From: a virus
DNA length: 64,000 nt
IMG/VR virus record: IMGVR_UViG_3300037518_000322
Location: 52,663-116,662 of that record
Reading direction: 5' to 3' (one strand)
Shown piece after piece: positions 1 to 64,000 of this stretch; within the stretch, counting starts at the first letter, position 1; every line of letters begins with the position of its first letter. The translations under genes and the position numbers were made by a program. Below the pieces are notes generated by a model. It did not search any database. It worked only from the letters and a program-made list of their open reading frames with translations, and was not told the DNA's origin.

Positions 1-64
1 CACGGCCGTTCCCGATGATTCGCCTGAAGTTTTCGACTTCAGTGGCACTGTCACCTCGGAGACG

Positions 65-2293
65 ATGGGAATCGCTTCTGCTATCCGTTTCGGTGAAGAC
101 GGTGCGATGAATGACACGGTCATCGGGCAGGTGACCCTGGGCAATTCGACACTGAGTTTCACAGGCACTGCGGCCCCGATTGTAGGCTGGAACGCCGAGG
201 AGGCTGCCTCTCGCATTTCGAGGCTGGGGGACGAGGAGGAAATCCACTCCTACGCCACCGGCCCTGGAGATGAGCAGGCAGGCCCGCAGGCTCGTGGCAC
301 GGCGGCTGATCTGATGCAGACCGCCGCCGAGGTGGACGGCGGGATCCTTGCCGAGCAGCGTGACATCCTGGGGATCCGCTATGTCACGCGGGCCAGCCTG
401 TACAACCAGCCTGCCGCGCTCGTCCTTGATTACACCGGCTCTGATGGGCTGGTGACCCCGCTCGATCCGGTTGATGACGATCAGAGCGTTACGAACGATG
501 TCTCCGTCCAGCGCACGGACGGGGCCATCGCCCGGGTGGCGTTGGACTCCGGAGCCTTGTCCACGCAGATCCCTCCGGACGGGATCGGCCTGTATGACAC
601 CGCGCACACCCTCAACCTCCTGGACGACACGCAGCCGCTGAACCATGCGGGGTGGCGTCTGCACATCGGCACCTGGGACGAGACTCGTTTCCCTGAGGTG
701 ACGGTGAATCTGGCAGCCGCTCCTGCCTCGATCGAGGCTGCTGCCGCTGTTGACGTCGGCTCCCGCGTTCAGATCACCAACCCGCCCGTGTGGCTGCCGC
801 CGGACACTTTGGATCTGCTCGTGCAGGGCTATTCGGAGGTGATGGACCAGTACCGGTGGGTCATTACCTACAACTGCACCCCGGCCGGTCCGTTCGATGT
901 GGCGTGGGCCGGTGATGACGACACGGCGGAGCAGGAGCTGGAGTTTGCCTGGGCCGACACGGAAGGCGCCGAGCTGGCGGAGGCACTGTCGACGACGGAG
1001 ACGGACGTCGACGTTCTCACCACGTCGGGGCCGACGTGGACCGACGATGTGGGTGATACCCCGTACGACCTGCGGGTGGGCGGCGAGGTCATGACCGTCA
1101 CCGCGCCGCACGGTCTGGTCAACGACAACCCATTTTTTGACACCAGCGTGACCGGGTGGACTGCTGTCAACGGCACTGTCACCTTTTCCCAGGCCCAGGT
1201 CATACCTCACCCAGCCGCTACCGGGTCTGCGCTGGCCACACCGACTGGAGGATCCGCCAACCGGATTCAGTCGTCCAATACCGCCGATGGTTCCATCACC
1301 GGGTCTGGGCGATACCAGGCGACAACGTGGGTGTATGTGCCGTCCGGCTGGAACGGTATTCAGGTCCAGGTCAACTGGCGTAACTCGGCGGGCAGTCTGC
1401 TGTCGACATCGAGCGGCACGGTGACCAGTATTGCGGCCGGAATATGGACGCTGATCACCGAGACATTCACGGCCAATGCCTCAGCGGTCCGGTGCAATGT
1501 AGTTGTTCAGCAGACGGGCACCCCTGCCTCGACGGATATCTGGTATGCGTGGGGCGTCCGTGTGGTCCGCCTGAAAGCGTCGTCCGTGTACGACGAGTTC
1601 GGCCGGACTGCGACGGACAGTTGGGAGCTGGCGGACTCCGGGCAGACGTGGACGAACCAGGGTGCGGCGGCAGCGAATTTCGATGTCGCCAGTGGGGCTG
1701 GTACGCACACGCTGACGGCGGCCAACTCGGCGCACCGGTCGTCTGTAGCGGCGCCGTCCGCTGACTTTGACATCTATATGGATGTCGCGGCCAGCGCCCT
1801 GGCTACGGGCGGTCCGCTGTATGTGGGGCCGATGGCCCGCTACACGGATGTCGACAATTTGTATGTGGCGCGGGTGGCGTTCTCCACTTCGCAGACGGTG
1901 ACGCTGGTCATTTTCAAGCGGGTCGCTGCCGCTCAGACGAACTTGGTGTCGTTCACGACGCGGCTGACGCATGTCGCCGGAACGTCCTACCGGGTCAGGT
2001 TCCAGGGGTTTGGCACCGCGTTGAAGGCGAAGGTGTGGGAAGCGTCCGAGCTGGAGCCCGGTCCGTGGCAGGCCGAGGTCACCGATTCTTCGTTGACTGG
2101 TGCGGCGAGTCTGGGGTGCTGGTCGCTTCGTGACACCGCGAACACAAACACAAACCCGGTCATCTCGTTCGACAACTTCGATCTGACCAACCCGCAGACA
2201 TACACGGTGACCCGCTCTCAGAACGGTGTCGTCAAAACCCACAGTGCGGGCGCGGATGTTGTTCTTGCTTATCCCGCTTATGTGGGTCTCTAG
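65..2293 (+). CDS. Minor tail protein (5' end probably upstream of window) with carbohydrate-binding-like C-terminal domains
   Basis: 742 aa Thr/Gly/Ala-rich ORF, NPFFDTSVTGW CBM-like motif, position before lysis cassette. Confidence 0.75.
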   Translation: MGIASAIRFGEDGAMNDTVIGQVTLGNSTLSFTGTAAPIVGWNAEEAASRISRLGDEEEIHSYATGPGDEQAGPQARGTAADLMQTAAEVDGGILAEQRDILGIRYVTRASLYNQPAALVLDYTGSDGLVTPLDPVDDDQSVTNDVSVQRTDGAIARVALDSGALSTQIPPDGIGLYDTAHTLNLLDDTQPLNHAGWRLHIGTWDETRFPEVTVNLAAAPASIEAAAAVDVGSRVQITNPPVWLPPDTLDLLVQGYSEVMDQYRWVITYNCTPAGPFDVAWAGDDDTAEQELEFAWADTEGAELAEALSTTETDVDVLTTSGPTWTDDVGDTPYDLRVGGEVMTVTAPHGLVNDNPFFDTSVTGWTAVNGTVTFSQAQVIPHPAATGSALATPTGGSANRIQSSNTADGSITGSGRYQATTWVYVPSGWNGIQVQVNWRNSAGSLLSTSSGTVTSIAAGIWTLITETFTANASAVRCNVVVQQTGTPASTDIWYAWGVRVVRLKASSVYDEFGRTATDSWELADSGQTWTNQGAAAANFDVASGAGTHTLTAANSAHRSSVAAPSADFDIYMDVAASALATGGPLYVGPMARYTDVDNLYVARVAFSTSQTVTLVIFKRVAAAQTNLVSFTTRLTHVAGTSYRVRFQGFGTALKAKVWEASELEPGPWQAEVTDSSLTGAASLGCWSLRDTANTNTNPVISFDNFDLTNPQTYTVTRSQNGVVKTHSAGADVVLAYPAYVGL

Positions 2294-2302
2294 GAGGCTG
2301 TT

Positions 2303-2791
2303 GTGGCTGTAACAGCATGGCGGGCGGGTGCACGTATTACCGCCACCAGGCTTGGGGAGATGCTGCCCGTCTGGGCGGCGTGGACTCCAACCTGGACCAG
2401 TGCGTCCGGTACTGCGCCCGCCTACGGCAACGCGATCGTCGACTGTAAATTCGCACAGAGCGGCGACGTGGTCTTCTTCGAGATCGCGATCGTCTTCGGG
2501 TCCACCACCACATTCGGTGACGCGGGGGAGAACTGGAGCTTCAGTCTCCCGGTGACTGCTGCGGAAACACAGTCGATTGCAGGCATGGGCGAGATCCAGG
2601 ACGGTGCGGCGACCGAGCGCTGGCCGGTCCGTGCACGTGTCGCCACCACCACAACTGTCGTGGTGGAGCTATCGGGCCGCAACTACAACGACACCGCCAA
2701 CGTCAGCAGCGGCGTGGTCGACGCAACGACTCCGCATACGTGGGCGTCAACGGACCGGATTCTGCTGCATGGCCACTACCAAGCCGCGTAA
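2303..2791 (+). CDS. Minor tail / fibre-associated protein
   Basis: AGGAGG RBS, 'WAAWTPTWT...GNA...FSLPV' motif typical of actinophage tail proteins. Confidence 0.65.
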   Translation: MAVTAWRAGARITATRLGEMLPVWAAWTPTWTSASGTAPAYGNAIVDCKFAQSGDVVFFEIAIVFGSTTTFGDAGENWSFSLPVTAAETQSIAGMGEIQDGAATERWPVRARVATTTTVVVELSGRNYNDTANVSSGVVDATTPHTWASTDRILLHGHYQAA

Positions 2792-2825
2792 TTAGCAAAC
2801 ACACACAGGGAAAGAGAGAGAGACG

Positions 2826-3044
2826 ATGACAGCAATAGTGAAGGGATACACCGTAGGTGTCGGCACCAGTGAAGAAGGTGCGGTATACCGCGTCCCCATG
2901 AGTGTTGGTGCGGTAGGCGGCGAGACAACCATATGGGCCGTTCACGATGTGCTGAAGGGCATTTGGGAAGACGCATTCCCAACGACCTTCGTGTCAGAGG
3001 TCATCCGGCACGAGGCCGAAGACGTCGTCCTGACGCACCCGTAG
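2826..3044 (+). CDS. Hypothetical protein
   Basis: 72 aa ORF with purine-rich RBS, in operon order. Confidence 0.5.
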   Translation: MTAIVKGYTVGVGTSEEGAVYRVPMSVGAVGGETTIWAVHDVLKGIWEDAFPTTFVSEVIRHEAEDVVLTHP

Positions 3045-3123
3045 CCACCTCAGCAAGGCTTGTCCGCCTCGTGCCATGGTCCGGGGCTTTTCTCATGCCT
3101 GTAGAGCAGCAAGGGAGTTGCTG

Positions 3124-4062
3124 ATGGCCGTACCCCTACCTGCGGACCGGCTACTCAGTGCACTGCGTGCTGAGGGCGTCGGTGTCCGCGAGTACAAGTC
3201 CTGGCGTACCCACAACCGTGACAGTGAGACGGGCCGGGCGTTCGGTCCGGTCAACGGTGTCATCATCCACCACACCGCAGGCAGCAACTCGCTGGCGCTC
3301 TGCTACAACGGCACCTCTTCGCTCCCGGGTCCGCTGTGCCATACCCACTTGTCGAAGGCGGGCGTGGCGACGATGGTCGGTCACGGCCGTACCAACCACG
3401 CGGGCAGCTTCGCGCAGAACGCTCACAACGCGGTCGTCGCCGAGACGCCCACACACCCCCGGCCGGACGCGTCCGAGCCGGTCGATGCGAACGACAAGTA
3501 CTACGGCATCGAGATCGAGAACCTCGGCAACGGCCGCGACCCCTACCCGGCCGTGCAGTACGACGCGGCGGTGCGTTGGGCGGCGGCGATCTGCCGGGCG
3601 CATGGCTGGACGGCGCACTCGGTGATCGGCCACAAGGAAGGCACCCGCCGCAAGATCGACCCCACGTTCAGCATGAACACCTTCCGTGCCGATGTCGCCG
3701 AGCGCCTGAAGCATCCGGCCTCGTGGAGTCCGGGCAAGGACGAGGAGGACCCCTTGAGCGGTATGACTGATAAGGACATCGCGAAGGCGGTGTGGCTGAC
3801 CGACGGTGTTGTGGGTGTCCCCGCCGACTGGACGAAGCCGACCAACAGGGAATGGATGGCGGCTTCCATCGTCGTTGACACCGGCAAGCGCGTGCGTTCC
3901 ATCGAGAAGCAGATGGCTGCACAGAATGCCACCATCACCGAGCTCGTCAAGACGGTCGGCTCCCTGGCCACCGGCTCGGCGACGGTGGACACCGAAGAGC
4001 TGGTGGCGCGGATCCGCCAAGCGATCGAGTCGGTAACCGTACGTCTGGATGTGGAGGGCTGA
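3124..4062 (+). CDS. Endolysin, N-acetylmuramoyl-L-alanine amidase (Amidase_2)
   Basis: IIHHTAG, NHAG, YGIEIEN, VIGHKE, KIDP motifs; GGGAG RBS before ATG 3124. Confidence 0.9.
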   Translation: MAVPLPADRLLSALRAEGVGVREYKSWRTHNRDSETGRAFGPVNGVIIHHTAGSNSLALCYNGTSSLPGPLCHTHLSKAGVATMVGHGRTNHAGSFAQNAHNAVVAETPTHPRPDASEPVDANDKYYGIEIENLGNGRDPYPAVQYDAAVRWAAAICRAHGWTAHSVIGHKEGTRRKIDPTFSMNTFRADVAERLKHPASWSPGKDEEDPLSGMTDKDIAKAVWLTDGVVGVPADWTKPTNREWMAASIVVDTGKRVRSIEKQMAAQNATITELVKTVGSLATGSATVDTEELVARIRQAIESVTVRLDVEG

Positions 4063-4065
4063 GCT

Positions 4066-4278
4066 GTGTCTGTCTACTGGAAGGATCTTGCTGAGCGGGT
4101 CGTCTCGACGTATCTCCAGGCGTTCCTGGGTTCGGTCGTCGTGACGGAGATGACGGACAAGAGTATGTGGCTGGCCGCTGTGTCGGCGGGTGTTGCTGCT
4201 GCGGCGTCCCTGGTGAAGGGCCTGGCTGCCGGTCATGTGGGGCTGAGGGATTCGGCGAGCCTGTCGAAGGATGTCTGA
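4066..4278 (+). CDS. Holin (r1t-like)
   Basis: 'WKDLAERVVSTYLQAFLG' r1t holin motif, two hydrophobic segments, directly after endolysin. Confidence 0.8.
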   Translation: MSVYWKDLAERVVSTYLQAFLGSVVVTEMTDKSMWLAAVSAGVAAAASLVKGLAAGHVGLRDSASLSKDV

Positions 4279-4523
4279 TGAGCGCCCCGCCTCCCGAGAC
4301 GGGGTGCACGCTCAACGACCTCCGGCTGGCGATGGAGGTCGGGTTCACCCGCATTGATGGGAAGCTCGACCACCTCACCGAACACCTCACCGACACCGAC
4401 AAGGACGTGGAAGAGCTTCGCGCTCGACTCACGGCTGTCGAGCAGAAGGTGTGGAAGGCATCTGGGGCCGCCGCGCTTGTGGGCATGGCCGTCCCTTACG
4501 TTCTTCAGGTTGTGGGGAAGTGA
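4278..4523 (+). CDS. Coiled-coil membrane protein of lysis cassette
   Basis: TGATG overlap with holin, coiled coil plus C-terminal TM. Confidence 0.6.
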   Translation: MSAPPPETGCTLNDLRLAMEVGFTRIDGKLDHLTEHLTDTDKDVEELRARLTAVEQKVWKASGAAALVGMAVPYVLQVVGK

Positions 4524-4527
4524 CACC

Positions 4528-4734
4528 ATGGAACCTTCGGACGTCATCTGGTCATCCGTGCTGGTGCTGGGCGCCGTCGTCGAGACGTGGGCACTACGCA
4601 ACGGCAGGCCTGGAGACACCTTGAGCGAACGCATCCGGAAGTGGTTCCGCGTTGACACCATGACTGGCAAGGCTGTCTTCACTGTGGCTTGGGTGGGATT
4701 TAGCGCCTGGATGCTTTTTCATGTCGTGGGGTGA
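4528..4734 (+). CDS. Small two-TM membrane protein
   Basis: MEPSDVIW... two hydrophobic helices, GDTLSE motif. Confidence 0.55.
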   Translation: MEPSDVIWSSVLVLGAVVETWALRNGRPGDTLSERIRKWFRVDTMTGKAVFTVAWVGFSAWMLFHVVG

Positions 4735-4830
4735 CGCTGCGTTTCCGTTTACACGTGTAACACTTTCGTCTCTCCTTCCGCTGGTCAAGGTGGGGCGTCA
4801 GCCCCGTATGACTACAACGGAGAGGTATCC

Positions 4831-5040
4831 ATGTTCACGAAGCGGCTCTTTGCTGTCACCGCCCTGGCGGCATCTGCCCTGTTCGGTTTCTCTGGTGCGG
4901 CTGTGGCCACCGACCTGCCCAATGACAACTGGTCCTGTCAGAACCCGGCGGGCAACGAGGTCATGGGCGAGTGCAACGGCGTACCGCTGGACGTCGTCAA
5001 CCCGGGCGGCAACACGCCTCCGGCGTGGCAGGGCAGGTAG
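4831..5040 (+). CDS. Small secreted peptide
   Basis: GGAGAGG RBS, Sec signal peptide (AVA cleavage), two Cys, NPAGN/NPGGN. Confidence 0.65.
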   Translation: MFTKRLFAVTALAASALFGFSGAAVATDLPNDNWSCQNPAGNEVMGECNGVPLDVVNPGGNTPPAWQGR

Positions 5041-5103
5041 CCTCGCTGGGGCCTGGTTCAGCTCATGTAGACTGGACCGTCCACAACAGTTGAGGCGTGG
5101 CAG

Positions 5104-5148
5104 GTGCCCCCGGTTGTCGCTTATGCGGCGGCCGGGGGCGCTTTTTTC
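5104..5148 (+). terminator. Intrinsic terminator at convergence of + and - arms
   Basis: GTGCCCCCGG..CCGGGGGCGC stem followed by TTTTTT. Confidence 0.65.
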
Positions 5149-5426
5149 GTTGTGCCACCCATCTGCTCGTAGAGCTCGATGAAGTCGCTGGCCTCGTAGA
5201 CGCGGGCGTAGCGGCCGGGGTGTCCCTGTGGTGAGGTGCGGCGCTTGCCGACGGGGGTGAGGTGGAAGCGGGCGAGGATGCGGAGCTTGGTCATGATGGC
5301 TTGGACGGGCAGGCTCTGTGGGTCGTTCGGCAGGGGGCCGAGGTAGTGGGCGGCGTCGGCGACGGTCCACAGGGTGTCGCCGTCCTCGATGACGGGCAGT
5401 TCTTGGGAGGTCCAGCCGCGTGTCAT
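5121..5426 (-). CDS. HTH DNA-binding protein
   Basis: 'LWTVADAAHYLG' MerR/Xis-like HTH. Confidence 0.55.
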   Translation of the reverse strand: MTRGWTSQELPVIEDGDTLWTVADAAHYLGPLPNDPQSLPVQAIMTKLRILARFHLTPVGKRRTSPQGHPGRYARVYEASDFIELYEQMGGTTKKAPPAAA

Positions 5427-6052
5427 GCTGCCGCCTCCATTTCGTCCCAGCGGAAGGCGAGCTGGTCGTCGATGAGGGTGAACTGTACTGCCCAGCGGGG
5501 GCGTTGTCCGTCGTCTGTCTTGCAGTAGGGGTTGACGCAGACGGCCTGTCCCGTCGGGGGGTTCCACCGCATGGTGTCCCGCTTGCAGTAGGGGCAGCGG
5601 GCTTCGCCTTCGCCGGGCTGGCGTGGTAGGCGGTGGAGGCCGTTCTGGGGGTTGAAGACGGTGTCGGCGCGTCGGGTCCAGGTGGCGATGTAGCTGAGGA
5701 CACCGAGGACGGTGACGGTGTCGCTGGTTGTGCACAGCTTGACGACGGAGTCGATGGCGTAGCGGGTGTTGGTGCTGGAGGATCCGCGTCGTTTCGGGTA
5801 TCCGCCGGTGAGGCGTTCTTTGAGGTGGGATTCGAGGCGGCGTATCTCGGTATGGAATTCGAGTGTCAACTCGGCGGCGACGGAATTCCAGGGAATGGGT
5901 GTGGTGGAGCGGCGGTGTTGTGTGATGCGTTCTTGTCCACTTGAGGTAGACTGCCGGTGTGGGATTTCGAGTTCGAGGGCGCAGTACAGGCGCCATGCGT
6001 GCTGGGCGCTGCCATTGAGGCGCGCGTGGAGGCTCCCCGGCTCATGGATCAC
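5423..6052 (-). CDS. Hypothetical protein with C-terminal Zn ribbon
   Basis: CPYC...CVNPYC; GTG 6 nt after TACAAT -10 (likely leaderless). Confidence 0.55.
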   Translation of the reverse strand: MIHEPGSLHARLNGSAQHAWRLYCALELEIPHRQSTSSGQERITQHRRSTTPIPWNSVAAELTLEFHTEIRRLESHLKERLTGGYPKRRGSSSTNTRYAIDSVVKLCTTSDTVTVLGVLSYIATWTRRADTVFNPQNGLHRLPRQPGEGEARCPYCKRDTMRWNPPTGQAVCVNPYCKTDDGQRPRWAVQFTLIDDQLAFRWDEMEAAA

Positions 6053-6085
6053 TTGGTGATTGTAACCACTAATTGAACAGCGCAA

Positions 6086-6123
6086 GCCCCCGCTTCCGTC
6101 TTTTGACGGGGCGGGGGCTTTTT
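6086..6123. terminator. Intrinsic terminator hairpin
   Basis: GCCCCCGCTTCCGTC TTTT GACGGGGCGGGGGC followed by T run. Confidence 0.65.
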
Positions 6124-6142
6124 ACTGTCGTGTGTTGTTACG

Positions 6143-6541
6143 TCATATCGTGTTCTGGCCGCGTGAGATTTTTTCTGCTTTCACGAGGAGGTCGGTGAAC
6201 TCTTTCTTCTTCCTGTCCTCTTCTTCGATGATGCGCTTGGTGGTCTCCTCGTTGCGGGCCAGGAGCGCGTCCTGGCTGGTCTCGCCTTCGCCGTCGCCTT
6301 CGACTTCCTCTATCCAGGTCTGGGTGACGTGGCGGATGACGCGGCGCTTCTCCTCGGGGTACTCCTTCACGCGGTACGCTTGGGTGCGTGTGAGTCTGTC
6401 CCGGTCGTCGTCCATCCCGCCGAGGTGGATCCAGCGCCCTTCCTCGTCCTGGTACTGGATGTAGAAGGTGTCCTCCTGCTCGACCAGGGCGCCCGGCGGG
6501 AAATCCTGCTGCCTGACGGGCCAGTCGCTGGCATCTGACAT
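6143..6541 (-). CDS. Hypothetical protein
   Basis: GAGGGG RBS before ATG 6541, acidic/coiled-coil ORF. Confidence 0.55.
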   Translation of the reverse strand: MSDASDWPVRQQDFPPGALVEQEDTFYIQYQDEEGRWIHLGGMDDDRDRLTRTQAYRVKEYPEEKRRVIRHVTQTWIEEVEGDGEGETSQDALLARNEETTKRIIEEEDRKKKEFTDLLVKAEKISRGQNTI

Positions 6542-6564
6542 GGGAACCTGAACCCCTCTGTGTC

Positions 6565-6840
6565 TCACTTCAAGGCTTCTACGGTCTCTGCGTCCTTCGT
6601 GGAGGCTTCCTCCCGCGCTTCGTCTGCCTGCCACATCCGGTAGTTCCGTATGCTGAAAACCACGTGCATCAGGTTTGTCGGGATGAAGCCGTACTGCTTC
6701 GTGATCACATTGTATGCAATGCATAGCAGTGAGCCGAAGATCGCCACTAGGAACGCGTTCTTCAGCTTCTTCCCCAGCATCCACTCACAGGCAAACGAGA
6801 CTACTGTCAAAACCCAGGGTGCCCACTGAACGATCTCCAC
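6565..6840 (-). CDS. PnuC-like small membrane protein
   Basis: Three hydrophobic helices, 'KQYGF...NYRMW' PnuC-like ending; GGAAGG RBS. Confidence 0.55.
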   Translation of the reverse strand: MEIVQWAPWVLTVVSFACEWMLGKKLKNAFLVAIFGSLLCIAYNVITKQYGFIPTNLMHVVFSIRNYRMWQADEAREEASTKDAETVEALK

Positions 6841-6865
6841 AAAAACCTTCCGTACCTGTACCGAG

Positions 6866-6940
6866 TAGGGAGCGTGGGACTCGAACCCACAAACCACGAT
6901 TTTTGAGATCGTGAGCTTTACCAATTAGCGTTAGCTCCCC
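6866..6940 (-). tRNA. tRNA-Leu(CAA), short variable arm, no encoded CCA
   Basis: GGGGAGC/GCTCCCT acceptor, ACGAT-CTCAAAA-ATCGT anticodon arm, GTGGG-TTCGAGT-CCCAC T arm. Confidence 0.85.
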
Positions 6941-7014
6941 GCGACTGATCCCCACACCCCAGGCTCCATGGGGGGATCAGTCTTGGATCCGCATTCCCCA
7001 AAACGAAGATCCCG

Positions 7015-7087
7015 TGCACACGGAGGGATTTGAACCCCCAACATCCTGATCCTGAATCAGGCGCCTCTGCCATTGGGCCACGCGTGC
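7015..7087 (-). tRNA. tRNA-Leu(CAG), short variable arm, no encoded CCA
   Basis: GCACGCG/CGTGTGC acceptor, CCTGA-TTCAGGA-TCAGG anticodon arm, TTCAAAT T loop. Confidence 0.88.
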
Positions 7088-7138
7088 TCGTCCATCCGCA
7101 GGGCTTGACCGAACGGATAGACTCTCCACTTGAGGATC

Positions 7139-7168
7139 AATCTACTGATCCCCTATTCTCCCTGTCAA
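7139..7168 (-). promoter_or_regulatory. Housekeeping sigma (HrdB-type) promoter for tRNA-Leu pair
   Basis: TTGACA-18 nt-TAGATT on minus strand. Confidence 0.7.
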
Positions 7169-7190
7169 CGCACCACAAAATGGTTTGTAT

Positions 7191-7460
7191 TCAGGTTATG
7201 AGCTCCGGTGGTTCCTCGCCGGACGTAAGCCGTCCGGCGAGGAACCTGTGCGGATCCTCCCCGCCTGCCACCGGAACTACCTCCGCAGACTGTGCGGCCT
7301 GGGACCGGTGAGCCGCCTTCCGCTCATCGAAGTCCCAGAACCCGTGCTCCTCGGTGATCCGGCGGGCGATCTCCCGCACGGCTCCCCGTCCTACACGGCA
7401 CTGACCCCGTGTCAGCTGATCCGCCAGTCGGTCCACTTCTGTCCGCAGGTGTGCGTGCAT
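7191..7460 (-). CDS. Hypothetical protein
   Basis: ATG 7460 preceded by GACAAGGAAGG. Confidence 0.55.
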   Translation of the reverse strand: MHAHLRTEVDRLADQLTRGQCRVGRGAVREIARRITEEHGFWDFDERKAAHRSQAAQSAEVVPVAGGEDPHRFLAGRLTSGEEPPELIT

Positions 7461-7519
7461 CCGTGTACCTTCCTTGTCGTTGCGGGCTGGGCATACCTGA
7501 ACTGTCCGGCCCGTGTTCT

Positions 7520-9199
7520 TCAGTTGCCCTGGCTTACCTGCCAGGGCCAAGCGCCCCGTGATCCACCCTCCAGGAGAGGGATCATCTTGAACGCTTGATC
7601 CGTGAGGCCGCCGAGCGTGAAGCGGGCGTTGCTCCCGCTTGGCATGGCGGCTGCGGTGTACCCGGCGAAGTTCCACATGAACACCGGGACATTGAGGGGG
7701 ATGAGTGCGTCCACGGACGTGTGCGTCACCTGACCCCAGCCGCCCGCCGTGTTCGAGGGCAGGTAGCCGGGCCTGGTCTGCTCGTCGGTGAGGATGATGA
7801 CGCGGTCGTGGTTGCTGTAGTGCTTCCTGACCGCCGAGGGGATGTCCGTCCCCCAGTCCTTGCCGAAGGACTCGACGAGAGGCAGGACGCTGGTGCCCTT
7901 TCGGACCGGCATTTCCCGTGACCCTCTGTGGAACTCGACAAGGGTCGGGTTCTTGGCGCGCACGGCCAGTGCGGCGCCGAAGACGGCCGCCTGGTCTGCA
8001 CGGGAGATGTTGCTGATCTTGGGCCTGGGGAACAGGTGGTCGTACTCGGGGAACATCGACGGTGAGCGGTCGACCAGGATCAGCGTGCGGCCATCGAGGG
8101 ACGGCACGTTGGCCAGCGAGTGGTTGAGTGCCTGCTCCAGTGGATACGCCCAGCGCAGCGACCCGGCGTCCTTCGTGGCGCGGTGCGCGGCGAGGAAGCG
8201 GAAGGGGAACTGCTTCGACTTGGCGATCTCGACAGGGTCGGTCAGCCGGTTGATGACCTGCTGGGCGACGGCGTCGGGGACACCGGCCTGGTCGAAGTTC
8301 CTCAGGTTGCGGAGCTGGGCCATCACGCCCATGGACGGGATCATCGCTTCCCAGACCCCGGTCTTGTGCACACCGAGGGAACCTGCCAGGGAAAGGGCGT
8401 CCTCCCACGTCATACCCGCGCTCTTCAGCGCAGTGGGACTGCGCAGCAGCGAAGGGGCTTTGGCGACGTTCTTCCGGAAGCTGTAGTTCTCACTGATCAT
8501 GGTCAGCGACTCGGGGATGCGCGCCTCGGCGGGGTGGTGACGGCGGTCGAGGGCGTACTGGAACAGGTCACCCTGCCACGGCTTGTCCAGGTCCGGCGCC
8601 GCGTGCACGATGTTGAGGACGTCGCCGAAGCGGTAGGCGTGGCTGTCTGTGTCGTACTTCAGCAGCGCCCGCGCGTTGTACAGGCGGCGTACGGCGTCGG
8701 CGACGCCACGCTTGACGGGCTTGGGGATCCTGCGTCCGTACAATGAGGTCCAGTAGGCGAGGATCTCGCCGGGCTCGTCGGCGCGCTGGCACACGAGGTT
8801 GATGATCTTCCGGTTGAAGCCGTTGTCCGACATCCCGGCGGCGAGGCGTTCGTGGACGAAGTCGACGGCGATCATGTGCGCGGCAGTGCGGATGCTGCCC
8901 GGACCGCGCAGCCACGTGGTGAACTCGACAGCCCACCGGGAGTCTTCGGCTGCGATCTGTCCGACGAGTTCACGCAGGCGGTCGTCGCGGTCGGCGCCCT
9001 TCTCGTAGAAGTCGTCCTTCCCGTCCTGGAGAGCGCCAGCGGCCCGGAGGTAGATCTCACCCTTTGCGGTACGTGTCCACCCGGACGCACCCTCGAACGT
9101 GCGGGTGTCCGGCGTCTTGGACACCGTGGCGATCGGGCTGGTTGCCTGCGCAACCGGCGGCTGTGCCCGGTGGCTGCGGCGGCTGTTGAATCGCGACAC
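7520..9199 (-). CDS. Ro60/Rsr-family RNA-binding protein (TROVE + vWA domain)
   Basis: 559 aa; RADEPGE, KRGVADA, KY, TWE, LRNLRNF, PFRF, LILVDRSPSM (MIDAS), GTD, ILTDEQ motifs. Confidence 0.93.
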   Translation of the reverse strand: MSRFNSRRSHRAQPPVAQATSPIATVSKTPDTRTFEGASGWTRTAKGEIYLRAAGALQDGKDDFYEKGADRDDRLRELVGQIAAEDSRWAVEFTTWLRGPGSIRTAAHMIAVDFVHERLAAGMSDNGFNRKIINLVCQRADEPGEILAYWTSLYGRRIPKPVKRGVADAVRRLYNARALLKYDTDSHAYRFGDVLNIVHAAPDLDKPWQGDLFQYALDRRHHPAEARIPESLTMISENYSFRKNVAKAPSLLRSPTALKSAGMTWEDALSLAGSLGVHKTGVWEAMIPSMGVMAQLRNLRNFDQAGVPDAVAQQVINRLTDPVEIAKSKQFPFRFLAAHRATKDAGSLRWAYPLEQALNHSLANVPSLDGRTLILVDRSPSMFPEYDHLFPRPKISNISRADQAAVFGAALAVRAKNPTLVEFHRGSREMPVRKGTSVLPLVESFGKDWGTDIPSAVRKHYSNHDRVIILTDEQTRPGYLPSNTAGGWGQVTHTSVDALIPLNVPVFMWNFAGYTAAAMPSGSNARFTLGGLTDQAFKMIPLLEGGSRGAWPWQVSQGN

Positions 9200-9243
9200 G
9201 TTTGTCCTTCCTTGTCAGTTCGCACCAGCAGGACTGGTGGTCA

Positions 9244-17357: not shown

Positions 17358-17671
17358 GGGTCCACGTCCTTGGGCCGCCGGACGAAGGGTGAATTCCTGC
17401 TCCGGTGCCAGCCGTTCTCCCACATCTCGCCGTACTTCTTGTTGTCCGCTTCGGCGAGTTCCTTGACGATCGGCGGTGCGGGCTCTCCGTTCACTACACG
17501 CTGGACTTCGCACGACGGATAGCGCCTGGCCCCTCGTGGGGTGCGATAGAACCCGATCACCCCTGACTGGGCCCAGCGGGCGACAGTCTGTGAGCAGACG
17601 TCGAAGATCTTCGCGACGTCGCTCGGGCTGTAGGTGTCCCCGTGGATCCACTCCTTCGGGACCTCAGTCAC
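17354..17671 (-). CDS. BldC-like MerR-type HTH protein
   Basis: 'YSPSDVAKIFDVCSQTVARWAQSG..GFYRTPRGARRY...EV' parallels the BldC HTH. Confidence 0.7.
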   Translation of the reverse strand: MTEVPKEWIHGDTYSPSDVAKIFDVCSQTVARWAQSGVIGFYRTPRGARRYPSCEVQRVVNGEPAPPIVKELAEADNKKYGEMWENGWHRSRNSPFVRRPKDVDP

Positions 17672-18032
17672 GCGTGCCTCCTTGTGCCATGGCGAGGGTG
17701 CGTGCGATGTCGGCGAGGGTCTTCGCCTGTTCGTCGACCCGCTTGCGCTCGGCGTCGTAGTCGCGGCGCAGTGCACGAGTGTCCTCAGCGCCTTGGTAGT
17801 GGTGGACGAGGGCTTCGAGAAGGGCCCGGCCGCTGTCGTAGGGGAGCACCACCGTGGGCTTGTGGTGTGCTTCGTCCGCTGCGTAGTTGGCCTCGACGCC
17901 GATCTCTTCCCAGTGGAGGGCGTTGTTCTCGTGCGTGTAGTGCATGAGGCGTCTGCTGTCGTCGCGGTGGTCGACGATGAACACCTCGATGGCGTCACCC
18001 ATGAACAACTGGCCGATGTGGGCGCGGATCAC
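17664..18032 (-). CDS. Hypothetical protein
   Basis: 122 aa, translationally coupled in operon. Confidence 0.5.
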   Translation of the reverse strand: MIRAHIGQLFMGDAIEVFIVDHRDDSRRLMHYTHENNALHWEEIGVEANYAADEAHHKPTVVLPYDSGRALLEALVHHYQGAEDTRALRRDYDAERKRVDEQAKTLADIARTLAMAQGGTRD

Positions 18033-18150
18033 GTGAGCCCCCTGATGATCGGTTCGGCGAACACCAATATGGCGCCCAGGATGGTGCCCAGTGCTATACC
18101 GAGTAGGCCAGCGATGAGGAGGGCGTCGATGGTCTTCTGGTGGTTGCGGT

Positions 18151-20919
18151 TCACTTCTGCCACCTCTCCGGCATGATCTTCCCTCCGGCGGTGAGGGGCA
18201 CGCGGTATGACTTCGTGTCCGTCATGCACGCCTCGACTGTCTTCAAGACCTCTTCCGCCTGGTCGACGGGGGCTTCGAGGAGGATCTCGTCATGTACGGG
18301 CAGGACGAGCATGTCAATGAGTCCGGCGGCGTCCATGACGACCAGGCGCTGCTTCAGGTACTCCGCAGCCGTCCCCTGGATCTTGGCGTTCGGCAGCTGG
18401 GTGTGCTCGCGTCCTTTGTCGGCGATCAGAGGACGTCCGAGCGGGGTGAAAGTGGTGGGCCGTTCGTACTGGCGGGCTTCCCGCACGATGCGGTCGCTCA
18501 TGGTCTTCAGGCCCGGGAAACGCTTGTCGAAGGCTGCCTTGACCGGCGTCATCTGAGCTTCGGTGACACCGGCGGTCTGCGCCATCTTCTCTACACCGGC
18601 CCCGTAGATGCTGTTTCCGGTGAGGACAATGCGAGAGCCTCGTTCGTCGGGGACACGCATCGTCCATGTCCCCAGCTCTGTGGTAACGCACCATACGGGA
18701 CCCTCGCCCACCGGCTCCTTGGTAATCCGCTGGCCGGTCAGGAACGGCCGGGTGCTGTAGACCTTGCCGACCATCTTCTTGCTCCACGCCGCAGTGGGTT
18801 GTTCCCACCGCTCCGTTGATACTTCACCTGCCATGTAGGTCAGCACGGAAACGAGCTCGATTTGCCACGACTTGGTCTTCGTGAACGGCTTGCCGTCGGC
18901 AAGCTGCATGGCGTTGAGCATGGCGCTCGCCTGACTGGAACTGAGCGACGCGGCGAAGATGGCAGCGTCGGGCCACGTGTCGTAGAAACTGCCTGCACGC
19001 CGGATCAGATCGCGTACCCAGGGTCCGTGCAAGTTCCATACGACATAGTCCGGCTGGCTGTCCCTCATGTACCTCTTGTGTGGAACATCGTTCCTCACAA
19101 GGAGATCATCGATTACCGCAGCGTACTTCTTGACCGACTGGCGGATCTCACCAGTGACCATCCGCTTGGTCCCACCCGCTTGAGACGGACCTCCCTCCAC
19201 GTAGTTGACACGCAGAGATCCATCACTCAACAGCCAGCCGAGGATGGCGGCCTCATCATCATTGATTGGCACGCCGTGCGGCTGGTCGAAGGGCGCGGCC
19301 AGGATGATTCGGTGCTCCTTGGAGAGCTCTTCGGTGGTGCAGAACTCTTCAATGAGTGCCCTTGTGCCATCTTTCAGGTACCGGCGCTTCTCACTGAACC
19401 ACCTGTGGTTTGGTGTTGTCACGTACGACTGATGTGCGTTGCCGACCTTAACTAGCTCGGCCGAAGGGTAGTGGTGAAGCTTGGTGATCTTCGTCCACAC
19501 CGACCTTTTCTTGATCGGGTCGTACCCGATCGTCTCGTCCCCGGGCTCCACTTCGTCGCATCTGAGCCAGCCGCGTCGTGTGAGGATCTGGTACTCCAGG
19601 GGCACGCATCCGTACACGGTGTTCTTGGTGAGCTGTCGGCGGTGGTCGTCTTTGCTGATGGGTTCACCGAAGATCTGGCTGGCGACACCGCAGAAGAAGT
19701 CGCCGCCACCCTCGTCGGCTTTGCGGAAGGCCTCGATCAGGCCATCGTCTTGTGAGAAATGGGCGGCAAGTCTTGCCTCAACTTGGTCCAAGTCGCATGA
19801 AATCAAGACATACCCAGGACGGGGGATGAAGGAGCCTCGGATGACCTTGTCGTCACGGGGCAGCTGCTGGAGGGCGGGGTCAGAGACGGACATCCGGCCC
19901 GTCCTAGCCCCCATGACGTTGACGTTCGCACGGACGACGTCGTTCGCATCGCGCAGCTCAAGGAACTTAGCTGAGTATCTGTCACGTATATCCTCAACAT
20001 GCCGGACTGCGCGTATGTACTCGGCGAGTTGACGAACGGCGGTGTTCTCGCCGGAGGTGGCGTAGAACTTCAGGGCGTCCTTGTCGAACCGGGGAGCGCC
20101 CCGGTCGGTGAAGTGAACGACCTTCTGACCTGCCGCCTCCATAGCCTTGGCTATCTGCCCGGATGACTTAGGGCTGGTGATCTTGTGCGCCGACTTCAGC
20201 CAGTCGCGGATCTCTTTGGACTTGGTGTCGAAGTCGGCGATGGAGTCCTCGACATAGGGGACGTCGAGAAGCAAGCCCTTGCGCATCATGGCCGTGCAAA
20301 TGCGGTTCGCAGCACGTTCCAGGCTGTAGGCCTCGGGGCAGGTGGCCTGAATGCGGGGGGTGAAGTGGCGTTCCAGGTGGGCGGTCTCTACTGGATCGAG
20401 ACTCGCGTACAGCCAATAGGGCGCGTAGTCGATGGGGACGGTGCCCCATGTCCAGCCGTTGTCCTTCATTCCCTCGTCGAGCGCCCGCTGTCCATAGGCG
20501 GCGGCGGGGTCGACGATCTTCGATGCGAGGGGCTTGAGGCCGTTGCTGCGGGTGGGGTCGTCCAGGCGCGCCATAGTGAGCGTGTCGTGCAGGCGTTCCC
20601 AGGGGAGTTCGTAGCCGGTGTGTTCGGCGATGAACTGCCAGTCGAAGATGCTGTTGTGGGCGACCCAGTCGCCGTCGTACTGGTGGAAGACTTCGAGGGC
20701 GAGGCCACCCCATTGTTCCCAGGGGATAGCCCAACCTTGGTTGAGGTCTCCGATCTGGATGAGGCGGAGCTTGTCGCGGTAGGCGCTGAGACCGGAGCTT
20801 TCCGTGTCGACAGCGAGGGGGCCTTCGCGGCGCTGGCTGAGCCAGGTCTTGAGCGCGACGGCGTCGCTGACGCTCTCCACGAGGTGGAGTTGTACGTCTG
20901 CGAGCGGTGATGTCGTCAC
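18151..20919 (-). CDS. Family A DNA polymerase (3'-5' exonuclease + polymerase), intein-containing
   Basis: DTES exo motif, TGRMS, DLDQVEAR, K..VYG, IQGTAA, VHDE. Confidence 0.95.
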   Translation of the reverse strand: MTTSPLADVQLHLVESVSDAVALKTWLSQRREGPLAVDTESSGLSAYRDKLRLIQIGDLNQGWAIPWEQWGGLALEVFHQYDGDWVAHNSIFDWQFIAEHTGYELPWERLHDTLTMARLDDPTRSNGLKPLASKIVDPAAAYGQRALDEGMKDNGWTWGTVPIDYAPYWLYASLDPVETAHLERHFTPRIQATCPEAYSLERAANRICTAMMRKGLLLDVPYVEDSIADFDTKSKEIRDWLKSAHKITSPKSSGQIAKAMEAAGQKVVHFTDRGAPRFDKDALKFYATSGENTAVRQLAEYIRAVRHVEDIRDRYSAKFLELRDANDVVRANVNVMGARTGRMSVSDPALQQLPRDDKVIRGSFIPRPGYVLISCDLDQVEARLAAHFSQDDGLIEAFRKADEGGGDFFCGVASQIFGEPISKDDHRRQLTKNTVYGCVPLEYQILTRRGWLRCDEVEPGDETIGYDPIKKRSVWTKITKLHHYPSAELVKVGNAHQSYVTTPNHRWFSEKRRYLKDGTRALIEEFCTTEELSKEHRIILAAPFDQPHGVPINDDEAAILGWLLSDGSLRVNYVEGGPSQAGGTKRMVTGEIRQSVKKYAAVIDDLLVRNDVPHKRYMRDSQPDYVVWNLHGPWVRDLIRRAGSFYDTWPDAAIFAASLSSSQASAMLNAMQLADGKPFTKTKSWQIELVSVLTYMAGEVSTERWEQPTAAWSKKMVGKVYSTRPFLTGQRITKEPVGEGPVWCVTTELGTWTMRVPDERGSRIVLTGNSIYGAGVEKMAQTAGVTEAQMTPVKAAFDKRFPGLKTMSDRIVREARQYERPTTFTPLGRPLIADKGREHTQLPNAKIQGTAAEYLKQRLVVMDAAGLIDMLVLPVHDEILLEAPVDQAEEVLKTVEACMTDTKSYRVPLTAGGKIMPERWQK
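18613..19608 (-). mobile_element. Intein with LAGLIDADG homing endonuclease (332 aa)
   Basis: KNTVYG|CVPL...TPNHRW...ILGWLLSDG...VWCVTT...LTGN|SIYG. Confidence 0.9.
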
Positions 20920-21032
20920 GCGTGCGGCCCCCTCGTGTTTTGTCCGAGGGGCACACGTTAAAGCCATCAAGGTTGACGGCGCAAGATTATCTCATGGGGA
21001 AGTTTTTGTGTCAACCCGAAGGGGACAACTTT

Positions 21033-21389
21033 TTACGCGGCGTCATCGAGGGCGGCGGGTGGGCCGGACTGTCCCAGCCACTTCAGCCAGGCCGCTTGTT
21101 CCTTCTCGGTGCATGCCGGGTAGGCCGTGTCGAGGCCGAGGATGATGAGCACACCCGGGTACTCGTCGTCCTCGCTCAGGAGACTGTCGTTGTCGCGCCG
21201 GTGGTTGGGATGATCACAGGATCCCGTCTTCGGTGTGGTGCACTCATGCTTGTTGCACCGGCGCCGTATCTTCATGGCGGCCATCCGCCGCTGGATGTCG
21301 TCGGCCTCGTCGTCGTCGATCGGCGCGGCGCGGCGGGGCCGGGCGGGAGGCCGGGACTGGGGGGTGTCGTAGTCGTTGTAAAAGTCCAC
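21033..21389 (-). CDS. Hypothetical protein
   Basis: TAAGGA RBS, 118 aa. Confidence 0.45.
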   Translation of the reverse strand: MDFYNDYDTPQSRPPARPRRAAPIDDDEADDIQRRMAAMKIRRRCNKHECTTPKTGSCDHPNHRRDNDSLLSEDDEYPGVLIILGLDTAYPACTEKEQAAWLKWLGQSGPPAALDDAA

Positions 21390-21398
21390 ATCGGTTCC

Positions 21399-22043
21399 TT
21401 ATGTCATCTTTGCTGTCGTGTCGGCGATCCAACGGTAGAAGGCTAGTCGTTCGTCTTCCGGGATCCGGCCCCGCAGCCAGACATCGATGTTCTGCGGCCC
21501 GCCAGCGCCCCAGGCGGGCACCCTTCGGTCCGGAACCTTCCAGGCCTTCGCGATTTCCGGTTCCTCATGTGCGGCCTTACGGAGCAATTTCGCTGCCATT
21601 TCGCTGATTTCGCCATTGCGCTGGTACAGCTTGGCGATGATGTCGGCAGGGTCAATGCATACGTAGAAGTGGGGGTCGTCTCTTTCTTCGGAAATCCGGT
21701 TGATATCATTCATACGTTCAAGTTCGGGCGGGTTGCACCGTTCGCAGGGAAAAAGATTCCTCCACCGGTTATCACTCTGGCGCACGTCGCCCACGGTGGT
21801 GCGTTTATGGTGCGGCTTGGCGCATCGCGCGCTGGGGCGGTGGTAGACGTAGGACCGGGCGGTGATCTCCAGTCCGTAGCGGTACGGAGTGTCTGTGTCG
21901 ATGATCCGGTACAGCGCCATGTCGGTCCAGCGCGGCTTGTCGTCCCGCCCCTCCATGAAGACGGCCAGGGCCTTCCCCTTGAGGGTCAGGGGACCCAGTC
22001 GGTCATGGACGGTGAATTCTTGGATTTCTCCCACGTGTATCAC
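21399..22043 (-). CDS. Hypothetical protein
   Basis: 214 aa ORF in gene order. Confidence 0.55.
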   Translation of the reverse strand: MIHVGEIQEFTVHDRLGPLTLKGKALAVFMEGRDDKPRWTDMALYRIIDTDTPYRYGLEITARSYVYHRPSARCAKPHHKRTTVGDVRQSDNRWRNLFPCERCNPPELERMNDINRISEERDDPHFYVCIDPADIIAKLYQRNGEISEMAAKLLRKAAHEEPEIAKAWKVPDRRVPAWGAGGPQNIDVWLRGRIPEDERLAFYRWIADTTAKMT

Positions 22044-22514
22044 TCTCGCCGGACGCCGTTGACAACATCTGCACGTGCATGTGCATGTGCACCCTCAGTC
22101 ATGTTCAAGACAGAGGGCTGATATGTCTCCGGGTGGGGGGTCCCAGGTGGCCGTAAGCGTGCGCGACCAGCCTTCCTTGTCTCGGCGAAAGAGTAACAGA
22201 CGGGTGACGAACGTCCGCCCTGATGTGGTGCGGATCGCACCGGCGATCAGGGCGGACGCAGCTTTCGGGCAGGTTAGTCCTTTTGGCCGATATCGAGTGG
22301 ACGAATTCCCTTTGCACTCCCTAGGTCAATGTCCCACCGGCGGGGTGTATATCCGTCTTCCCACTCCACTTCCTGCCTGACGGTCGACTCGCTGTCACTC
22401 TCCGGGGCGGGCCGACGCTGCTGGGACATGCAGAAGCTTTCGTGTCCGCATCCGTCGCAGCAGGCTGCGCAGTCGCAGTTGGGCTTCCTGCGTGTATGAC
22501 TCACGATGTGCTCC

Positions 22515-22955
22515 TCACAGGCTGTTCAGCCAGGTCCGGGCACGCGTGGTACGCCACACGTCGGGCTCGATGCCGTAGTCCTTCATGAGCTTCACGCAGT
22601 TCCACGTTCCGCGTGAGCGGGGGCTGGGGAAGGCCAGGCCGTGGATCCGTTCACGGGGAACGGTGTTCACCGCCTCGATGACCATGCCGTGGTTGCGGAT
22701 GGGGCCTGCGGCGCTCCCGTGCTGGTCCCAGTCCGCATCGAAGGCCTTGACCTCTATGTCGTGGACGGTCTGTGCCCAGTCGTCGGCGTACTGGTCGGCG
22801 CCGGTCATCTCGCCGGTGAGTCTGTCCCTGCACGCGCCGTGGAAGAGGATGAACCGGCCGTGCTTGACGTAGAGGGCGTTCAGGTTGCTGTGGACGATGC
22901 GGGGGTAGGGGTAGTCGCGTCCCCCGGTGACGATGACCAGATGCGCGGTGGTCAT
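22515..22955 (-). CDS. DUF2493/YspA-like SLOG family protein
   Basis: 'IVTGGRDY...HGAC...GAD...ADW..HG.AAGPIRN..M...AFP...GT'. Confidence 0.8.
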   Translation of the reverse strand: MTTAHLVIVTGGRDYPYPRIVHSNLNALYVKHGRFILFHGACRDRLTGEMTGADQYADDWAQTVHDIEVKAFDADWDQHGSAAGPIRNHGMVIEAVNTVPRERIHGLAFPSPRSRGTWNCVKLMKDYGIEPDVWRTTRARTWLNSL

Positions 22956-23421
22956 GAGGCCTCACGCAGGCCGTTGAGGACACGGATCACTGTGTTTGTG
23001 TCGGCGTTGAACGTGTGGGGGACGATGGGGTACTCCACCGTCATGTCGTCGTCGTCGGTGGAGTCATCGTCTGTCTGGTGCTGTTCGCTGGCCATAACAG
23101 GCCTTCCTTGTCGTGGATGGTACGAAGCGGCCGGGTCCTTCAGCGTACGAAGGTCCGGCCGCTTGTGCGCCCTCGCGGGCTCATGCCTCTGGCATGAAGG
23201 GGTCGTCGATGGGTATGCCGCCCTTCAGGACCAGAAGGGCGGATTCTTCTCTCTGTTCCCTCAAGTGCCGTCGTGCTGTGTGCAGATGCTGGAGCAGGTG
23301 GCGCGTGGTTTCACTGACACTCTGACCACCGGGTACGTCGCCGAGGACGTCGTCGATTCCCTCCTCGGTGAGCTCGACGAAGACGGTCCGCTGGCCGTGG
23401 ATGCTGCTGACGCGTGGGGCT

Positions 23422-24039
23422 TCAGCCATCGGCGCTCTCGTCCATGCGCACCAGTGCGCTGTTCCTGATGTGCAACATCAATCCCGTTTCACTGGTGTAG
23501 CCCTGCCCAGTCTTGACGCACTCGGCATGCGCGGTGCAGGAATGGGTCAGGATCCCGTCCGGGTCCTCCCAAGTAATCTCCCAGGTCCTGGCCCCGTTGT
23601 GGCACTGGTCGGCGTGTCCGCTCCGCCCGCTGTAGTCGATGCGACGAGGGCCGCCCTTTGACTGCGGGTGGGGCAGCGGGCAGACGATGTACTGCTTGGG
23701 TTTCTCCTTCTTCGCAGGTTCCTCGGCTGCTGGTGCCGTCTCGGGCCCCTCCGCCTTCGGACTCTCCAGCTCCTTCGGCTGCTTCTTAGCCGGGACCTTT
23801 GGTGGGGACTTCTTCCGCTTCTGCTCCGGCGGGAAAGACACGGGTTCGATCGGCTGACCGCAGGCCTGAAGCATCTCCAGGAACTCCCCGTACGCCTTCA
23901 GGCAGCGTTCGCAGAACAGGTATTTCTTGGCAGGCTGCCCGTCAAATGCGATGACGTGCTCCCGGTATGCGAATGTCTCGGGAAGCTCCAGGTGTTCACA
24001 CGGGTCGCACAGGTCCGTGACAACGACGCGGCGGCCCAT
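23422..24039 (-). CDS. Hypothetical Zn-binding protein, possibly Lsr2-like N-terminus
   Basis: 'MGRRVVVTDLCD...IAFDG...YLFC' loosely resembles Lsr2 dimerisation domain. Confidence 0.4.
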   Translation of the reverse strand: MGRRVVVTDLCDPCEHLELPETFAYREHVIAFDGQPAKKYLFCERCLKAYGEFLEMLQACGQPIEPVSFPPEQKRKKSPPKVPAKKQPKELESPKAEGPETAPAAEEPAKKEKPKQYIVCPLPHPQSKGGPRRIDYSGRSGHADQCHNGARTWEITWEDPDGILTHSCTAHAECVKTGQGYTSETGLMLHIRNSALVRMDESADG

Positions 24040-24386
24040 CAGCGCCTCACCCTCTTCGCGATGTTGTTCTGGATCCTGTGCTTACGCAGGATCGCCCGGC
24101 CGTCACGGTCCATGCGGCCAGTCCCTCGTGGCAGCAGGTAGCCCTCGGGGTAGTCCGTGCACTTGACGTTCAGCGTGTAGCCGTCAGCGTCCACGAGCTC
24201 GGTCCGCTTGGTCTGGCATCGGCGGCACTTCTCCGTCTGGGAGAAGGTGCCATCTTCGTTCTCGACCGCGTGAGGGTAGCTCCAGTTGTGGCCCTTCACC
24301 CGGCAATCGACGTGCACGGCCTTGTTCTGGAACACCCACTCTTCGACGTCTTCGGTCGCAGCGTGCTTGAAGCCGTTGGTGGTCAT
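24039..24386 (-). CDS. Hypothetical protein
   Basis: CR..GH.W / C.RC motif, AGAGG RBS. Confidence 0.55.
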   Translation of the reverse strand: MTTNGFKHAATEDVEEWVFQNKAVHVDCRVKGHNWSYPHAVENEDGTFSQTEKCRRCQTKRTELVDADGYTLNVKCTDYPEGYLLPRGTGRMDRDGRAILRKHRIQNNIAKRVRR

Positions 24387-25411
24387 GGTGATGTCCTCTG
24401 TTCTTGGGTCAGCTCAGTGAGGGCAGGAACTGCCAGCGTGGTTCTTCCTGGTGGGGCGTCAGGCCCAGCACGGCCAGGGCTTTTGTGAGGCGGGAGTCCC
24501 ATTCGGGGTCTGCCTTCATCGGGCCTCCTGGTGTCATGCTGATGCTGTCGCCCCAACTGTCCGTGGATTGATAGCTTCCCTCTGCGACGAGGACGACGTA
24601 TACATCGCTGGAGCCGGGGTGTGCGAGGTCGCCGTAGGTGTGGAAGGCGACGCCGTCCAGTGCCCCGTGGGCGCTGAGGTAGCCCATGGCGGCGGCGATG
24701 AATTCGCCACAGCTGCGGCGGTTCCCGACGTCGTAGTACCAGTCGAGGCTGAGTGCGCCGAAGCGGTTGGCTTCCTTGACGTCCCAGCCGTCGGGGTTGC
24801 CGAGGTAGTAGCCGTAGGCCTTGGCTATTGTCGCAACTGGTCGCAATGCTGTCTCCCTCCACGCTGTGGGTGGTATGCAGCCTACCTTCGCATACCACCC
24901 ACAGCAGCGGTGGTCAGCGGTGCAGCCGCAGTTCGAGTGCCTTGGCTGTTCCGGCTTTGTTGACGGTGTAGACGATGCAGCCGTCCGTGTGGGACTCGGC
25001 GAGGTATCCGTAGCGTGTGAGGCGGCGGCAGACCAGTTCAGTCAGGGCCCTGCTCTCGTAGAGCGCTTCGCCGTCCTTGGCGTTCCAGTGGAGTTTGCCC
25101 CGACGGGGCGCCGTGAGCTTCAGCAGTACTTCGGCTGCTGATGTGCTGAGCTTGCGGGTCACCGTGCTGCCTCGCTGTAGTTCTTGCTGGAGTCGTAGAG
25201 GTCGGTGGCTGCGTCACGCAGAAGATGCGGCTGTGTGGTGGCATCGGACGCGGTGACGGGGATCAGTACTAACCCGCCGATGAGGGTGGCTAGTACGAGA
25301 CTGATTCGCATGACAGATTTCTGCCTTCCTTGTCAAGGGTGGAAATTAGCAGCGCTGAGGGGCCGCTCACAAGTGGCACGGCCCCTCAGCGCATCTATTT
25401 GCACACCAGCT

Positions 25412-25588
25412 TTAGCGGCGGGTGGCTGCCCTGTCCTGGCGGCGACGGCGTCCGGAAACGCCGATCATGGCGCACGCTCCTGCCATCAGCAGGAGGCCGG
25501 TGTAGAGCATCAGCTCTGAAGTGGTGCCCAGGCCGGTCGCCGCGAGAGCGGCGCCACCTACTCCGGCTCCGGGCATGTACGTGTTCAC
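25412..25588 (-). CDS. Tiny LAXTG sortase-signal peptide
   Basis: LAATG + hydrophobic helix + RRRR tail; AAGGAG RBS. Confidence 0.55.
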   Translation of the reverse strand: MNTYMPGAGVGGAALAATGLGTTSELMLYTGLLLMAGACAMIGVSGRRRRQDRAATRR

Positions 25589-25614
25589 GGAAGTTGTTCT
25601 CCTTCTTCTTGGTG

Positions 25615-26808
25615 TTACTCGGTCCACGTCGCCGGTCGGCGTCGGGAGAGATAGGACTTGGCCACTGATGTGACCAGCCAGTACATGTGGACGAGGCTGA
25701 AGAGCAGCTCGGGGATGATCAGCAGCTGTACAACGACGGAGCGCCACCCCAGATGCCTGACCGTGAAGGCCCAGTACAACGGCCAGAACAGGACGAGTGT
25801 CAGGTAGGTGGCATTGAAGTCACTGCGGTTCCACGGGGCCGTGCTGGTGAACACCCAGGTCATCCCGTACATCAGCAGGGAGAGTTCGAGGATCAGGATG
25901 GCGAAGGACTGCCAGGTGTGCTTGGTGATCCCTCTGTCCCTGAGGATGTCGATGGCGCCTCTGGTCCATCGTTGGCGCTGGCGGACGAGATCCCTGAGGG
26001 TCGGCATGAGGTCGGTGTATGCGATGCACCACTGGTTTGCGGTGACGCTCCAGCCGCTCTCCTTGAGGGTCAGGGTGGTTTCGTAGTCTTCGACGAGGTT
26101 GCGATCGTTTTCCCAGAAGACGTCGCCGCGCCAGTCGATGACGTCCTGGAGGGCGCTGGTCCGGTAGAAGGACCCGGCTCCGGACATGGTGTGCACGTTG
26201 CGGCGGATGCGTGCGTAGGCGTAGCGGCCGTATTCGATGCGCTGCATGCCGTACAGGAACCGTCGCCAGAGGGACCGTGTGGGTATCTGCCGTCCCCGGC
26301 AGGCGGCAGATACGCCGCCCAGACGTGGGTTGTTGTTCAGGACGCGAACGGCGCGCATGATGAAGCTGGGGTGGAGTTCGGTGTCGGCGTCCATGACCAT
26401 GAGGCGCCGTGCGGCTGCTTCCAGTCGCTTGCCAGTTAGCTGTTGTATGTAGCGAATGCCCGCGTTGAGGGCTCCCGCCTTCTTGTGCGGGTTGATGGGG
26501 AGGACCAGTACCTGGGTCGTGGGCACGTCCGGGCGCGCTGCGAAGTCGCGTGCGATCTCTTCGGTGCGGTCGGTCGAGTTGTTGACGACGACCAGGATCA
26601 GATCAGGCTTCTCGGTCTGCTGGGCTATGCTCCCGAGACCGCTGAGCAGCCCCTCTTCTTCGTTGCGTGCAGGAACCAGAATGACTGTCCCGAAGACAGG
26701 GTCCACTGCTGTTGTGGAGCGTGCGCGTCTGCGTCGCACACCATCCCCCTTGCGATGCGTGTTGCGGGGGCAGTCCTCTTGTGGTGGCCCCATACCAGTT
26801 TTTTTCAC
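25615..26808 (-). CDS. Processive family 2 glycosyltransferase (PgaC/HAS-like)
   Basis: PARNEE, KAGALN, DAD, ED, QRQRW motifs and C-terminal TM helices; start uncertain. Confidence 0.9.
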   Translation of the reverse strand: MKKTGMGPPQEDCPRNTHRKGDGVRRRRARSTTAVDPVFGTVILVPARNEEEGLLSGLGSIAQQTEKPDLILVVVNNSTDRTEEIARDFAARPDVPTTQVLVLPINPHKKAGALNAGIRYIQQLTGKRLEAAARRLMVMDADTELHPSFIMRAVRVLNNNPRLGGVSAACRGRQIPTRSLWRRFLYGMQRIEYGRYAYARIRRNVHTMSGAGSFYRTSALQDVIDWRGDVFWENDRNLVEDYETTLTLKESGWSVTANQWCIAYTDLMPTLRDLVRQRQRWTRGAIDILRDRGITKHTWQSFAILILELSLLMYGMTWVFTSTAPWNRSDFNATYLTLVLFWPLYWAFTVRHLGWRSVVVQLLIIPELLFSLVHMYWLVTSVAKSYLSRRRPATWTE

Positions 26809-28102
26809 TGGTTCAACTTCCTTGTCGTGTGGTGATCCTAATGCACTACTGGCACAGGGTTGACGAACTGGTGAGTAGTCATGGATCTGTGACATGACGG
26901 AGCCCGGGACATCAAGCCCCGGGCCTTCAGGTTGCGTTGGTCAGGTGATGGCAGTTCCGCACTGGTCGCAGCGGTAGACGTAATCTGACAGCAGTTGGTC
27001 CCTGCCGACCTCGTCGCGTGCTGTGAGATCCTTCCCGCAGCTCAAGCAGTACCAGACGGATCCGGCCGTGTAGGCGACGAGGGTGTTGTCCGGTTTCGGC
27101 AGCTCGTGGCCATGCAGCAGTCGGTACATGGCGGCTAGGGTGGCTGCGCTGTGCGGGCCTCTTCGTTGCCATGCGGCGGAGAGCTGTTTCAGTTCGCGTA
27201 CCAGTAGCCGCAGTTCTTGGGTTTCCTTGAGGTGCTGGCCGTCGGCTGCGTCGAGGTCGTGGAGTGCTCCCTTGTGGAAGATCTCCGCAAACTCCAGCTC
27301 CACACCGCGCACTACCCGTTCCGCTTCGAAGTGAGTGCCGCCGTGCATCATGCGGTAGGCGACGATGAGGGCGTCGCGGTCGTGGCTCACGATGCGTCTT
27401 GCCTGTGGGGCAGCGGCTTTGCGAAGCCCCACGTCTGCTCGATGATCTCGATGACATCCATCATCAGATAGGCGCCTTGCCTGTCTGATGCCTGCGCCTG
27501 GTCGCTGGTCATTGCGTCGAGGTCCCGCTGGTCGTACCACTCCTTGGCCTTGACGAGCTTGCGCTGGAGTTCGTCGGGGAGGTGGTGGGTGGGTTCGTGG
27601 TCCACGGTGATGGTGTCCTTGTCTGGTGGGGTGAGGTGCGGCAACTTGACAGATGGCGCCCAATCCGGCCTTGGCGCCCTGCCGCGCCTCCTTACCGGCC
27701 GGTCGACCCCGGGGGTCAGGCGGCACGCGGGAGGGCTGCGACTTCGTAGCGTGCCGTTTCGTCGCGGCGGATGTTGCAGGCGTCGCAGTGGCAGCGCATG
27801 CGGTGGGTGCGGGCGTCGCGGCGTCGGGTGGCGGCGTATGCCTCGATCTGGGCGGCGATGTTGATGTCGTCAGGTGGGAGTGGTTCGCCTTCTGCGCACA
27901 CCGGGCTGGTGATTTTCGCTGTCCACCAGGCGTAGGCCGCGAGGAAAGCGGCGGGGTTGCTGCTGGGGCGTCTGGACGCTGTGTTTTTGGTGAGGGTGTG
28001 GAGATCGGGCATGGCTTTCGCCTTCCTTGTCTGCCAGTCTGTGTTCACCGGTATGCGTCAACCCTTGTCTGGACTGTATCCAGGGTTGGGTGCAGTCGTG
28101 CT

Positions 28103-28576
28103 TTAGATAACCTCCAGGTCATAGACGGTGACGGGGACGCCCCGTTTGGTGAGTGTCTCGTTGATGATGGGCTCGACCTTGTCCCAGGTGCCACCGCCGA
28201 GGCCGCAGCCGATACGGGGCATGTGGACGGAGGCATTGAGCCGGGCCGCCGCATCCGCTACTTCTGTCAGCGCCTCAGTCAGCGCTACGTACTGCACGGC
28301 GCGTGGGGCGGACCTGTCATGGCGGACGCCGTGCTGGGCGATCATGTTGGCAACGTCGATGTCATGCCTGACGGTTACGAACTGGACCGCGCCGAGCCGG
28401 AAGTCTTTCTGTGTGTGGTCCCATGCGTGGTAGGCGAGCTTTGTGAGGGGCCATGCGCGGCCGAGGGCGACAACGAAGCCGCTGCCCCACTTGCCCTCGT
28501 CGTTGACGATGTGGGCGATCATCTTCAATCCGTCGCCGACCGGCTGAGTGGCGTCGCCCTTGACGTAGGTGATCAT
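28103..28576 (-). CDS. Macrodomain protein (ADP-ribose hydrolase)
   Basis: 'YVKGDAT...AHIVND.GKWGSGF...MPRIGCGLGGG.W'. Confidence 0.9.
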   Translation of the reverse strand: MITYVKGDATQPVGDGLKMIAHIVNDEGKWGSGFVVALGRAWPLTKLAYHAWDHTQKDFRLGAVQFVTVRHDIDVANMIAQHGVRHDRSAPRAVQYVALTEALTEVADAAARLNASVHMPRIGCGLGGGTWDKVEPIINETLTKRGVPVTVYDLEVI

Positions 28577-28793
28577 GCGCTCTCTGCTCCTACCGGGACG
28601 GGAACGGCCTCTTCGGCGGGCAGCGGCTCTTGCCCGGGGATGTTGAGCCAGTCGCGTTCGGCGCTGGCGCTGGGGTAGTCGTCGTGTTCGTTGGCGAAGT
28701 CGTAGCTGTCCTTCTCGCCGTGGTCAACGGCGACCCACTCGCTGGCAGTGACGACGAGGTAGGTGTCGGTGGGGTTTCCCCGTGCCCCGGGTA

Positions 28794-29120
28794 TCAGGAC
28801 GACGTAGGTGTCTCGCATGAGGGACCTCTCCTCTTGTCTCGTTCCGCGCGCACCTGGGCGGCCGGGTAGAGCGCCATGGGGCGTCTTGTTTCCGGGTGGT
28901 CGACGTAGGCGATGGACGCGATGCCCCACCTGGACATAGTGGTGCGTGCCGCCGCTGTGCTTTCGTATCCGAGGAAATCGGCCACCTGCTGCGCTGTCCA
29001 TGCCTCGGGTGGTTCCTCGGTGAGCATCTCCGCGTAGGCGTCGATGTAGTCCATGATCTTGCTGGCCTCGTCGGCGGGGACGTGTTCTGTCAGCCGGTCC
29101 AGCAGTTCGTCGCGGGTCAT
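28794..29120 (-). CDS. HTH DNA-binding protein
   Basis: 'WTAQQVADFLG...AARTTMSRWG'. Confidence 0.6.
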   Translation of the reverse strand: MTRDELLDRLTEHVPADEASKIMDYIDAYAEMLTEEPPEAWTAQQVADFLGYESTAAARTTMSRWGIASIAYVDHPETRRPMALYPAAQVRAERDKRRGPSCETPTSS

Positions 29121-30241
29121 GCGGACATGATCCTTCCTTGTCATGGGTGGCGGGGCAGGCTGCGTGAGGCGTGCCCCGCCACCGTTGCGATCCCGTCCGT
29201 TGGCGCGGCCGGGATCGCTGGCTGCGCCGTTGTCTGGGGGCAAGGCGCAGCCATGGCCTGGACGATACCCTCCGTGCCGTTGGTGTATCTACCTACGGCT
29301 TGGGCCGGTGTGGGCGGATTTTTTCGGCGGTCCAGCGGATGATCCGTACGGTGTCGTAGAGGATCCTCCCTGCGGCTATGAGCATCATCAGCACGAAGAG
29401 TGCTGCGGCGGGCGCGACCAGGAGCGTGCCGGTCAGCCAGTCGGCGCGGGTTGATGCGTAGGGGGCTATCAGGATGGTGACGACGGCGTATTCGGCGATC
29501 CCCAGGAGGGTGAGGGACACGGCGGCGTAGGTGCAGCCGACGTCGTGGCGCCGTAGGTAGCCGGTCACTGACGGGTGGCCCGTTCCTGGCGCTGCTGGAT
29601 CTCGTACTGGGTGAGGGCTGCGGCGTAGGCGTCGTAGCGGCGGCAGGTGCGTGTGTCGATGATGTCGCTGCGCCGGTACCAGCCGGTGACTCCCTGACGG
29701 GAGATGGCGTCTTTGGGTGCCCCTTCGGCGGCGGCGTCTGTGCACGCGATGATGATGCGCTCACGGCCGAAGCCGTTGTCCACCAGGTAGGCGACCATGT
29801 AGCGGTAGCCGAGGTGCTGTGTGGGGCTGGTGACGTGCTGCTCGCCGGTTCCGTAGGGAGCCTTGAACTTGGGCATGGGCTGTGCCCTTCCTTGTCGTGG
29901 GTGGTGCTCAGGCTTTCTGCTGGTTGGGGGCCGGGTGGTCGTTGCTGTCGATCTCGCGGACTTCGAAGACTGTGGTGCGTGGGGTGCAGACGCCGGTGGC
30001 TTCTTGTGCGTTGCGCAGGGTGGCACGGCCTTGGTTGCTGGCGTCGTCCATGGTGTCGGCGAACAGGCTCCAGTAGAGGTGGAGCTGGTGGTTGGCGAGG
30101 TCGAAGCGGCCCAGGGGGTCGCCGTCGATGGCGTCGGCGATGTCCCGTGCTTCGGCTTCGGTGATCCATCCGACGTCCTCGATGACGGCGGTGATGGCGT
30201 ACTGGCGCTGGTCGAGCACGTTTCTGTTCATCCGGGTTCTC

Positions 30242-30976
30242 CTACATGCTGGGGTGGGCGGGTGTGAGGGTGAGGCGGTTGTCGCCGTCGGGCTTCTTCC
30301 AGCTCACGTGGTTGGAGTGGACGATGTAGGCGTTGGTGGTGTCTTCCTGGCCTTCGACGCAGATGAGTTCGCGGCTGCCCTTGAGCTGGCCGTGGTCGAT
30401 CTGGGTGAAGTCGGGGAAGGCGCGTAGCAGGGGTGTGATGTAGCGGGTGCCGAAGAGGTCGAAGATTTCGTAGCCCGGGGTGTTGTTGCGGTGGAGGGAG
30501 GCGAGTCGTTGGTAGCGTGCTCCGATGCCTTCGACGATCATGCGGTAGGCGGGGTGGCCGAGGGTGGCGCCGAGGGTGGCGTTCTGGACGTTGCCTCTGC
30601 TGCCGGTCATGCCGATCAGGGTCTTGCCCTCGATGAGGGGGTCGATGGGCTTGGTGCACCGGGAGTCGGCGTCGGTGTAGATGCCGCCGTAGCGGGCGAG
30701 GAGTTCCAGGCGCAGGACGTCGGCCCGTGCGGCGATGGGCATGTCCGGGTTGTCGGCGAGGGCTTCGTAGACCCACTGGTTGTGCAGGGCGGGGAGGTTC
30801 TTGTCGGTCCAGAGCTGGACGTGGTAGTGGGGGTTGTGCACCTTCCAGGTGTGCAGGTTTTTCTGGTAGGGGAAGGGCTTCTTGCCGATCCAGATGACGT
30901 GGATCCGCTTGGGTATGCCTGTTGGCGGGGTGTCGGTGGTGGTGGGGCGGTGACGTCGGAGTTTGCCGAGGATCAC
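30242..30976 (-). CDS. GT32/OCH1-like glycosyltransferase (DXD motif)
   Basis: 'IPKRIHVIWIG...ADVLRLELL..YGGIYTDAD'. Confidence 0.88.
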   Translation of the reverse strand: MILGKLRRHRPTTTDTPPTGIPKRIHVIWIGKKPFPYQKNLHTWKVHNPHYHVQLWTDKNLPALHNQWVYEALADNPDMPIAARADVLRLELLARYGGIYTDADSRCTKPIDPLIEGKTLIGMTGSRGNVQNATLGATLGHPAYRMIVEGIGARYQRLASLHRNNTPGYEIFDLFGTRYITPLLRAFPDFTQIDHGQLKGSRELICVEGQEDTTNAYIVHSNHVSWKKPDGDNRLTLTPAHPSM

Positions 30977-31189
30977 TGGTGTTCCTTGTCGTGGTGGTGT
31001 GTGGTTCAGGTGGTGAGGATCTGGGTGAGCATCCAGGCGCCCACGGCGAGGCCTGCTATCAGCACGCACAGCACGATGGCGGGTCGCTGCATGGGTGGGA
31101 GGCGGTGTTCGCCGAACCCGAAGTCGACCCGTACGTCGTCGTTGTACGGGTCTTGATCGTTGCCTGTCACAGGCTTCCTTGTCGGTGTG

Positions 31190-31825
31190 TCAGCCCGTGT
31201 GGGCTGGGTCGTGCCCGAGGTCGAATCCCGCTTCTGATTCGTCCGGATTTGGTGTGTAGTGCTCATCAAGGTCCAGTTGCTCAGCCTTGGCGTCCATCTC
31301 TGCCTGCTCTTGCAGGATTCGGTGCGGGAGCGAGTATCGCACCTTGATGGTCTCTCGGTCGTCTGTGTAGAAAGAAAGACCGAACTGTGTCCCAAGGTTC
31401 TTGGCGGCGCGGCAGAAGGCCACGCTGCGTGCGCCGTTCATGCAGTCGCTGTGCAGGTCCCAGAGGGACTTGGGGTTGTGAATCTCCCGCTGGGTGCCCC
31501 AGGCACCGGCACCGTCGAAGAACGTACGGACGGATCCGTCGGAGTTGCGGATGATGAGGCGCTGGCGGGCGCGGTAGGCGACGGCCATGTTGTTGTTCAG
31601 CTCGCGCCCCTGTCCGACCTCGGTGAGCTCCAGATCCTGCTCCCCCCAGCCGAACGGACCGAAGATCTCGATGAGCCGGGCCCGGATGTAGGTGTGGTGG
31701 AGGTTGATCTGCCGGTCATTGTCACGCTTGGTGATTGCTTCGATCAGATCGTCATTCTCAAACTGCTCGAAGGGCTTGAGCAGTTCTTCGTACTGTCGTT
31801 GGGTGAGCTTTCCAGGGTCATTCAT
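31190..31825 (-). CDS. Rad52/22-like (Sak) single-strand annealing protein
   Basis: 'RLIEIFGPFGW...DGAG...A.SVAFCRAAKNLG.QFGL.FY'. Confidence 0.75.
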   Translation of the reverse strand: MNDPGKLTQRQYEELLKPFEQFENDDLIEAITKRDNDRQINLHHTYIRARLIEIFGPFGWGEQDLELTEVGQGRELNNNMAVAYRARQRLIIRNSDGSVRTFFDGAGAWGTQREIHNPKSLWDLHSDCMNGARSVAFCRAAKNLGTQFGLSFYTDDRETIKVRYSLPHRILQEQAEMDAKAEQLDLDEHYTPNPDESEAGFDLGHDPAHTG

Positions 31826-31913
31826 GATTCCCCTGCTTCCTTGTCGTTGTGTGGTACGCGAAAGGGCGGCATCGGATTTCCATGCCGCCCTTTATTCACG
31901 CTGTGTGGCGTGT

Positions 31914-32159
31914 TTACTCCGGAGTGAAACGAAGCAGGACGTCCTTCCCGTCCTGCGTCACCCTGGTTTCCGTGACGTAGCCGTGCTTGTTGCCCCATCC
32001 GCGCGCCAGGGTGCGGAAGTAGGACGGCTTCTTGTAGAAGTCGACACCGCCTTCCAGTTGCCACCACTTCCCGTTGGCCCATGTCTCCCACGGGTACGTC
32101 ATGCGGTCTTCTTCTCGCGCTAGTGCCGCTACGAGATTGTCTGCAATCTGCTTCGCCAT
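31914..32159 (-). CDS. Hypothetical protein, probably leaderless
   Basis: YPWE.W.NG motif; ATG 6 nt after TAGACT. Confidence 0.55.
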   Translation of the reverse strand: MAKQIADNLVAALAREEDRMTYPWETWANGKWWQLEGGVDFYKKPSYFRTLARGWGNKHGYVTETRVTQDGKDVLLRFTPE

Positions 32160-32165
32160 GCATGC

Positions 32166-32194
32166 AGTCTATAACTGACAAGTGAGTTAAACAA
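32166..32194 (-). promoter_or_regulatory. Putative promoter
   Basis: TTGTTT-17 nt-TAGACT in AT-rich intergenic region. Confidence 0.55.
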
Positions 32195-32232
32195 CAATCG
32201 CGTGAAAGTCTCATCTAACGAGTTTGTCTCGT

Positions 32233-33642
32233 TTATCGATGATAGTTGACAACGATGACGGCTTGCTTGGCTCGCGTGATGGACGTGTAGAGCCACTGTG
32301 CGTAGGACGGTGGGCCCTCGTCCATGACGATGACCTGGTCGAACTCGGAGCCTTGTGCCTTGTAGGCGGTGAGTGCGTAGGCGTAGTCCCACAGACGCGA
32401 TCCCCGTGGGCGGTCCGGGGAGTTCTTCCACAGATCCTTCTCGGCGCCGAACTGCGCGCGGGCGACGCCTGCGACGAGAAGGCAGACGGGCTCGTTGGGG
32501 GTGGCCAGGACGTGGTCGTCGAGCTGGACGACGATGTCAATCATCGGCCCACCCCGGTCGGTGACCTTCAAGACGGTGCCGGTCATGCCGTTGTGCACCG
32601 TCAGGAAGTCTCTGGTGGCGCGGTAACCGCCCTCCCCGGGGGTGACGCGGACCGCCTCGTAGGAGCGGCCTCCGAGTGAGACGACCCGGTCCCCCTCGCG
32701 GGGTGGTCCTTCGCCATGTCCGGCCTGGTTCAGGCGGGCGCGCAGGCGGTTGGTGTGTGTGACGATGAGCCGCTCGGGTCCGGGGTCGAACCGCTGGAAG
32801 ACGCCTCTCATGACAGGGTCGGAGAGGGGGTAGCGGACGGCGTCGCCGTTTCCGTAGCGGGCCCGCCCCATGTGTCCGTTGCGGCGTACGTCGTGGGCGG
32901 CCTCGATGATGCCGGAGTCGGCGCCCTGGCGGTGGTTGTGGGTGAGCTCCACGTCGGGGTTCATGGTGAAGGGGTTCATCTGGGCTTTGACGGGCGGGAG
33001 CTGTCCGTGGTCGCCGACGAGGAGGACGGGGACGCCGAAGGAGCGGACGTCGGCGACCTGTTCCGGGGAGAGCATGGAGGACTCGTCGATGATGACCAGG
33101 CTGCGATGGCCGCCGAGGTATTCGCGGCGTTTGGGTTCGAGCTGTTCCCGGATCCGGCAGTCATGGGTCTTGCCCGCCGTGCACGGGTCGAAGTGTGCGG
33201 GGCACTCGCAGGCGTCGTCCTGGCCGCAGACGCACTTGTCGACGACGCGGCGGACCTTCCCGCCGGTGACGTCGCAGTGATGGGTGGCGTGCATGTGGTA
33301 GACGAGTGAGTGGTAGGTGCGTACCCGTGCGCTCTGGCCGCCGGTGAGTTTCTTGCGCAGGACGGCGGCGGCCTTGTGGGTGGGCGTGCCGAAGACGGCC
33401 CGGACGCCGAGCTGATCCTCCAGGGACTGCATGAGAGTGGTCTTGCCGCTGCCCGCCCAGCCTCCAAGGGAATAAATTGGTGCATTTCCGGCGCCGTGGG
33501 TGTGCGGCGTGGACGGGCAGCCGTTGAAGCCGTAGCCGGATGTGCCTCCGTTGCAGTGGATGAGGTGGGCGTCGGCGTCCTTGTACCAGTCGTCGATGCG
33601 GTCGAGGGCGTTGGACTGGTCGGTGCTGAGGCTGATGGTCAT
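32233..33642 (-). CDS. RecD/Dda-like SF1B helicase
   Basis: GWAGSGKTT, PTHKAA, IIDESSM, GDHGQL, HRQ, YALTAYKAQGSEF. Confidence 0.92.
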   Translation of the reverse strand: MTISLSTDQSNALDRIDDWYKDADAHLIHCNGGTSGYGFNGCPSTPHTHGAGNAPIYSLGGWAGSGKTTLMQSLEDQLGVRAVFGTPTHKAAAVLRKKLTGGQSARVRTYHSLVYHMHATHHCDVTGGKVRRVVDKCVCGQDDACECPAHFDPCTAGKTHDCRIREQLEPKRREYLGGHRSLVIIDESSMLSPEQVADVRSFGVPVLLVGDHGQLPPVKAQMNPFTMNPDVELTHNHRQGADSGIIEAAHDVRRNGHMGRARYGNGDAVRYPLSDPVMRGVFQRFDPGPERLIVTHTNRLRARLNQAGHGEGPPREGDRVVSLGGRSYEAVRVTPGEGGYRATRDFLTVHNGMTGTVLKVTDRGGPMIDIVVQLDDHVLATPNEPVCLLVAGVARAQFGAEKDLWKNSPDRPRGSRLWDYAYALTAYKAQGSEFDQVIVMDEGPPSYAQWLYTSITRAKQAVIVVNYHR

Positions 33643-33661
33643 AGTGGTGTGCCCCCGTCGG

Positions 33662-36600
33662 TCACTGTCGGTCTTCCTCGGATCTGTGTCGGGTGGGGTT
33701 GATGGTGGGGGTCAGGGTACGGAGGATCGAGTTGACGCTGCTGCGTACTTCGTCCGCATGCCGGGTGGGCCCCGTTCCGTTACGTGGCGGCGGGACCGAC
33801 TCGACGATGGTCTTTGGCGGTTCGGGATCCGGGAAGGTCTGCTGCCCGGTGGGCTCGGGCTTCTTCTCGGACTCCTCCTTTGCTCGCTCCTGCTGGTCCC
33901 TCTCCGCGCGTATGTCGGGGTGGTCGGCGAGCAGGCCGATGCCCCGGTAGATGGGTACGAGCTTGCCGTCGATGCGTTTCTTCTGGTCCTTGGCCTTGAT
34001 GGTGGGGACCATGCCGAGGAGCTTGGTGGTGAAGGACTCCCGGGTGTCAGCCACTTGGCGGCCGTGGCTCCGGTTCCAGAGGGTCCACATCTCCCGAAGA
34101 CGTTCTTTGGAGACCCACTTGTCGTCGCCGAGGACACATGCTTCCGCGATGAAGCCCTTCTGGGGCGCGGAGCGGTCGCGCTGGGCACCAACGATCTCAG
34201 GCGTGGCACTGTTGACTGTGAAGTGACGCTGGACGGCGAGTCGATCCAGGCCGTCGAGCGCCCAGTTCAGGATGCCGGGGAGTTCAGTGGCGAGACGGTC
34301 GGCCAGTCCGGTGTCCTCGTTGTTCAGGTATGAGGTGACGGTGGTGGCGACGAGCCATCGTGTGGGCAGCACGCCCGCGCTGTCCGCCCAGTTGGGGATG
34401 TCGTTGGTCAGGAGCATGAGGCGGGCGGGGATCTTTCCCTGCCATGGCCGCTGGTACTTGCGGTCGACCTGGATGGTGTCCTCACCGATGATCGACAGGA
34501 GCCGTTCGGTGATCACCTCCGTGCCCTTCTTCGGCAGTCGTGCGTCGCCGATGACGGCCAGTGTCTTGTCGGTGAGGGCCCACATGCCGAACTGCTCGGT
34601 GAGCGAGTTCAGGGTGGGACCGGCGCAGTTCAGCCAGCCCGCCATCATCTGGAGTATGCGGGCGATGGTGCCCTTGCCGGAACGTTCCGGGCCCTGGAGC
34701 ATAAGGGCCTTCTGGAGGTCGGTGCGTCCGGACAGGACGTAGCCGAACCACTCCTGGATCATGTCGATGGAGGTCGGGTCGTGTGCGAACGTCTCTTCGA
34801 GCCACGTGGCCCACTGGGGGCAGGTGGCCGTCCCGTCGTATCCGAACGGCACGCTGGAGAAGGTGAAGTACGCCGGGTCGGCGGGTGCGAGTTCGCGGCC
34901 GGTGACGCGGAGGAGGCCGTTGGTGCAGGAGATGGCCAGGTCGTGGACTCCCTCTCCTACCATGGTGTTCTGCTTTGTGTCGTCGCGGAGGTTGACGGCG
35001 GCACGTAGTGCCTTGTCGAGGTTGGTGATGCTGGAGTTCGCCGGGTTCCATGGTTCGTCGACGAGGTTGCCGTCGACCTTCTTGGTCATGTATGCGGCGT
35101 CCATCCGCTGGTACAGCCAGGATGTGACGTCGGCGTCGGACATGGTGCCCCAGCAGGATCCGTTCCATCTCACCCAGATGTCCTGCCAGCGCATGAGGGT
35201 GGGCTTGCCGCCGTGGAGGAAGAACGTGTCGCGTAGCTGGGTGGCCACGGTGTAGGGCTTCTTGTCGCTGGATGCTCGGAACTTCCCGACGATTTCGGGC
35301 AGGCGGGTGTCGGTGAGCGGGTCGGCCGGTTCGGGAAGCGGGTCAGAATCGTCTCGGTTTGCAGCGATCTCCACGGCAGGGGTCTCCTGCGACGCGGATT
35401 CCGGCTCGGACGTGGGTGTGGTGGTGTCCGGGTCGGTGACGTGTCCGTCCTCGGTGGCCTCTCCTGCCCACATGTCGACCTGTTCGGCGCTCTGCTCGGC
35501 ACGGAGCCTCACGGTCCATGTGTACGGCCGCTGGAGGCCCTGTGAGGCGCTGCGAACGGTGGCCGTGACTTCGGATTCGTCGAGGCCGGAGGTGAGGGCG
35601 GCGGCGGTGAACTCGCGCTCCACTTCGGCGGGGTCGAGCTGCCCGGCTCCGGCGTACTGGTAGCACATGTAGGCGAGCCGGTTGAGGGCGTTGTTCCGCT
35701 CGAATGTCGTGGCCCGCATCTCGTCGAGGAGCTGGTTCATGCGGGCGCGGGCGTCGGAAGCGGGGGCGTGGTCGCTGACGTACGAGGAGCGTGTGGGGCG
35801 GGGCGGGGCGGGGCAGGTCTCTTCGAGCTCGTCCAGGGTGTAGCGGAGGCCGGTGGACATGAAGCCGGTGGCGCGGCGTTTGTTCCAGTCTTTTGCGTTG
35901 ACGGTGCCGGGGATACGCAGGACGCGGGAGAGGTCGGACACGCCGGTGCCGTAGCTGAAGCCCTGCTTCTCGGCGGCGATTTTGACCTGGGCCTGCCAGC
36001 GGCGGGAGAGGGCTGCGACCCTCATGCGGGTCGCAGGGTCCGTGACGTCGAGGGGGTCGGCCAGCTTGACGATGTGGTAGAGGCCGCCGCCGGAGTTCAC
36101 CGTGATCGAGGCGGGCAGGAGTCCGGAGGCGTCGTAGACCGCCTGTGCGGCAGCCGCATCACGGGGAAGGTTGCCACCCTTGTGACCGGTGGTGCCGAAG
36201 TCGAGGTCGGTCCATAGCCCGATGAAGTGGGAGGACATGGCGGCGGTGCCACGATCCCCCCTGGAGGTGTCCGGCATGGTCGCCAGTGTGGTGATGCGGG
36301 CGTAAACGCCCTGCTGGCCTTCGAGGTTGCCGCTCACCTCGATGTGATCGATGGCCTGCTCGATACCGTCCGTGTCCGTGGAGAAAAACCGACCCGATCC
36401 CTTGCGGGGAGTGGTCCACATCTGAAGCAGACCGGGCACACCGTTGTACATTTCGGTCAAATAGGAGCGGACCGTTTCCCGGTCGACGCTCCGGGCAGAG
36501 CTCTCCAGGCCTCGCCAGCCAGCTTTTGTACCGTTGGAGTTGACAACTCGGCTCGTCTCCGCCGAAGATGGTTCTCGTCGCGAGTTGACATCACGTGACG

Positions 36601-36706
36601 ATGCAGAAGAAGCTGGCAGGTTTATCCTGCTAACATCAGAAACGTCGTCATACGTCGTCACGGACGATCTCCTTGCTGCTGGTGCTGTACTCCTTGCGGA
36701 GGCCAC
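33662..36706 (-). CDS. DNA primase-helicase (RepB-like primase + D5/SF3 helicase); true start likely downstream of 36706
   Basis: 'WTDLDF','SGGGLYH','RVLRIPGTVN'; Walker A GPERSGKGT. Confidence 0.88.
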   Translation of the reverse strand: MASARSTAPAARRSSVTTYDDVSDVSRINLPASSASSRDVNSRREPSSAETSRVVNSNGTKAGWRGLESSARSVDRETVRSYLTEMYNGVPGLLQMWTTPRKGSGRFFSTDTDGIEQAIDHIEVSGNLEGQQGVYARITTLATMPDTSRGDRGTAAMSSHFIGLWTDLDFGTTGHKGGNLPRDAAAAQAVYDASGLLPASITVNSGGGLYHIVKLADPLDVTDPATRMRVAALSRRWQAQVKIAAEKQGFSYGTGVSDLSRVLRIPGTVNAKDWNKRRATGFMSTGLRYTLDELEETCPAPPRPTRSSYVSDHAPASDARARMNQLLDEMRATTFERNNALNRLAYMCYQYAGAGQLDPAEVEREFTAAALTSGLDESEVTATVRSASQGLQRPYTWTVRLRAEQSAEQVDMWAGEATEDGHVTDPDTTTPTSEPESASQETPAVEIAANRDDSDPLPEPADPLTDTRLPEIVGKFRASSDKKPYTVATQLRDTFFLHGGKPTLMRWQDIWVRWNGSCWGTMSDADVTSWLYQRMDAAYMTKKVDGNLVDEPWNPANSSITNLDKALRAAVNLRDDTKQNTMVGEGVHDLAISCTNGLLRVTGRELAPADPAYFTFSSVPFGYDGTATCPQWATWLEETFAHDPTSIDMIQEWFGYVLSGRTDLQKALMLQGPERSGKGTIARILQMMAGWLNCAGPTLNSLTEQFGMWALTDKTLAVIGDARLPKKGTEVITERLLSIIGEDTIQVDRKYQRPWQGKIPARLMLLTNDIPNWADSAGVLPTRWLVATTVTSYLNNEDTGLADRLATELPGILNWALDGLDRLAVQRHFTVNSATPEIVGAQRDRSAPQKGFIAEACVLGDDKWVSKERLREMWTLWNRSHGRQVADTRESFTTKLLGMVPTIKAKDQKKRIDGKLVPIYRGIGLLADHPDIRAERDQQERAKEESEKKPEPTGQQTFPDPEPPKTIVESVPPPRNGTGPTRHADEVRSSVNSILRTLTPTINPTRHRSEEDRQ

Positions 36707-38018
36707 TGCTCGGAGCCGTCGAGTTCTCTGCTCCCGCCCTGCGGCGCGGGGCGGCAGGTGTGGAGAGGTGGTTCATCGAGCGGTACGTTGGTGGAGACAA
36801 CGCGGGATCTTCTTTCTCCCAGGGGTGAGCCCGGTGCCTAGGAACACCGGAACTCGAATACTAACCCTTTGGGGACCTGCGTGTCAGGGGCGGTCAGGAG
36901 TCACAGACTCCCGGGCCGCCCCTAACGTTTGTCCGCCCGTCAGTTGTCCACGGGGCGCATCGGGATGGGCGCACCGGCAAGGAGTTCACGCTCGAACTCC
37001 TTGCCCAGGACCGTGGTCAGCAGGTACCGGCCCCCGTCATCGCGGGCGTTGACCGTGCCCAGCCAGGGCTCCGGCCGGTGAAGGTCGGACTCCCCCTCGA
37101 TGAGCGCCCTCAGGGCCTGCGAGGCCTGCCACAGGCCCGTCGTCAGCTCCCCCCTCCGGTAGTCGGCCGGGGTGCCCGGGTCGGCGTGCTTGTCCTCCCA
37201 CCGCTCGACGGCGGCCAGGATCCGCTCCACCAGGAAGCGCATCGCCTTCATCTTGCGGCGCGGCATGTTCTTCTGCATGGACGTAAACGTCCTTCCTTGT
37301 CGGTCGACGGCGCCCCCGTATCAGGGCGCCGTCTGGTTAAACTTGACTAGCCATCACACCGTGCCGTCCATGAGCGGGGCTGCGGCACGCATGGCGGCCT
37401 TCAGCTCGCGGTTGCCTGCCAGCCTCATATCCAGGCCGTTGCCTGTGAGCCACCACCCGGGCGCGGTGCCCAGGTAGTGGCTGCGGTAGCGGTACTGGAG
37501 CCGGTAGGCAAGCACCGGCTCGGTCACCCACAGCATGCCCGGGACTTCGCAGTACCAGGCGTAGCCCCCGACACGCATCATGCTCATGCTTCTACTCCTT
37601 CCTCAGGGGTTGGGCATCTTGACCAGCGAGTCATCTGACTTGCGGTGGTAGTGCTTGGTGCCCTTCTCGCAGGCTGGGCAGTCCGTGTAGCCATCCACCG
37701 ACTTCGGGCTCATGATGTCGATCACGCCACCGTGCTCGACCTCCTCGTAGGGGTCGACCTCGCGCACCGACCAGACGACACCCGGCCCGTGGACGTCCCG
37801 GCCCTTGCGCATCTGCTCCCAACGGGAGTACAGGTCACCGGCCTTGGTGTGCAGGAGCATCTCGTCGTTGAAGTCGAGCAGCTCGTCCAGCTTCTTGCAC
37901 TCATCGCCAGCCGAGTTCGTGGCCGTACCCATGGTGCTAAACCGACACGTCCATGTCTGCGGTGTACAGAGCAACTGGTGGATCTGCTGTCGAGGTGGGG
38001 TGATCACCTTCGGGACAC

Positions 38019-38831
38019 TCACTTCGCGCCCCTCTCCGCCAGCTCCTTCGCGGCCTCCTTGTAGGCCAGGGCGCCGTTGTTGGACGGCTCGTAGGTGATG
38101 ACCGTCTGCTGATGGCTGGGCGCCTCGCTCACCCGGACCGACCGGGGGATCTGAGTCTTCAAGACCTGCTCCGGGAAGTACTTACGCACCTCGTCGGCGA
38201 CCTGCTTGGACAGGCTGGTCGAGCCGTTGAACATGGTGAGCAGCACCGTGGAGATCCGCAGCCGGTCGTTCAGCTCCTCCTGGACCACCAGCTCGATGGT
38301 CTTCATGAGCTGCCCGACACCCTCCAGTGCGTAGTACTCGCACTGGATCGGGATGAGCACCTCGTCACCGGCGGTCATGGCGTTGATGGTGAGCAGGCCG
38401 AGCGAGGGCGGGCAGTCGATGAGGATGTAGTCGAATCCCATGCTGGACTGGCCGATCGCCCTGGCCAGGCGCCCCTCGCGGGACACCATGGACACCAGCT
38501 CGATCTCCGCACCGGCGAGATCGATCGTGGCGGGCGCGCAGTACAGGTTTGGGATCCTGGGGCACTTCTGGATGGCGTCGTCCAGCGGCTTGCTGTCGAT
38601 CAGCACGTCGTAGATGGAGAGGATGCCCTCGCTGTGATGGTCGATGCCCAGCGCAGTGGAGGCATTGCCCTGAGGATCGAGGTCGACCACCAGGACCCGG
38701 CTGCCGTGCAGAGCGAGGGAGGCGGCAAGGTTGACCGTGGTCGTGGTCTTGCCCACCCCGCCCTTCTGGTTGGCGACCACGATCACGCGGGTCTGGTCCG
38801 GGAGGGGGAAGCTGCTGATGCTGGTCGTCAT
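38019..38831 (-). CDS. parA: ParA/Soj chromosome-partitioning ATPase
   Basis: NQKGGVGKTT, DLDPQGNAST, IDCPPSLGLLT, PIQCEYYALEG, SEAPS: chromosomal-type ParA. Confidence 0.93.
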   Translation of the reverse strand: MTTSISSFPLPDQTRVIVVANQKGGVGKTTTTVNLAASLALHGSRVLVVDLDPQGNASTALGIDHHSEGILSIYDVLIDSKPLDDAIQKCPRIPNLYCAPATIDLAGAEIELVSMVSREGRLARAIGQSSMGFDYILIDCPPSLGLLTINAMTAGDEVLIPIQCEYYALEGVGQLMKTIELVVQEELNDRLRISTVLLTMFNGSTSLSKQVADEVRKYFPEQVLKTQIPRSVRVSEAPSHQQTVITYEPSNNGALAYKEAAKELAERGAK

Positions 38832-39743
38832 CGTGTCTCCTTCGTGTGACGTCACTTGGTCGTGCCGGTGAGGAAGTTCCAGAACTCCTCGGGGTCTCCC
38901 TGGTCGCCTTCGTACTCGCGCCAGGCCACCCGGATGGTGGCCTGGAGCATGGCGACCTGGACAACCGGCATGTCGGCGGGCGGCTTGATGACGTTGGAGA
39001 GCGGTTCGTACATGGTCAACTGCCTTCGGTGCGTCGATGTTTCACGTGGAACATTCACCCGCCCTGGGCTTCGCGCGCCTGCTTACGCTCGGCGTAGATC
39101 TGTTGGGCGGTGGTGCTGCCTTGCACAAAGGTCTGCAAGTACTTCCGTGCTGCTGGCGTCTTGTAGTTCATCTGGTGGGTCTTGAAGATGTCGAGCGCCA
39201 ACTCGACGGCCTCTGTGGACATCTCGGTGACCCACGAGTAATCCCGCCTGTGCACCTTGTGCAGTGCAACGACGAGGGACTTCAATTGCCGGTCCCGTAC
39301 GGCCACGCCGGGGGCGGTCGCGTTGAGCAGCACTTGCATCTGTCCGGGGGTCAGGTCGATCTCTTCCATGGGGTCTCCTTAGGTGGATGTTTCACGTGGA
39401 ACATTGCGGGGGTCAGCCCTTTGGGCCGCTACGTGCAGCCTCGATCGTCCACTCATGTGCGAGCAGGGACCAGGCCGACTCGGTCGTGGTGTAAAAGGAT
39501 CCGTCAGGGCCCTTGATCCTGCACGACAGCGGTCCGTCGTACGACATGGCGACGAGTCCTCGTGCCACAACGACGGGCAGGCCATCGTCCCCGCCGTCGG
39601 CGTCGTATCCCCACACTTTCACGGGCTGCGGCTTCGTCACGTCACGCGCGATGCTGCGCTTGCGTGGGGTGCTCATGCTGTATGGCATCTCGGGCTGTCC
39701 TTTCAGTGATGGTGGATGTTTCACGTGGAACATGTCGCCAGGG

Positions 39744-40937
39744 TCAGAAGTCCCAGCCATCCTCGCGGGACTGCTGGCGCTCCCGCTCTGCGATCTCACG
39801 GGACTTGGTGGTGCCGAGGTTGGCGCGGCGGATGTCCTTGTGACTGGACGGGTCGCCGTGCTGCGGGTCGACGGGGATGATCTGCGTGCCGGGCTCGTAG
39901 TCCACGTCGTCGAGCTTGTCGAGCTTGGTCCAGTATGGGTCGAGCCACTTCACATCCCACTTGGACTTGCGGGGCCCGAACCAGATCGTCTTGTAGTGGC
40001 CGCACCGTTGCTGTGGGTCCTGCTCGGCGCCGGTGGGGATGGACACCCCGTCACGGATCCGGCCAGCCATCCGCTCCCGGCGGGCATGGAGCTTGGGCCC
40101 GATGCGCCAGCCGACCTGAATGTAGAACGGGTCACGGGAGGGAGCCTGACGCTGTTTCCCCCTGGCCGGTGCGGGCGGTGGTTCCTGGATGTCCGCGTTG
40201 CTACAGCACAGGTAGGTGAGCAGCGACAGTGCGCCGGGGATGACCTGCTTGATGATGCGTCGTTGCTGCTTGGACCCGTCGCTCACGCCATGGAACTCGT
40301 TGGTGTGTGCGATGACATCGTCGAAGGTGAAGGGGCCAGTCATGGATGGCAGTGGGAAGACCGGCGTGAGGACATCGTGATACGTGGGCGTCGCCGGGTT
40401 CGTGTCGATCCACGGAACGATGCATAGCCCCTCCGACCGTGGGTCTGTCGTCGGGCAGAAGGCCCTGCCGATGCGGCCGGTCAGGAAGATAGCCCTGACC
40501 AGTCCTTGATCTCCGTCCGAGAAGTTCATCGGCCATGCACGCGGCAGGGGAATCATGGGGCTGATGTAGGGGAGCCGGGAGAACAGCTCGCCGGGCAGCT
40601 TCCCCTTCAGGTCCGTCCGGTACAGGCTGTTGGCCATCTCCAGGTGCACGTCGAAGGCCACCCGGCCCTGACGCCGCCACAGATCGATGACGGCGTGCGA
40701 TGCCGCCCGGTCGAGCAGGGTGGTCAGCTTCTCCGTGCCGTACGTACGCTCGAAGGCCTTGTTCCAGGTCGGAGTAATGCCCCGCCGCATCCTGACCGCA
40801 TTCCCGATGCCGTCGTGCGGCCACGTCTTCAAGTCGGCGGCCATCATGTTGTCGAGGTCGAGGATCCGCTCGACCGCGTCGTTCGTCCCCGAAGCACGCC
40901 GCATCCTCGGCGGCATGCCCTTGCTCTTCTTCCCCAT
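39744..40937 (-). CDS. Hypothetical protein, AcrVA2-like architecture
   Basis: 'WRRQG..FD...LP..LF.RLPY', 'LLTYLC', 'VGWRIG', 'RCGHYK..W.GP...VKWL.P'. Confidence 0.5.
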   Translation of the reverse strand: MGKKSKGMPPRMRRASGTNDAVERILDLDNMMAADLKTWPHDGIGNAVRMRRGITPTWNKAFERTYGTEKLTTLLDRAASHAVIDLWRRQGRVAFDVHLEMANSLYRTDLKGKLPGELFSRLPYISPMIPLPRAWPMNFSDGDQGLVRAIFLTGRIGRAFCPTTDPRSEGLCIVPWIDTNPATPTYHDVLTPVFPLPSMTGPFTFDDVIAHTNEFHGVSDGSKQQRRIIKQVIPGALSLLTYLCCSNADIQEPPPAPARGKQRQAPSRDPFYIQVGWRIGPKLHARRERMAGRIRDGVSIPTGAEQDPQQRCGHYKTIWFGPRKSKWDVKWLDPYWTKLDKLDDVDYEPGTQIIPVDPQHGDPSSHKDIRRANLGTTKSREIAERERQQSREDGWDF

Positions 40938-40939
40938 GA

Positions 40940-41431
40940 CTACTCCCCTGTCTCCCCTCTACCGGTCGATGTTTCACGTGGAACATTGACGACCGGACCG
41001 CCGTCGGGCACGACACGCACATCGAAGTTCCCGAAGGAGACGGTGTCGTTCTTGAATGCGGCAGTGAGCTGCGCCCGCACCCAGTCCACGGCTTCCTGAG
41101 CATCACGTGCCTGCACGGTGCGTTGAGCAGTGCGCAGTGCACCACTGTTCACCTGGTAGATCACGTCCACTTGGTGCGTGAACTTGTCCTCGACGGACGG
41201 CGATGTTTCACGTGGAACATCGACCGTCTCGTCCTTGATGATGATCCGCTGCGTGCGCTGGCCGCTGGCGAACTGCGACGTGATGAGCAGGTCGCCGGTG
41301 TCCGGGTCGTTGTCGATGGACAGGATCTCACCGCCGGAGGTATCGGGGTGGGCGGACAGCTCCCGCCTGATCTTGTTCTGCATCTCGCGGAATGCGTCAA
41401 CGCTCATGCGTAGCTCCTTGTAGCTGGTCAC
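40940..41431 (-). CDS. Hypothetical protein containing two in-frame parS sites
   Basis: VPRETS peptide occurs twice. Confidence 0.55.
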   Translation of the reverse strand: MTSYKELRMSVDAFREMQNKIRRELSAHPDTSGGEILSIDNDPDTGDLLITSQFASGQRTQRIIIKDETVDVPRETSPSVEDKFTHQVDVIYQVNSGALRTAQRTVQARDAQEAVDWVRAQLTAAFKNDTVSFGNFDVRVVPDGGPVVNVPRETSTGRGETGE

Positions 41432-41787
41432 TGGGTCTCCGATGTTTCACGTGGAACACCGCTGTCGCCTTCATCGTCTTCGTCGTCATCGAACCAGCTC
41501 GGCTCGGTCCCCCAAGCACCGCAGTACATGCAGCGGTACTTGGGCTGGATGTGATGGTCCTCGGCCCCGACGTGACCCTCTCGTTCGCAGCTCACGTCTC
41601 GGCCTCGGTGGATGTTTCACGTGGAACATCGGTCTCGGTCTTCCGCATAACCCAGACCACGTGGCCACAGACCCCGCCGGTGAACAGGTAGGCGTGCCCC
41701 GGGGCGCACTCCTGGACGACGAGGTCTTCGGTCTCCCCACAGTCATCGACCGGGCAGACGGTGTAACGCAGCTCGGGTGGGATCACA

Positions 41788-42294
41788 TCACTCATCACTG
41801 GCCGCCGATGTTTCACGTGGAACATTGAGCAGCGGGATCCCCCGCTCGGTGCGGAACTCGTCGATGGCCTTCTCGCAGCAGACGGGCTCACCGGCGATCG
41901 AGTGCGCGTCCTGGTTCACCAACGCGTCGGTGGCCTCGGTGGCGGTGAGCTCCTCCCACAGCAGGTAGCAGTGTGAGCAGGTGTGCTCCTCGTCGCAGAC
42001 GATCTCGGCCTTGATGACGTTGCGATGACGGAGCATCCCCGTCCTGATGACCGCGCAAGCCTTGCGGTAGTCGCCCTCGATGTCGCGGCTGGCGAGGTGG
42101 TCGCCCATTGACACGAAGCCGAAGTCCCCGAGGCGACGTGGGTGAATGACCAGGTCGAACGTCGGGCCCCACAGGTTTCCCTCAAGGGGATCGCCCCATT
42201 GGTCCCTGAAGCCGAAGCTGGCGATGGACACATGGGTCTGCATGGGATTGAACGTGGCGACGACGCGCCAGTTGTCACGGGTGGTCTTCTTCAT
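41788..42294 (-). CDS. Hypothetical protein
   Basis: GACAAGGAAG RBS, 168 aa. Confidence 0.55.
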   Translation of the reverse strand: MKKTTRDNWRVVATFNPMQTHVSIASFGFRDQWGDPLEGNLWGPTFDLVIHPRRLGDFGFVSMGDHLASRDIEGDYRKACAVIRTGMLRHRNVIKAEIVCDEEHTCSHCYLLWEELTATEATDALVNQDAHSIAGEPVCCEKAIDEFRTERGIPLLNVPRETSAASDE

Positions 42295-43052
42295 GGTGTG
42301 CTTCCTTGTCGATGTTTCACGTGGAACATTCAGTCGTCCACGATCTTCAGCCAGTCGTTGATGAGCCGGTCCTCGAAGCCCGCCCGATCGCGCCGGGACT
42401 CCCGCGCGTCGCTCTCGCTGAAGGCCGCGACGACCTGCTTCAGGGCATCAAGCCCTCCGGGATGGATGTCGACGGTCTGGAAGAAGAGCTGCACCTGCGA
42501 CCGGAGGGTCCGGAGATCCTTCAGCTCGGTCGGGTACTTCAGCTCGTCGAGTGCGGACCGGCGGCCGATGGCCTTGCCCATGGCGAAGATGCGGTCGAAT
42601 TCTCCACGACACTCCTGCTCGGTGGCCTCCTCGTCGAGGATCAGCCTGCTGGCCTGGTCGTACAGATGCTCAGTCTTGAGGTAGTCGGGGACACTGTTGT
42701 CGGTCATGGGTTTCCTTGTCGGGTGATGTTTCACGTGGAACATTGCTCAGTCGTGCGGGCCGATGTAAGTCACGCTGGTGATGTCGTAGCCTTCGGTCTC
42801 GTCCTCCTGTGAGATGTTCACGGGGTCGTTGGCTTCCTTCGACAACTCGCTGTCGCTGTCCTGCATCTGCTGCTCGGCCCACTGCTGTAGGTCGCCGTCC
42901 AGGACGTCCTGTGGTACGTCCACCACGACGTTGATCCGTTCCGTGATGGTCTTCGTGTTTTCGCCCGTGATCTCGATCTCGGTGCGGGGCATTACTCCTC
43001 CTTCGGATGGCGATGTTTCACGTGGAACATAGTTCGAACGGGTGTTCAATTC

Positions 43053-43490
43053 TCAGTCGCTGCGCTGTGCGCACTTCTCTTCGAGGAGCTGGGCCGTCAG
43101 GTCGACGTCGATGTCCACGCCCCCGTCCAACTGGCCGATGTCCCTTTCGCGCATCTCGTCAGCGAACCAGTCGGCGCCGAAGTAGTCGATGCTGAAGCAG
43201 ATGTCGTCCTTCTCCTTCTCGGTGGAGTCGTTCCAGGTGTACTCGATCATCCCCTCAGTGAGGGGGTCCGTCGTGGGCGTGGGTGTAGGGGTGGGGGGCT
43301 CGGGCGGCGGTGGAACCGACGCGGTGATGGTGACGGCCGGGCCGGGCGCTTGGTCCCTGTCGTCGCCCAGGGCGACGGCCACGAGGAGGCCGGACGGCAG
43401 AGCAACCGCGACTACTGCCAGGGCTATCCAGACGACAGTCAGTCCGGGGTTCCTGGGCGGCGGGTAAGGGGGCGGAGAGCCGAAGGTCAT
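43053..43490 (-). CDS. Membrane-anchored Pro-rich protein
   Basis: TM helix, PT-rich linker, two Cys. Confidence 0.55.
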   Translation of the reverse strand: MTFGSPPPYPPPRNPGLTVVWIALAVVAVALPSGLLVAVALGDDRDQAPGPAVTITASVPPPPEPPTPTPTPTTDPLTEGMIEYTWNDSTEKEKDDICFSIDYFGADWFADEMRERDIGQLDGGVDIDVDLTAQLLEEKCAQRSD

Positions 43491-43528
43491 TGTCTTTCCT
43501 TGTCTGGAGTGGGATAGGTTATCGGGCC

Positions 43529-43568
43529 GGAGCACACCCCGTGTAAGCGACGGGGTGTGCTCCTTTTT
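43529..43568 (+). terminator. Hairpin terminator
   Basis: GGAGCACACCCCGT..ACGGGGTGTGCTCC followed by TTTTT. Confidence 0.6.
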
Positions 43569-43899
43569 GGTCAGGCACCGCTGTAGGTGTCGTTCCAGTA
43601 GTTCCGGTCCTCCTGCGCCACCTGCTGGCAGGTCGGCTCAGGTGTCTCGCGTGCCCGTCGCTTGAGTACCAGGGCGATCCGTGAGGACTTGATCTCCTCG
43701 TACGTCCGGTCCTTCCACGAGACGCACATGGCGCAGCCGGTGCACTCGGTGAGGAAGACGTGGTTCCAGGGATCCTCCCAATCCCCGTATTCCTCACCGT
43801 AGGGGTCCAGCGGTGGGGGCATGGCGGTTTCCTTTCTCTCGGGAACGCGAAGAGGGCACCAGGATGGATTCCTGGTGCCCTCTGGCCGTTCGGTTGGTG

Positions 43900-44310
43900 C
43901 TACATGCGGCGGCGCTTGCGCAGTGCCAGCGCGCCACCACCGAGCAGCAGCACGCCACCTGCCGTCGCGATGTACGGGGTGGCGCTGCTGCCGCCGGTCT
44001 CGGCGAGGTCCTTATCCGTGGCCGGGCTGTCCGATTCAGTGACGGTCACTTTCTCCTCAGCTTCCTCGCGGTCGGCCGGGACGGGGGTGAAGTTGGCGGG
44101 CGGGTTCTCGCAGCCGACGCCATTCTTGTCGTTGCCGTCCAGCGCAGACTTGAAGTGCGGGCTGTCCGACGGGATGTTGGAGTGCCCGTTCTCGTACGCC
44201 TCGGTGCAGTTGGCGAACGGGGTGTGCCCGCCGTGCGCCAGCGCCGGGGTGGCGAGGAAGAGCGGGGCGGTTGCCAGGAGTACGGCAACTGCGGTGCGCG
44301 TAGGGCGCAT
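43900..44310 (-). CDS. Excalibur calcium-binding, LAETG sortase-anchored surface protein
   Basis: Signal peptide, 'FANCTEA...LDGNDKNGVGCE', LAETG-TM-RKRRR. Confidence 0.85.
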   Translation of the reverse strand: MRPTRTAVAVLLATAPLFLATPALAHGGHTPFANCTEAYENGHSNIPSDSPHFKSALDGNDKNGVGCENPPANFTPVPADREEAEEKVTVTESDSPATDKDLAETGGSSATPYIATAGGVLLLGGGALALRKRRRM

Positions 44311-44807
44311 TGGAAGCCTTTCGAACGGTTTGCGAGTTGACGGAACGACAGTAGCGCATCAGCGCTGTCGGGCATGCAGCCGCTTACGTGACCATGAGCG
44401 GCGCTCCCACCGCACGTGGAAGACGTACAGGGCGATGGCGATCAGGAGCACTGCCAGGGAGAACCAGATCAGTGCGTGGATCGTGCACCAGCCGATCAGG
44501 ATGTCGTAGATCATGGCGTCCTGCCCGGGGCGGACGTATCGGTGGGCTCCATGTGGGCCCTTCCTTGTCGTGGGTGGTGCTGTGTCAGTTGTCCTTGAAG
44601 TCCTCTGCGTAGTCTGTCACTTCGCCCTCGTCGTTCGCGCCGTTGGTCCATATCAGCGCGGATACGAACACGACCACCAGAACAACGAGGGCCGGTATGA
44701 GCACGAAGCCCAGTACCAGCCCCAGTGCGTATCCGAACGGATCGACTTCCCGCAGCCACTCGTCACGGAAGAAGTCGGTGTACCACTTCACAAGGTCATA
44801 GCTCCTC

Positions 44808-45134
44808 TCACTGCTTCTGGCTCCTCTCTCCTCGGATCAGATGGGGCTGTGCTTGGATGATGGTCGTGATGATGACGGCCGGGTCAACATCCAGGACGTC
44901 GCACATCTGCATGAACTGCCGCAAACGCATCTGACTACGCCCCTTCTCGCAGTAGGAGAGAGCCGACCCGGTGATGCCCAACTTTTCGGCGACGTCCTCC
45001 TGGGTCAGGCCGCGTTCCTTACGGATCGCCTTCAAACAGCCGCCGATGTAGATGCTGAGCGGGTCGAGGGAATGGAGCTTGCCGTAGGGCGGTGGTCCGG
45101 GCGGACCGGGTGGCAGCGGGATGGGTGTGCTCAC
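44808..45134 (-). CDS. XRE-family HTH regulator
   Basis: 'IRKERGLTQEDVAEKLGIT...S.CEKG'. Confidence 0.85.
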   Translation of the reverse strand: MSTPIPLPPGPPGPPPYGKLHSLDPLSIYIGGCLKAIRKERGLTQEDVAEKLGITGSALSYCEKGRSQMRLRQFMQMCDVLDVDPAVIITTIIQAQPHLIRGERSQKQ

Positions 45135-45536
45135 GTTCCCGCCCTCCTTCGCTCCTGGTGGTTCTTCTCGTTGACCAGCTCCACCTCGTACGCGTACGGC
45201 ACCACGGTCGTATCGTCCGGTGCCTTCACCTCGACGCGCGCACCGTCCGGATCGAGGTGTCGGATCTCCGACTCGACGTCCTTGTACGGGCCGTCCACGA
45301 CGATACGCACGGTATCTCCGACGCACAGGCCACGGGCTTTGAGCAGTCGGTGGAATCTTTCGTCCGCCTCCGTCATGTTGGTGGCCAGCTTGTCAGTCTT
45401 GTCGAGCGGAGCGTCCAGGATCTTGGCCACGTACAGCGCCCGCCGTTTGGTCAGTGCCTCTTCCAATGCACTGGCGAGCCGACGCATTTGAAGGCCGGTC
45501 AGCTTGGGGTTGTCGGTCATCTCGGGCGGGGTCCTT

Positions 45537-46457
45537 TCAGAAGTTGCCGTAGTTGACCTGCCAGGTCGGCAGGCCCATGTGACGCCACAGCGCTACGACG
45601 CGGTCGCGGTCGTCGAGGACGAGACGGACGGCGAACCGGTCCCGGACGTGCTTGTCGAAGAGTTCGGCCTTGACGATGTCGTCGGGGCGGGTGTCTCCTG
45701 CGGCGCGCATGTGGAGCTCGTCGTAGGACACGCTGTTCTTGATGAGCCAGTCCACGGTCTGGGGCTGGCAGGAGCCGTCCCGCCCGGACAGCAGGATGAT
45801 CTTGTCGCCGTAGGTGTCCTGGAATGCTTCGAGGGCTTCCAGGACAGGTTCGTTGATCTTGTCCTCGCCGACACGTGCCCAGTCGTAGGGACTGCGACCG
45901 TTGTTGTTCAGTGCGAGGGTTCCGTCGATGTCACAGATGATGGCGAGGGGCACCCGACGGTTGGGGGTGTAGGGCTGGATGGCAGGGTGGTCGTTCATCC
46001 AGGCGTCGGTGAGCCACCAGCCGCCCTTCGTGGCCTTGGCGTGTCGGTCGGCGAGGCGTCGGATGACATCCTCGCCCACGGACGCCTCGCGCTTCGCGTC
46101 GCGTTCGATGCAGGTCTGGATGGGGACGTGGGTGAAGTCGTGGACCTTGAAGGTGGCGTCACCCCGGACGACGTTCTTGATCCGCTTGGGGATGTGTGGC
46201 ACGAGCATCGTGTTGTCGACGATGACATCGAAGCCGTCGTCGAGGGCGGCACGGACGGCCGCGTCCTGGATCTTGAGGGCGGTCTCTTCCAGCTCAGGTG
46301 ACCAGACACGCCTGCCGCTGACGCCCGTGTCGAGCATGGCGCGGATGTCGTCGAGGTTGACCCGACGGACACCTCCCTGGCTCTCCTCGACTACTTCAAG
46401 GGCAAAGGTGGTCTTCCCGGAGGCGGGGAGCCCCGTCGTGATGTGTACGGTTTGCAT
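45537..46457 (-). CDS. Polynucleotide 5'-kinase/3'-phosphatase (T4 PseT-like)
   Basis: GLPASGKTT kinase, DIDGT HAD phosphatase, LDDR. Confidence 0.92.
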   Translation of the reverse strand: MQTVHITTGLPASGKTTFALEVVEESQGGVRRVNLDDIRAMLDTGVSGRRVWSPELEETALKIQDAAVRAALDDGFDVIVDNTMLVPHIPKRIKNVVRGDATFKVHDFTHVPIQTCIERDAKREASVGEDVIRRLADRHAKATKGGWWLTDAWMNDHPAIQPYTPNRRVPLAIICDIDGTLALNNNGRSPYDWARVGEDKINEPVLEALEAFQDTYGDKIILLSGRDGSCQPQTVDWLIKNSVSYDELHMRAAGDTRPDDIVKAELFDKHVRDRFAVRLVLDDRDRVVALWRHMGLPTWQVNYGNF

Positions 46458-47236
46458 CAGGCGTTGGTGTCCTTCTGGTGGCGGGCCATGTCGGCGCGGG
46501 TGGTGTCGCCCCACTCGGCGGGGTCCGGCTTGATCTCGTCCACGTCGTCCACGGTGAAGGTGTAGAACTCGCGCGCAGGGACCACGTCGTAGCCGGTCTC
46601 CTCGTCGATGGCGGCGAAGACGCGCTCGTTGTCGAGAAGGTCGACGGCGTCGGCCATGCGGAGTTCGGCGACCGTGGGGTTGACGAACCGGCGGATCTTG
46701 CGGGCGCCCTCGCGGAGTTCGTTCAGGGCGTTGATCATCTCGGGGGTGATCTTGTTGGTCATGTCGTCTTCTCCAGGTGGGTCAGGATGCGGTCGAGCTT
46801 GGACTCAAGGCGGTTCATGCTTCCCTCGAACCGGTCCATACGCTCGTCGAACCGGCCCATACGCTCGTCGATCCGGTCCATGCGGCCACTGAGACCATCG
46901 ATCTTCTCGTCCAGGCGCGCGATGGCCAGCCCGTGCAGACGCTGGGTGTGCTTGATCTCCCTCAGATCGTCGCCGATCAGGGTGACGGCTTCGCGGCTCA
47001 GGGGGTCTTCGGTCATGATGACTCCTCTTTCTTTTCCTTGGTGGTGGCCCATGCCACGAGCAGCCCGGCGATCTCGCGGGCCTGGCGTGGGTCGGTGAGT
47101 TCGAACACGTGATTGAATGCGGCCCAGAAGAGAACCCCCGTGGTGTCGCTGATGACTTCCGCGTTCTTGTCGAGCGTGTAGGTGTACTCGCGGCCGTCGG
47201 TGATGGTGTCGATCATGGCGCAGACTTCGTCGGCGT

Positions 47237-47554
47237 TCACCGGCTCCTCCCGATCCGCTTCCACCAGGGGGCGCGGTTGTCATACTCCTGCGTAGCCGCC
47301 CATGCCCAGCGGGCGCCGTCCTCGGTGAGGTAGTAGAACCGGCGGGGAGGGCGTTCCGTCCCTTCGGGCAGCACCTCCCACTCCCCATACACGAAGCCAG
47401 CATTCTCCAGGCGGACGATGAGGGGGTAGAAACTCCCGGACCCGATCCCTTCCCTCATCGCCATCGACGCCGTGGTGTGGGTGTTGAACCGGCGGGCGGT
47501 CAGCATGAGGTCGAGGAGCTTGGCGGTCTTGCGGGTGACCCTGATGGTGGTCAC
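47237..47554 (-). CDS. PadR-family regulator
   Basis: 'GSGSFYPLI.RLE..G.V..EWE...RPPRRFYYLT..G'. Confidence 0.85.
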   Translation of the reverse strand: MTTIRVTRKTAKLLDLMLTARRFNTHTTASMAMREGIGSGSFYPLIVRLENAGFVYGEWEVLPEGTERPPRRFYYLTEDGARWAWAATQEYDNRAPWWKRIGRSR

Positions 47555-49302
47555 GGCCTGGTTCCCTTCTCAGGGCCGATGGCGTTGGGACCGGCGTTCA
47601 GCATCTCCTGGATGCCGTCGGCCAGTTCGGGGAAACCGTGCTCGCGGGCGGCGTCACGCATCTGCACCATGCCGTCACGGTCCAGCGTGAAGTGTGTCCG
47701 GCCGAAGGTGTCGGTGTAGGGGTACAACTGGATGCCGAGCATGGCGGCGATCGGCTTGAGCACGGCGTAGAACTCTTTTGGTGTGGAGAAGTCGTCGGTC
47801 ACCGCTTCTCCTCGATGCCCGCCGACAGGCCATTGAACGTCAGCACCGTGCCGTCGGTGTCCGTGAAGCAGTAGCTGCCGGGATCCCTGGTGACGTACGC
47901 GGCGGCCGTCTCGTCGGACTTGAGGATCTCGGCGAGGCGCTCGTCGGTGATGGCTTCGTCCTCGTGGTCCTCGTACGCCCGGGTGGCGCCGACCGCTGCC
48001 GCCGACTCCCATCGGCTGCTGAAGTGGTTGTCCATCAGTCCACGGAACTCGGCGGCCGTCCACCGGCGGCCGGGGCGCCAGTGCTCCAGGAACCGTGCGG
48101 CACCCTGGGCGTCGGCCGGGTTCTCCACGCCGTCGATGTAGTCGAGCAGCGCGTCTTCCCACGCATCGTCGGGGTAGGTCTGTGCATCCACGTGCTCGAT
48201 GATCTGCTGGGTCGTGAGCTTGAGGCTCATGGCGTTCCTTTCCTGTACGTAAGACCAGAGGGGCACACCCCGAGGGGATGTGCCCGTGCTGGTCCGGCGT
48301 TGTTCAGGTGTCCATGTCCTGGCCACGCAGGAAGCTGTCGACCGACTCCCGGCCGAGCAGCACGCCACAGAAATCGATCAGGACTTCCATCGACACGACG
48401 ATCTCGTCCTCGTCCGTGGAACCCGACCCCTCGGCGCCGTCCTTCGCTCGGTATGCCGCCCTCTCGACCTTCTCGACGTCGTCGCGGGTCAGTGCAAGAT
48501 CGCTCATCGGGCTGTCTCCATGGTCTTGGTGATGTCGAGGGCGGCGGCGTGCATGGCGTCGGCGGGTACGACCACGGCCATTTCGTCGCGGCCGATGATG
48601 GCGTCGTGCGGGTCCAGCATCTGGCCCATCTCCGTGGATGCCCACCGGACTTGGCCGATGACGAGGTAGTTGCCGTCGCTCAGTTTGAGGACGTCGGGGC
48701 AACTCTGGCCTGTGGCGGATCCGCGTTCGCGTGGGGTGGTGCCCATGCGGCGGACGATGTGGATGTTGCTGGTCACTCGGTCTCCTTGGTACATGCTGTG
48801 CGGATGCGGTTGCAGATGGCGCGCAGTGCCCAGCCGACGGCGAACAGGGCGGCAATGATGATGGCCCAGCCGCCTGCCATGAGCATGCCGAGCAGGCGGG
48901 CCGGGTTCAACAGCGGGCCCGTCTGATCTTGGATTCGGCGTTCAGGTAGAGGGCCAGCACGCAGCCGGTGACGGGTTCCAGGGTAGTGGCCTGGTCGGAG
49001 AGCACGCCGTCGTGGACGGCGTGGACGGCCCATTGTGGCGGGCCGTCCGGCCAGTTGATCACCCAGCCGATCGTCCCGTACGGGCCGGGCCAGTCCTGTT
49101 CGAGGGTGGGGCCATGGCCGGGTGTGATGGCAGTTGCGTAGCGTTCGGTGACGTTGTCCAGGACGTCCTGGGCCGTGGGGCGTGTCACGTGGAACAGACG
49201 GTGACGTATGCGCATCGTGCCCCTTCCTTGTCGGGTGGTGATGTTGCTTGGTGCGGACGGGGCGGACGTGTCCAGTCCGCCCCGTCCGCCCCTGAGCGAC
49301 GC

Positions 49303-49806
49303 TCAGTTCACAGCGGACCACTCGCTGCGGGAGACGTCCAGGATCTTGCAGGATCCCTTGGTGACGCCATCGAGCTGGTCCGATGTGATGAAGCCGTGGA
49401 AGTTCTGGGTGCTGGACGCGCCGGGGGCCAGGTTCTCGACGTAGGCCAGCAACGAATCCACCTGGTTGCCGTCCTGGTCGAGGAATTCTCCGTCGATGGA
49501 GTAGTTGGCGCGCTTGTCGCCGTTGTTGGTGATCTTCACCTTGGCCTTCAGGTCGGGGCCGATGACGCTGTCCTCGATCTTGCAGGACAGCAGCTCGACG
49601 TCCTCCGTGGCGGCGCGCTTGTCGTCCGCCTCGTCCTTCTTGATCTCCTTGTCGACTTCGTTGATGAAGGCGCCACCGACGACAGCGCAGCCGCCCAGGG
49701 TGAGCAGGCCGAGGACGGCGGGGATGGCGCAGCCGAACACGGCGATCTTGGCGCCGGTGCTCATGCCCTGCTTCGGGGCGGGCGGGGGGTAGTTCGGGTA
49801 AGACAT
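49303..49806 (-). CDS. Membrane/lipoprotein (FxLYD-like domain)
   Basis: TM helix then 'EFLDQDGNQV...ENLAPG'. Confidence 0.6.
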   Translation of the reverse strand: MSYPNYPPPAPKQGMSTGAKIAVFGCAIPAVLGLLTLGGCAVVGGAFINEVDKEIKKDEADDKRAATEDVELLSCKIEDSVIGPDLKAKVKITNNGDKRANYSIDGEFLDQDGNQVDSLLAYVENLAPGASSTQNFHGFITSDQLDGVTKGSCKILDVSRSEWSAVN

Positions 49807-49819
49807 CTGTCTTTCCTTG

Positions 49820-50389
49820 TCAGTTGATGGCCGTGCCGCCGAGTTGCTGGGCGTTCTCGTAGACGGGGAGGTCGGCGGGTTCGGTGTAGAGGAAGTAGCT
49901 CTGGTTGGTGCCGATGGAGAACTCGACGTAGGCGCCGGTGGTGGCGTCCTTGCCGTAGTACACGTTGCATTCGGCGCTGGAGTAGTAGACGCCGTCCATG
50001 GCGGGGGCGGGCACGACCAGGTCGGTCCCGTCACGGTCCATGACGTCATACGTCTGCGTCAGGGCCGTGCACATGGAGACCGGCGGCCCCACGAGGACGT
50101 AGTAGCCGTACTCGCCCTTGGCGTTCTGGATGTAGACGTAGGCGAGCTTGCCCTTGGAGCCGGACGAACCCCACGTGTCGATCCAGAAGTTGATGGTGGG
50201 GCGGGTCGGTGTGTACTTGGGCTGCTTCGCGGGCTCCTGGGCAACGAGGAATTCGTAGGCCTTGTTCTTGGCGGCACGCTCACGCTTTTGCGGCTCGCTC
50301 TCGTCCTCGCAGGCTCCGGCTGTCGTGCCGAGCACGGCTATGCAGGCCAGCGCGGCGGCGGTCATGCGGGCTCGTCGGTTCAGGCGCAC
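49820..50389 (-). CDS. Lipoprotein
   Basis: Signal peptide with AGAC lipobox. Confidence 0.6.
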   Translation of the reverse strand: MRLNRRARMTAAALACIAVLGTTAGACEDESEPQKRERAAKNKAYEFLVAQEPAKQPKYTPTRPTINFWIDTWGSSGSKGKLAYVYIQNAKGEYGYYVLVGPPVSMCTALTQTYDVMDRDGTDLVVPAPAMDGVYYSSAECNVYYGKDATTGAYVEFSIGTNQSYFLYTEPADLPVYENAQQLGGTAIN

Positions 50390-53300
50390 GTGGTCTCCAT
50401 CTCGTTCACGTACAGGCGCGGCGGCAGGTCGGCGTCCTTGAACGCGCTCCGGTGCTCCTGTGCGGCCAGGGAGTTGTACTCGTTGACCTTCTCGGCGCGG
50501 GTGCCCGCGAGGCCGGACAGGCTGGTACGGATGCGGGCCTCACGGCTGTCGTCCACGCCGCCCGCGAGCTCGTCTTCCAGGGCGTTGATGCGCGTCTCCA
50601 TCGTCTGGACGGCGGCGCACAGGCCGAAGAAATCCTCGTATGCCGACTGACGGAACGCGCCGTCGCCCTCGGTGCGCTCGATCTTCTCTGTCTCGCCACG
50701 GAAGGGCGCGGTGAGGCGCTGCATCCCTCCGGAGATGTAGATGATGGCGAGCACTGCGAGCAGGAACGCGATGATGGTGGCGATGATCGTCATTACCGGT
50801 CGTGTCTTCTTTTGTTTGCTGGTCACGTGGCTTGTGTGCCTTCCTTGTCATTGTTCTGGGTGGAGCTTAGAGGGTTACTTGATGGTCAGCTCAGACGTTG
50901 GTCCGCAGGAACGCAGGCAACCACGCCCGCTTGGGTTTGCGGGGCTGGGTGGCCTTCTTGTGGGCGTATGCGGTGAAGCCCATCATGGCGAGACCGGCGG
51001 GGATGCCGATCCATCCCCCAGCGGAGACGGGAGTTTCGGCGGAAATGGCTGCCGCTCCCTCGTAGTCGGCGAACATGCGGGTGCAGATGATGCCGACCAG
51101 CAGGACCCACATCGCGTCCAGGGTGACCGCGAGGCGGGCCCATCCCTTGCGTACTTCCAGCATCCGCCAGCCGGTGCCCTCGTACTTGGCGTCTTCCATC
51201 TCCAGGTCGATCGGTGTCGGCGAGGAACGGATGTCCTCCACGACGTCCCTGACGGTCGTCGGGGTGCTGCGCGGCCGGGGGCGGAAGTGAATCAGCTTGG
51301 TGAGGAGCACACCCGCCATCGCACAGGCGACGAAGAACAGTAGCCAGAGCCAGTTGTGCCACATGTCGAATGCGATGATGGCCAGGCCGAATGGGAGCAC
51401 TGCCGTGTGCAGTGGTTTGCACCAGCGGTGCGGGCAGGTTCGAGTAGGGGTATGTGGTTTCTTGGTCAAGATCCGCTCTCCGTATCGTTGTCATGTTCCT
51501 GCTTAAGGTCTCGCCGGACGCTGATGGCTGTCGCACCTGCTGCCCCCACGGTGAGGCCGAGGCAGAGCAAGATGCCACCCCAGGCGAACCTCTCGTACCC
51601 CACTTGCGCCTCGATGAAGGCGAGGAGCGTGATCGTGGCGATGATGGACGCCAGGACGCCCGAGGCACACAGGAGATCACGATTCAACACGGTCAGGTCC
51701 CCGTCGGCAGGGCCGAGACGGGGACGGCGAAGCTGCGCAGGAGAGGGTTCTGACGCAGGTGGAGGGCGACGCGTCGTCCCTCGTCGGTCAGATGGGCGCC
51801 GTAGTCCGGCTTGTTGATCAGGCCGGAGCTGTACAGCGAGAGGAATGTGGCCCTCCGGGTGTTCTTGACGGACCACACGGTGTGTTCGGTGTTGCCCGGG
51901 GCGGTTGCGGCGATGAGCAGGGTCGCCTGGTGGTTGCTGATGTAGATCTCGGTGAGTTCGGTCATCGGGACTCCTTGGTTTCACCTGGAACATGGCTGGT
52001 GAGTCAGAACTGTAAGGGCAAGGTCTGACACCGGGCTCCCCATGTGCCGGGCTTCCAGTGCCCAGCCTTCATCGTCGAGTCGGATGCGTGTCTCGTAGGA
52101 CCCTGCGGGTGCGTAGGCGGTGAAGCCGCAGAAGGTGGCGCGCAGGATGTGGCCGCTTGTGCTCTTCGCCCCACTCCGTGACCGGTACACACCGACGAGC
52201 CCCCAGACGTGGGGCTGCGCGGACAGACGCCTGGCGGCGTCGGCGTGGCTGACCGGCTTCGACCCGCGAGGTCTCCTTGCCATCAGGCCAGATCCTTGGT
52301 GGACAGGCGTTCGCCGTTGTACTTCTTGCCGCCGGTGACGTCGCCCTCGGGGTGGACGTAGTAGAAGCCGTCAAAGAACTTACCGCCCGGCAGATCCAGC
52401 CCGTCGGCCAGGAACTGATCCGGGTAGACGATGCCCCACCAGTTGTCCTTGGTACGTACCTTCAGGCCCGGGGTGATGGGTACGCCGTCGTCGGTGTAGT
52501 GGGCTTGAAGGATGCGGAAGCGATAGCCGGAGTAGACGTCCGTCCACGTGATTCCGATGGCCCTTGCCAGGTGGGCGGTCAGCTTCAGGGCGGTGGACTT
52601 CGGCACGCGTGCGCAGTCGTGCAGCACCTGTGCGGCGACGCGAGCGGCACGTGCGGGGGTGGCGAAGGCCATGCTGTGTGCCGTGACGGTGCCGGGTTTC
52701 TCGCCGGTACCAGGGAGCTGACGGATGAGCAGATACGTGGTCACGTCGGACCTTCCTTGTCGGGTGGTTCTCTTGGTCAGTTGGTGCGCGCGTTGCGGCG
52801 GATGATGGCCTGGTGGACGGCCAGGGCCGCGAACCAGGCGGCGAGAGTGAATACGGCGATTGCTGTCCCCAGCCCCCGTCCAGCGGCGAGCTGGGCCAGG
52901 AGGGTGACCGCTGAGGTGGCGATGCCCGTGAAGATCAGCAACTGGTTCGGGAGCTTGCCCAGGATCCTCAGCGCCAACGCCAGCATCATCGTGGTGGTGC
53001 AGGTGATGACGATGATCGAGGTGACGGCATCCATGTGCTGTCCTTTCGTCGGGGTTGTCCGGTATGGGAGCGGCCGGGGCGTGGGCCCCGGCCGCTGATG
53101 TTTCACGTGGAACATAGCGTCAGTAGAACTCTGGGAACCGGCGGCGGACCAGCTCTTCAGCCCACTCCGTGAGTTCTTCAACCCAGTCGTCATCGACGTC
53201 GTCCTGCCACCAGTTCGAGGCGTCGGCGTTATTCGCCATCTGGGCTCTGATGCCCTTGAGGATGGCCGAGCAGGAGAGGTCGGGCAGGGGGCCGTCGTCT

Positions 53301-56300
53301 TCGGTGTCGTGCTCGCGGTGCACGAGGCACAGGATGTTAACGAAGTCGGAGCCACCGACCCGGTGCGTGACACGGAAATCGGTGCGCTTCAGCCCGTCCT
53401 TCGACATGGTGACCTTCACTGGCCCCGCTCCCTGAGAATCTCCTGGCCGTGCGCGATGAGCTTTTCCAGGTCGGCGTACGTCATACGGACACCGACCTCG
53501 ACGGTGACGGACGGGGTGTACATCCCCTTCTCCTTGGCGCTCACGACGAAGGAGACCGAGTCGCCCACGTCGTCAATGCGGAGCTGGGTGTACAACTGGT
53601 CGTCCTCTTCGGTCCAGTAGTGGCGCATCGGACCACCGGCGGACTTCGCGTACGAGTGGGTGTCTTTCACAGGCATGGTGCCTCCTCATGTTTCACGTGG
53701 AACATCTCAGGTCTTGGGGAGCAGGGCGAGGCACCAGGAGGCGACCGGCTCGACCCACACACCCTCGGGCCAGACAACCGTGTCGTCCTGGCTGATCCGG
53801 ATCGCCCACTCCTCCATCCCGCCTTCGAGGGAGATGTTGAAGAACTCTCCCTCGTGGCCGGGGCCGTAGAGCGCGGCGCTGTCGTCGCCGGTGTACTTGC
53901 GGACGATGGCGAGGCAGGCACCGGCCTGCGCCTCGGTGATGTACCGGCGGCGCACACAGCGGGCGGGGACGATGGCGATATCCTTCTTGCCCTCCCAAAC
54001 GAAGACGACGACGGACAGGGGACCCCTGTCGTCCACGGCCTTGACGGTCGTGTACAGCTCGCCGTCGAAGTCGTCGTAGCCGGGGGCGCCGGTGACGTGC
54101 ACCTCGGTGCGGGTCTCGTTACTCATGGTGGTTCCTCTCCTATGTTTCACGTGGAACATCGTCAGTGCTGACAGGCGGAATGACCATCGGACCCGCACCG
54201 CTGGCACGGGGCCTGATGCTGGGGGCGGTTCTCGGGGGCGTCCTTGTAGGTCTGGGTGCAGTTCGGGCAGTACTCCATAGCTCTTCCTCAGTCCTTGGGC
54301 GGGGTGATCCACTTGATCCGGGCGATCCCGGCCCGGATCATGCGCAGGGCCAGGCTCCGGGCGCGGCCCTGTGGGTGGCGGGCGAACCCGGCGCAGATGG
54401 CAGGCTCCGCAGTGCCAAGCGTCTTGTGGCAAGTGATGTGGCCCTCGCCTGCGACGGCGTCACGCACCATGCCCGCCACCCGCCCCGGCTCCAGGTTCAT
54501 TAGGTTGCCGGGGCGGAACACGCAGGTGGCGCAGAGGTCTTCGCAGACACGGACCTCACCGGTGAGGGGGTTGCCGATGTGTGCGCCGGTTCCCCACTCG
54601 TCGTCGGTCAAGGGATCAACCCGTTGGCCCGGCGGTACGCCATCTCCCGCTGGTAGTCCTTCTCGCGCTCCGTCTGCGTCGGTGGCTTGCGGCCCGGCTT
54701 GTTGAAGACCCAGACGCCGGGGAGGCCATCCCCGGCGATCCAGATCTCGGAGGGCCTCTTGATCTTCTTCTCCAGCTCACCCCACCCGTAGTTGCTGAGC
54801 CAGCTCAGATCCATCCGGCTGTACTCCTCGTCGAGCCGGTCCTGTAGTGGGTCGGCCATGTCCTTGTAGAAGATGGCGAAGTGGTCGGCCATCTCCCCGA
54901 CCTGAAGCGGAGTCAGCATGTAGCCGCCGTGGAATTCGGAGGCCGCTGCGAGGACGGCGTTCACCGCGTCCTCGCAGTCGATGGGTCCCTCCCAGTCCTT
55001 GGCCTTGTCGTAGGCGTACTTCAGGGCCTGGGCTGCGGGCAGCTTGGTGTGGTCATCGGGGTCTGCCGTGTAAACAGCCTCGCTGACGTCCTCGTCTTCC
55101 CACGGGGACCCCTTCAGCCTCTCGAAGAGGGGGACCCAGACGGCGTGCATGTCGTAGGGGGTGGTGTTGTCGGTGGTCATGTCGGGACCTTCCTTGTCCA
55201 GTGTGGATGTTTCACGTGGAACATTCAGGCCAGGAGGGCGGTGCGGATGCGGGCCCAGCCATCCATGTCGATGTCGCAGATGTCGCGTCGTGTGACGGAC
55301 GACCGGAAGATGCGTGCCTTATCGGGGTCGCCACAGTTCTGCATGACCTTGAGCAGATCCGGGATGGGCCTGCCGTTGGCGGGGTTGTACTCGGGGCTGT
55401 ACAGCATGTTGAGTACTTCGGCGGCCAGGTAGACGTCCATGGATTGGCCTGTACGCTCGTCCGGCGCGGCGAGGAGACGCATCTGCTCCAGCAGCGGCGG
55501 GTCACTGCCCAGCCACATGCAGATCAGCGCCTCATAGTGGGTGAGGCCGGTGGGGAGGGGCAGGGCGATGGGCCTGATGGTCATGGTGTCCTTTCGATGT
55601 TTCACGTGAAACATCACTCCATGGTCATGGCGTCGATCCACTCACCGGCGGGCATTCCGCTGATGGTGGGGTAGCCGGTCTCGACTTCGTCGATGTCGCT
55701 GGGCTGGACGTCGACGCCCCTGTCCTTGGCCATGAAGATCAGGGCCTTGCGGATCAGGTGCTCCTCAATGGCGGACCGGAACGACGCCTCCGTTGTGGTC
55801 AGGCGGGGATATGCCTCCCGGCCACCAGTGCCGTACAGCCTGCCTTTGTACCCACGCTCGGTCTCCTCGATCTCGCCGATCGCCTCGCCGTCGGCGAGGA
55901 AGAACCACGCGTTGTGCAGGGGGCCCGTGCGCGGGCCGACGACATGACGGTTGTCGGATGTGGTGAAGTGCTCCATGCTTCCTCCTCGTAAGTCCAGAGG
56001 GCCCGCCGTGCGAGACGGCGGGCCGTGCTGGCGCCACGATGTTTCACGTGGAACATCAGCCCAGTGGCGAAGCTGGCGTCACGGCTGGGTGTGCTGCCGT
56101 GCCTGGTTGATGGCGAAGCGGATCAGTGCCCGGCCATGCTTGACGGCGTCGTCCAGTGAACGGGCTTCGGCTCCGTCGTCGAAGTACCAGCGGCGGGCGG
56201 CCAGATCCTCGTTGATGATGAGCGCCCGGCCGTCGGTCAGCTCCGCGTACGCCCACTCAAGGGTTTCCAACGTCACCCGTCCTTCCTTCTCGTCCCGTGC

Positions 56301-56357
56301 GCTCATGGGTGCTGCCTTCCTTCGTGCGGATGTTTCACGTGGAACATTGCTGGCCTC

Positions 56358-56621
56358 TCACTCCTGCACCAGCACCTCAAGGTCGTCGAACAGTTCCAGG
56401 ACGACCACAAGGGTCAGGTTGTCGATGACGATGTACTCGACCAGGATCCGGCTGGTCGCCTGGATCTTGCGCAGCGTGCCCTCGGCGTTCATCCCCACCG
56501 ACAACGCGTGGTAGGGATCCTCCTGGATGATGGCGATGCCCTTGCGGAGCCGCTCCTGCCGCTCCGGTGAGAGCGCTTGGACCTGCCGTTCAGCTTCGAC
56601 CGTGTACTGGATCTTCCTCAC
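56358..56621 (-). CDS. RelE/ParE-like small protein
   Basis: 'KIQYTVEAERQVQALS...I..IQEDP...RILVEY.V.D..LVVVL' fold pattern. Confidence 0.5.
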   Translation of the reverse strand: MRKIQYTVEAERQVQALSPERQERLRKGIAIIQEDPYHALSVGMNAEGTLRKIQATSRILVEYIVIDNLTLVVVLELFDDLEVLVQE

Positions 56622-57174
56622 GATGTGCTCCCTTCGATGTTTCACGTGGAACATTCAGGCGCTGCGGTCGGTGTCGTACAGGTAGTCCTCGTGTCCCTGG
56701 TGACCGAGGAACGCGAGGAGCCGTTCGTTGATCCCCAGCCACTGGTCATACATCGACTCGGGGTACGTCTTGTCACGCTCGTCCCACTCCTGGGTGTGCG
56801 GCTCGGCGATCATGTATTCCGACTGCCACTCCCGCCAGTTCGCCACCTGGTCGATGAGGACGCAGACGCTGGTGACCAGGTCCAGCACATCGAACGCGGT
56901 CGGCTCATCGTTGGACTCGTACGGATCGGGCAGGCTGAAGGTGCGCAGGTCCGGGCGGTGCAGGGCGACGGACCACCGGTAGCGCCTGCCGTCGTCGGAC
57001 ATGCCGCCCAGCATGCTCGTCTGGATGGTGATCTGTTCGTGCTTGATGCGCTGGCTCAGCAGCATGATGGTCTCCTCGGTCGATGTTTCACGTGGAACAT
57101 TGCGTCGTCGGTTCAAGGGGGTACGCCCCTGCCCAAGGCCGGGGGGCAGGGACGTGCCCGGCTTCAGCCGACGC

Positions 57175-57528
57175 TCAGTGCTGGCCGTCGGTGGGCTTGG
57201 TGCGTTCCGTCTTGGGGGCCTTCTTGATGGCGCTGCCCTTAGTGGGGAGCTTCTTACGCCCCGTCACCAGGTCTTGGAACGATGCGCCGGGGCGGAAGCG
57301 GACCTTGCGGGTCGCCTTGACGTGCACGCGCTCTCCGGTCTGCGGATTGCGGGCGTAACGGGCCGGAGCGTGAGCCTGGCGGAACGACCCGAAGCCGGTG
57401 ACCGAGACCCTCTCGCCGCCTGCGACAGCGCGGATGACGGCGTCGAGGACGGCGTCGACGGCTTCGGCAGCGGCCTGCCGGGAACCGAGCCTGAGGGCGA
57501 CCGCGTCAGTAAGTTGCTGCTTGTTCAT
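57175..57528 (-). CDS. HU family nucleoid protein, HupS-like
   Basis: 'MNK.QL...VSVTGFGSF....PARYARNPQTGERV.VK...RFRPG..F.DLV.G.KKLP'. Confidence 0.9.
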   Translation of the reverse strand: MNKQQLTDAVALRLGSRQAAAEAVDAVLDAVIRAVAGGERVSVTGFGSFRQAHAPARYARNPQTGERVHVKATRKVRFRPGASFQDLVTGRKKLPTKGSAIKKAPKTERTKPTDGQH

Positions 57529-60500
57529 GGGTTCCTCTCGATGGCGTGGCTCATCGGGTGAGCCTTCCTTGTCGATGTTTCACGTGGAACATTGCATTGC
57601 GGAGATCTCAGGCTTCCGTGATCTCCAGGAAGAACAGCTCGCCGCTGTCCTCGTGCTCGACCCCGATGACCGCCTTAGTCCCTGCGGCGTCGATGCTGGA
57701 CGCATTCAGGGAGCTGGTGTTGCGGTTGATGGTGAGGAGCAGCAGGTCGCGAAGCTCGTCTGTGGTCATGTCAGTCCTTCGGTTGGTGTGGATGTTTCAC
57801 GTGGAACATTCACCACTTGGTGACGGGTGTCTTGCCGTCGAAGCTGTAGCGGGACCAGTCGGGCTCAGGGGTGATGCTGATGGGGCGGGTGTTCTCGTAC
57901 CTGCGGGCACTGCTCCACGCGCGGACGGCGTCCAGCTCGCGTTCGTAGGTGCGCTCCTGGCGGTGCCAGGTGCCGCCGGGCTTGTTGTACTCGTCGGCTG
58001 GGGCCCACTCGCTGACGATGATAAAAGGTCCGATGGTCACCGTCTCTCCTCTCGATGTTTCACGTGGAACAATCACACGTGCTTGTGTTTCACGGTCACG
58101 TGCGTCGCGCTTCTGCCCGACCCATTCGGCGGACTCGTCACTGGCCCAGACGCAAACGTTGTGGATGTCGCGGATCTCCAGCGTGACGTCGCTATACATC
58201 AGGTGCAGCCGGTCGACGAGGACATTCGCGGCAGCGCGGGAGATACCGTCGACCAGGCGGACATCGGTCAGACCGGCGTTCCTCTCCATCCAGTCAGGGT
58301 CCGGGTTGTGGGTCCACACGGACACGGAGGTCTCGAAGTCGCACATGATCAGTTCTCCTTGGTCTCGGTGAATGGCTGGGTGTACTGGCCTTCGTGGGAC
58401 TCGTTGCCGTCGCTCCATCGGACGTGCATGGGGGTCGGGCAGTGGGCGGGGAGACCGAGACAGCCGCACTCACGGCCGTTGATCTGTGGCTGGTAGGTGT
58501 GGCGCTTGCACAAGCAGACCACGACACGCCCGTAATACGGGCCGTAATCGGGGTCGTCGTACCAGACCCGTGTGCCAGGCGGGTACAGGGTGATGGTCAT
58601 GGCGTGTCCTCGGGCTCACGGGCGACGCCGCCGGACCTGGCGACGGGGATGACCTGCCGCCAGGCGTCCATCTCGACGTGCGGCCCGCCACCGGCCATGT
58701 GGTCGAGGATCTCGGCGATCGTGACCAGGACGGCGGTCTGTGCGTTGATGGCGTGCGCAACCGCTTCAGTGGCCAGCGCGTTGCCCGTGACCGGGTCGGC
58801 CCCGTCGCCGTAGGTGTAGTGGTTCGCCCGGCCTGCGAGGTACTGCGAATCGCGGTAGTCCTGGGGTCCTGTGGACATGGTCAGTTCTCCTCGGGTTCGT
58901 GGCGGTCGGTGTCCGGGTTGGCTCCGCAGGATGCCTCACCGGTGGCTGTGCTGACTGGTGGGTCGTTGTCGTCCAGCTCATCCGAGCAGTGACGGCAGCG
59001 ACGTTGCTCGGGCATGTCGTAGTAGTAGTGGAACCACTCGCCATCGGACTCGAACCAGCGCCCGAAGTAGGCCGTCCCGTCGGGTTCGATCTTGACGCCG
59101 AACACGGGCCGGTCGTTGCGTGTGAAAGTGAGGAAGCGTCCTCCGTCGCCGTCGGCGGTGTCGCTGACGCTCAGCCCGGCGGGCAACGGATCGATACGGA
59201 TGGGCTTGTCACTGTCGGTCACGGGCGGAACTCCTTGGTGGGGTGGGCGGTGTTGGCGGGCAGGCACTGCGGGGTGGTGCGGTGCCACGTGTAGCAGCCA
59301 TCGCACAGGGTGTCATCCATCCCTGCGAACATCGCATCCTCAGGCTTGACCAAACGGGAACAGCACGGGCAGACGTTCGGCGGGGTGTCGGCGTCATCGA
59401 TGCGGAAGGTCAAGCCGGTGCCGGTGTGCGTGACCTCCGTGCCGAGCCGTTCCGATTCCTCCAGGAGACCCAGCGCGAAGAGGGCCGCATCGGTACGGGG
59501 GACGCCTTCCAGCGTCAGTTGGGCGACGGCGAAGAGGGCCACAAGTTCCCGATCAGAGCGGGGCACGGATACCAGGGCCTTGCCGTAGGCGGCGCCGCCC
59601 TCGGGCGGTTGGATGATGGACAGGACGTAGCTCATGGTCATGCTCCTTGTCTGTGGTCCGTACTCCGAGGGGAGCCCACCCCCTTTCGGGGATGGGCTCG
59701 GGTCACGGGGTGCGGCTATGTTTCACGTGGAACATCGGTGAAGCCGTAGGTGTGCGTCTCGCTGATGATGGTGGCGGTAGCGGTCCGCCTGATGACGCGG
59801 ACCGCATGGACACCGCCCAAAGGCGCTCCCCTGGACACAGCTCGTGTGCCGAGGACCAGTTCGGCGGCCACGTCATGGGCGTGGCCCTCGTCGTCTGTCT
59901 CCCCCGGGCGGTGGCTGATCGGATCGTAGAAGGGGTCAGTACCCGCCCACACACCACCTTCCGTCAGGTACTCGATGACGTAGACGGTCTCCGTCTCGCT
60001 GTACCCGAAGCGGGCGTTGTTCCACTCCTGGCGGCTGCGGTCCCACTCCTCGCGCTCCGCCTCCCGCATCTGGTTCATTTGCTTCAGTTCTTCTTTGGTC
60101 CAGCCGCTCATCGGCTGCCCTCCCTCATGTTTCACGTTCCACCATCACGGCTGCTTGGTTTCACAGGGCGGGGTGGTCATCCCCACCGGCGCCGCTTCTC
60201 ACTGTCGCGGTGCCCAGCGTCGGCGTGGGCGGGGTCGTAGGGGGCGAGGTCGCACACGTACACGACCTCGATGGACCCCGCCTCCTTGACGTCGCCGCAG
60301 ATGCGGGCCTTGCACCGGCCGATGTGATCGTCCAGGAGACGGCACGGCTTGTTGTCCTCCCACCGGACGGGCCTGTGGCAGAACGGTATCCATGCAGAAG
60401 GCGTCTTCATCCGCCGTCTCCGCTGATCTCGTCGATCTTGCTCACGGCGAGGGCAATCATGCTGTCCCGACGGCCGGTCAGGTACGCCTCGATGTGTGTC

Positions 60501-60857
60501 AGGGTGACCATGTTGGGGGTGCTGACCTGCGCCATGTATCCCAGGACAGCGGCGATGCGGTCCTCAAGGACGGCCAGTTGCGGGGTGTGGGTGCGCTTGA
60601 TGTGGGCGATCAGGTCGGCGGCCATCTGCTCTTCGGTCGTAGGCATGGTCAGTCCTCCAGCAGGGATGCGAGCTGCGCCGTGGTGGGGTAGCCGTCGAAC
60701 GACTCCTCCTCGGTGAGGCAGCGCCCGGTGGCGGTGTCGTAGACGTCGTAGCTCAGGCCGGTGCTGTCACGCCAGGCCGATCGGACGATGTCCACGCGCC
60801 GGGCGTTCACGGTCACCGTGCCGACGTGCTTTTCCGATGTGACGCGGTCGGACATGA

Positions 60858-61145
60858 TCAGTTCTCCTTGTTCGGGGTGTCGGTGCCGTCCTGCGCGAGC
60901 ATGCGGAGCTGTGCGCGTCCGGCTTCGGTGATGCTGTACATGAGCCTGCGGCGGCCACGTACGCCGGACGGGTGGGGTTCTTTGGTGAGAGCCACCCAGC
61001 CGCACCGCACAGGGCTCCGCAGTGCGTCGGCGACCGTCGTGTACGGGACGCCGGTCCGCTCGGCAAGATCACGCCGCCAGACGGGGGCGCCGCTGTCGGC
61101 GAGCGCCTCCATCAGGATCCAGCGGGCGGGGAGGTGTATCTTCAC
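60858..61145 (-). CDS. Winged-helix DNA-binding protein
   Basis: 'DLAERTGVPYTTV...RRRLMYSITEAG'. Confidence 0.6.
   Translation of the reverse strand: MKIHLPARWILMEALADSGAPVWRRDLAERTGVPYTTVADALRSPVRCGWVALTKEPHPSGVRGRRRLMYSITEAGRAQLRMLAQDGTDTPNKEN

Positions 61146-64000: not shown

What the first reader, a model, noticed from the sequence alone, without database searches (positions are those of the whole stretch)
38019..59734. Phage-borne 'centromere': 24 host-type parS sites plus ParA, no ParB in window
Seen: 24 copies of a 16-mer reading TGTTCCACGTGAAACA on the minus strand (one is the perfect palindrome), in two clusters (39.0-43.0 and 53.1-59.7 kb), with degenerate copies at 49181, 51977 and 60128. 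The first copy is about 200 bp upstream of parA, and no ParB-like ORF is recognisable. Established: this matches the chromosomal parS consensus TGTTNCACGTGAAACA bound by Spo0J/ParB in Bacillus and Streptomyces. Streptomyces chromosomes carry a comparable multi-site parS cluster around oriC, and Bacillus phage phi29 uses parS with host Spo0J to enter prespores. Inference: the phage builds an oriC-like centromere to recruit host ParB (and SMC), either to be segregated into hyphal tips or spores or to titrate ParB away from the host chromosome.
Basis: partly seen in the sequence, partly recalled or inferred. Interest (0 to 1): 0.92.

Follow-up and report, generated by a model that had tools for sequence, protein, structure and literature searches.

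The report
Host centromere sites on a phage
A 117-kb phage of Streptomyces-like bacteria carries 24 copies of its host's chromosome-sorting site and its own altered ParA motor but no ParB, the protein that reads the site, so it most likely loads the host's ParB onto its own DNA.

Summary
There are 23 exact TGTTCCACGTGAAACA sites plus one perfect palindrome, against 0 expected. All lie at window 39038-59734 and nowhere else in the 116,662-bp phage genome.

- **Host match:** the 14-bp core equals the Streptomyces chromosomal parS, and the T5C form is the commonest natural host variant.
- **ParA, no ParB:** parA (38019-38831, minus strand) is a chromosomal-type ParA, about 70% identical to Streptomyces ParA. 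No ParB profile matches this genome or a complete 111.5-kb relative that carries 20 such sites.
- **Placement:** all sites point the same way at gene junctions. That orientation is the one that breaks the hairpin in the mRNA.
- **Altered ParA:** it belongs to a clade of short ParAs that lost the Arg equivalent to B. subtilis Soj R189, a nucleoid-binding residue.
- **Recombinase:** both phages encode a tyrosine recombinase.

My best reading is that host ParB loads on these sites (about 0.7). The purpose is open: positioning or inheritance, gene silencing, or ParB titration. The known precedent is phi29, with five parS sites read by host Spo0J. This scan had already noted similar arrays on other phage DNA.

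The parts
39038..43029 (-). parS cluster 1: 11 exact copies of TGTTCCACGTGAAACA at 39038, 39388, 39717, 40970, 41204, 41443, 41613, 41809, 42313, 42727 and 43014
   Evidence: The sites lie between, or in the 3' ends of, small minus-strand genes.
53099..59734 (-). parS cluster 2: 12 exact copies plus the perfect palindrome at 55598. Sites at 53099, 53689, 54143, 55208, 55598, 56040, 56331, 56638, 57084, 57576, 57793, 58056 and 59719
38019..38831 (-). parA: a 270-aa chromosomal (Soj)-type ParA. The Walker motifs are intact, there is no N-terminal extension, and Ser replaces the Arg equivalent to B. subtilis Soj R189
   Evidence: PF13614 at 207 bits. phrog_164. About 70% identity to Streptomyces ParA. 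Alignments. Motif census. Clade.
38852..39013 (-). 53-aa acidic protein of unknown function. It is adjacent to parA here (upstream) and in the relative G001 (downstream), with 56% identity
   Evidence: No Pfam or PHROG family.
37603..38022 (-). 139-aa ORF in the position where parB would sit, overlapping the parA stop. It has no family and no homologue in G001, so it is not a recognisable ParB
49181..49196 (-). Degenerate copy with 2 mismatches (TGTTCCACGTGACACG)
51977..51992 (-). Degenerate copy with 2 mismatches (TGTTCCAGGTGAAACC)
47237..47554 (-). PadR-like winged-helix regulator of 105 aa, with a 35%-identical homologue in G001. It is one candidate for a rival, phage-encoded binder
   Evidence: 30.9 bits against a cut-off of 27..
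33662..36706 (-). D5/P4-type primase-helicase. The parS clusters lie directly upstream of this replication module in both phages

Best explanation
The 24 sites are working copies of the host (Streptomyces-type) chromosomal centromere parS. The phage has no ParB, so the host's ParB-CTP clamps load at these sites and coat two blocks of small genes next to the replication module. The phage's own ParA keeps the ATPase core and the loop that holds ParB's N-terminal peptide. It has lost a nucleoid-binding arginine. It therefore probably acts on the ParB-phage DNA complex as a tether or modulator, not as a nucleoid-riding motor.

The likely outcome is that phage DNA is handled like a chromosome origin region: positioned, anchored or carried along in hyphae or spores, or kept as a plasmid-like prophage. 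A quieting of the coated genes is a possible side effect or second use.

- **Shown:** the sites, their identity to host parS, the absence of a ParB gene, the ParA features, and conservation in a relative.
- **Inferred:** ParB binding, the ParA-ParB contact, and the purpose.

The uniform orientation is best explained as follows. T5C is the variant the host most often tolerates, and it is used in the one orientation that destroys the self-complementary hairpin in the mRNA just ahead of the ribosome-binding sites.
For: **The sites are real and far beyond chance**
- 24 sites against 0.00 expected, confined to 20.7 kb of a 116.7-kb genome.
- The exact 16-mer is the parS oligonucleotide used in ParB/Soj biochemistry papers (listing; passage of PMC6393308).

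**They match the host**
- Five Streptomyces genomes hold 12-22 core 14-mers each.
- In 400 kb of origin-proximal DNA from four of them, 63 sites fall within one mismatch of the core: 51 perfect, 10 with T5C and 2 other.
- Host half-sites also favour A at position -1 (46 of 116 against a 15% background). The phage has A at -1 in 41 of 44 sites.

**The relative shows the same pattern**
- G001 is 111,555 bp and rated 100% complete. Its ParA is 68% identical. Only 66 of my 198 crude gene calls are shared.
- It has 20 sites with the same variant and the same orientation. Its 4 mismatches all fall at the outermost positions 1 and 16. This is the pattern expected for recognition of the 14-bp ParB core.

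**No ParB**
- No match to PF02195 or TIGR00180 in either genome; controls ring in 10-13 of 14 genomes.

**ParA**
- Walker A, A' and B are intact.
- The DLDPQGNASTALG(I)DHH segment is invariant between phage-type and Streptomyces ParAs. It aligns with HpParA D41 and F52, the residue that clamps ParB's N-terminus (abstract of PMC11229316; numbering).

**Orientation**
- All 43 asymmetric sites in the two phages lie the same way relative to their genes.
- Predicted RNA hairpin energy is -0.5 to -1.3 kcal/mol for the sense C-variant. It is -5.0 to -5.8 for the perfect palindrome and -4.5 to -5.3 for the opposite orientation.

**Precedent**
- phi29 has five parS sites used with host Spo0J (PMC2731898).
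- ParB in S. venezuelae binds 16-17 parS sites, spreads 2.5-3 kb, and anchors the apical origin at hyphal tips through ParA (PMC12511625).
Against: - No binding data exist, and the phage is known only from metagenomes.
- The strict co-orientation and the junction placement resemble operator or 'stoperator' arrays. Stops lie within about 35 nt of the site, and starts typically lie 11-33 nt downstream. This placement is not needed for a centromere.
- 43 of 44 phage sites use the T5C form, against 10 of 63 in hosts. C at +2 (35 of 44) is not a host feature. Some selection beyond ParB binding therefore acts on the sites.
- The phage encodes several DNA-binding proteins that could bind the motif instead: XRE, GntR, PadR-like and HU.
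- ParA lacks the R189-equivalent arginine. That argues against a standard partition motor.
- Streptomyces plasmids avoid the chromosomal centromere (PMC13245405).
- No close prophage or plasmid form was found in 401 sampled Streptomyces genomes with the primase query (best 43% identity in the table; one shorter match at 50%).
Confidence: 0.7

Rival explanations
1. Regulatory array, in the manner of stoperators or KorB operators. The sites act mainly on transcription. A bound protein at each gene junction blocks or silences the small, probably early, genes, for instance in a dormant or prophage state. The bound protein could be host ParB used as a co-opted repressor, or a phage regulator.
For: - All sites are co-oriented with transcription and sit at gene junctions.
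- 12 copies share a 47-nt composite of stop, parS, ribosome-binding site and start (family D5).
- parA itself is flanked by sites in G001.
- Both phages have a tyrosine recombinase and XRE-type regulators.
- No sigma-70-like promoters were found in 37-56.9 kb, which fits long read-through operons.
- KorB/OB sites and Cluster A stoperators are recalled precedents.
Against: - ParB clamps are weak roadblocks in most systems (recalled).
- The orientation has a simpler explanation in hairpin avoidance.
- The ParB version of this rival is compatible with the best explanation. It differs only in purpose.
Confidence: 0.2
2. ParB sponge. The array, multiplied by phage replication, drains ParB from the host origin region. 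Together with a non-nucleoid-binding ParA decoy, this disturbs host chromosome anchoring, segregation or sporulation.
For: - One phage genome carries as many sites (24) as a whole host chromosome (12-22).
- ParA lacks a nucleoid-binding arginine across the clade but keeps the ParB-contact loop.
Against: - There is no evidence that losing ParB function helps a phage. ParB is dispensable for vegetative growth (recalled).
- A sponge would not need junction placement or a fixed orientation.
Confidence: 0.12
3. The motif is the operator of a phage-encoded dimeric regulator (PadR-like, XRE or GntR), or an RNA-level signal ahead of the ribosome-binding site. On this reading its identity to parS is mimicry or coincidence, without ParB involvement.
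For: - The extended motif A-TGTT...AACA-T-C is longer than the host core.
- It reads ATGT-N10-ACAT, reminiscent of the PadR ATGT/ACAT half-sites (recalled).
- The PadR-like and XRE proteins are conserved in both phages.
- The sites lie 11-33 nt before start codons.
Against: - A 16-of-16 match to parS cannot be chance.
- In G001 the only variation is at the outer positions, which would break ATGT/ACAT, while the inner 14-mer is invariant.
- A chromosomal-type ParA sits inside the array in both phages.
- No Rfam family matches the region, and the chosen variant weakens RNA structure.
Confidence: 0.08

Closest known systems
parS sites of the virulent Bacillus phages phi29 and Nf, read by host Spo0J (ParB) for entrapment in spores (PMC2731898, passages read)
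   Same: Host-type chromosomal parS on a phage that has no ParB. The host forms spores. The host's segregation protein is exploited.
   Different: phi29 has five sites and no ParA. This phage has 24 co-oriented sites at gene junctions plus an altered ParA, in a 117-kb actinophage with a recombinase. Nothing has been shown experimentally here.
Origin-proximal parS cluster of Streptomyces chromosomes (16-17 sites in S. venezuelae; PMC12511625; Jakimowicz et al. 2002, seen only as a citation there)
   Same: The same 14-bp core, the same natural T5C variant, the same A(-1) preference and a similar number of sites.
   Different: Host sites are spread over roughly 100-200 kb, are mostly perfect palindromes and lie in both orientations. 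The phage packs them into 4 and 6.6 kb. 23 of its 24 sites are T5C, and all point the same way.
parABS cassettes of actinobacteriophages and phage P1, which partition extrachromosomal prophages (PMC7157519 seen as a search listing only; details recalled)
   Same: A phage-borne ParA with centromere sites nearby. A recombinase is present, as Cre is in P1.
   Different: Those phages encode their own ParB and private parS sites. This one has no ParB and uses the chromosome's own centromere sequence, which Streptomyces plasmids avoid (PMC13245405).
KorB/OB operators of plasmid RK2 and the stoperators of Cluster A mycobacteriophages (both recalled, not read here)
   Same: Tens of copies of one site dispersed at gene or operon boundaries. 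Stoperators are likewise oriented with transcription.
   Different: Those sites are read by an element-encoded protein. Here the sequence belongs to a host protein, and no element-encoded reader is identified.

Membership tests
Chromosomal parS (ParB/Spo0J binding site) | 16-bp near-palindrome matching TGTTNCACGTGAAACA (the consensus is recalled) | tested here: met
   24 of 24 sites match at all 16 positions. The same 16-mer is used as parS DNA in published ParB/Soj work.
Chromosomal parS (ParB/Spo0J binding site) | Identity with the sites of the presumed host genus | tested here: met
   The Streptomyces core is GTTTCACGTGAAAC. The T5C form makes up 10 of 63 origin-proximal sites.
Chromosomal parS (ParB/Spo0J binding site) | Bound by ParB, which nucleates CTP-dependent spreading | not testable with these tools
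   Needs EMSA, BLI or ChIP-seq.
Self-contained ParABS partition system | Walker-type ParA ATPase | tested here: met
   PF13614 at 207 bits. The KGGVGKT, DLDPQGN and IDCPP motifs are present.
Self-contained ParABS partition system | Cognate ParB (centromere-binding protein) encoded by the same element | tested here: not met
   PF02195 and TIGR00180 give no credible match in G000 or G001. The ORF in the parB position has no family and no G001 homologue.
Self-contained ParABS partition system | ParA basic patch for non-specific nucleoid binding (BsSoj R189/K201/R215/R218; PMC6393308) | tested here: inconclusive
   The R189-equivalent is Ser, while the other three positions are K, R and R in G000. 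9 of the 120 best homologues lack this Arg, and all 9 are short forms. DNA binding was not measured.
phi29-type exploitation of host ParB | Host-type parS on a phage without parB, in a spore-forming host | tested here: met
   The host genus is inferred from ParA (70% identity to Streptomyces) and from the capsid protein (51% to Streptomyces phage Dagobah; 48-63% in 8 of 401 Streptomyces genomes).
phi29-type exploitation of host ParB | ParB-dependent carriage of phage DNA into spores | not testable with these tools
   Needs an isolate and a parB mutant host.
Stoperator / operator array | Asymmetric sites in one orientation relative to transcription, in short intergenic gaps | tested here: met
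   All 43 asymmetric sites in the two phages are co-oriented. In G000, 20 of 24 have an upstream ORF stop within -45 to +40 nt and 20 of 24 have an RBS-led start within 120 nt. In G001 the figures are 19 of 20 and 18 of 20.
Stoperator / operator array | Read by an element-encoded repressor | not tested
   Only candidates exist: XRE, GntR and PadR-like proteins.

The most novel reading that the evidence does not exclude
A lineage of large Streptomyces phages has evolved a two-part hijack module. The first part is a dense, co-oriented array of the host's own centromere sites. The second is a phage-specific ParA that still engages ParB but no longer rides the nucleoid. Together they turn host ParB into a phage factor. 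ParB would tether the phage genome to the hyphal-tip or prespore segregation machinery, giving carriage through growth and spores or a plasmid-like prophage that needs no ParB of its own. At the same time it would clamp down the flanked early genes. That would make a bacterial centromere protein serve as both the phage's partition adaptor and its repressor.
Probability: 0.3. Interest if true: 0.85.

Novelty: new variant of a known kind. Interest (0 to 1): 0.72.

Why it matters
Phages are known to borrow host ParB in one case only, phi29, which has five sites and no ParA. This phage, and at least one distant relative, instead carry a full-size centromere array. It holds as many sites as the whole host chromosome. 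It is coupled to a ParA of a separate, phage-type clade that has lost a nucleoid-binding residue.

If host ParB loads there, this would be a natural experiment in several things:
- how ParB clamps, ParA and perhaps SMC treat a second 'origin' in multigenomic hyphae;
- how a virus can be inherited, positioned or silenced by chromosome-segregation machinery;
- why plasmids avoid the chromosomal centromere while these phages adopt it.

It also yields a compact, testable cassette (the array with or without the phage ParA) for Streptomyces cell biology.

Tried and rejected
- **Close isolates:** a megablast of 38000-44000 against cultured phages found only a ParA-like fragment. No close isolate is known.
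- **Scan of IMG/VR for the exact 16-mer:** The 80 contigs listed had at most 4 copies each, so this route gave no further array.
- **Primase as bait:** it found nothing in viral contigs and only a 3.3-kb fragment without the upstream region in metagenomes.
- **A hidden ParB:** the 12-bit PF02195 hit at genome 20761-20850 lies in a VWA-like protein, and hmmscan does not reproduce it. I rejected it.
- **The 139-aa ORF after parA as a ParB substitute:** it has no family, no G001 homologue, and Atlas hits below 0.9 with a poor model. It stays unassigned.
- **ParA with the conserved 53-aa neighbour (complex prediction):** no verdict. The score was 0.01 against a mark of 0.32.
- **Promoter reading:** no sigma-70-like sites in 37-56.9 kb and no sigma-factor gene. 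Nothing is conserved at a -10 distance downstream of the motif.
- **oriC mimicry beyond parS:** DnaA-box-like 9-mers are not enriched.
- **Known RNA family:** none.
- **Resident prophage:** the primase query gave at most 43% identity among the listed top matches, and one shorter match reached 50%, in 401 Streptomyces genomes. Capsid homologues at 48-63% in 8 of the 401 belong to other, smaller prophage types.
- **Sequencing runs:** no RNA holder is listed. All holders are sediment or soil metagenomes, one of them the likely source.
- **Laying four runs on 38000-43600:** outside parA there were only short, low-depth contigs, and parA itself was swamped by bacterial ParA. No usable microdiversity test resulted. 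Several low-depth joints fall at parS coordinates, but they may be repeat artefacts, so I draw nothing from them.
- **Tree:** the careful search did not finish, so only the quick tree is used.
- **Gene calls:** my gene calls are a crude GC3/RBS caller and miss some small genes. The frame labels printed were wrong and are not used.
- **Supplements:** supplementary files of papers were not opened. Supplementary Figure S1 of PMC6393308, the residue alignment, may bear on the Arg mapping. I made that mapping and the paper's text.

Full report
**What is there.** The window is the right-hand 64 kb of a 116,662-bp virus record. CheckV rates the record 92% complete, and its last ~150 bases repeat its first bases. 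It is a real tailed phage. It encodes a terminase, portal, head protease and major capsid protein, and a DNA polymerase, D5-type primase-helicase and Dda-like helicase. Its capsid protein is 51% identical to that of Streptomyces phage Dagobah.

One search finds 23 exact copies of TGTTCCACGTGAAACA, all on the minus strand, where shuffles give none. One search adds the perfect palindrome at 55598 and two 2-mismatch copies at 49181 and 51977. The sites form two clusters, 39038-43029 (11 sites) and 53099-59734 (13 sites). There is no other copy at up to 2 mismatches anywhere in the genome.

**The sites are the host's centromere.**
- The exact 16-mer is the parS DNA used in published ParB/Soj biochemistry (search listing; methods passage of PMC6393308).
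- The phage ParA is 69-71% identical to many Streptomyces chromosomal ParAs, and genome loci of Streptomyces rank first at 70%.
- Five of those Streptomyces genomes hold 12-22 copies of the core GTTNCACGTGNAAC each, clustered on the contig that carries parA.
- In 400 kb of that origin-proximal DNA from four genomes I counted 63 distinct sites within one mismatch of the core. 51 are perfect, 10 carry exactly the phage's T5C change and only 2 differ elsewhere. The phage form is thus the commonest variant that the host itself keeps.
- Host half-sites also favour A just outside the 16-mer (46 of 116 against a 15% background). The phage sites have A there in 41 of 44 and the mirror T in 40 of 44.

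**No ParB.** Six-frame searches with the ParB_N domain (PF02195) and the full ParB model (TIGR00180) find nothing credible in this genome. They also find nothing in its relative G001. The same searches ring in 10-13 of 14 control genomes. The one 12-bit hit lies in a VWA-like protein and is not reproduced by hmmscan. The 139-aa ORF that overlaps the parA stop, where parB would be, has no Pfam, PHROG or Atlas relative and no homologue in G001.

**A relative shows the same design.** G001 is an IMG/VR record of 111,555 bp, classed as having terminal repeats and rated 100% complete. Its ParA is 68% identical. It carries 20 sites: 16 exact and 4 with a single change, always at the outermost position 1 or 16. 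All are the same T5C variant in the same orientation on the coding strand.

Only 66 of my 198 crude gene calls in this phage have a homologue there. The genes flanked by sites are mostly different or shuffled. For example, the 53-aa gene at 57608-57769 sits beside the homologue of the 41788-42294 gene in G001. The motif is therefore kept by selection independently of its neighbours, and the invariant part is the 14-bp ParB core.

**Placement and orientation.** All genes here are on the minus strand. The sites lie at gene junctions. In this phage, 20 of 24 have a long upstream ORF that stops within -45 to +40 nt. 20 of 24 have an RBS-led start within 120 nt downstream, and 16 of those starts lie within 11-33 nt. 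In G001 the figures are 19 of 20 and 18 of 20.

Some sites lie inside the last codons of a gene, always read as (D/N)VPRETS. Twelve copies share a 47-nt composite of stop, parS, ribosome-binding site and start (family D5).

All 43 asymmetric sites in the two phages point the same way relative to transcription. A centromere does not need this. One explanation fits without a new factor. Position 5 is the position the host most often tolerates changing. In the sense orientation the C makes a C·A mismatch that abolishes the RNA hairpin (-0.5 to -1.3 kcal/mol). The perfect palindrome gives -5.0 to -5.8 kcal/mol, and the opposite orientation, with a G·U pair, gives -4.5 to -5.3 kcal/mol; both keep the hairpin. 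Selection against a hairpin just ahead of ribosome-binding sites would give exactly this pattern. This is inference.

**ParA is altered.**
- It has the deviant Walker A, A' and B motifs.
- The stretch DLDPQGNASTALG(I)DHH is invariant between phage-type and Streptomyces proteins. This stretch aligns with HpParA D41 and F52. F52 clamps the ParB N-terminal peptide (abstract of PMC11229316; numbering).
- In the LLTMYDGRT motif the Arg is Ser. This Arg aligns with T. thermophilus Soj R182. PMC6393308 equates R182 with B. subtilis Soj R189, a residue needed for nucleoid binding (passage).
- Of the 120 best homologues, 106 keep D(G/A)RT, 9 have lost the Arg, and for 5 my pattern found no motif. All 9 that lost it are short forms of 265-297 aa without the N-terminal extension. 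Five of them also replace the R218-equivalent by Q.
- These short forms, together with G001's ParA and one Arg-retaining member, form one clade outside the Streptomyces clade (SH-aLRT 91; quick tree only).

The phage ParA is therefore not a fresh copy of the host gene. It belongs to a diversified phage-type lineage that probably no longer rides the nucleoid.

**Other context.**
- Both phages encode an 82%-identical tyrosine recombinase. Regulators of XRE and GntR type lie near it.
- A PadR-like protein and an HU-like protein lie between and within the clusters.
- No sigma factor, no sigma-70-like promoter in 37-56.9 kb and no Rfam family were found.
- DnaA-box-like words are not enriched.
- With the primase as query, no close relative of this phage was found in 401 sampled Streptomyces genomes.

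**Reading.** The most economical explanation is that host ParB loads on these sites. The sequence is the host's. The only partition gene on the phage is a ParA, whose known partner is ParB. ParB is missing from two genomes, one of them complete.

In S. venezuelae, ParB spreads 2.5-3 kb from each parS, recruits SMC, and together with ParA anchors the apical origin at the hyphal tip (PMC12511625). Eleven and thirteen sites within 4 and 6.6 kb would therefore build two dense ParB domains beside the replication genes.

What this achieves is not shown. I favour positioning or inheritance: tip anchoring, carriage into spores as in phi29 (PMC2731898), or a plasmid-like prophage, given the recombinase. 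Quieting of the coated genes is a possible second effect. A ParB sponge and a purely phage-encoded reader rank lower. The outer-position variation in G001 and the embedded ParA argue against a PadR-type or other private operator.

**What is known.** The phi29 case is the direct precedent. Actinophage and P1 parABS systems encode their own ParB. Streptomyces plasmid ParBs do not bind the chromosomal site (PMC13245405). My searches for this arrangement in print found no description of a host-parS array with an orphan ParA on a phage (a passage search of PMC12704722). These searches cover only the held library.

Within this scan, earlier AI notes report the same design on a 111-kb phage, which is probably G001, and on a 104-kb phage with 32 sites. 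I confirmed the first independently and could not reach the second.

Noticed in passing
window 7520-9199 (minus strand): A 559-aa protein matches phrog_850, 'RNA-binding protein'. Earlier notes of this scan call it a Ro60/TROVE gene with an upstream array of Y RNAs and tRNA-like elements at 9200-10913.
   Followed up: no
window 18151-20970 (minus strand): The 939-aa DNA polymerase matches other actinophage polymerases in two pieces that cover only 60-68% of it. This suggests a large insertion, possibly an intein.
   Followed up: no
genome 26019-27065 (L120:6019-7065, outside the window), and G001 18074-18745: A tyrosine recombinase (Phage_integrase domain at 39-40 bits, plus a weak SAM-like N-terminal domain) is 82% identical between the two phages. 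XRE and GntR regulators lie nearby at genome 19475-19717 and 21446-21919. This bears on whether the phage is temperate or plasmid-like.
   Followed up: partly
window 44550-44571, 49213-49234, 52742-52763, 63260-63281 and 63572-63593, and after several parS sites: A conserved extended ribosome-binding motif, GACAAGGAAGG on the coding strand, recurs just before start codons (families D8 and D11). It is reminiscent of the start-associated sequences of Cluster K mycobacteriophages (recalled).
   Followed up: no
window 40970, 41204, 41613 and 41809; G001 84666, 87180, 87605 and 87852: Where a site lies inside a gene it is always read in one frame, as (D/N)VPRETS. At 41613 and 41809, and at G001 87180, 87605 and 87852, the upstream ORF stops 18 nt after the site. 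Unrelated proteins therefore share a short C-terminal tail.
   Followed up: partly
window 43529-43563: A 14-bp GC-rich hairpin with a T-run on the plus strand lies just upstream, in the sense of transcription, of cluster 1. It may mark a boundary between transcription units.
   Followed up: no
window 57175-57528, 47237-47554, 45537-46457 and 43900-44310 (all minus strand): Four annotated genes lie in or between the clusters. They are an HU-like DNA-binding protein (83 bits), a PadR-like regulator, a polynucleotide kinase-phosphatase, and a small protein with an Excalibur domain and an LPXTG-like anchor.
   Followed up: no
window 39383/39713 to 41459/41630/42331 (joints in runs X2, X3 and X5): Low-depth metagenome contigs join sequence next to one parS site to sequence next to another, with 27-38 other letters in between (table 5c). 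This may reflect cassette exchange at the repeats in related strains, or alignment artefacts caused by the repeat.
   Followed up: no
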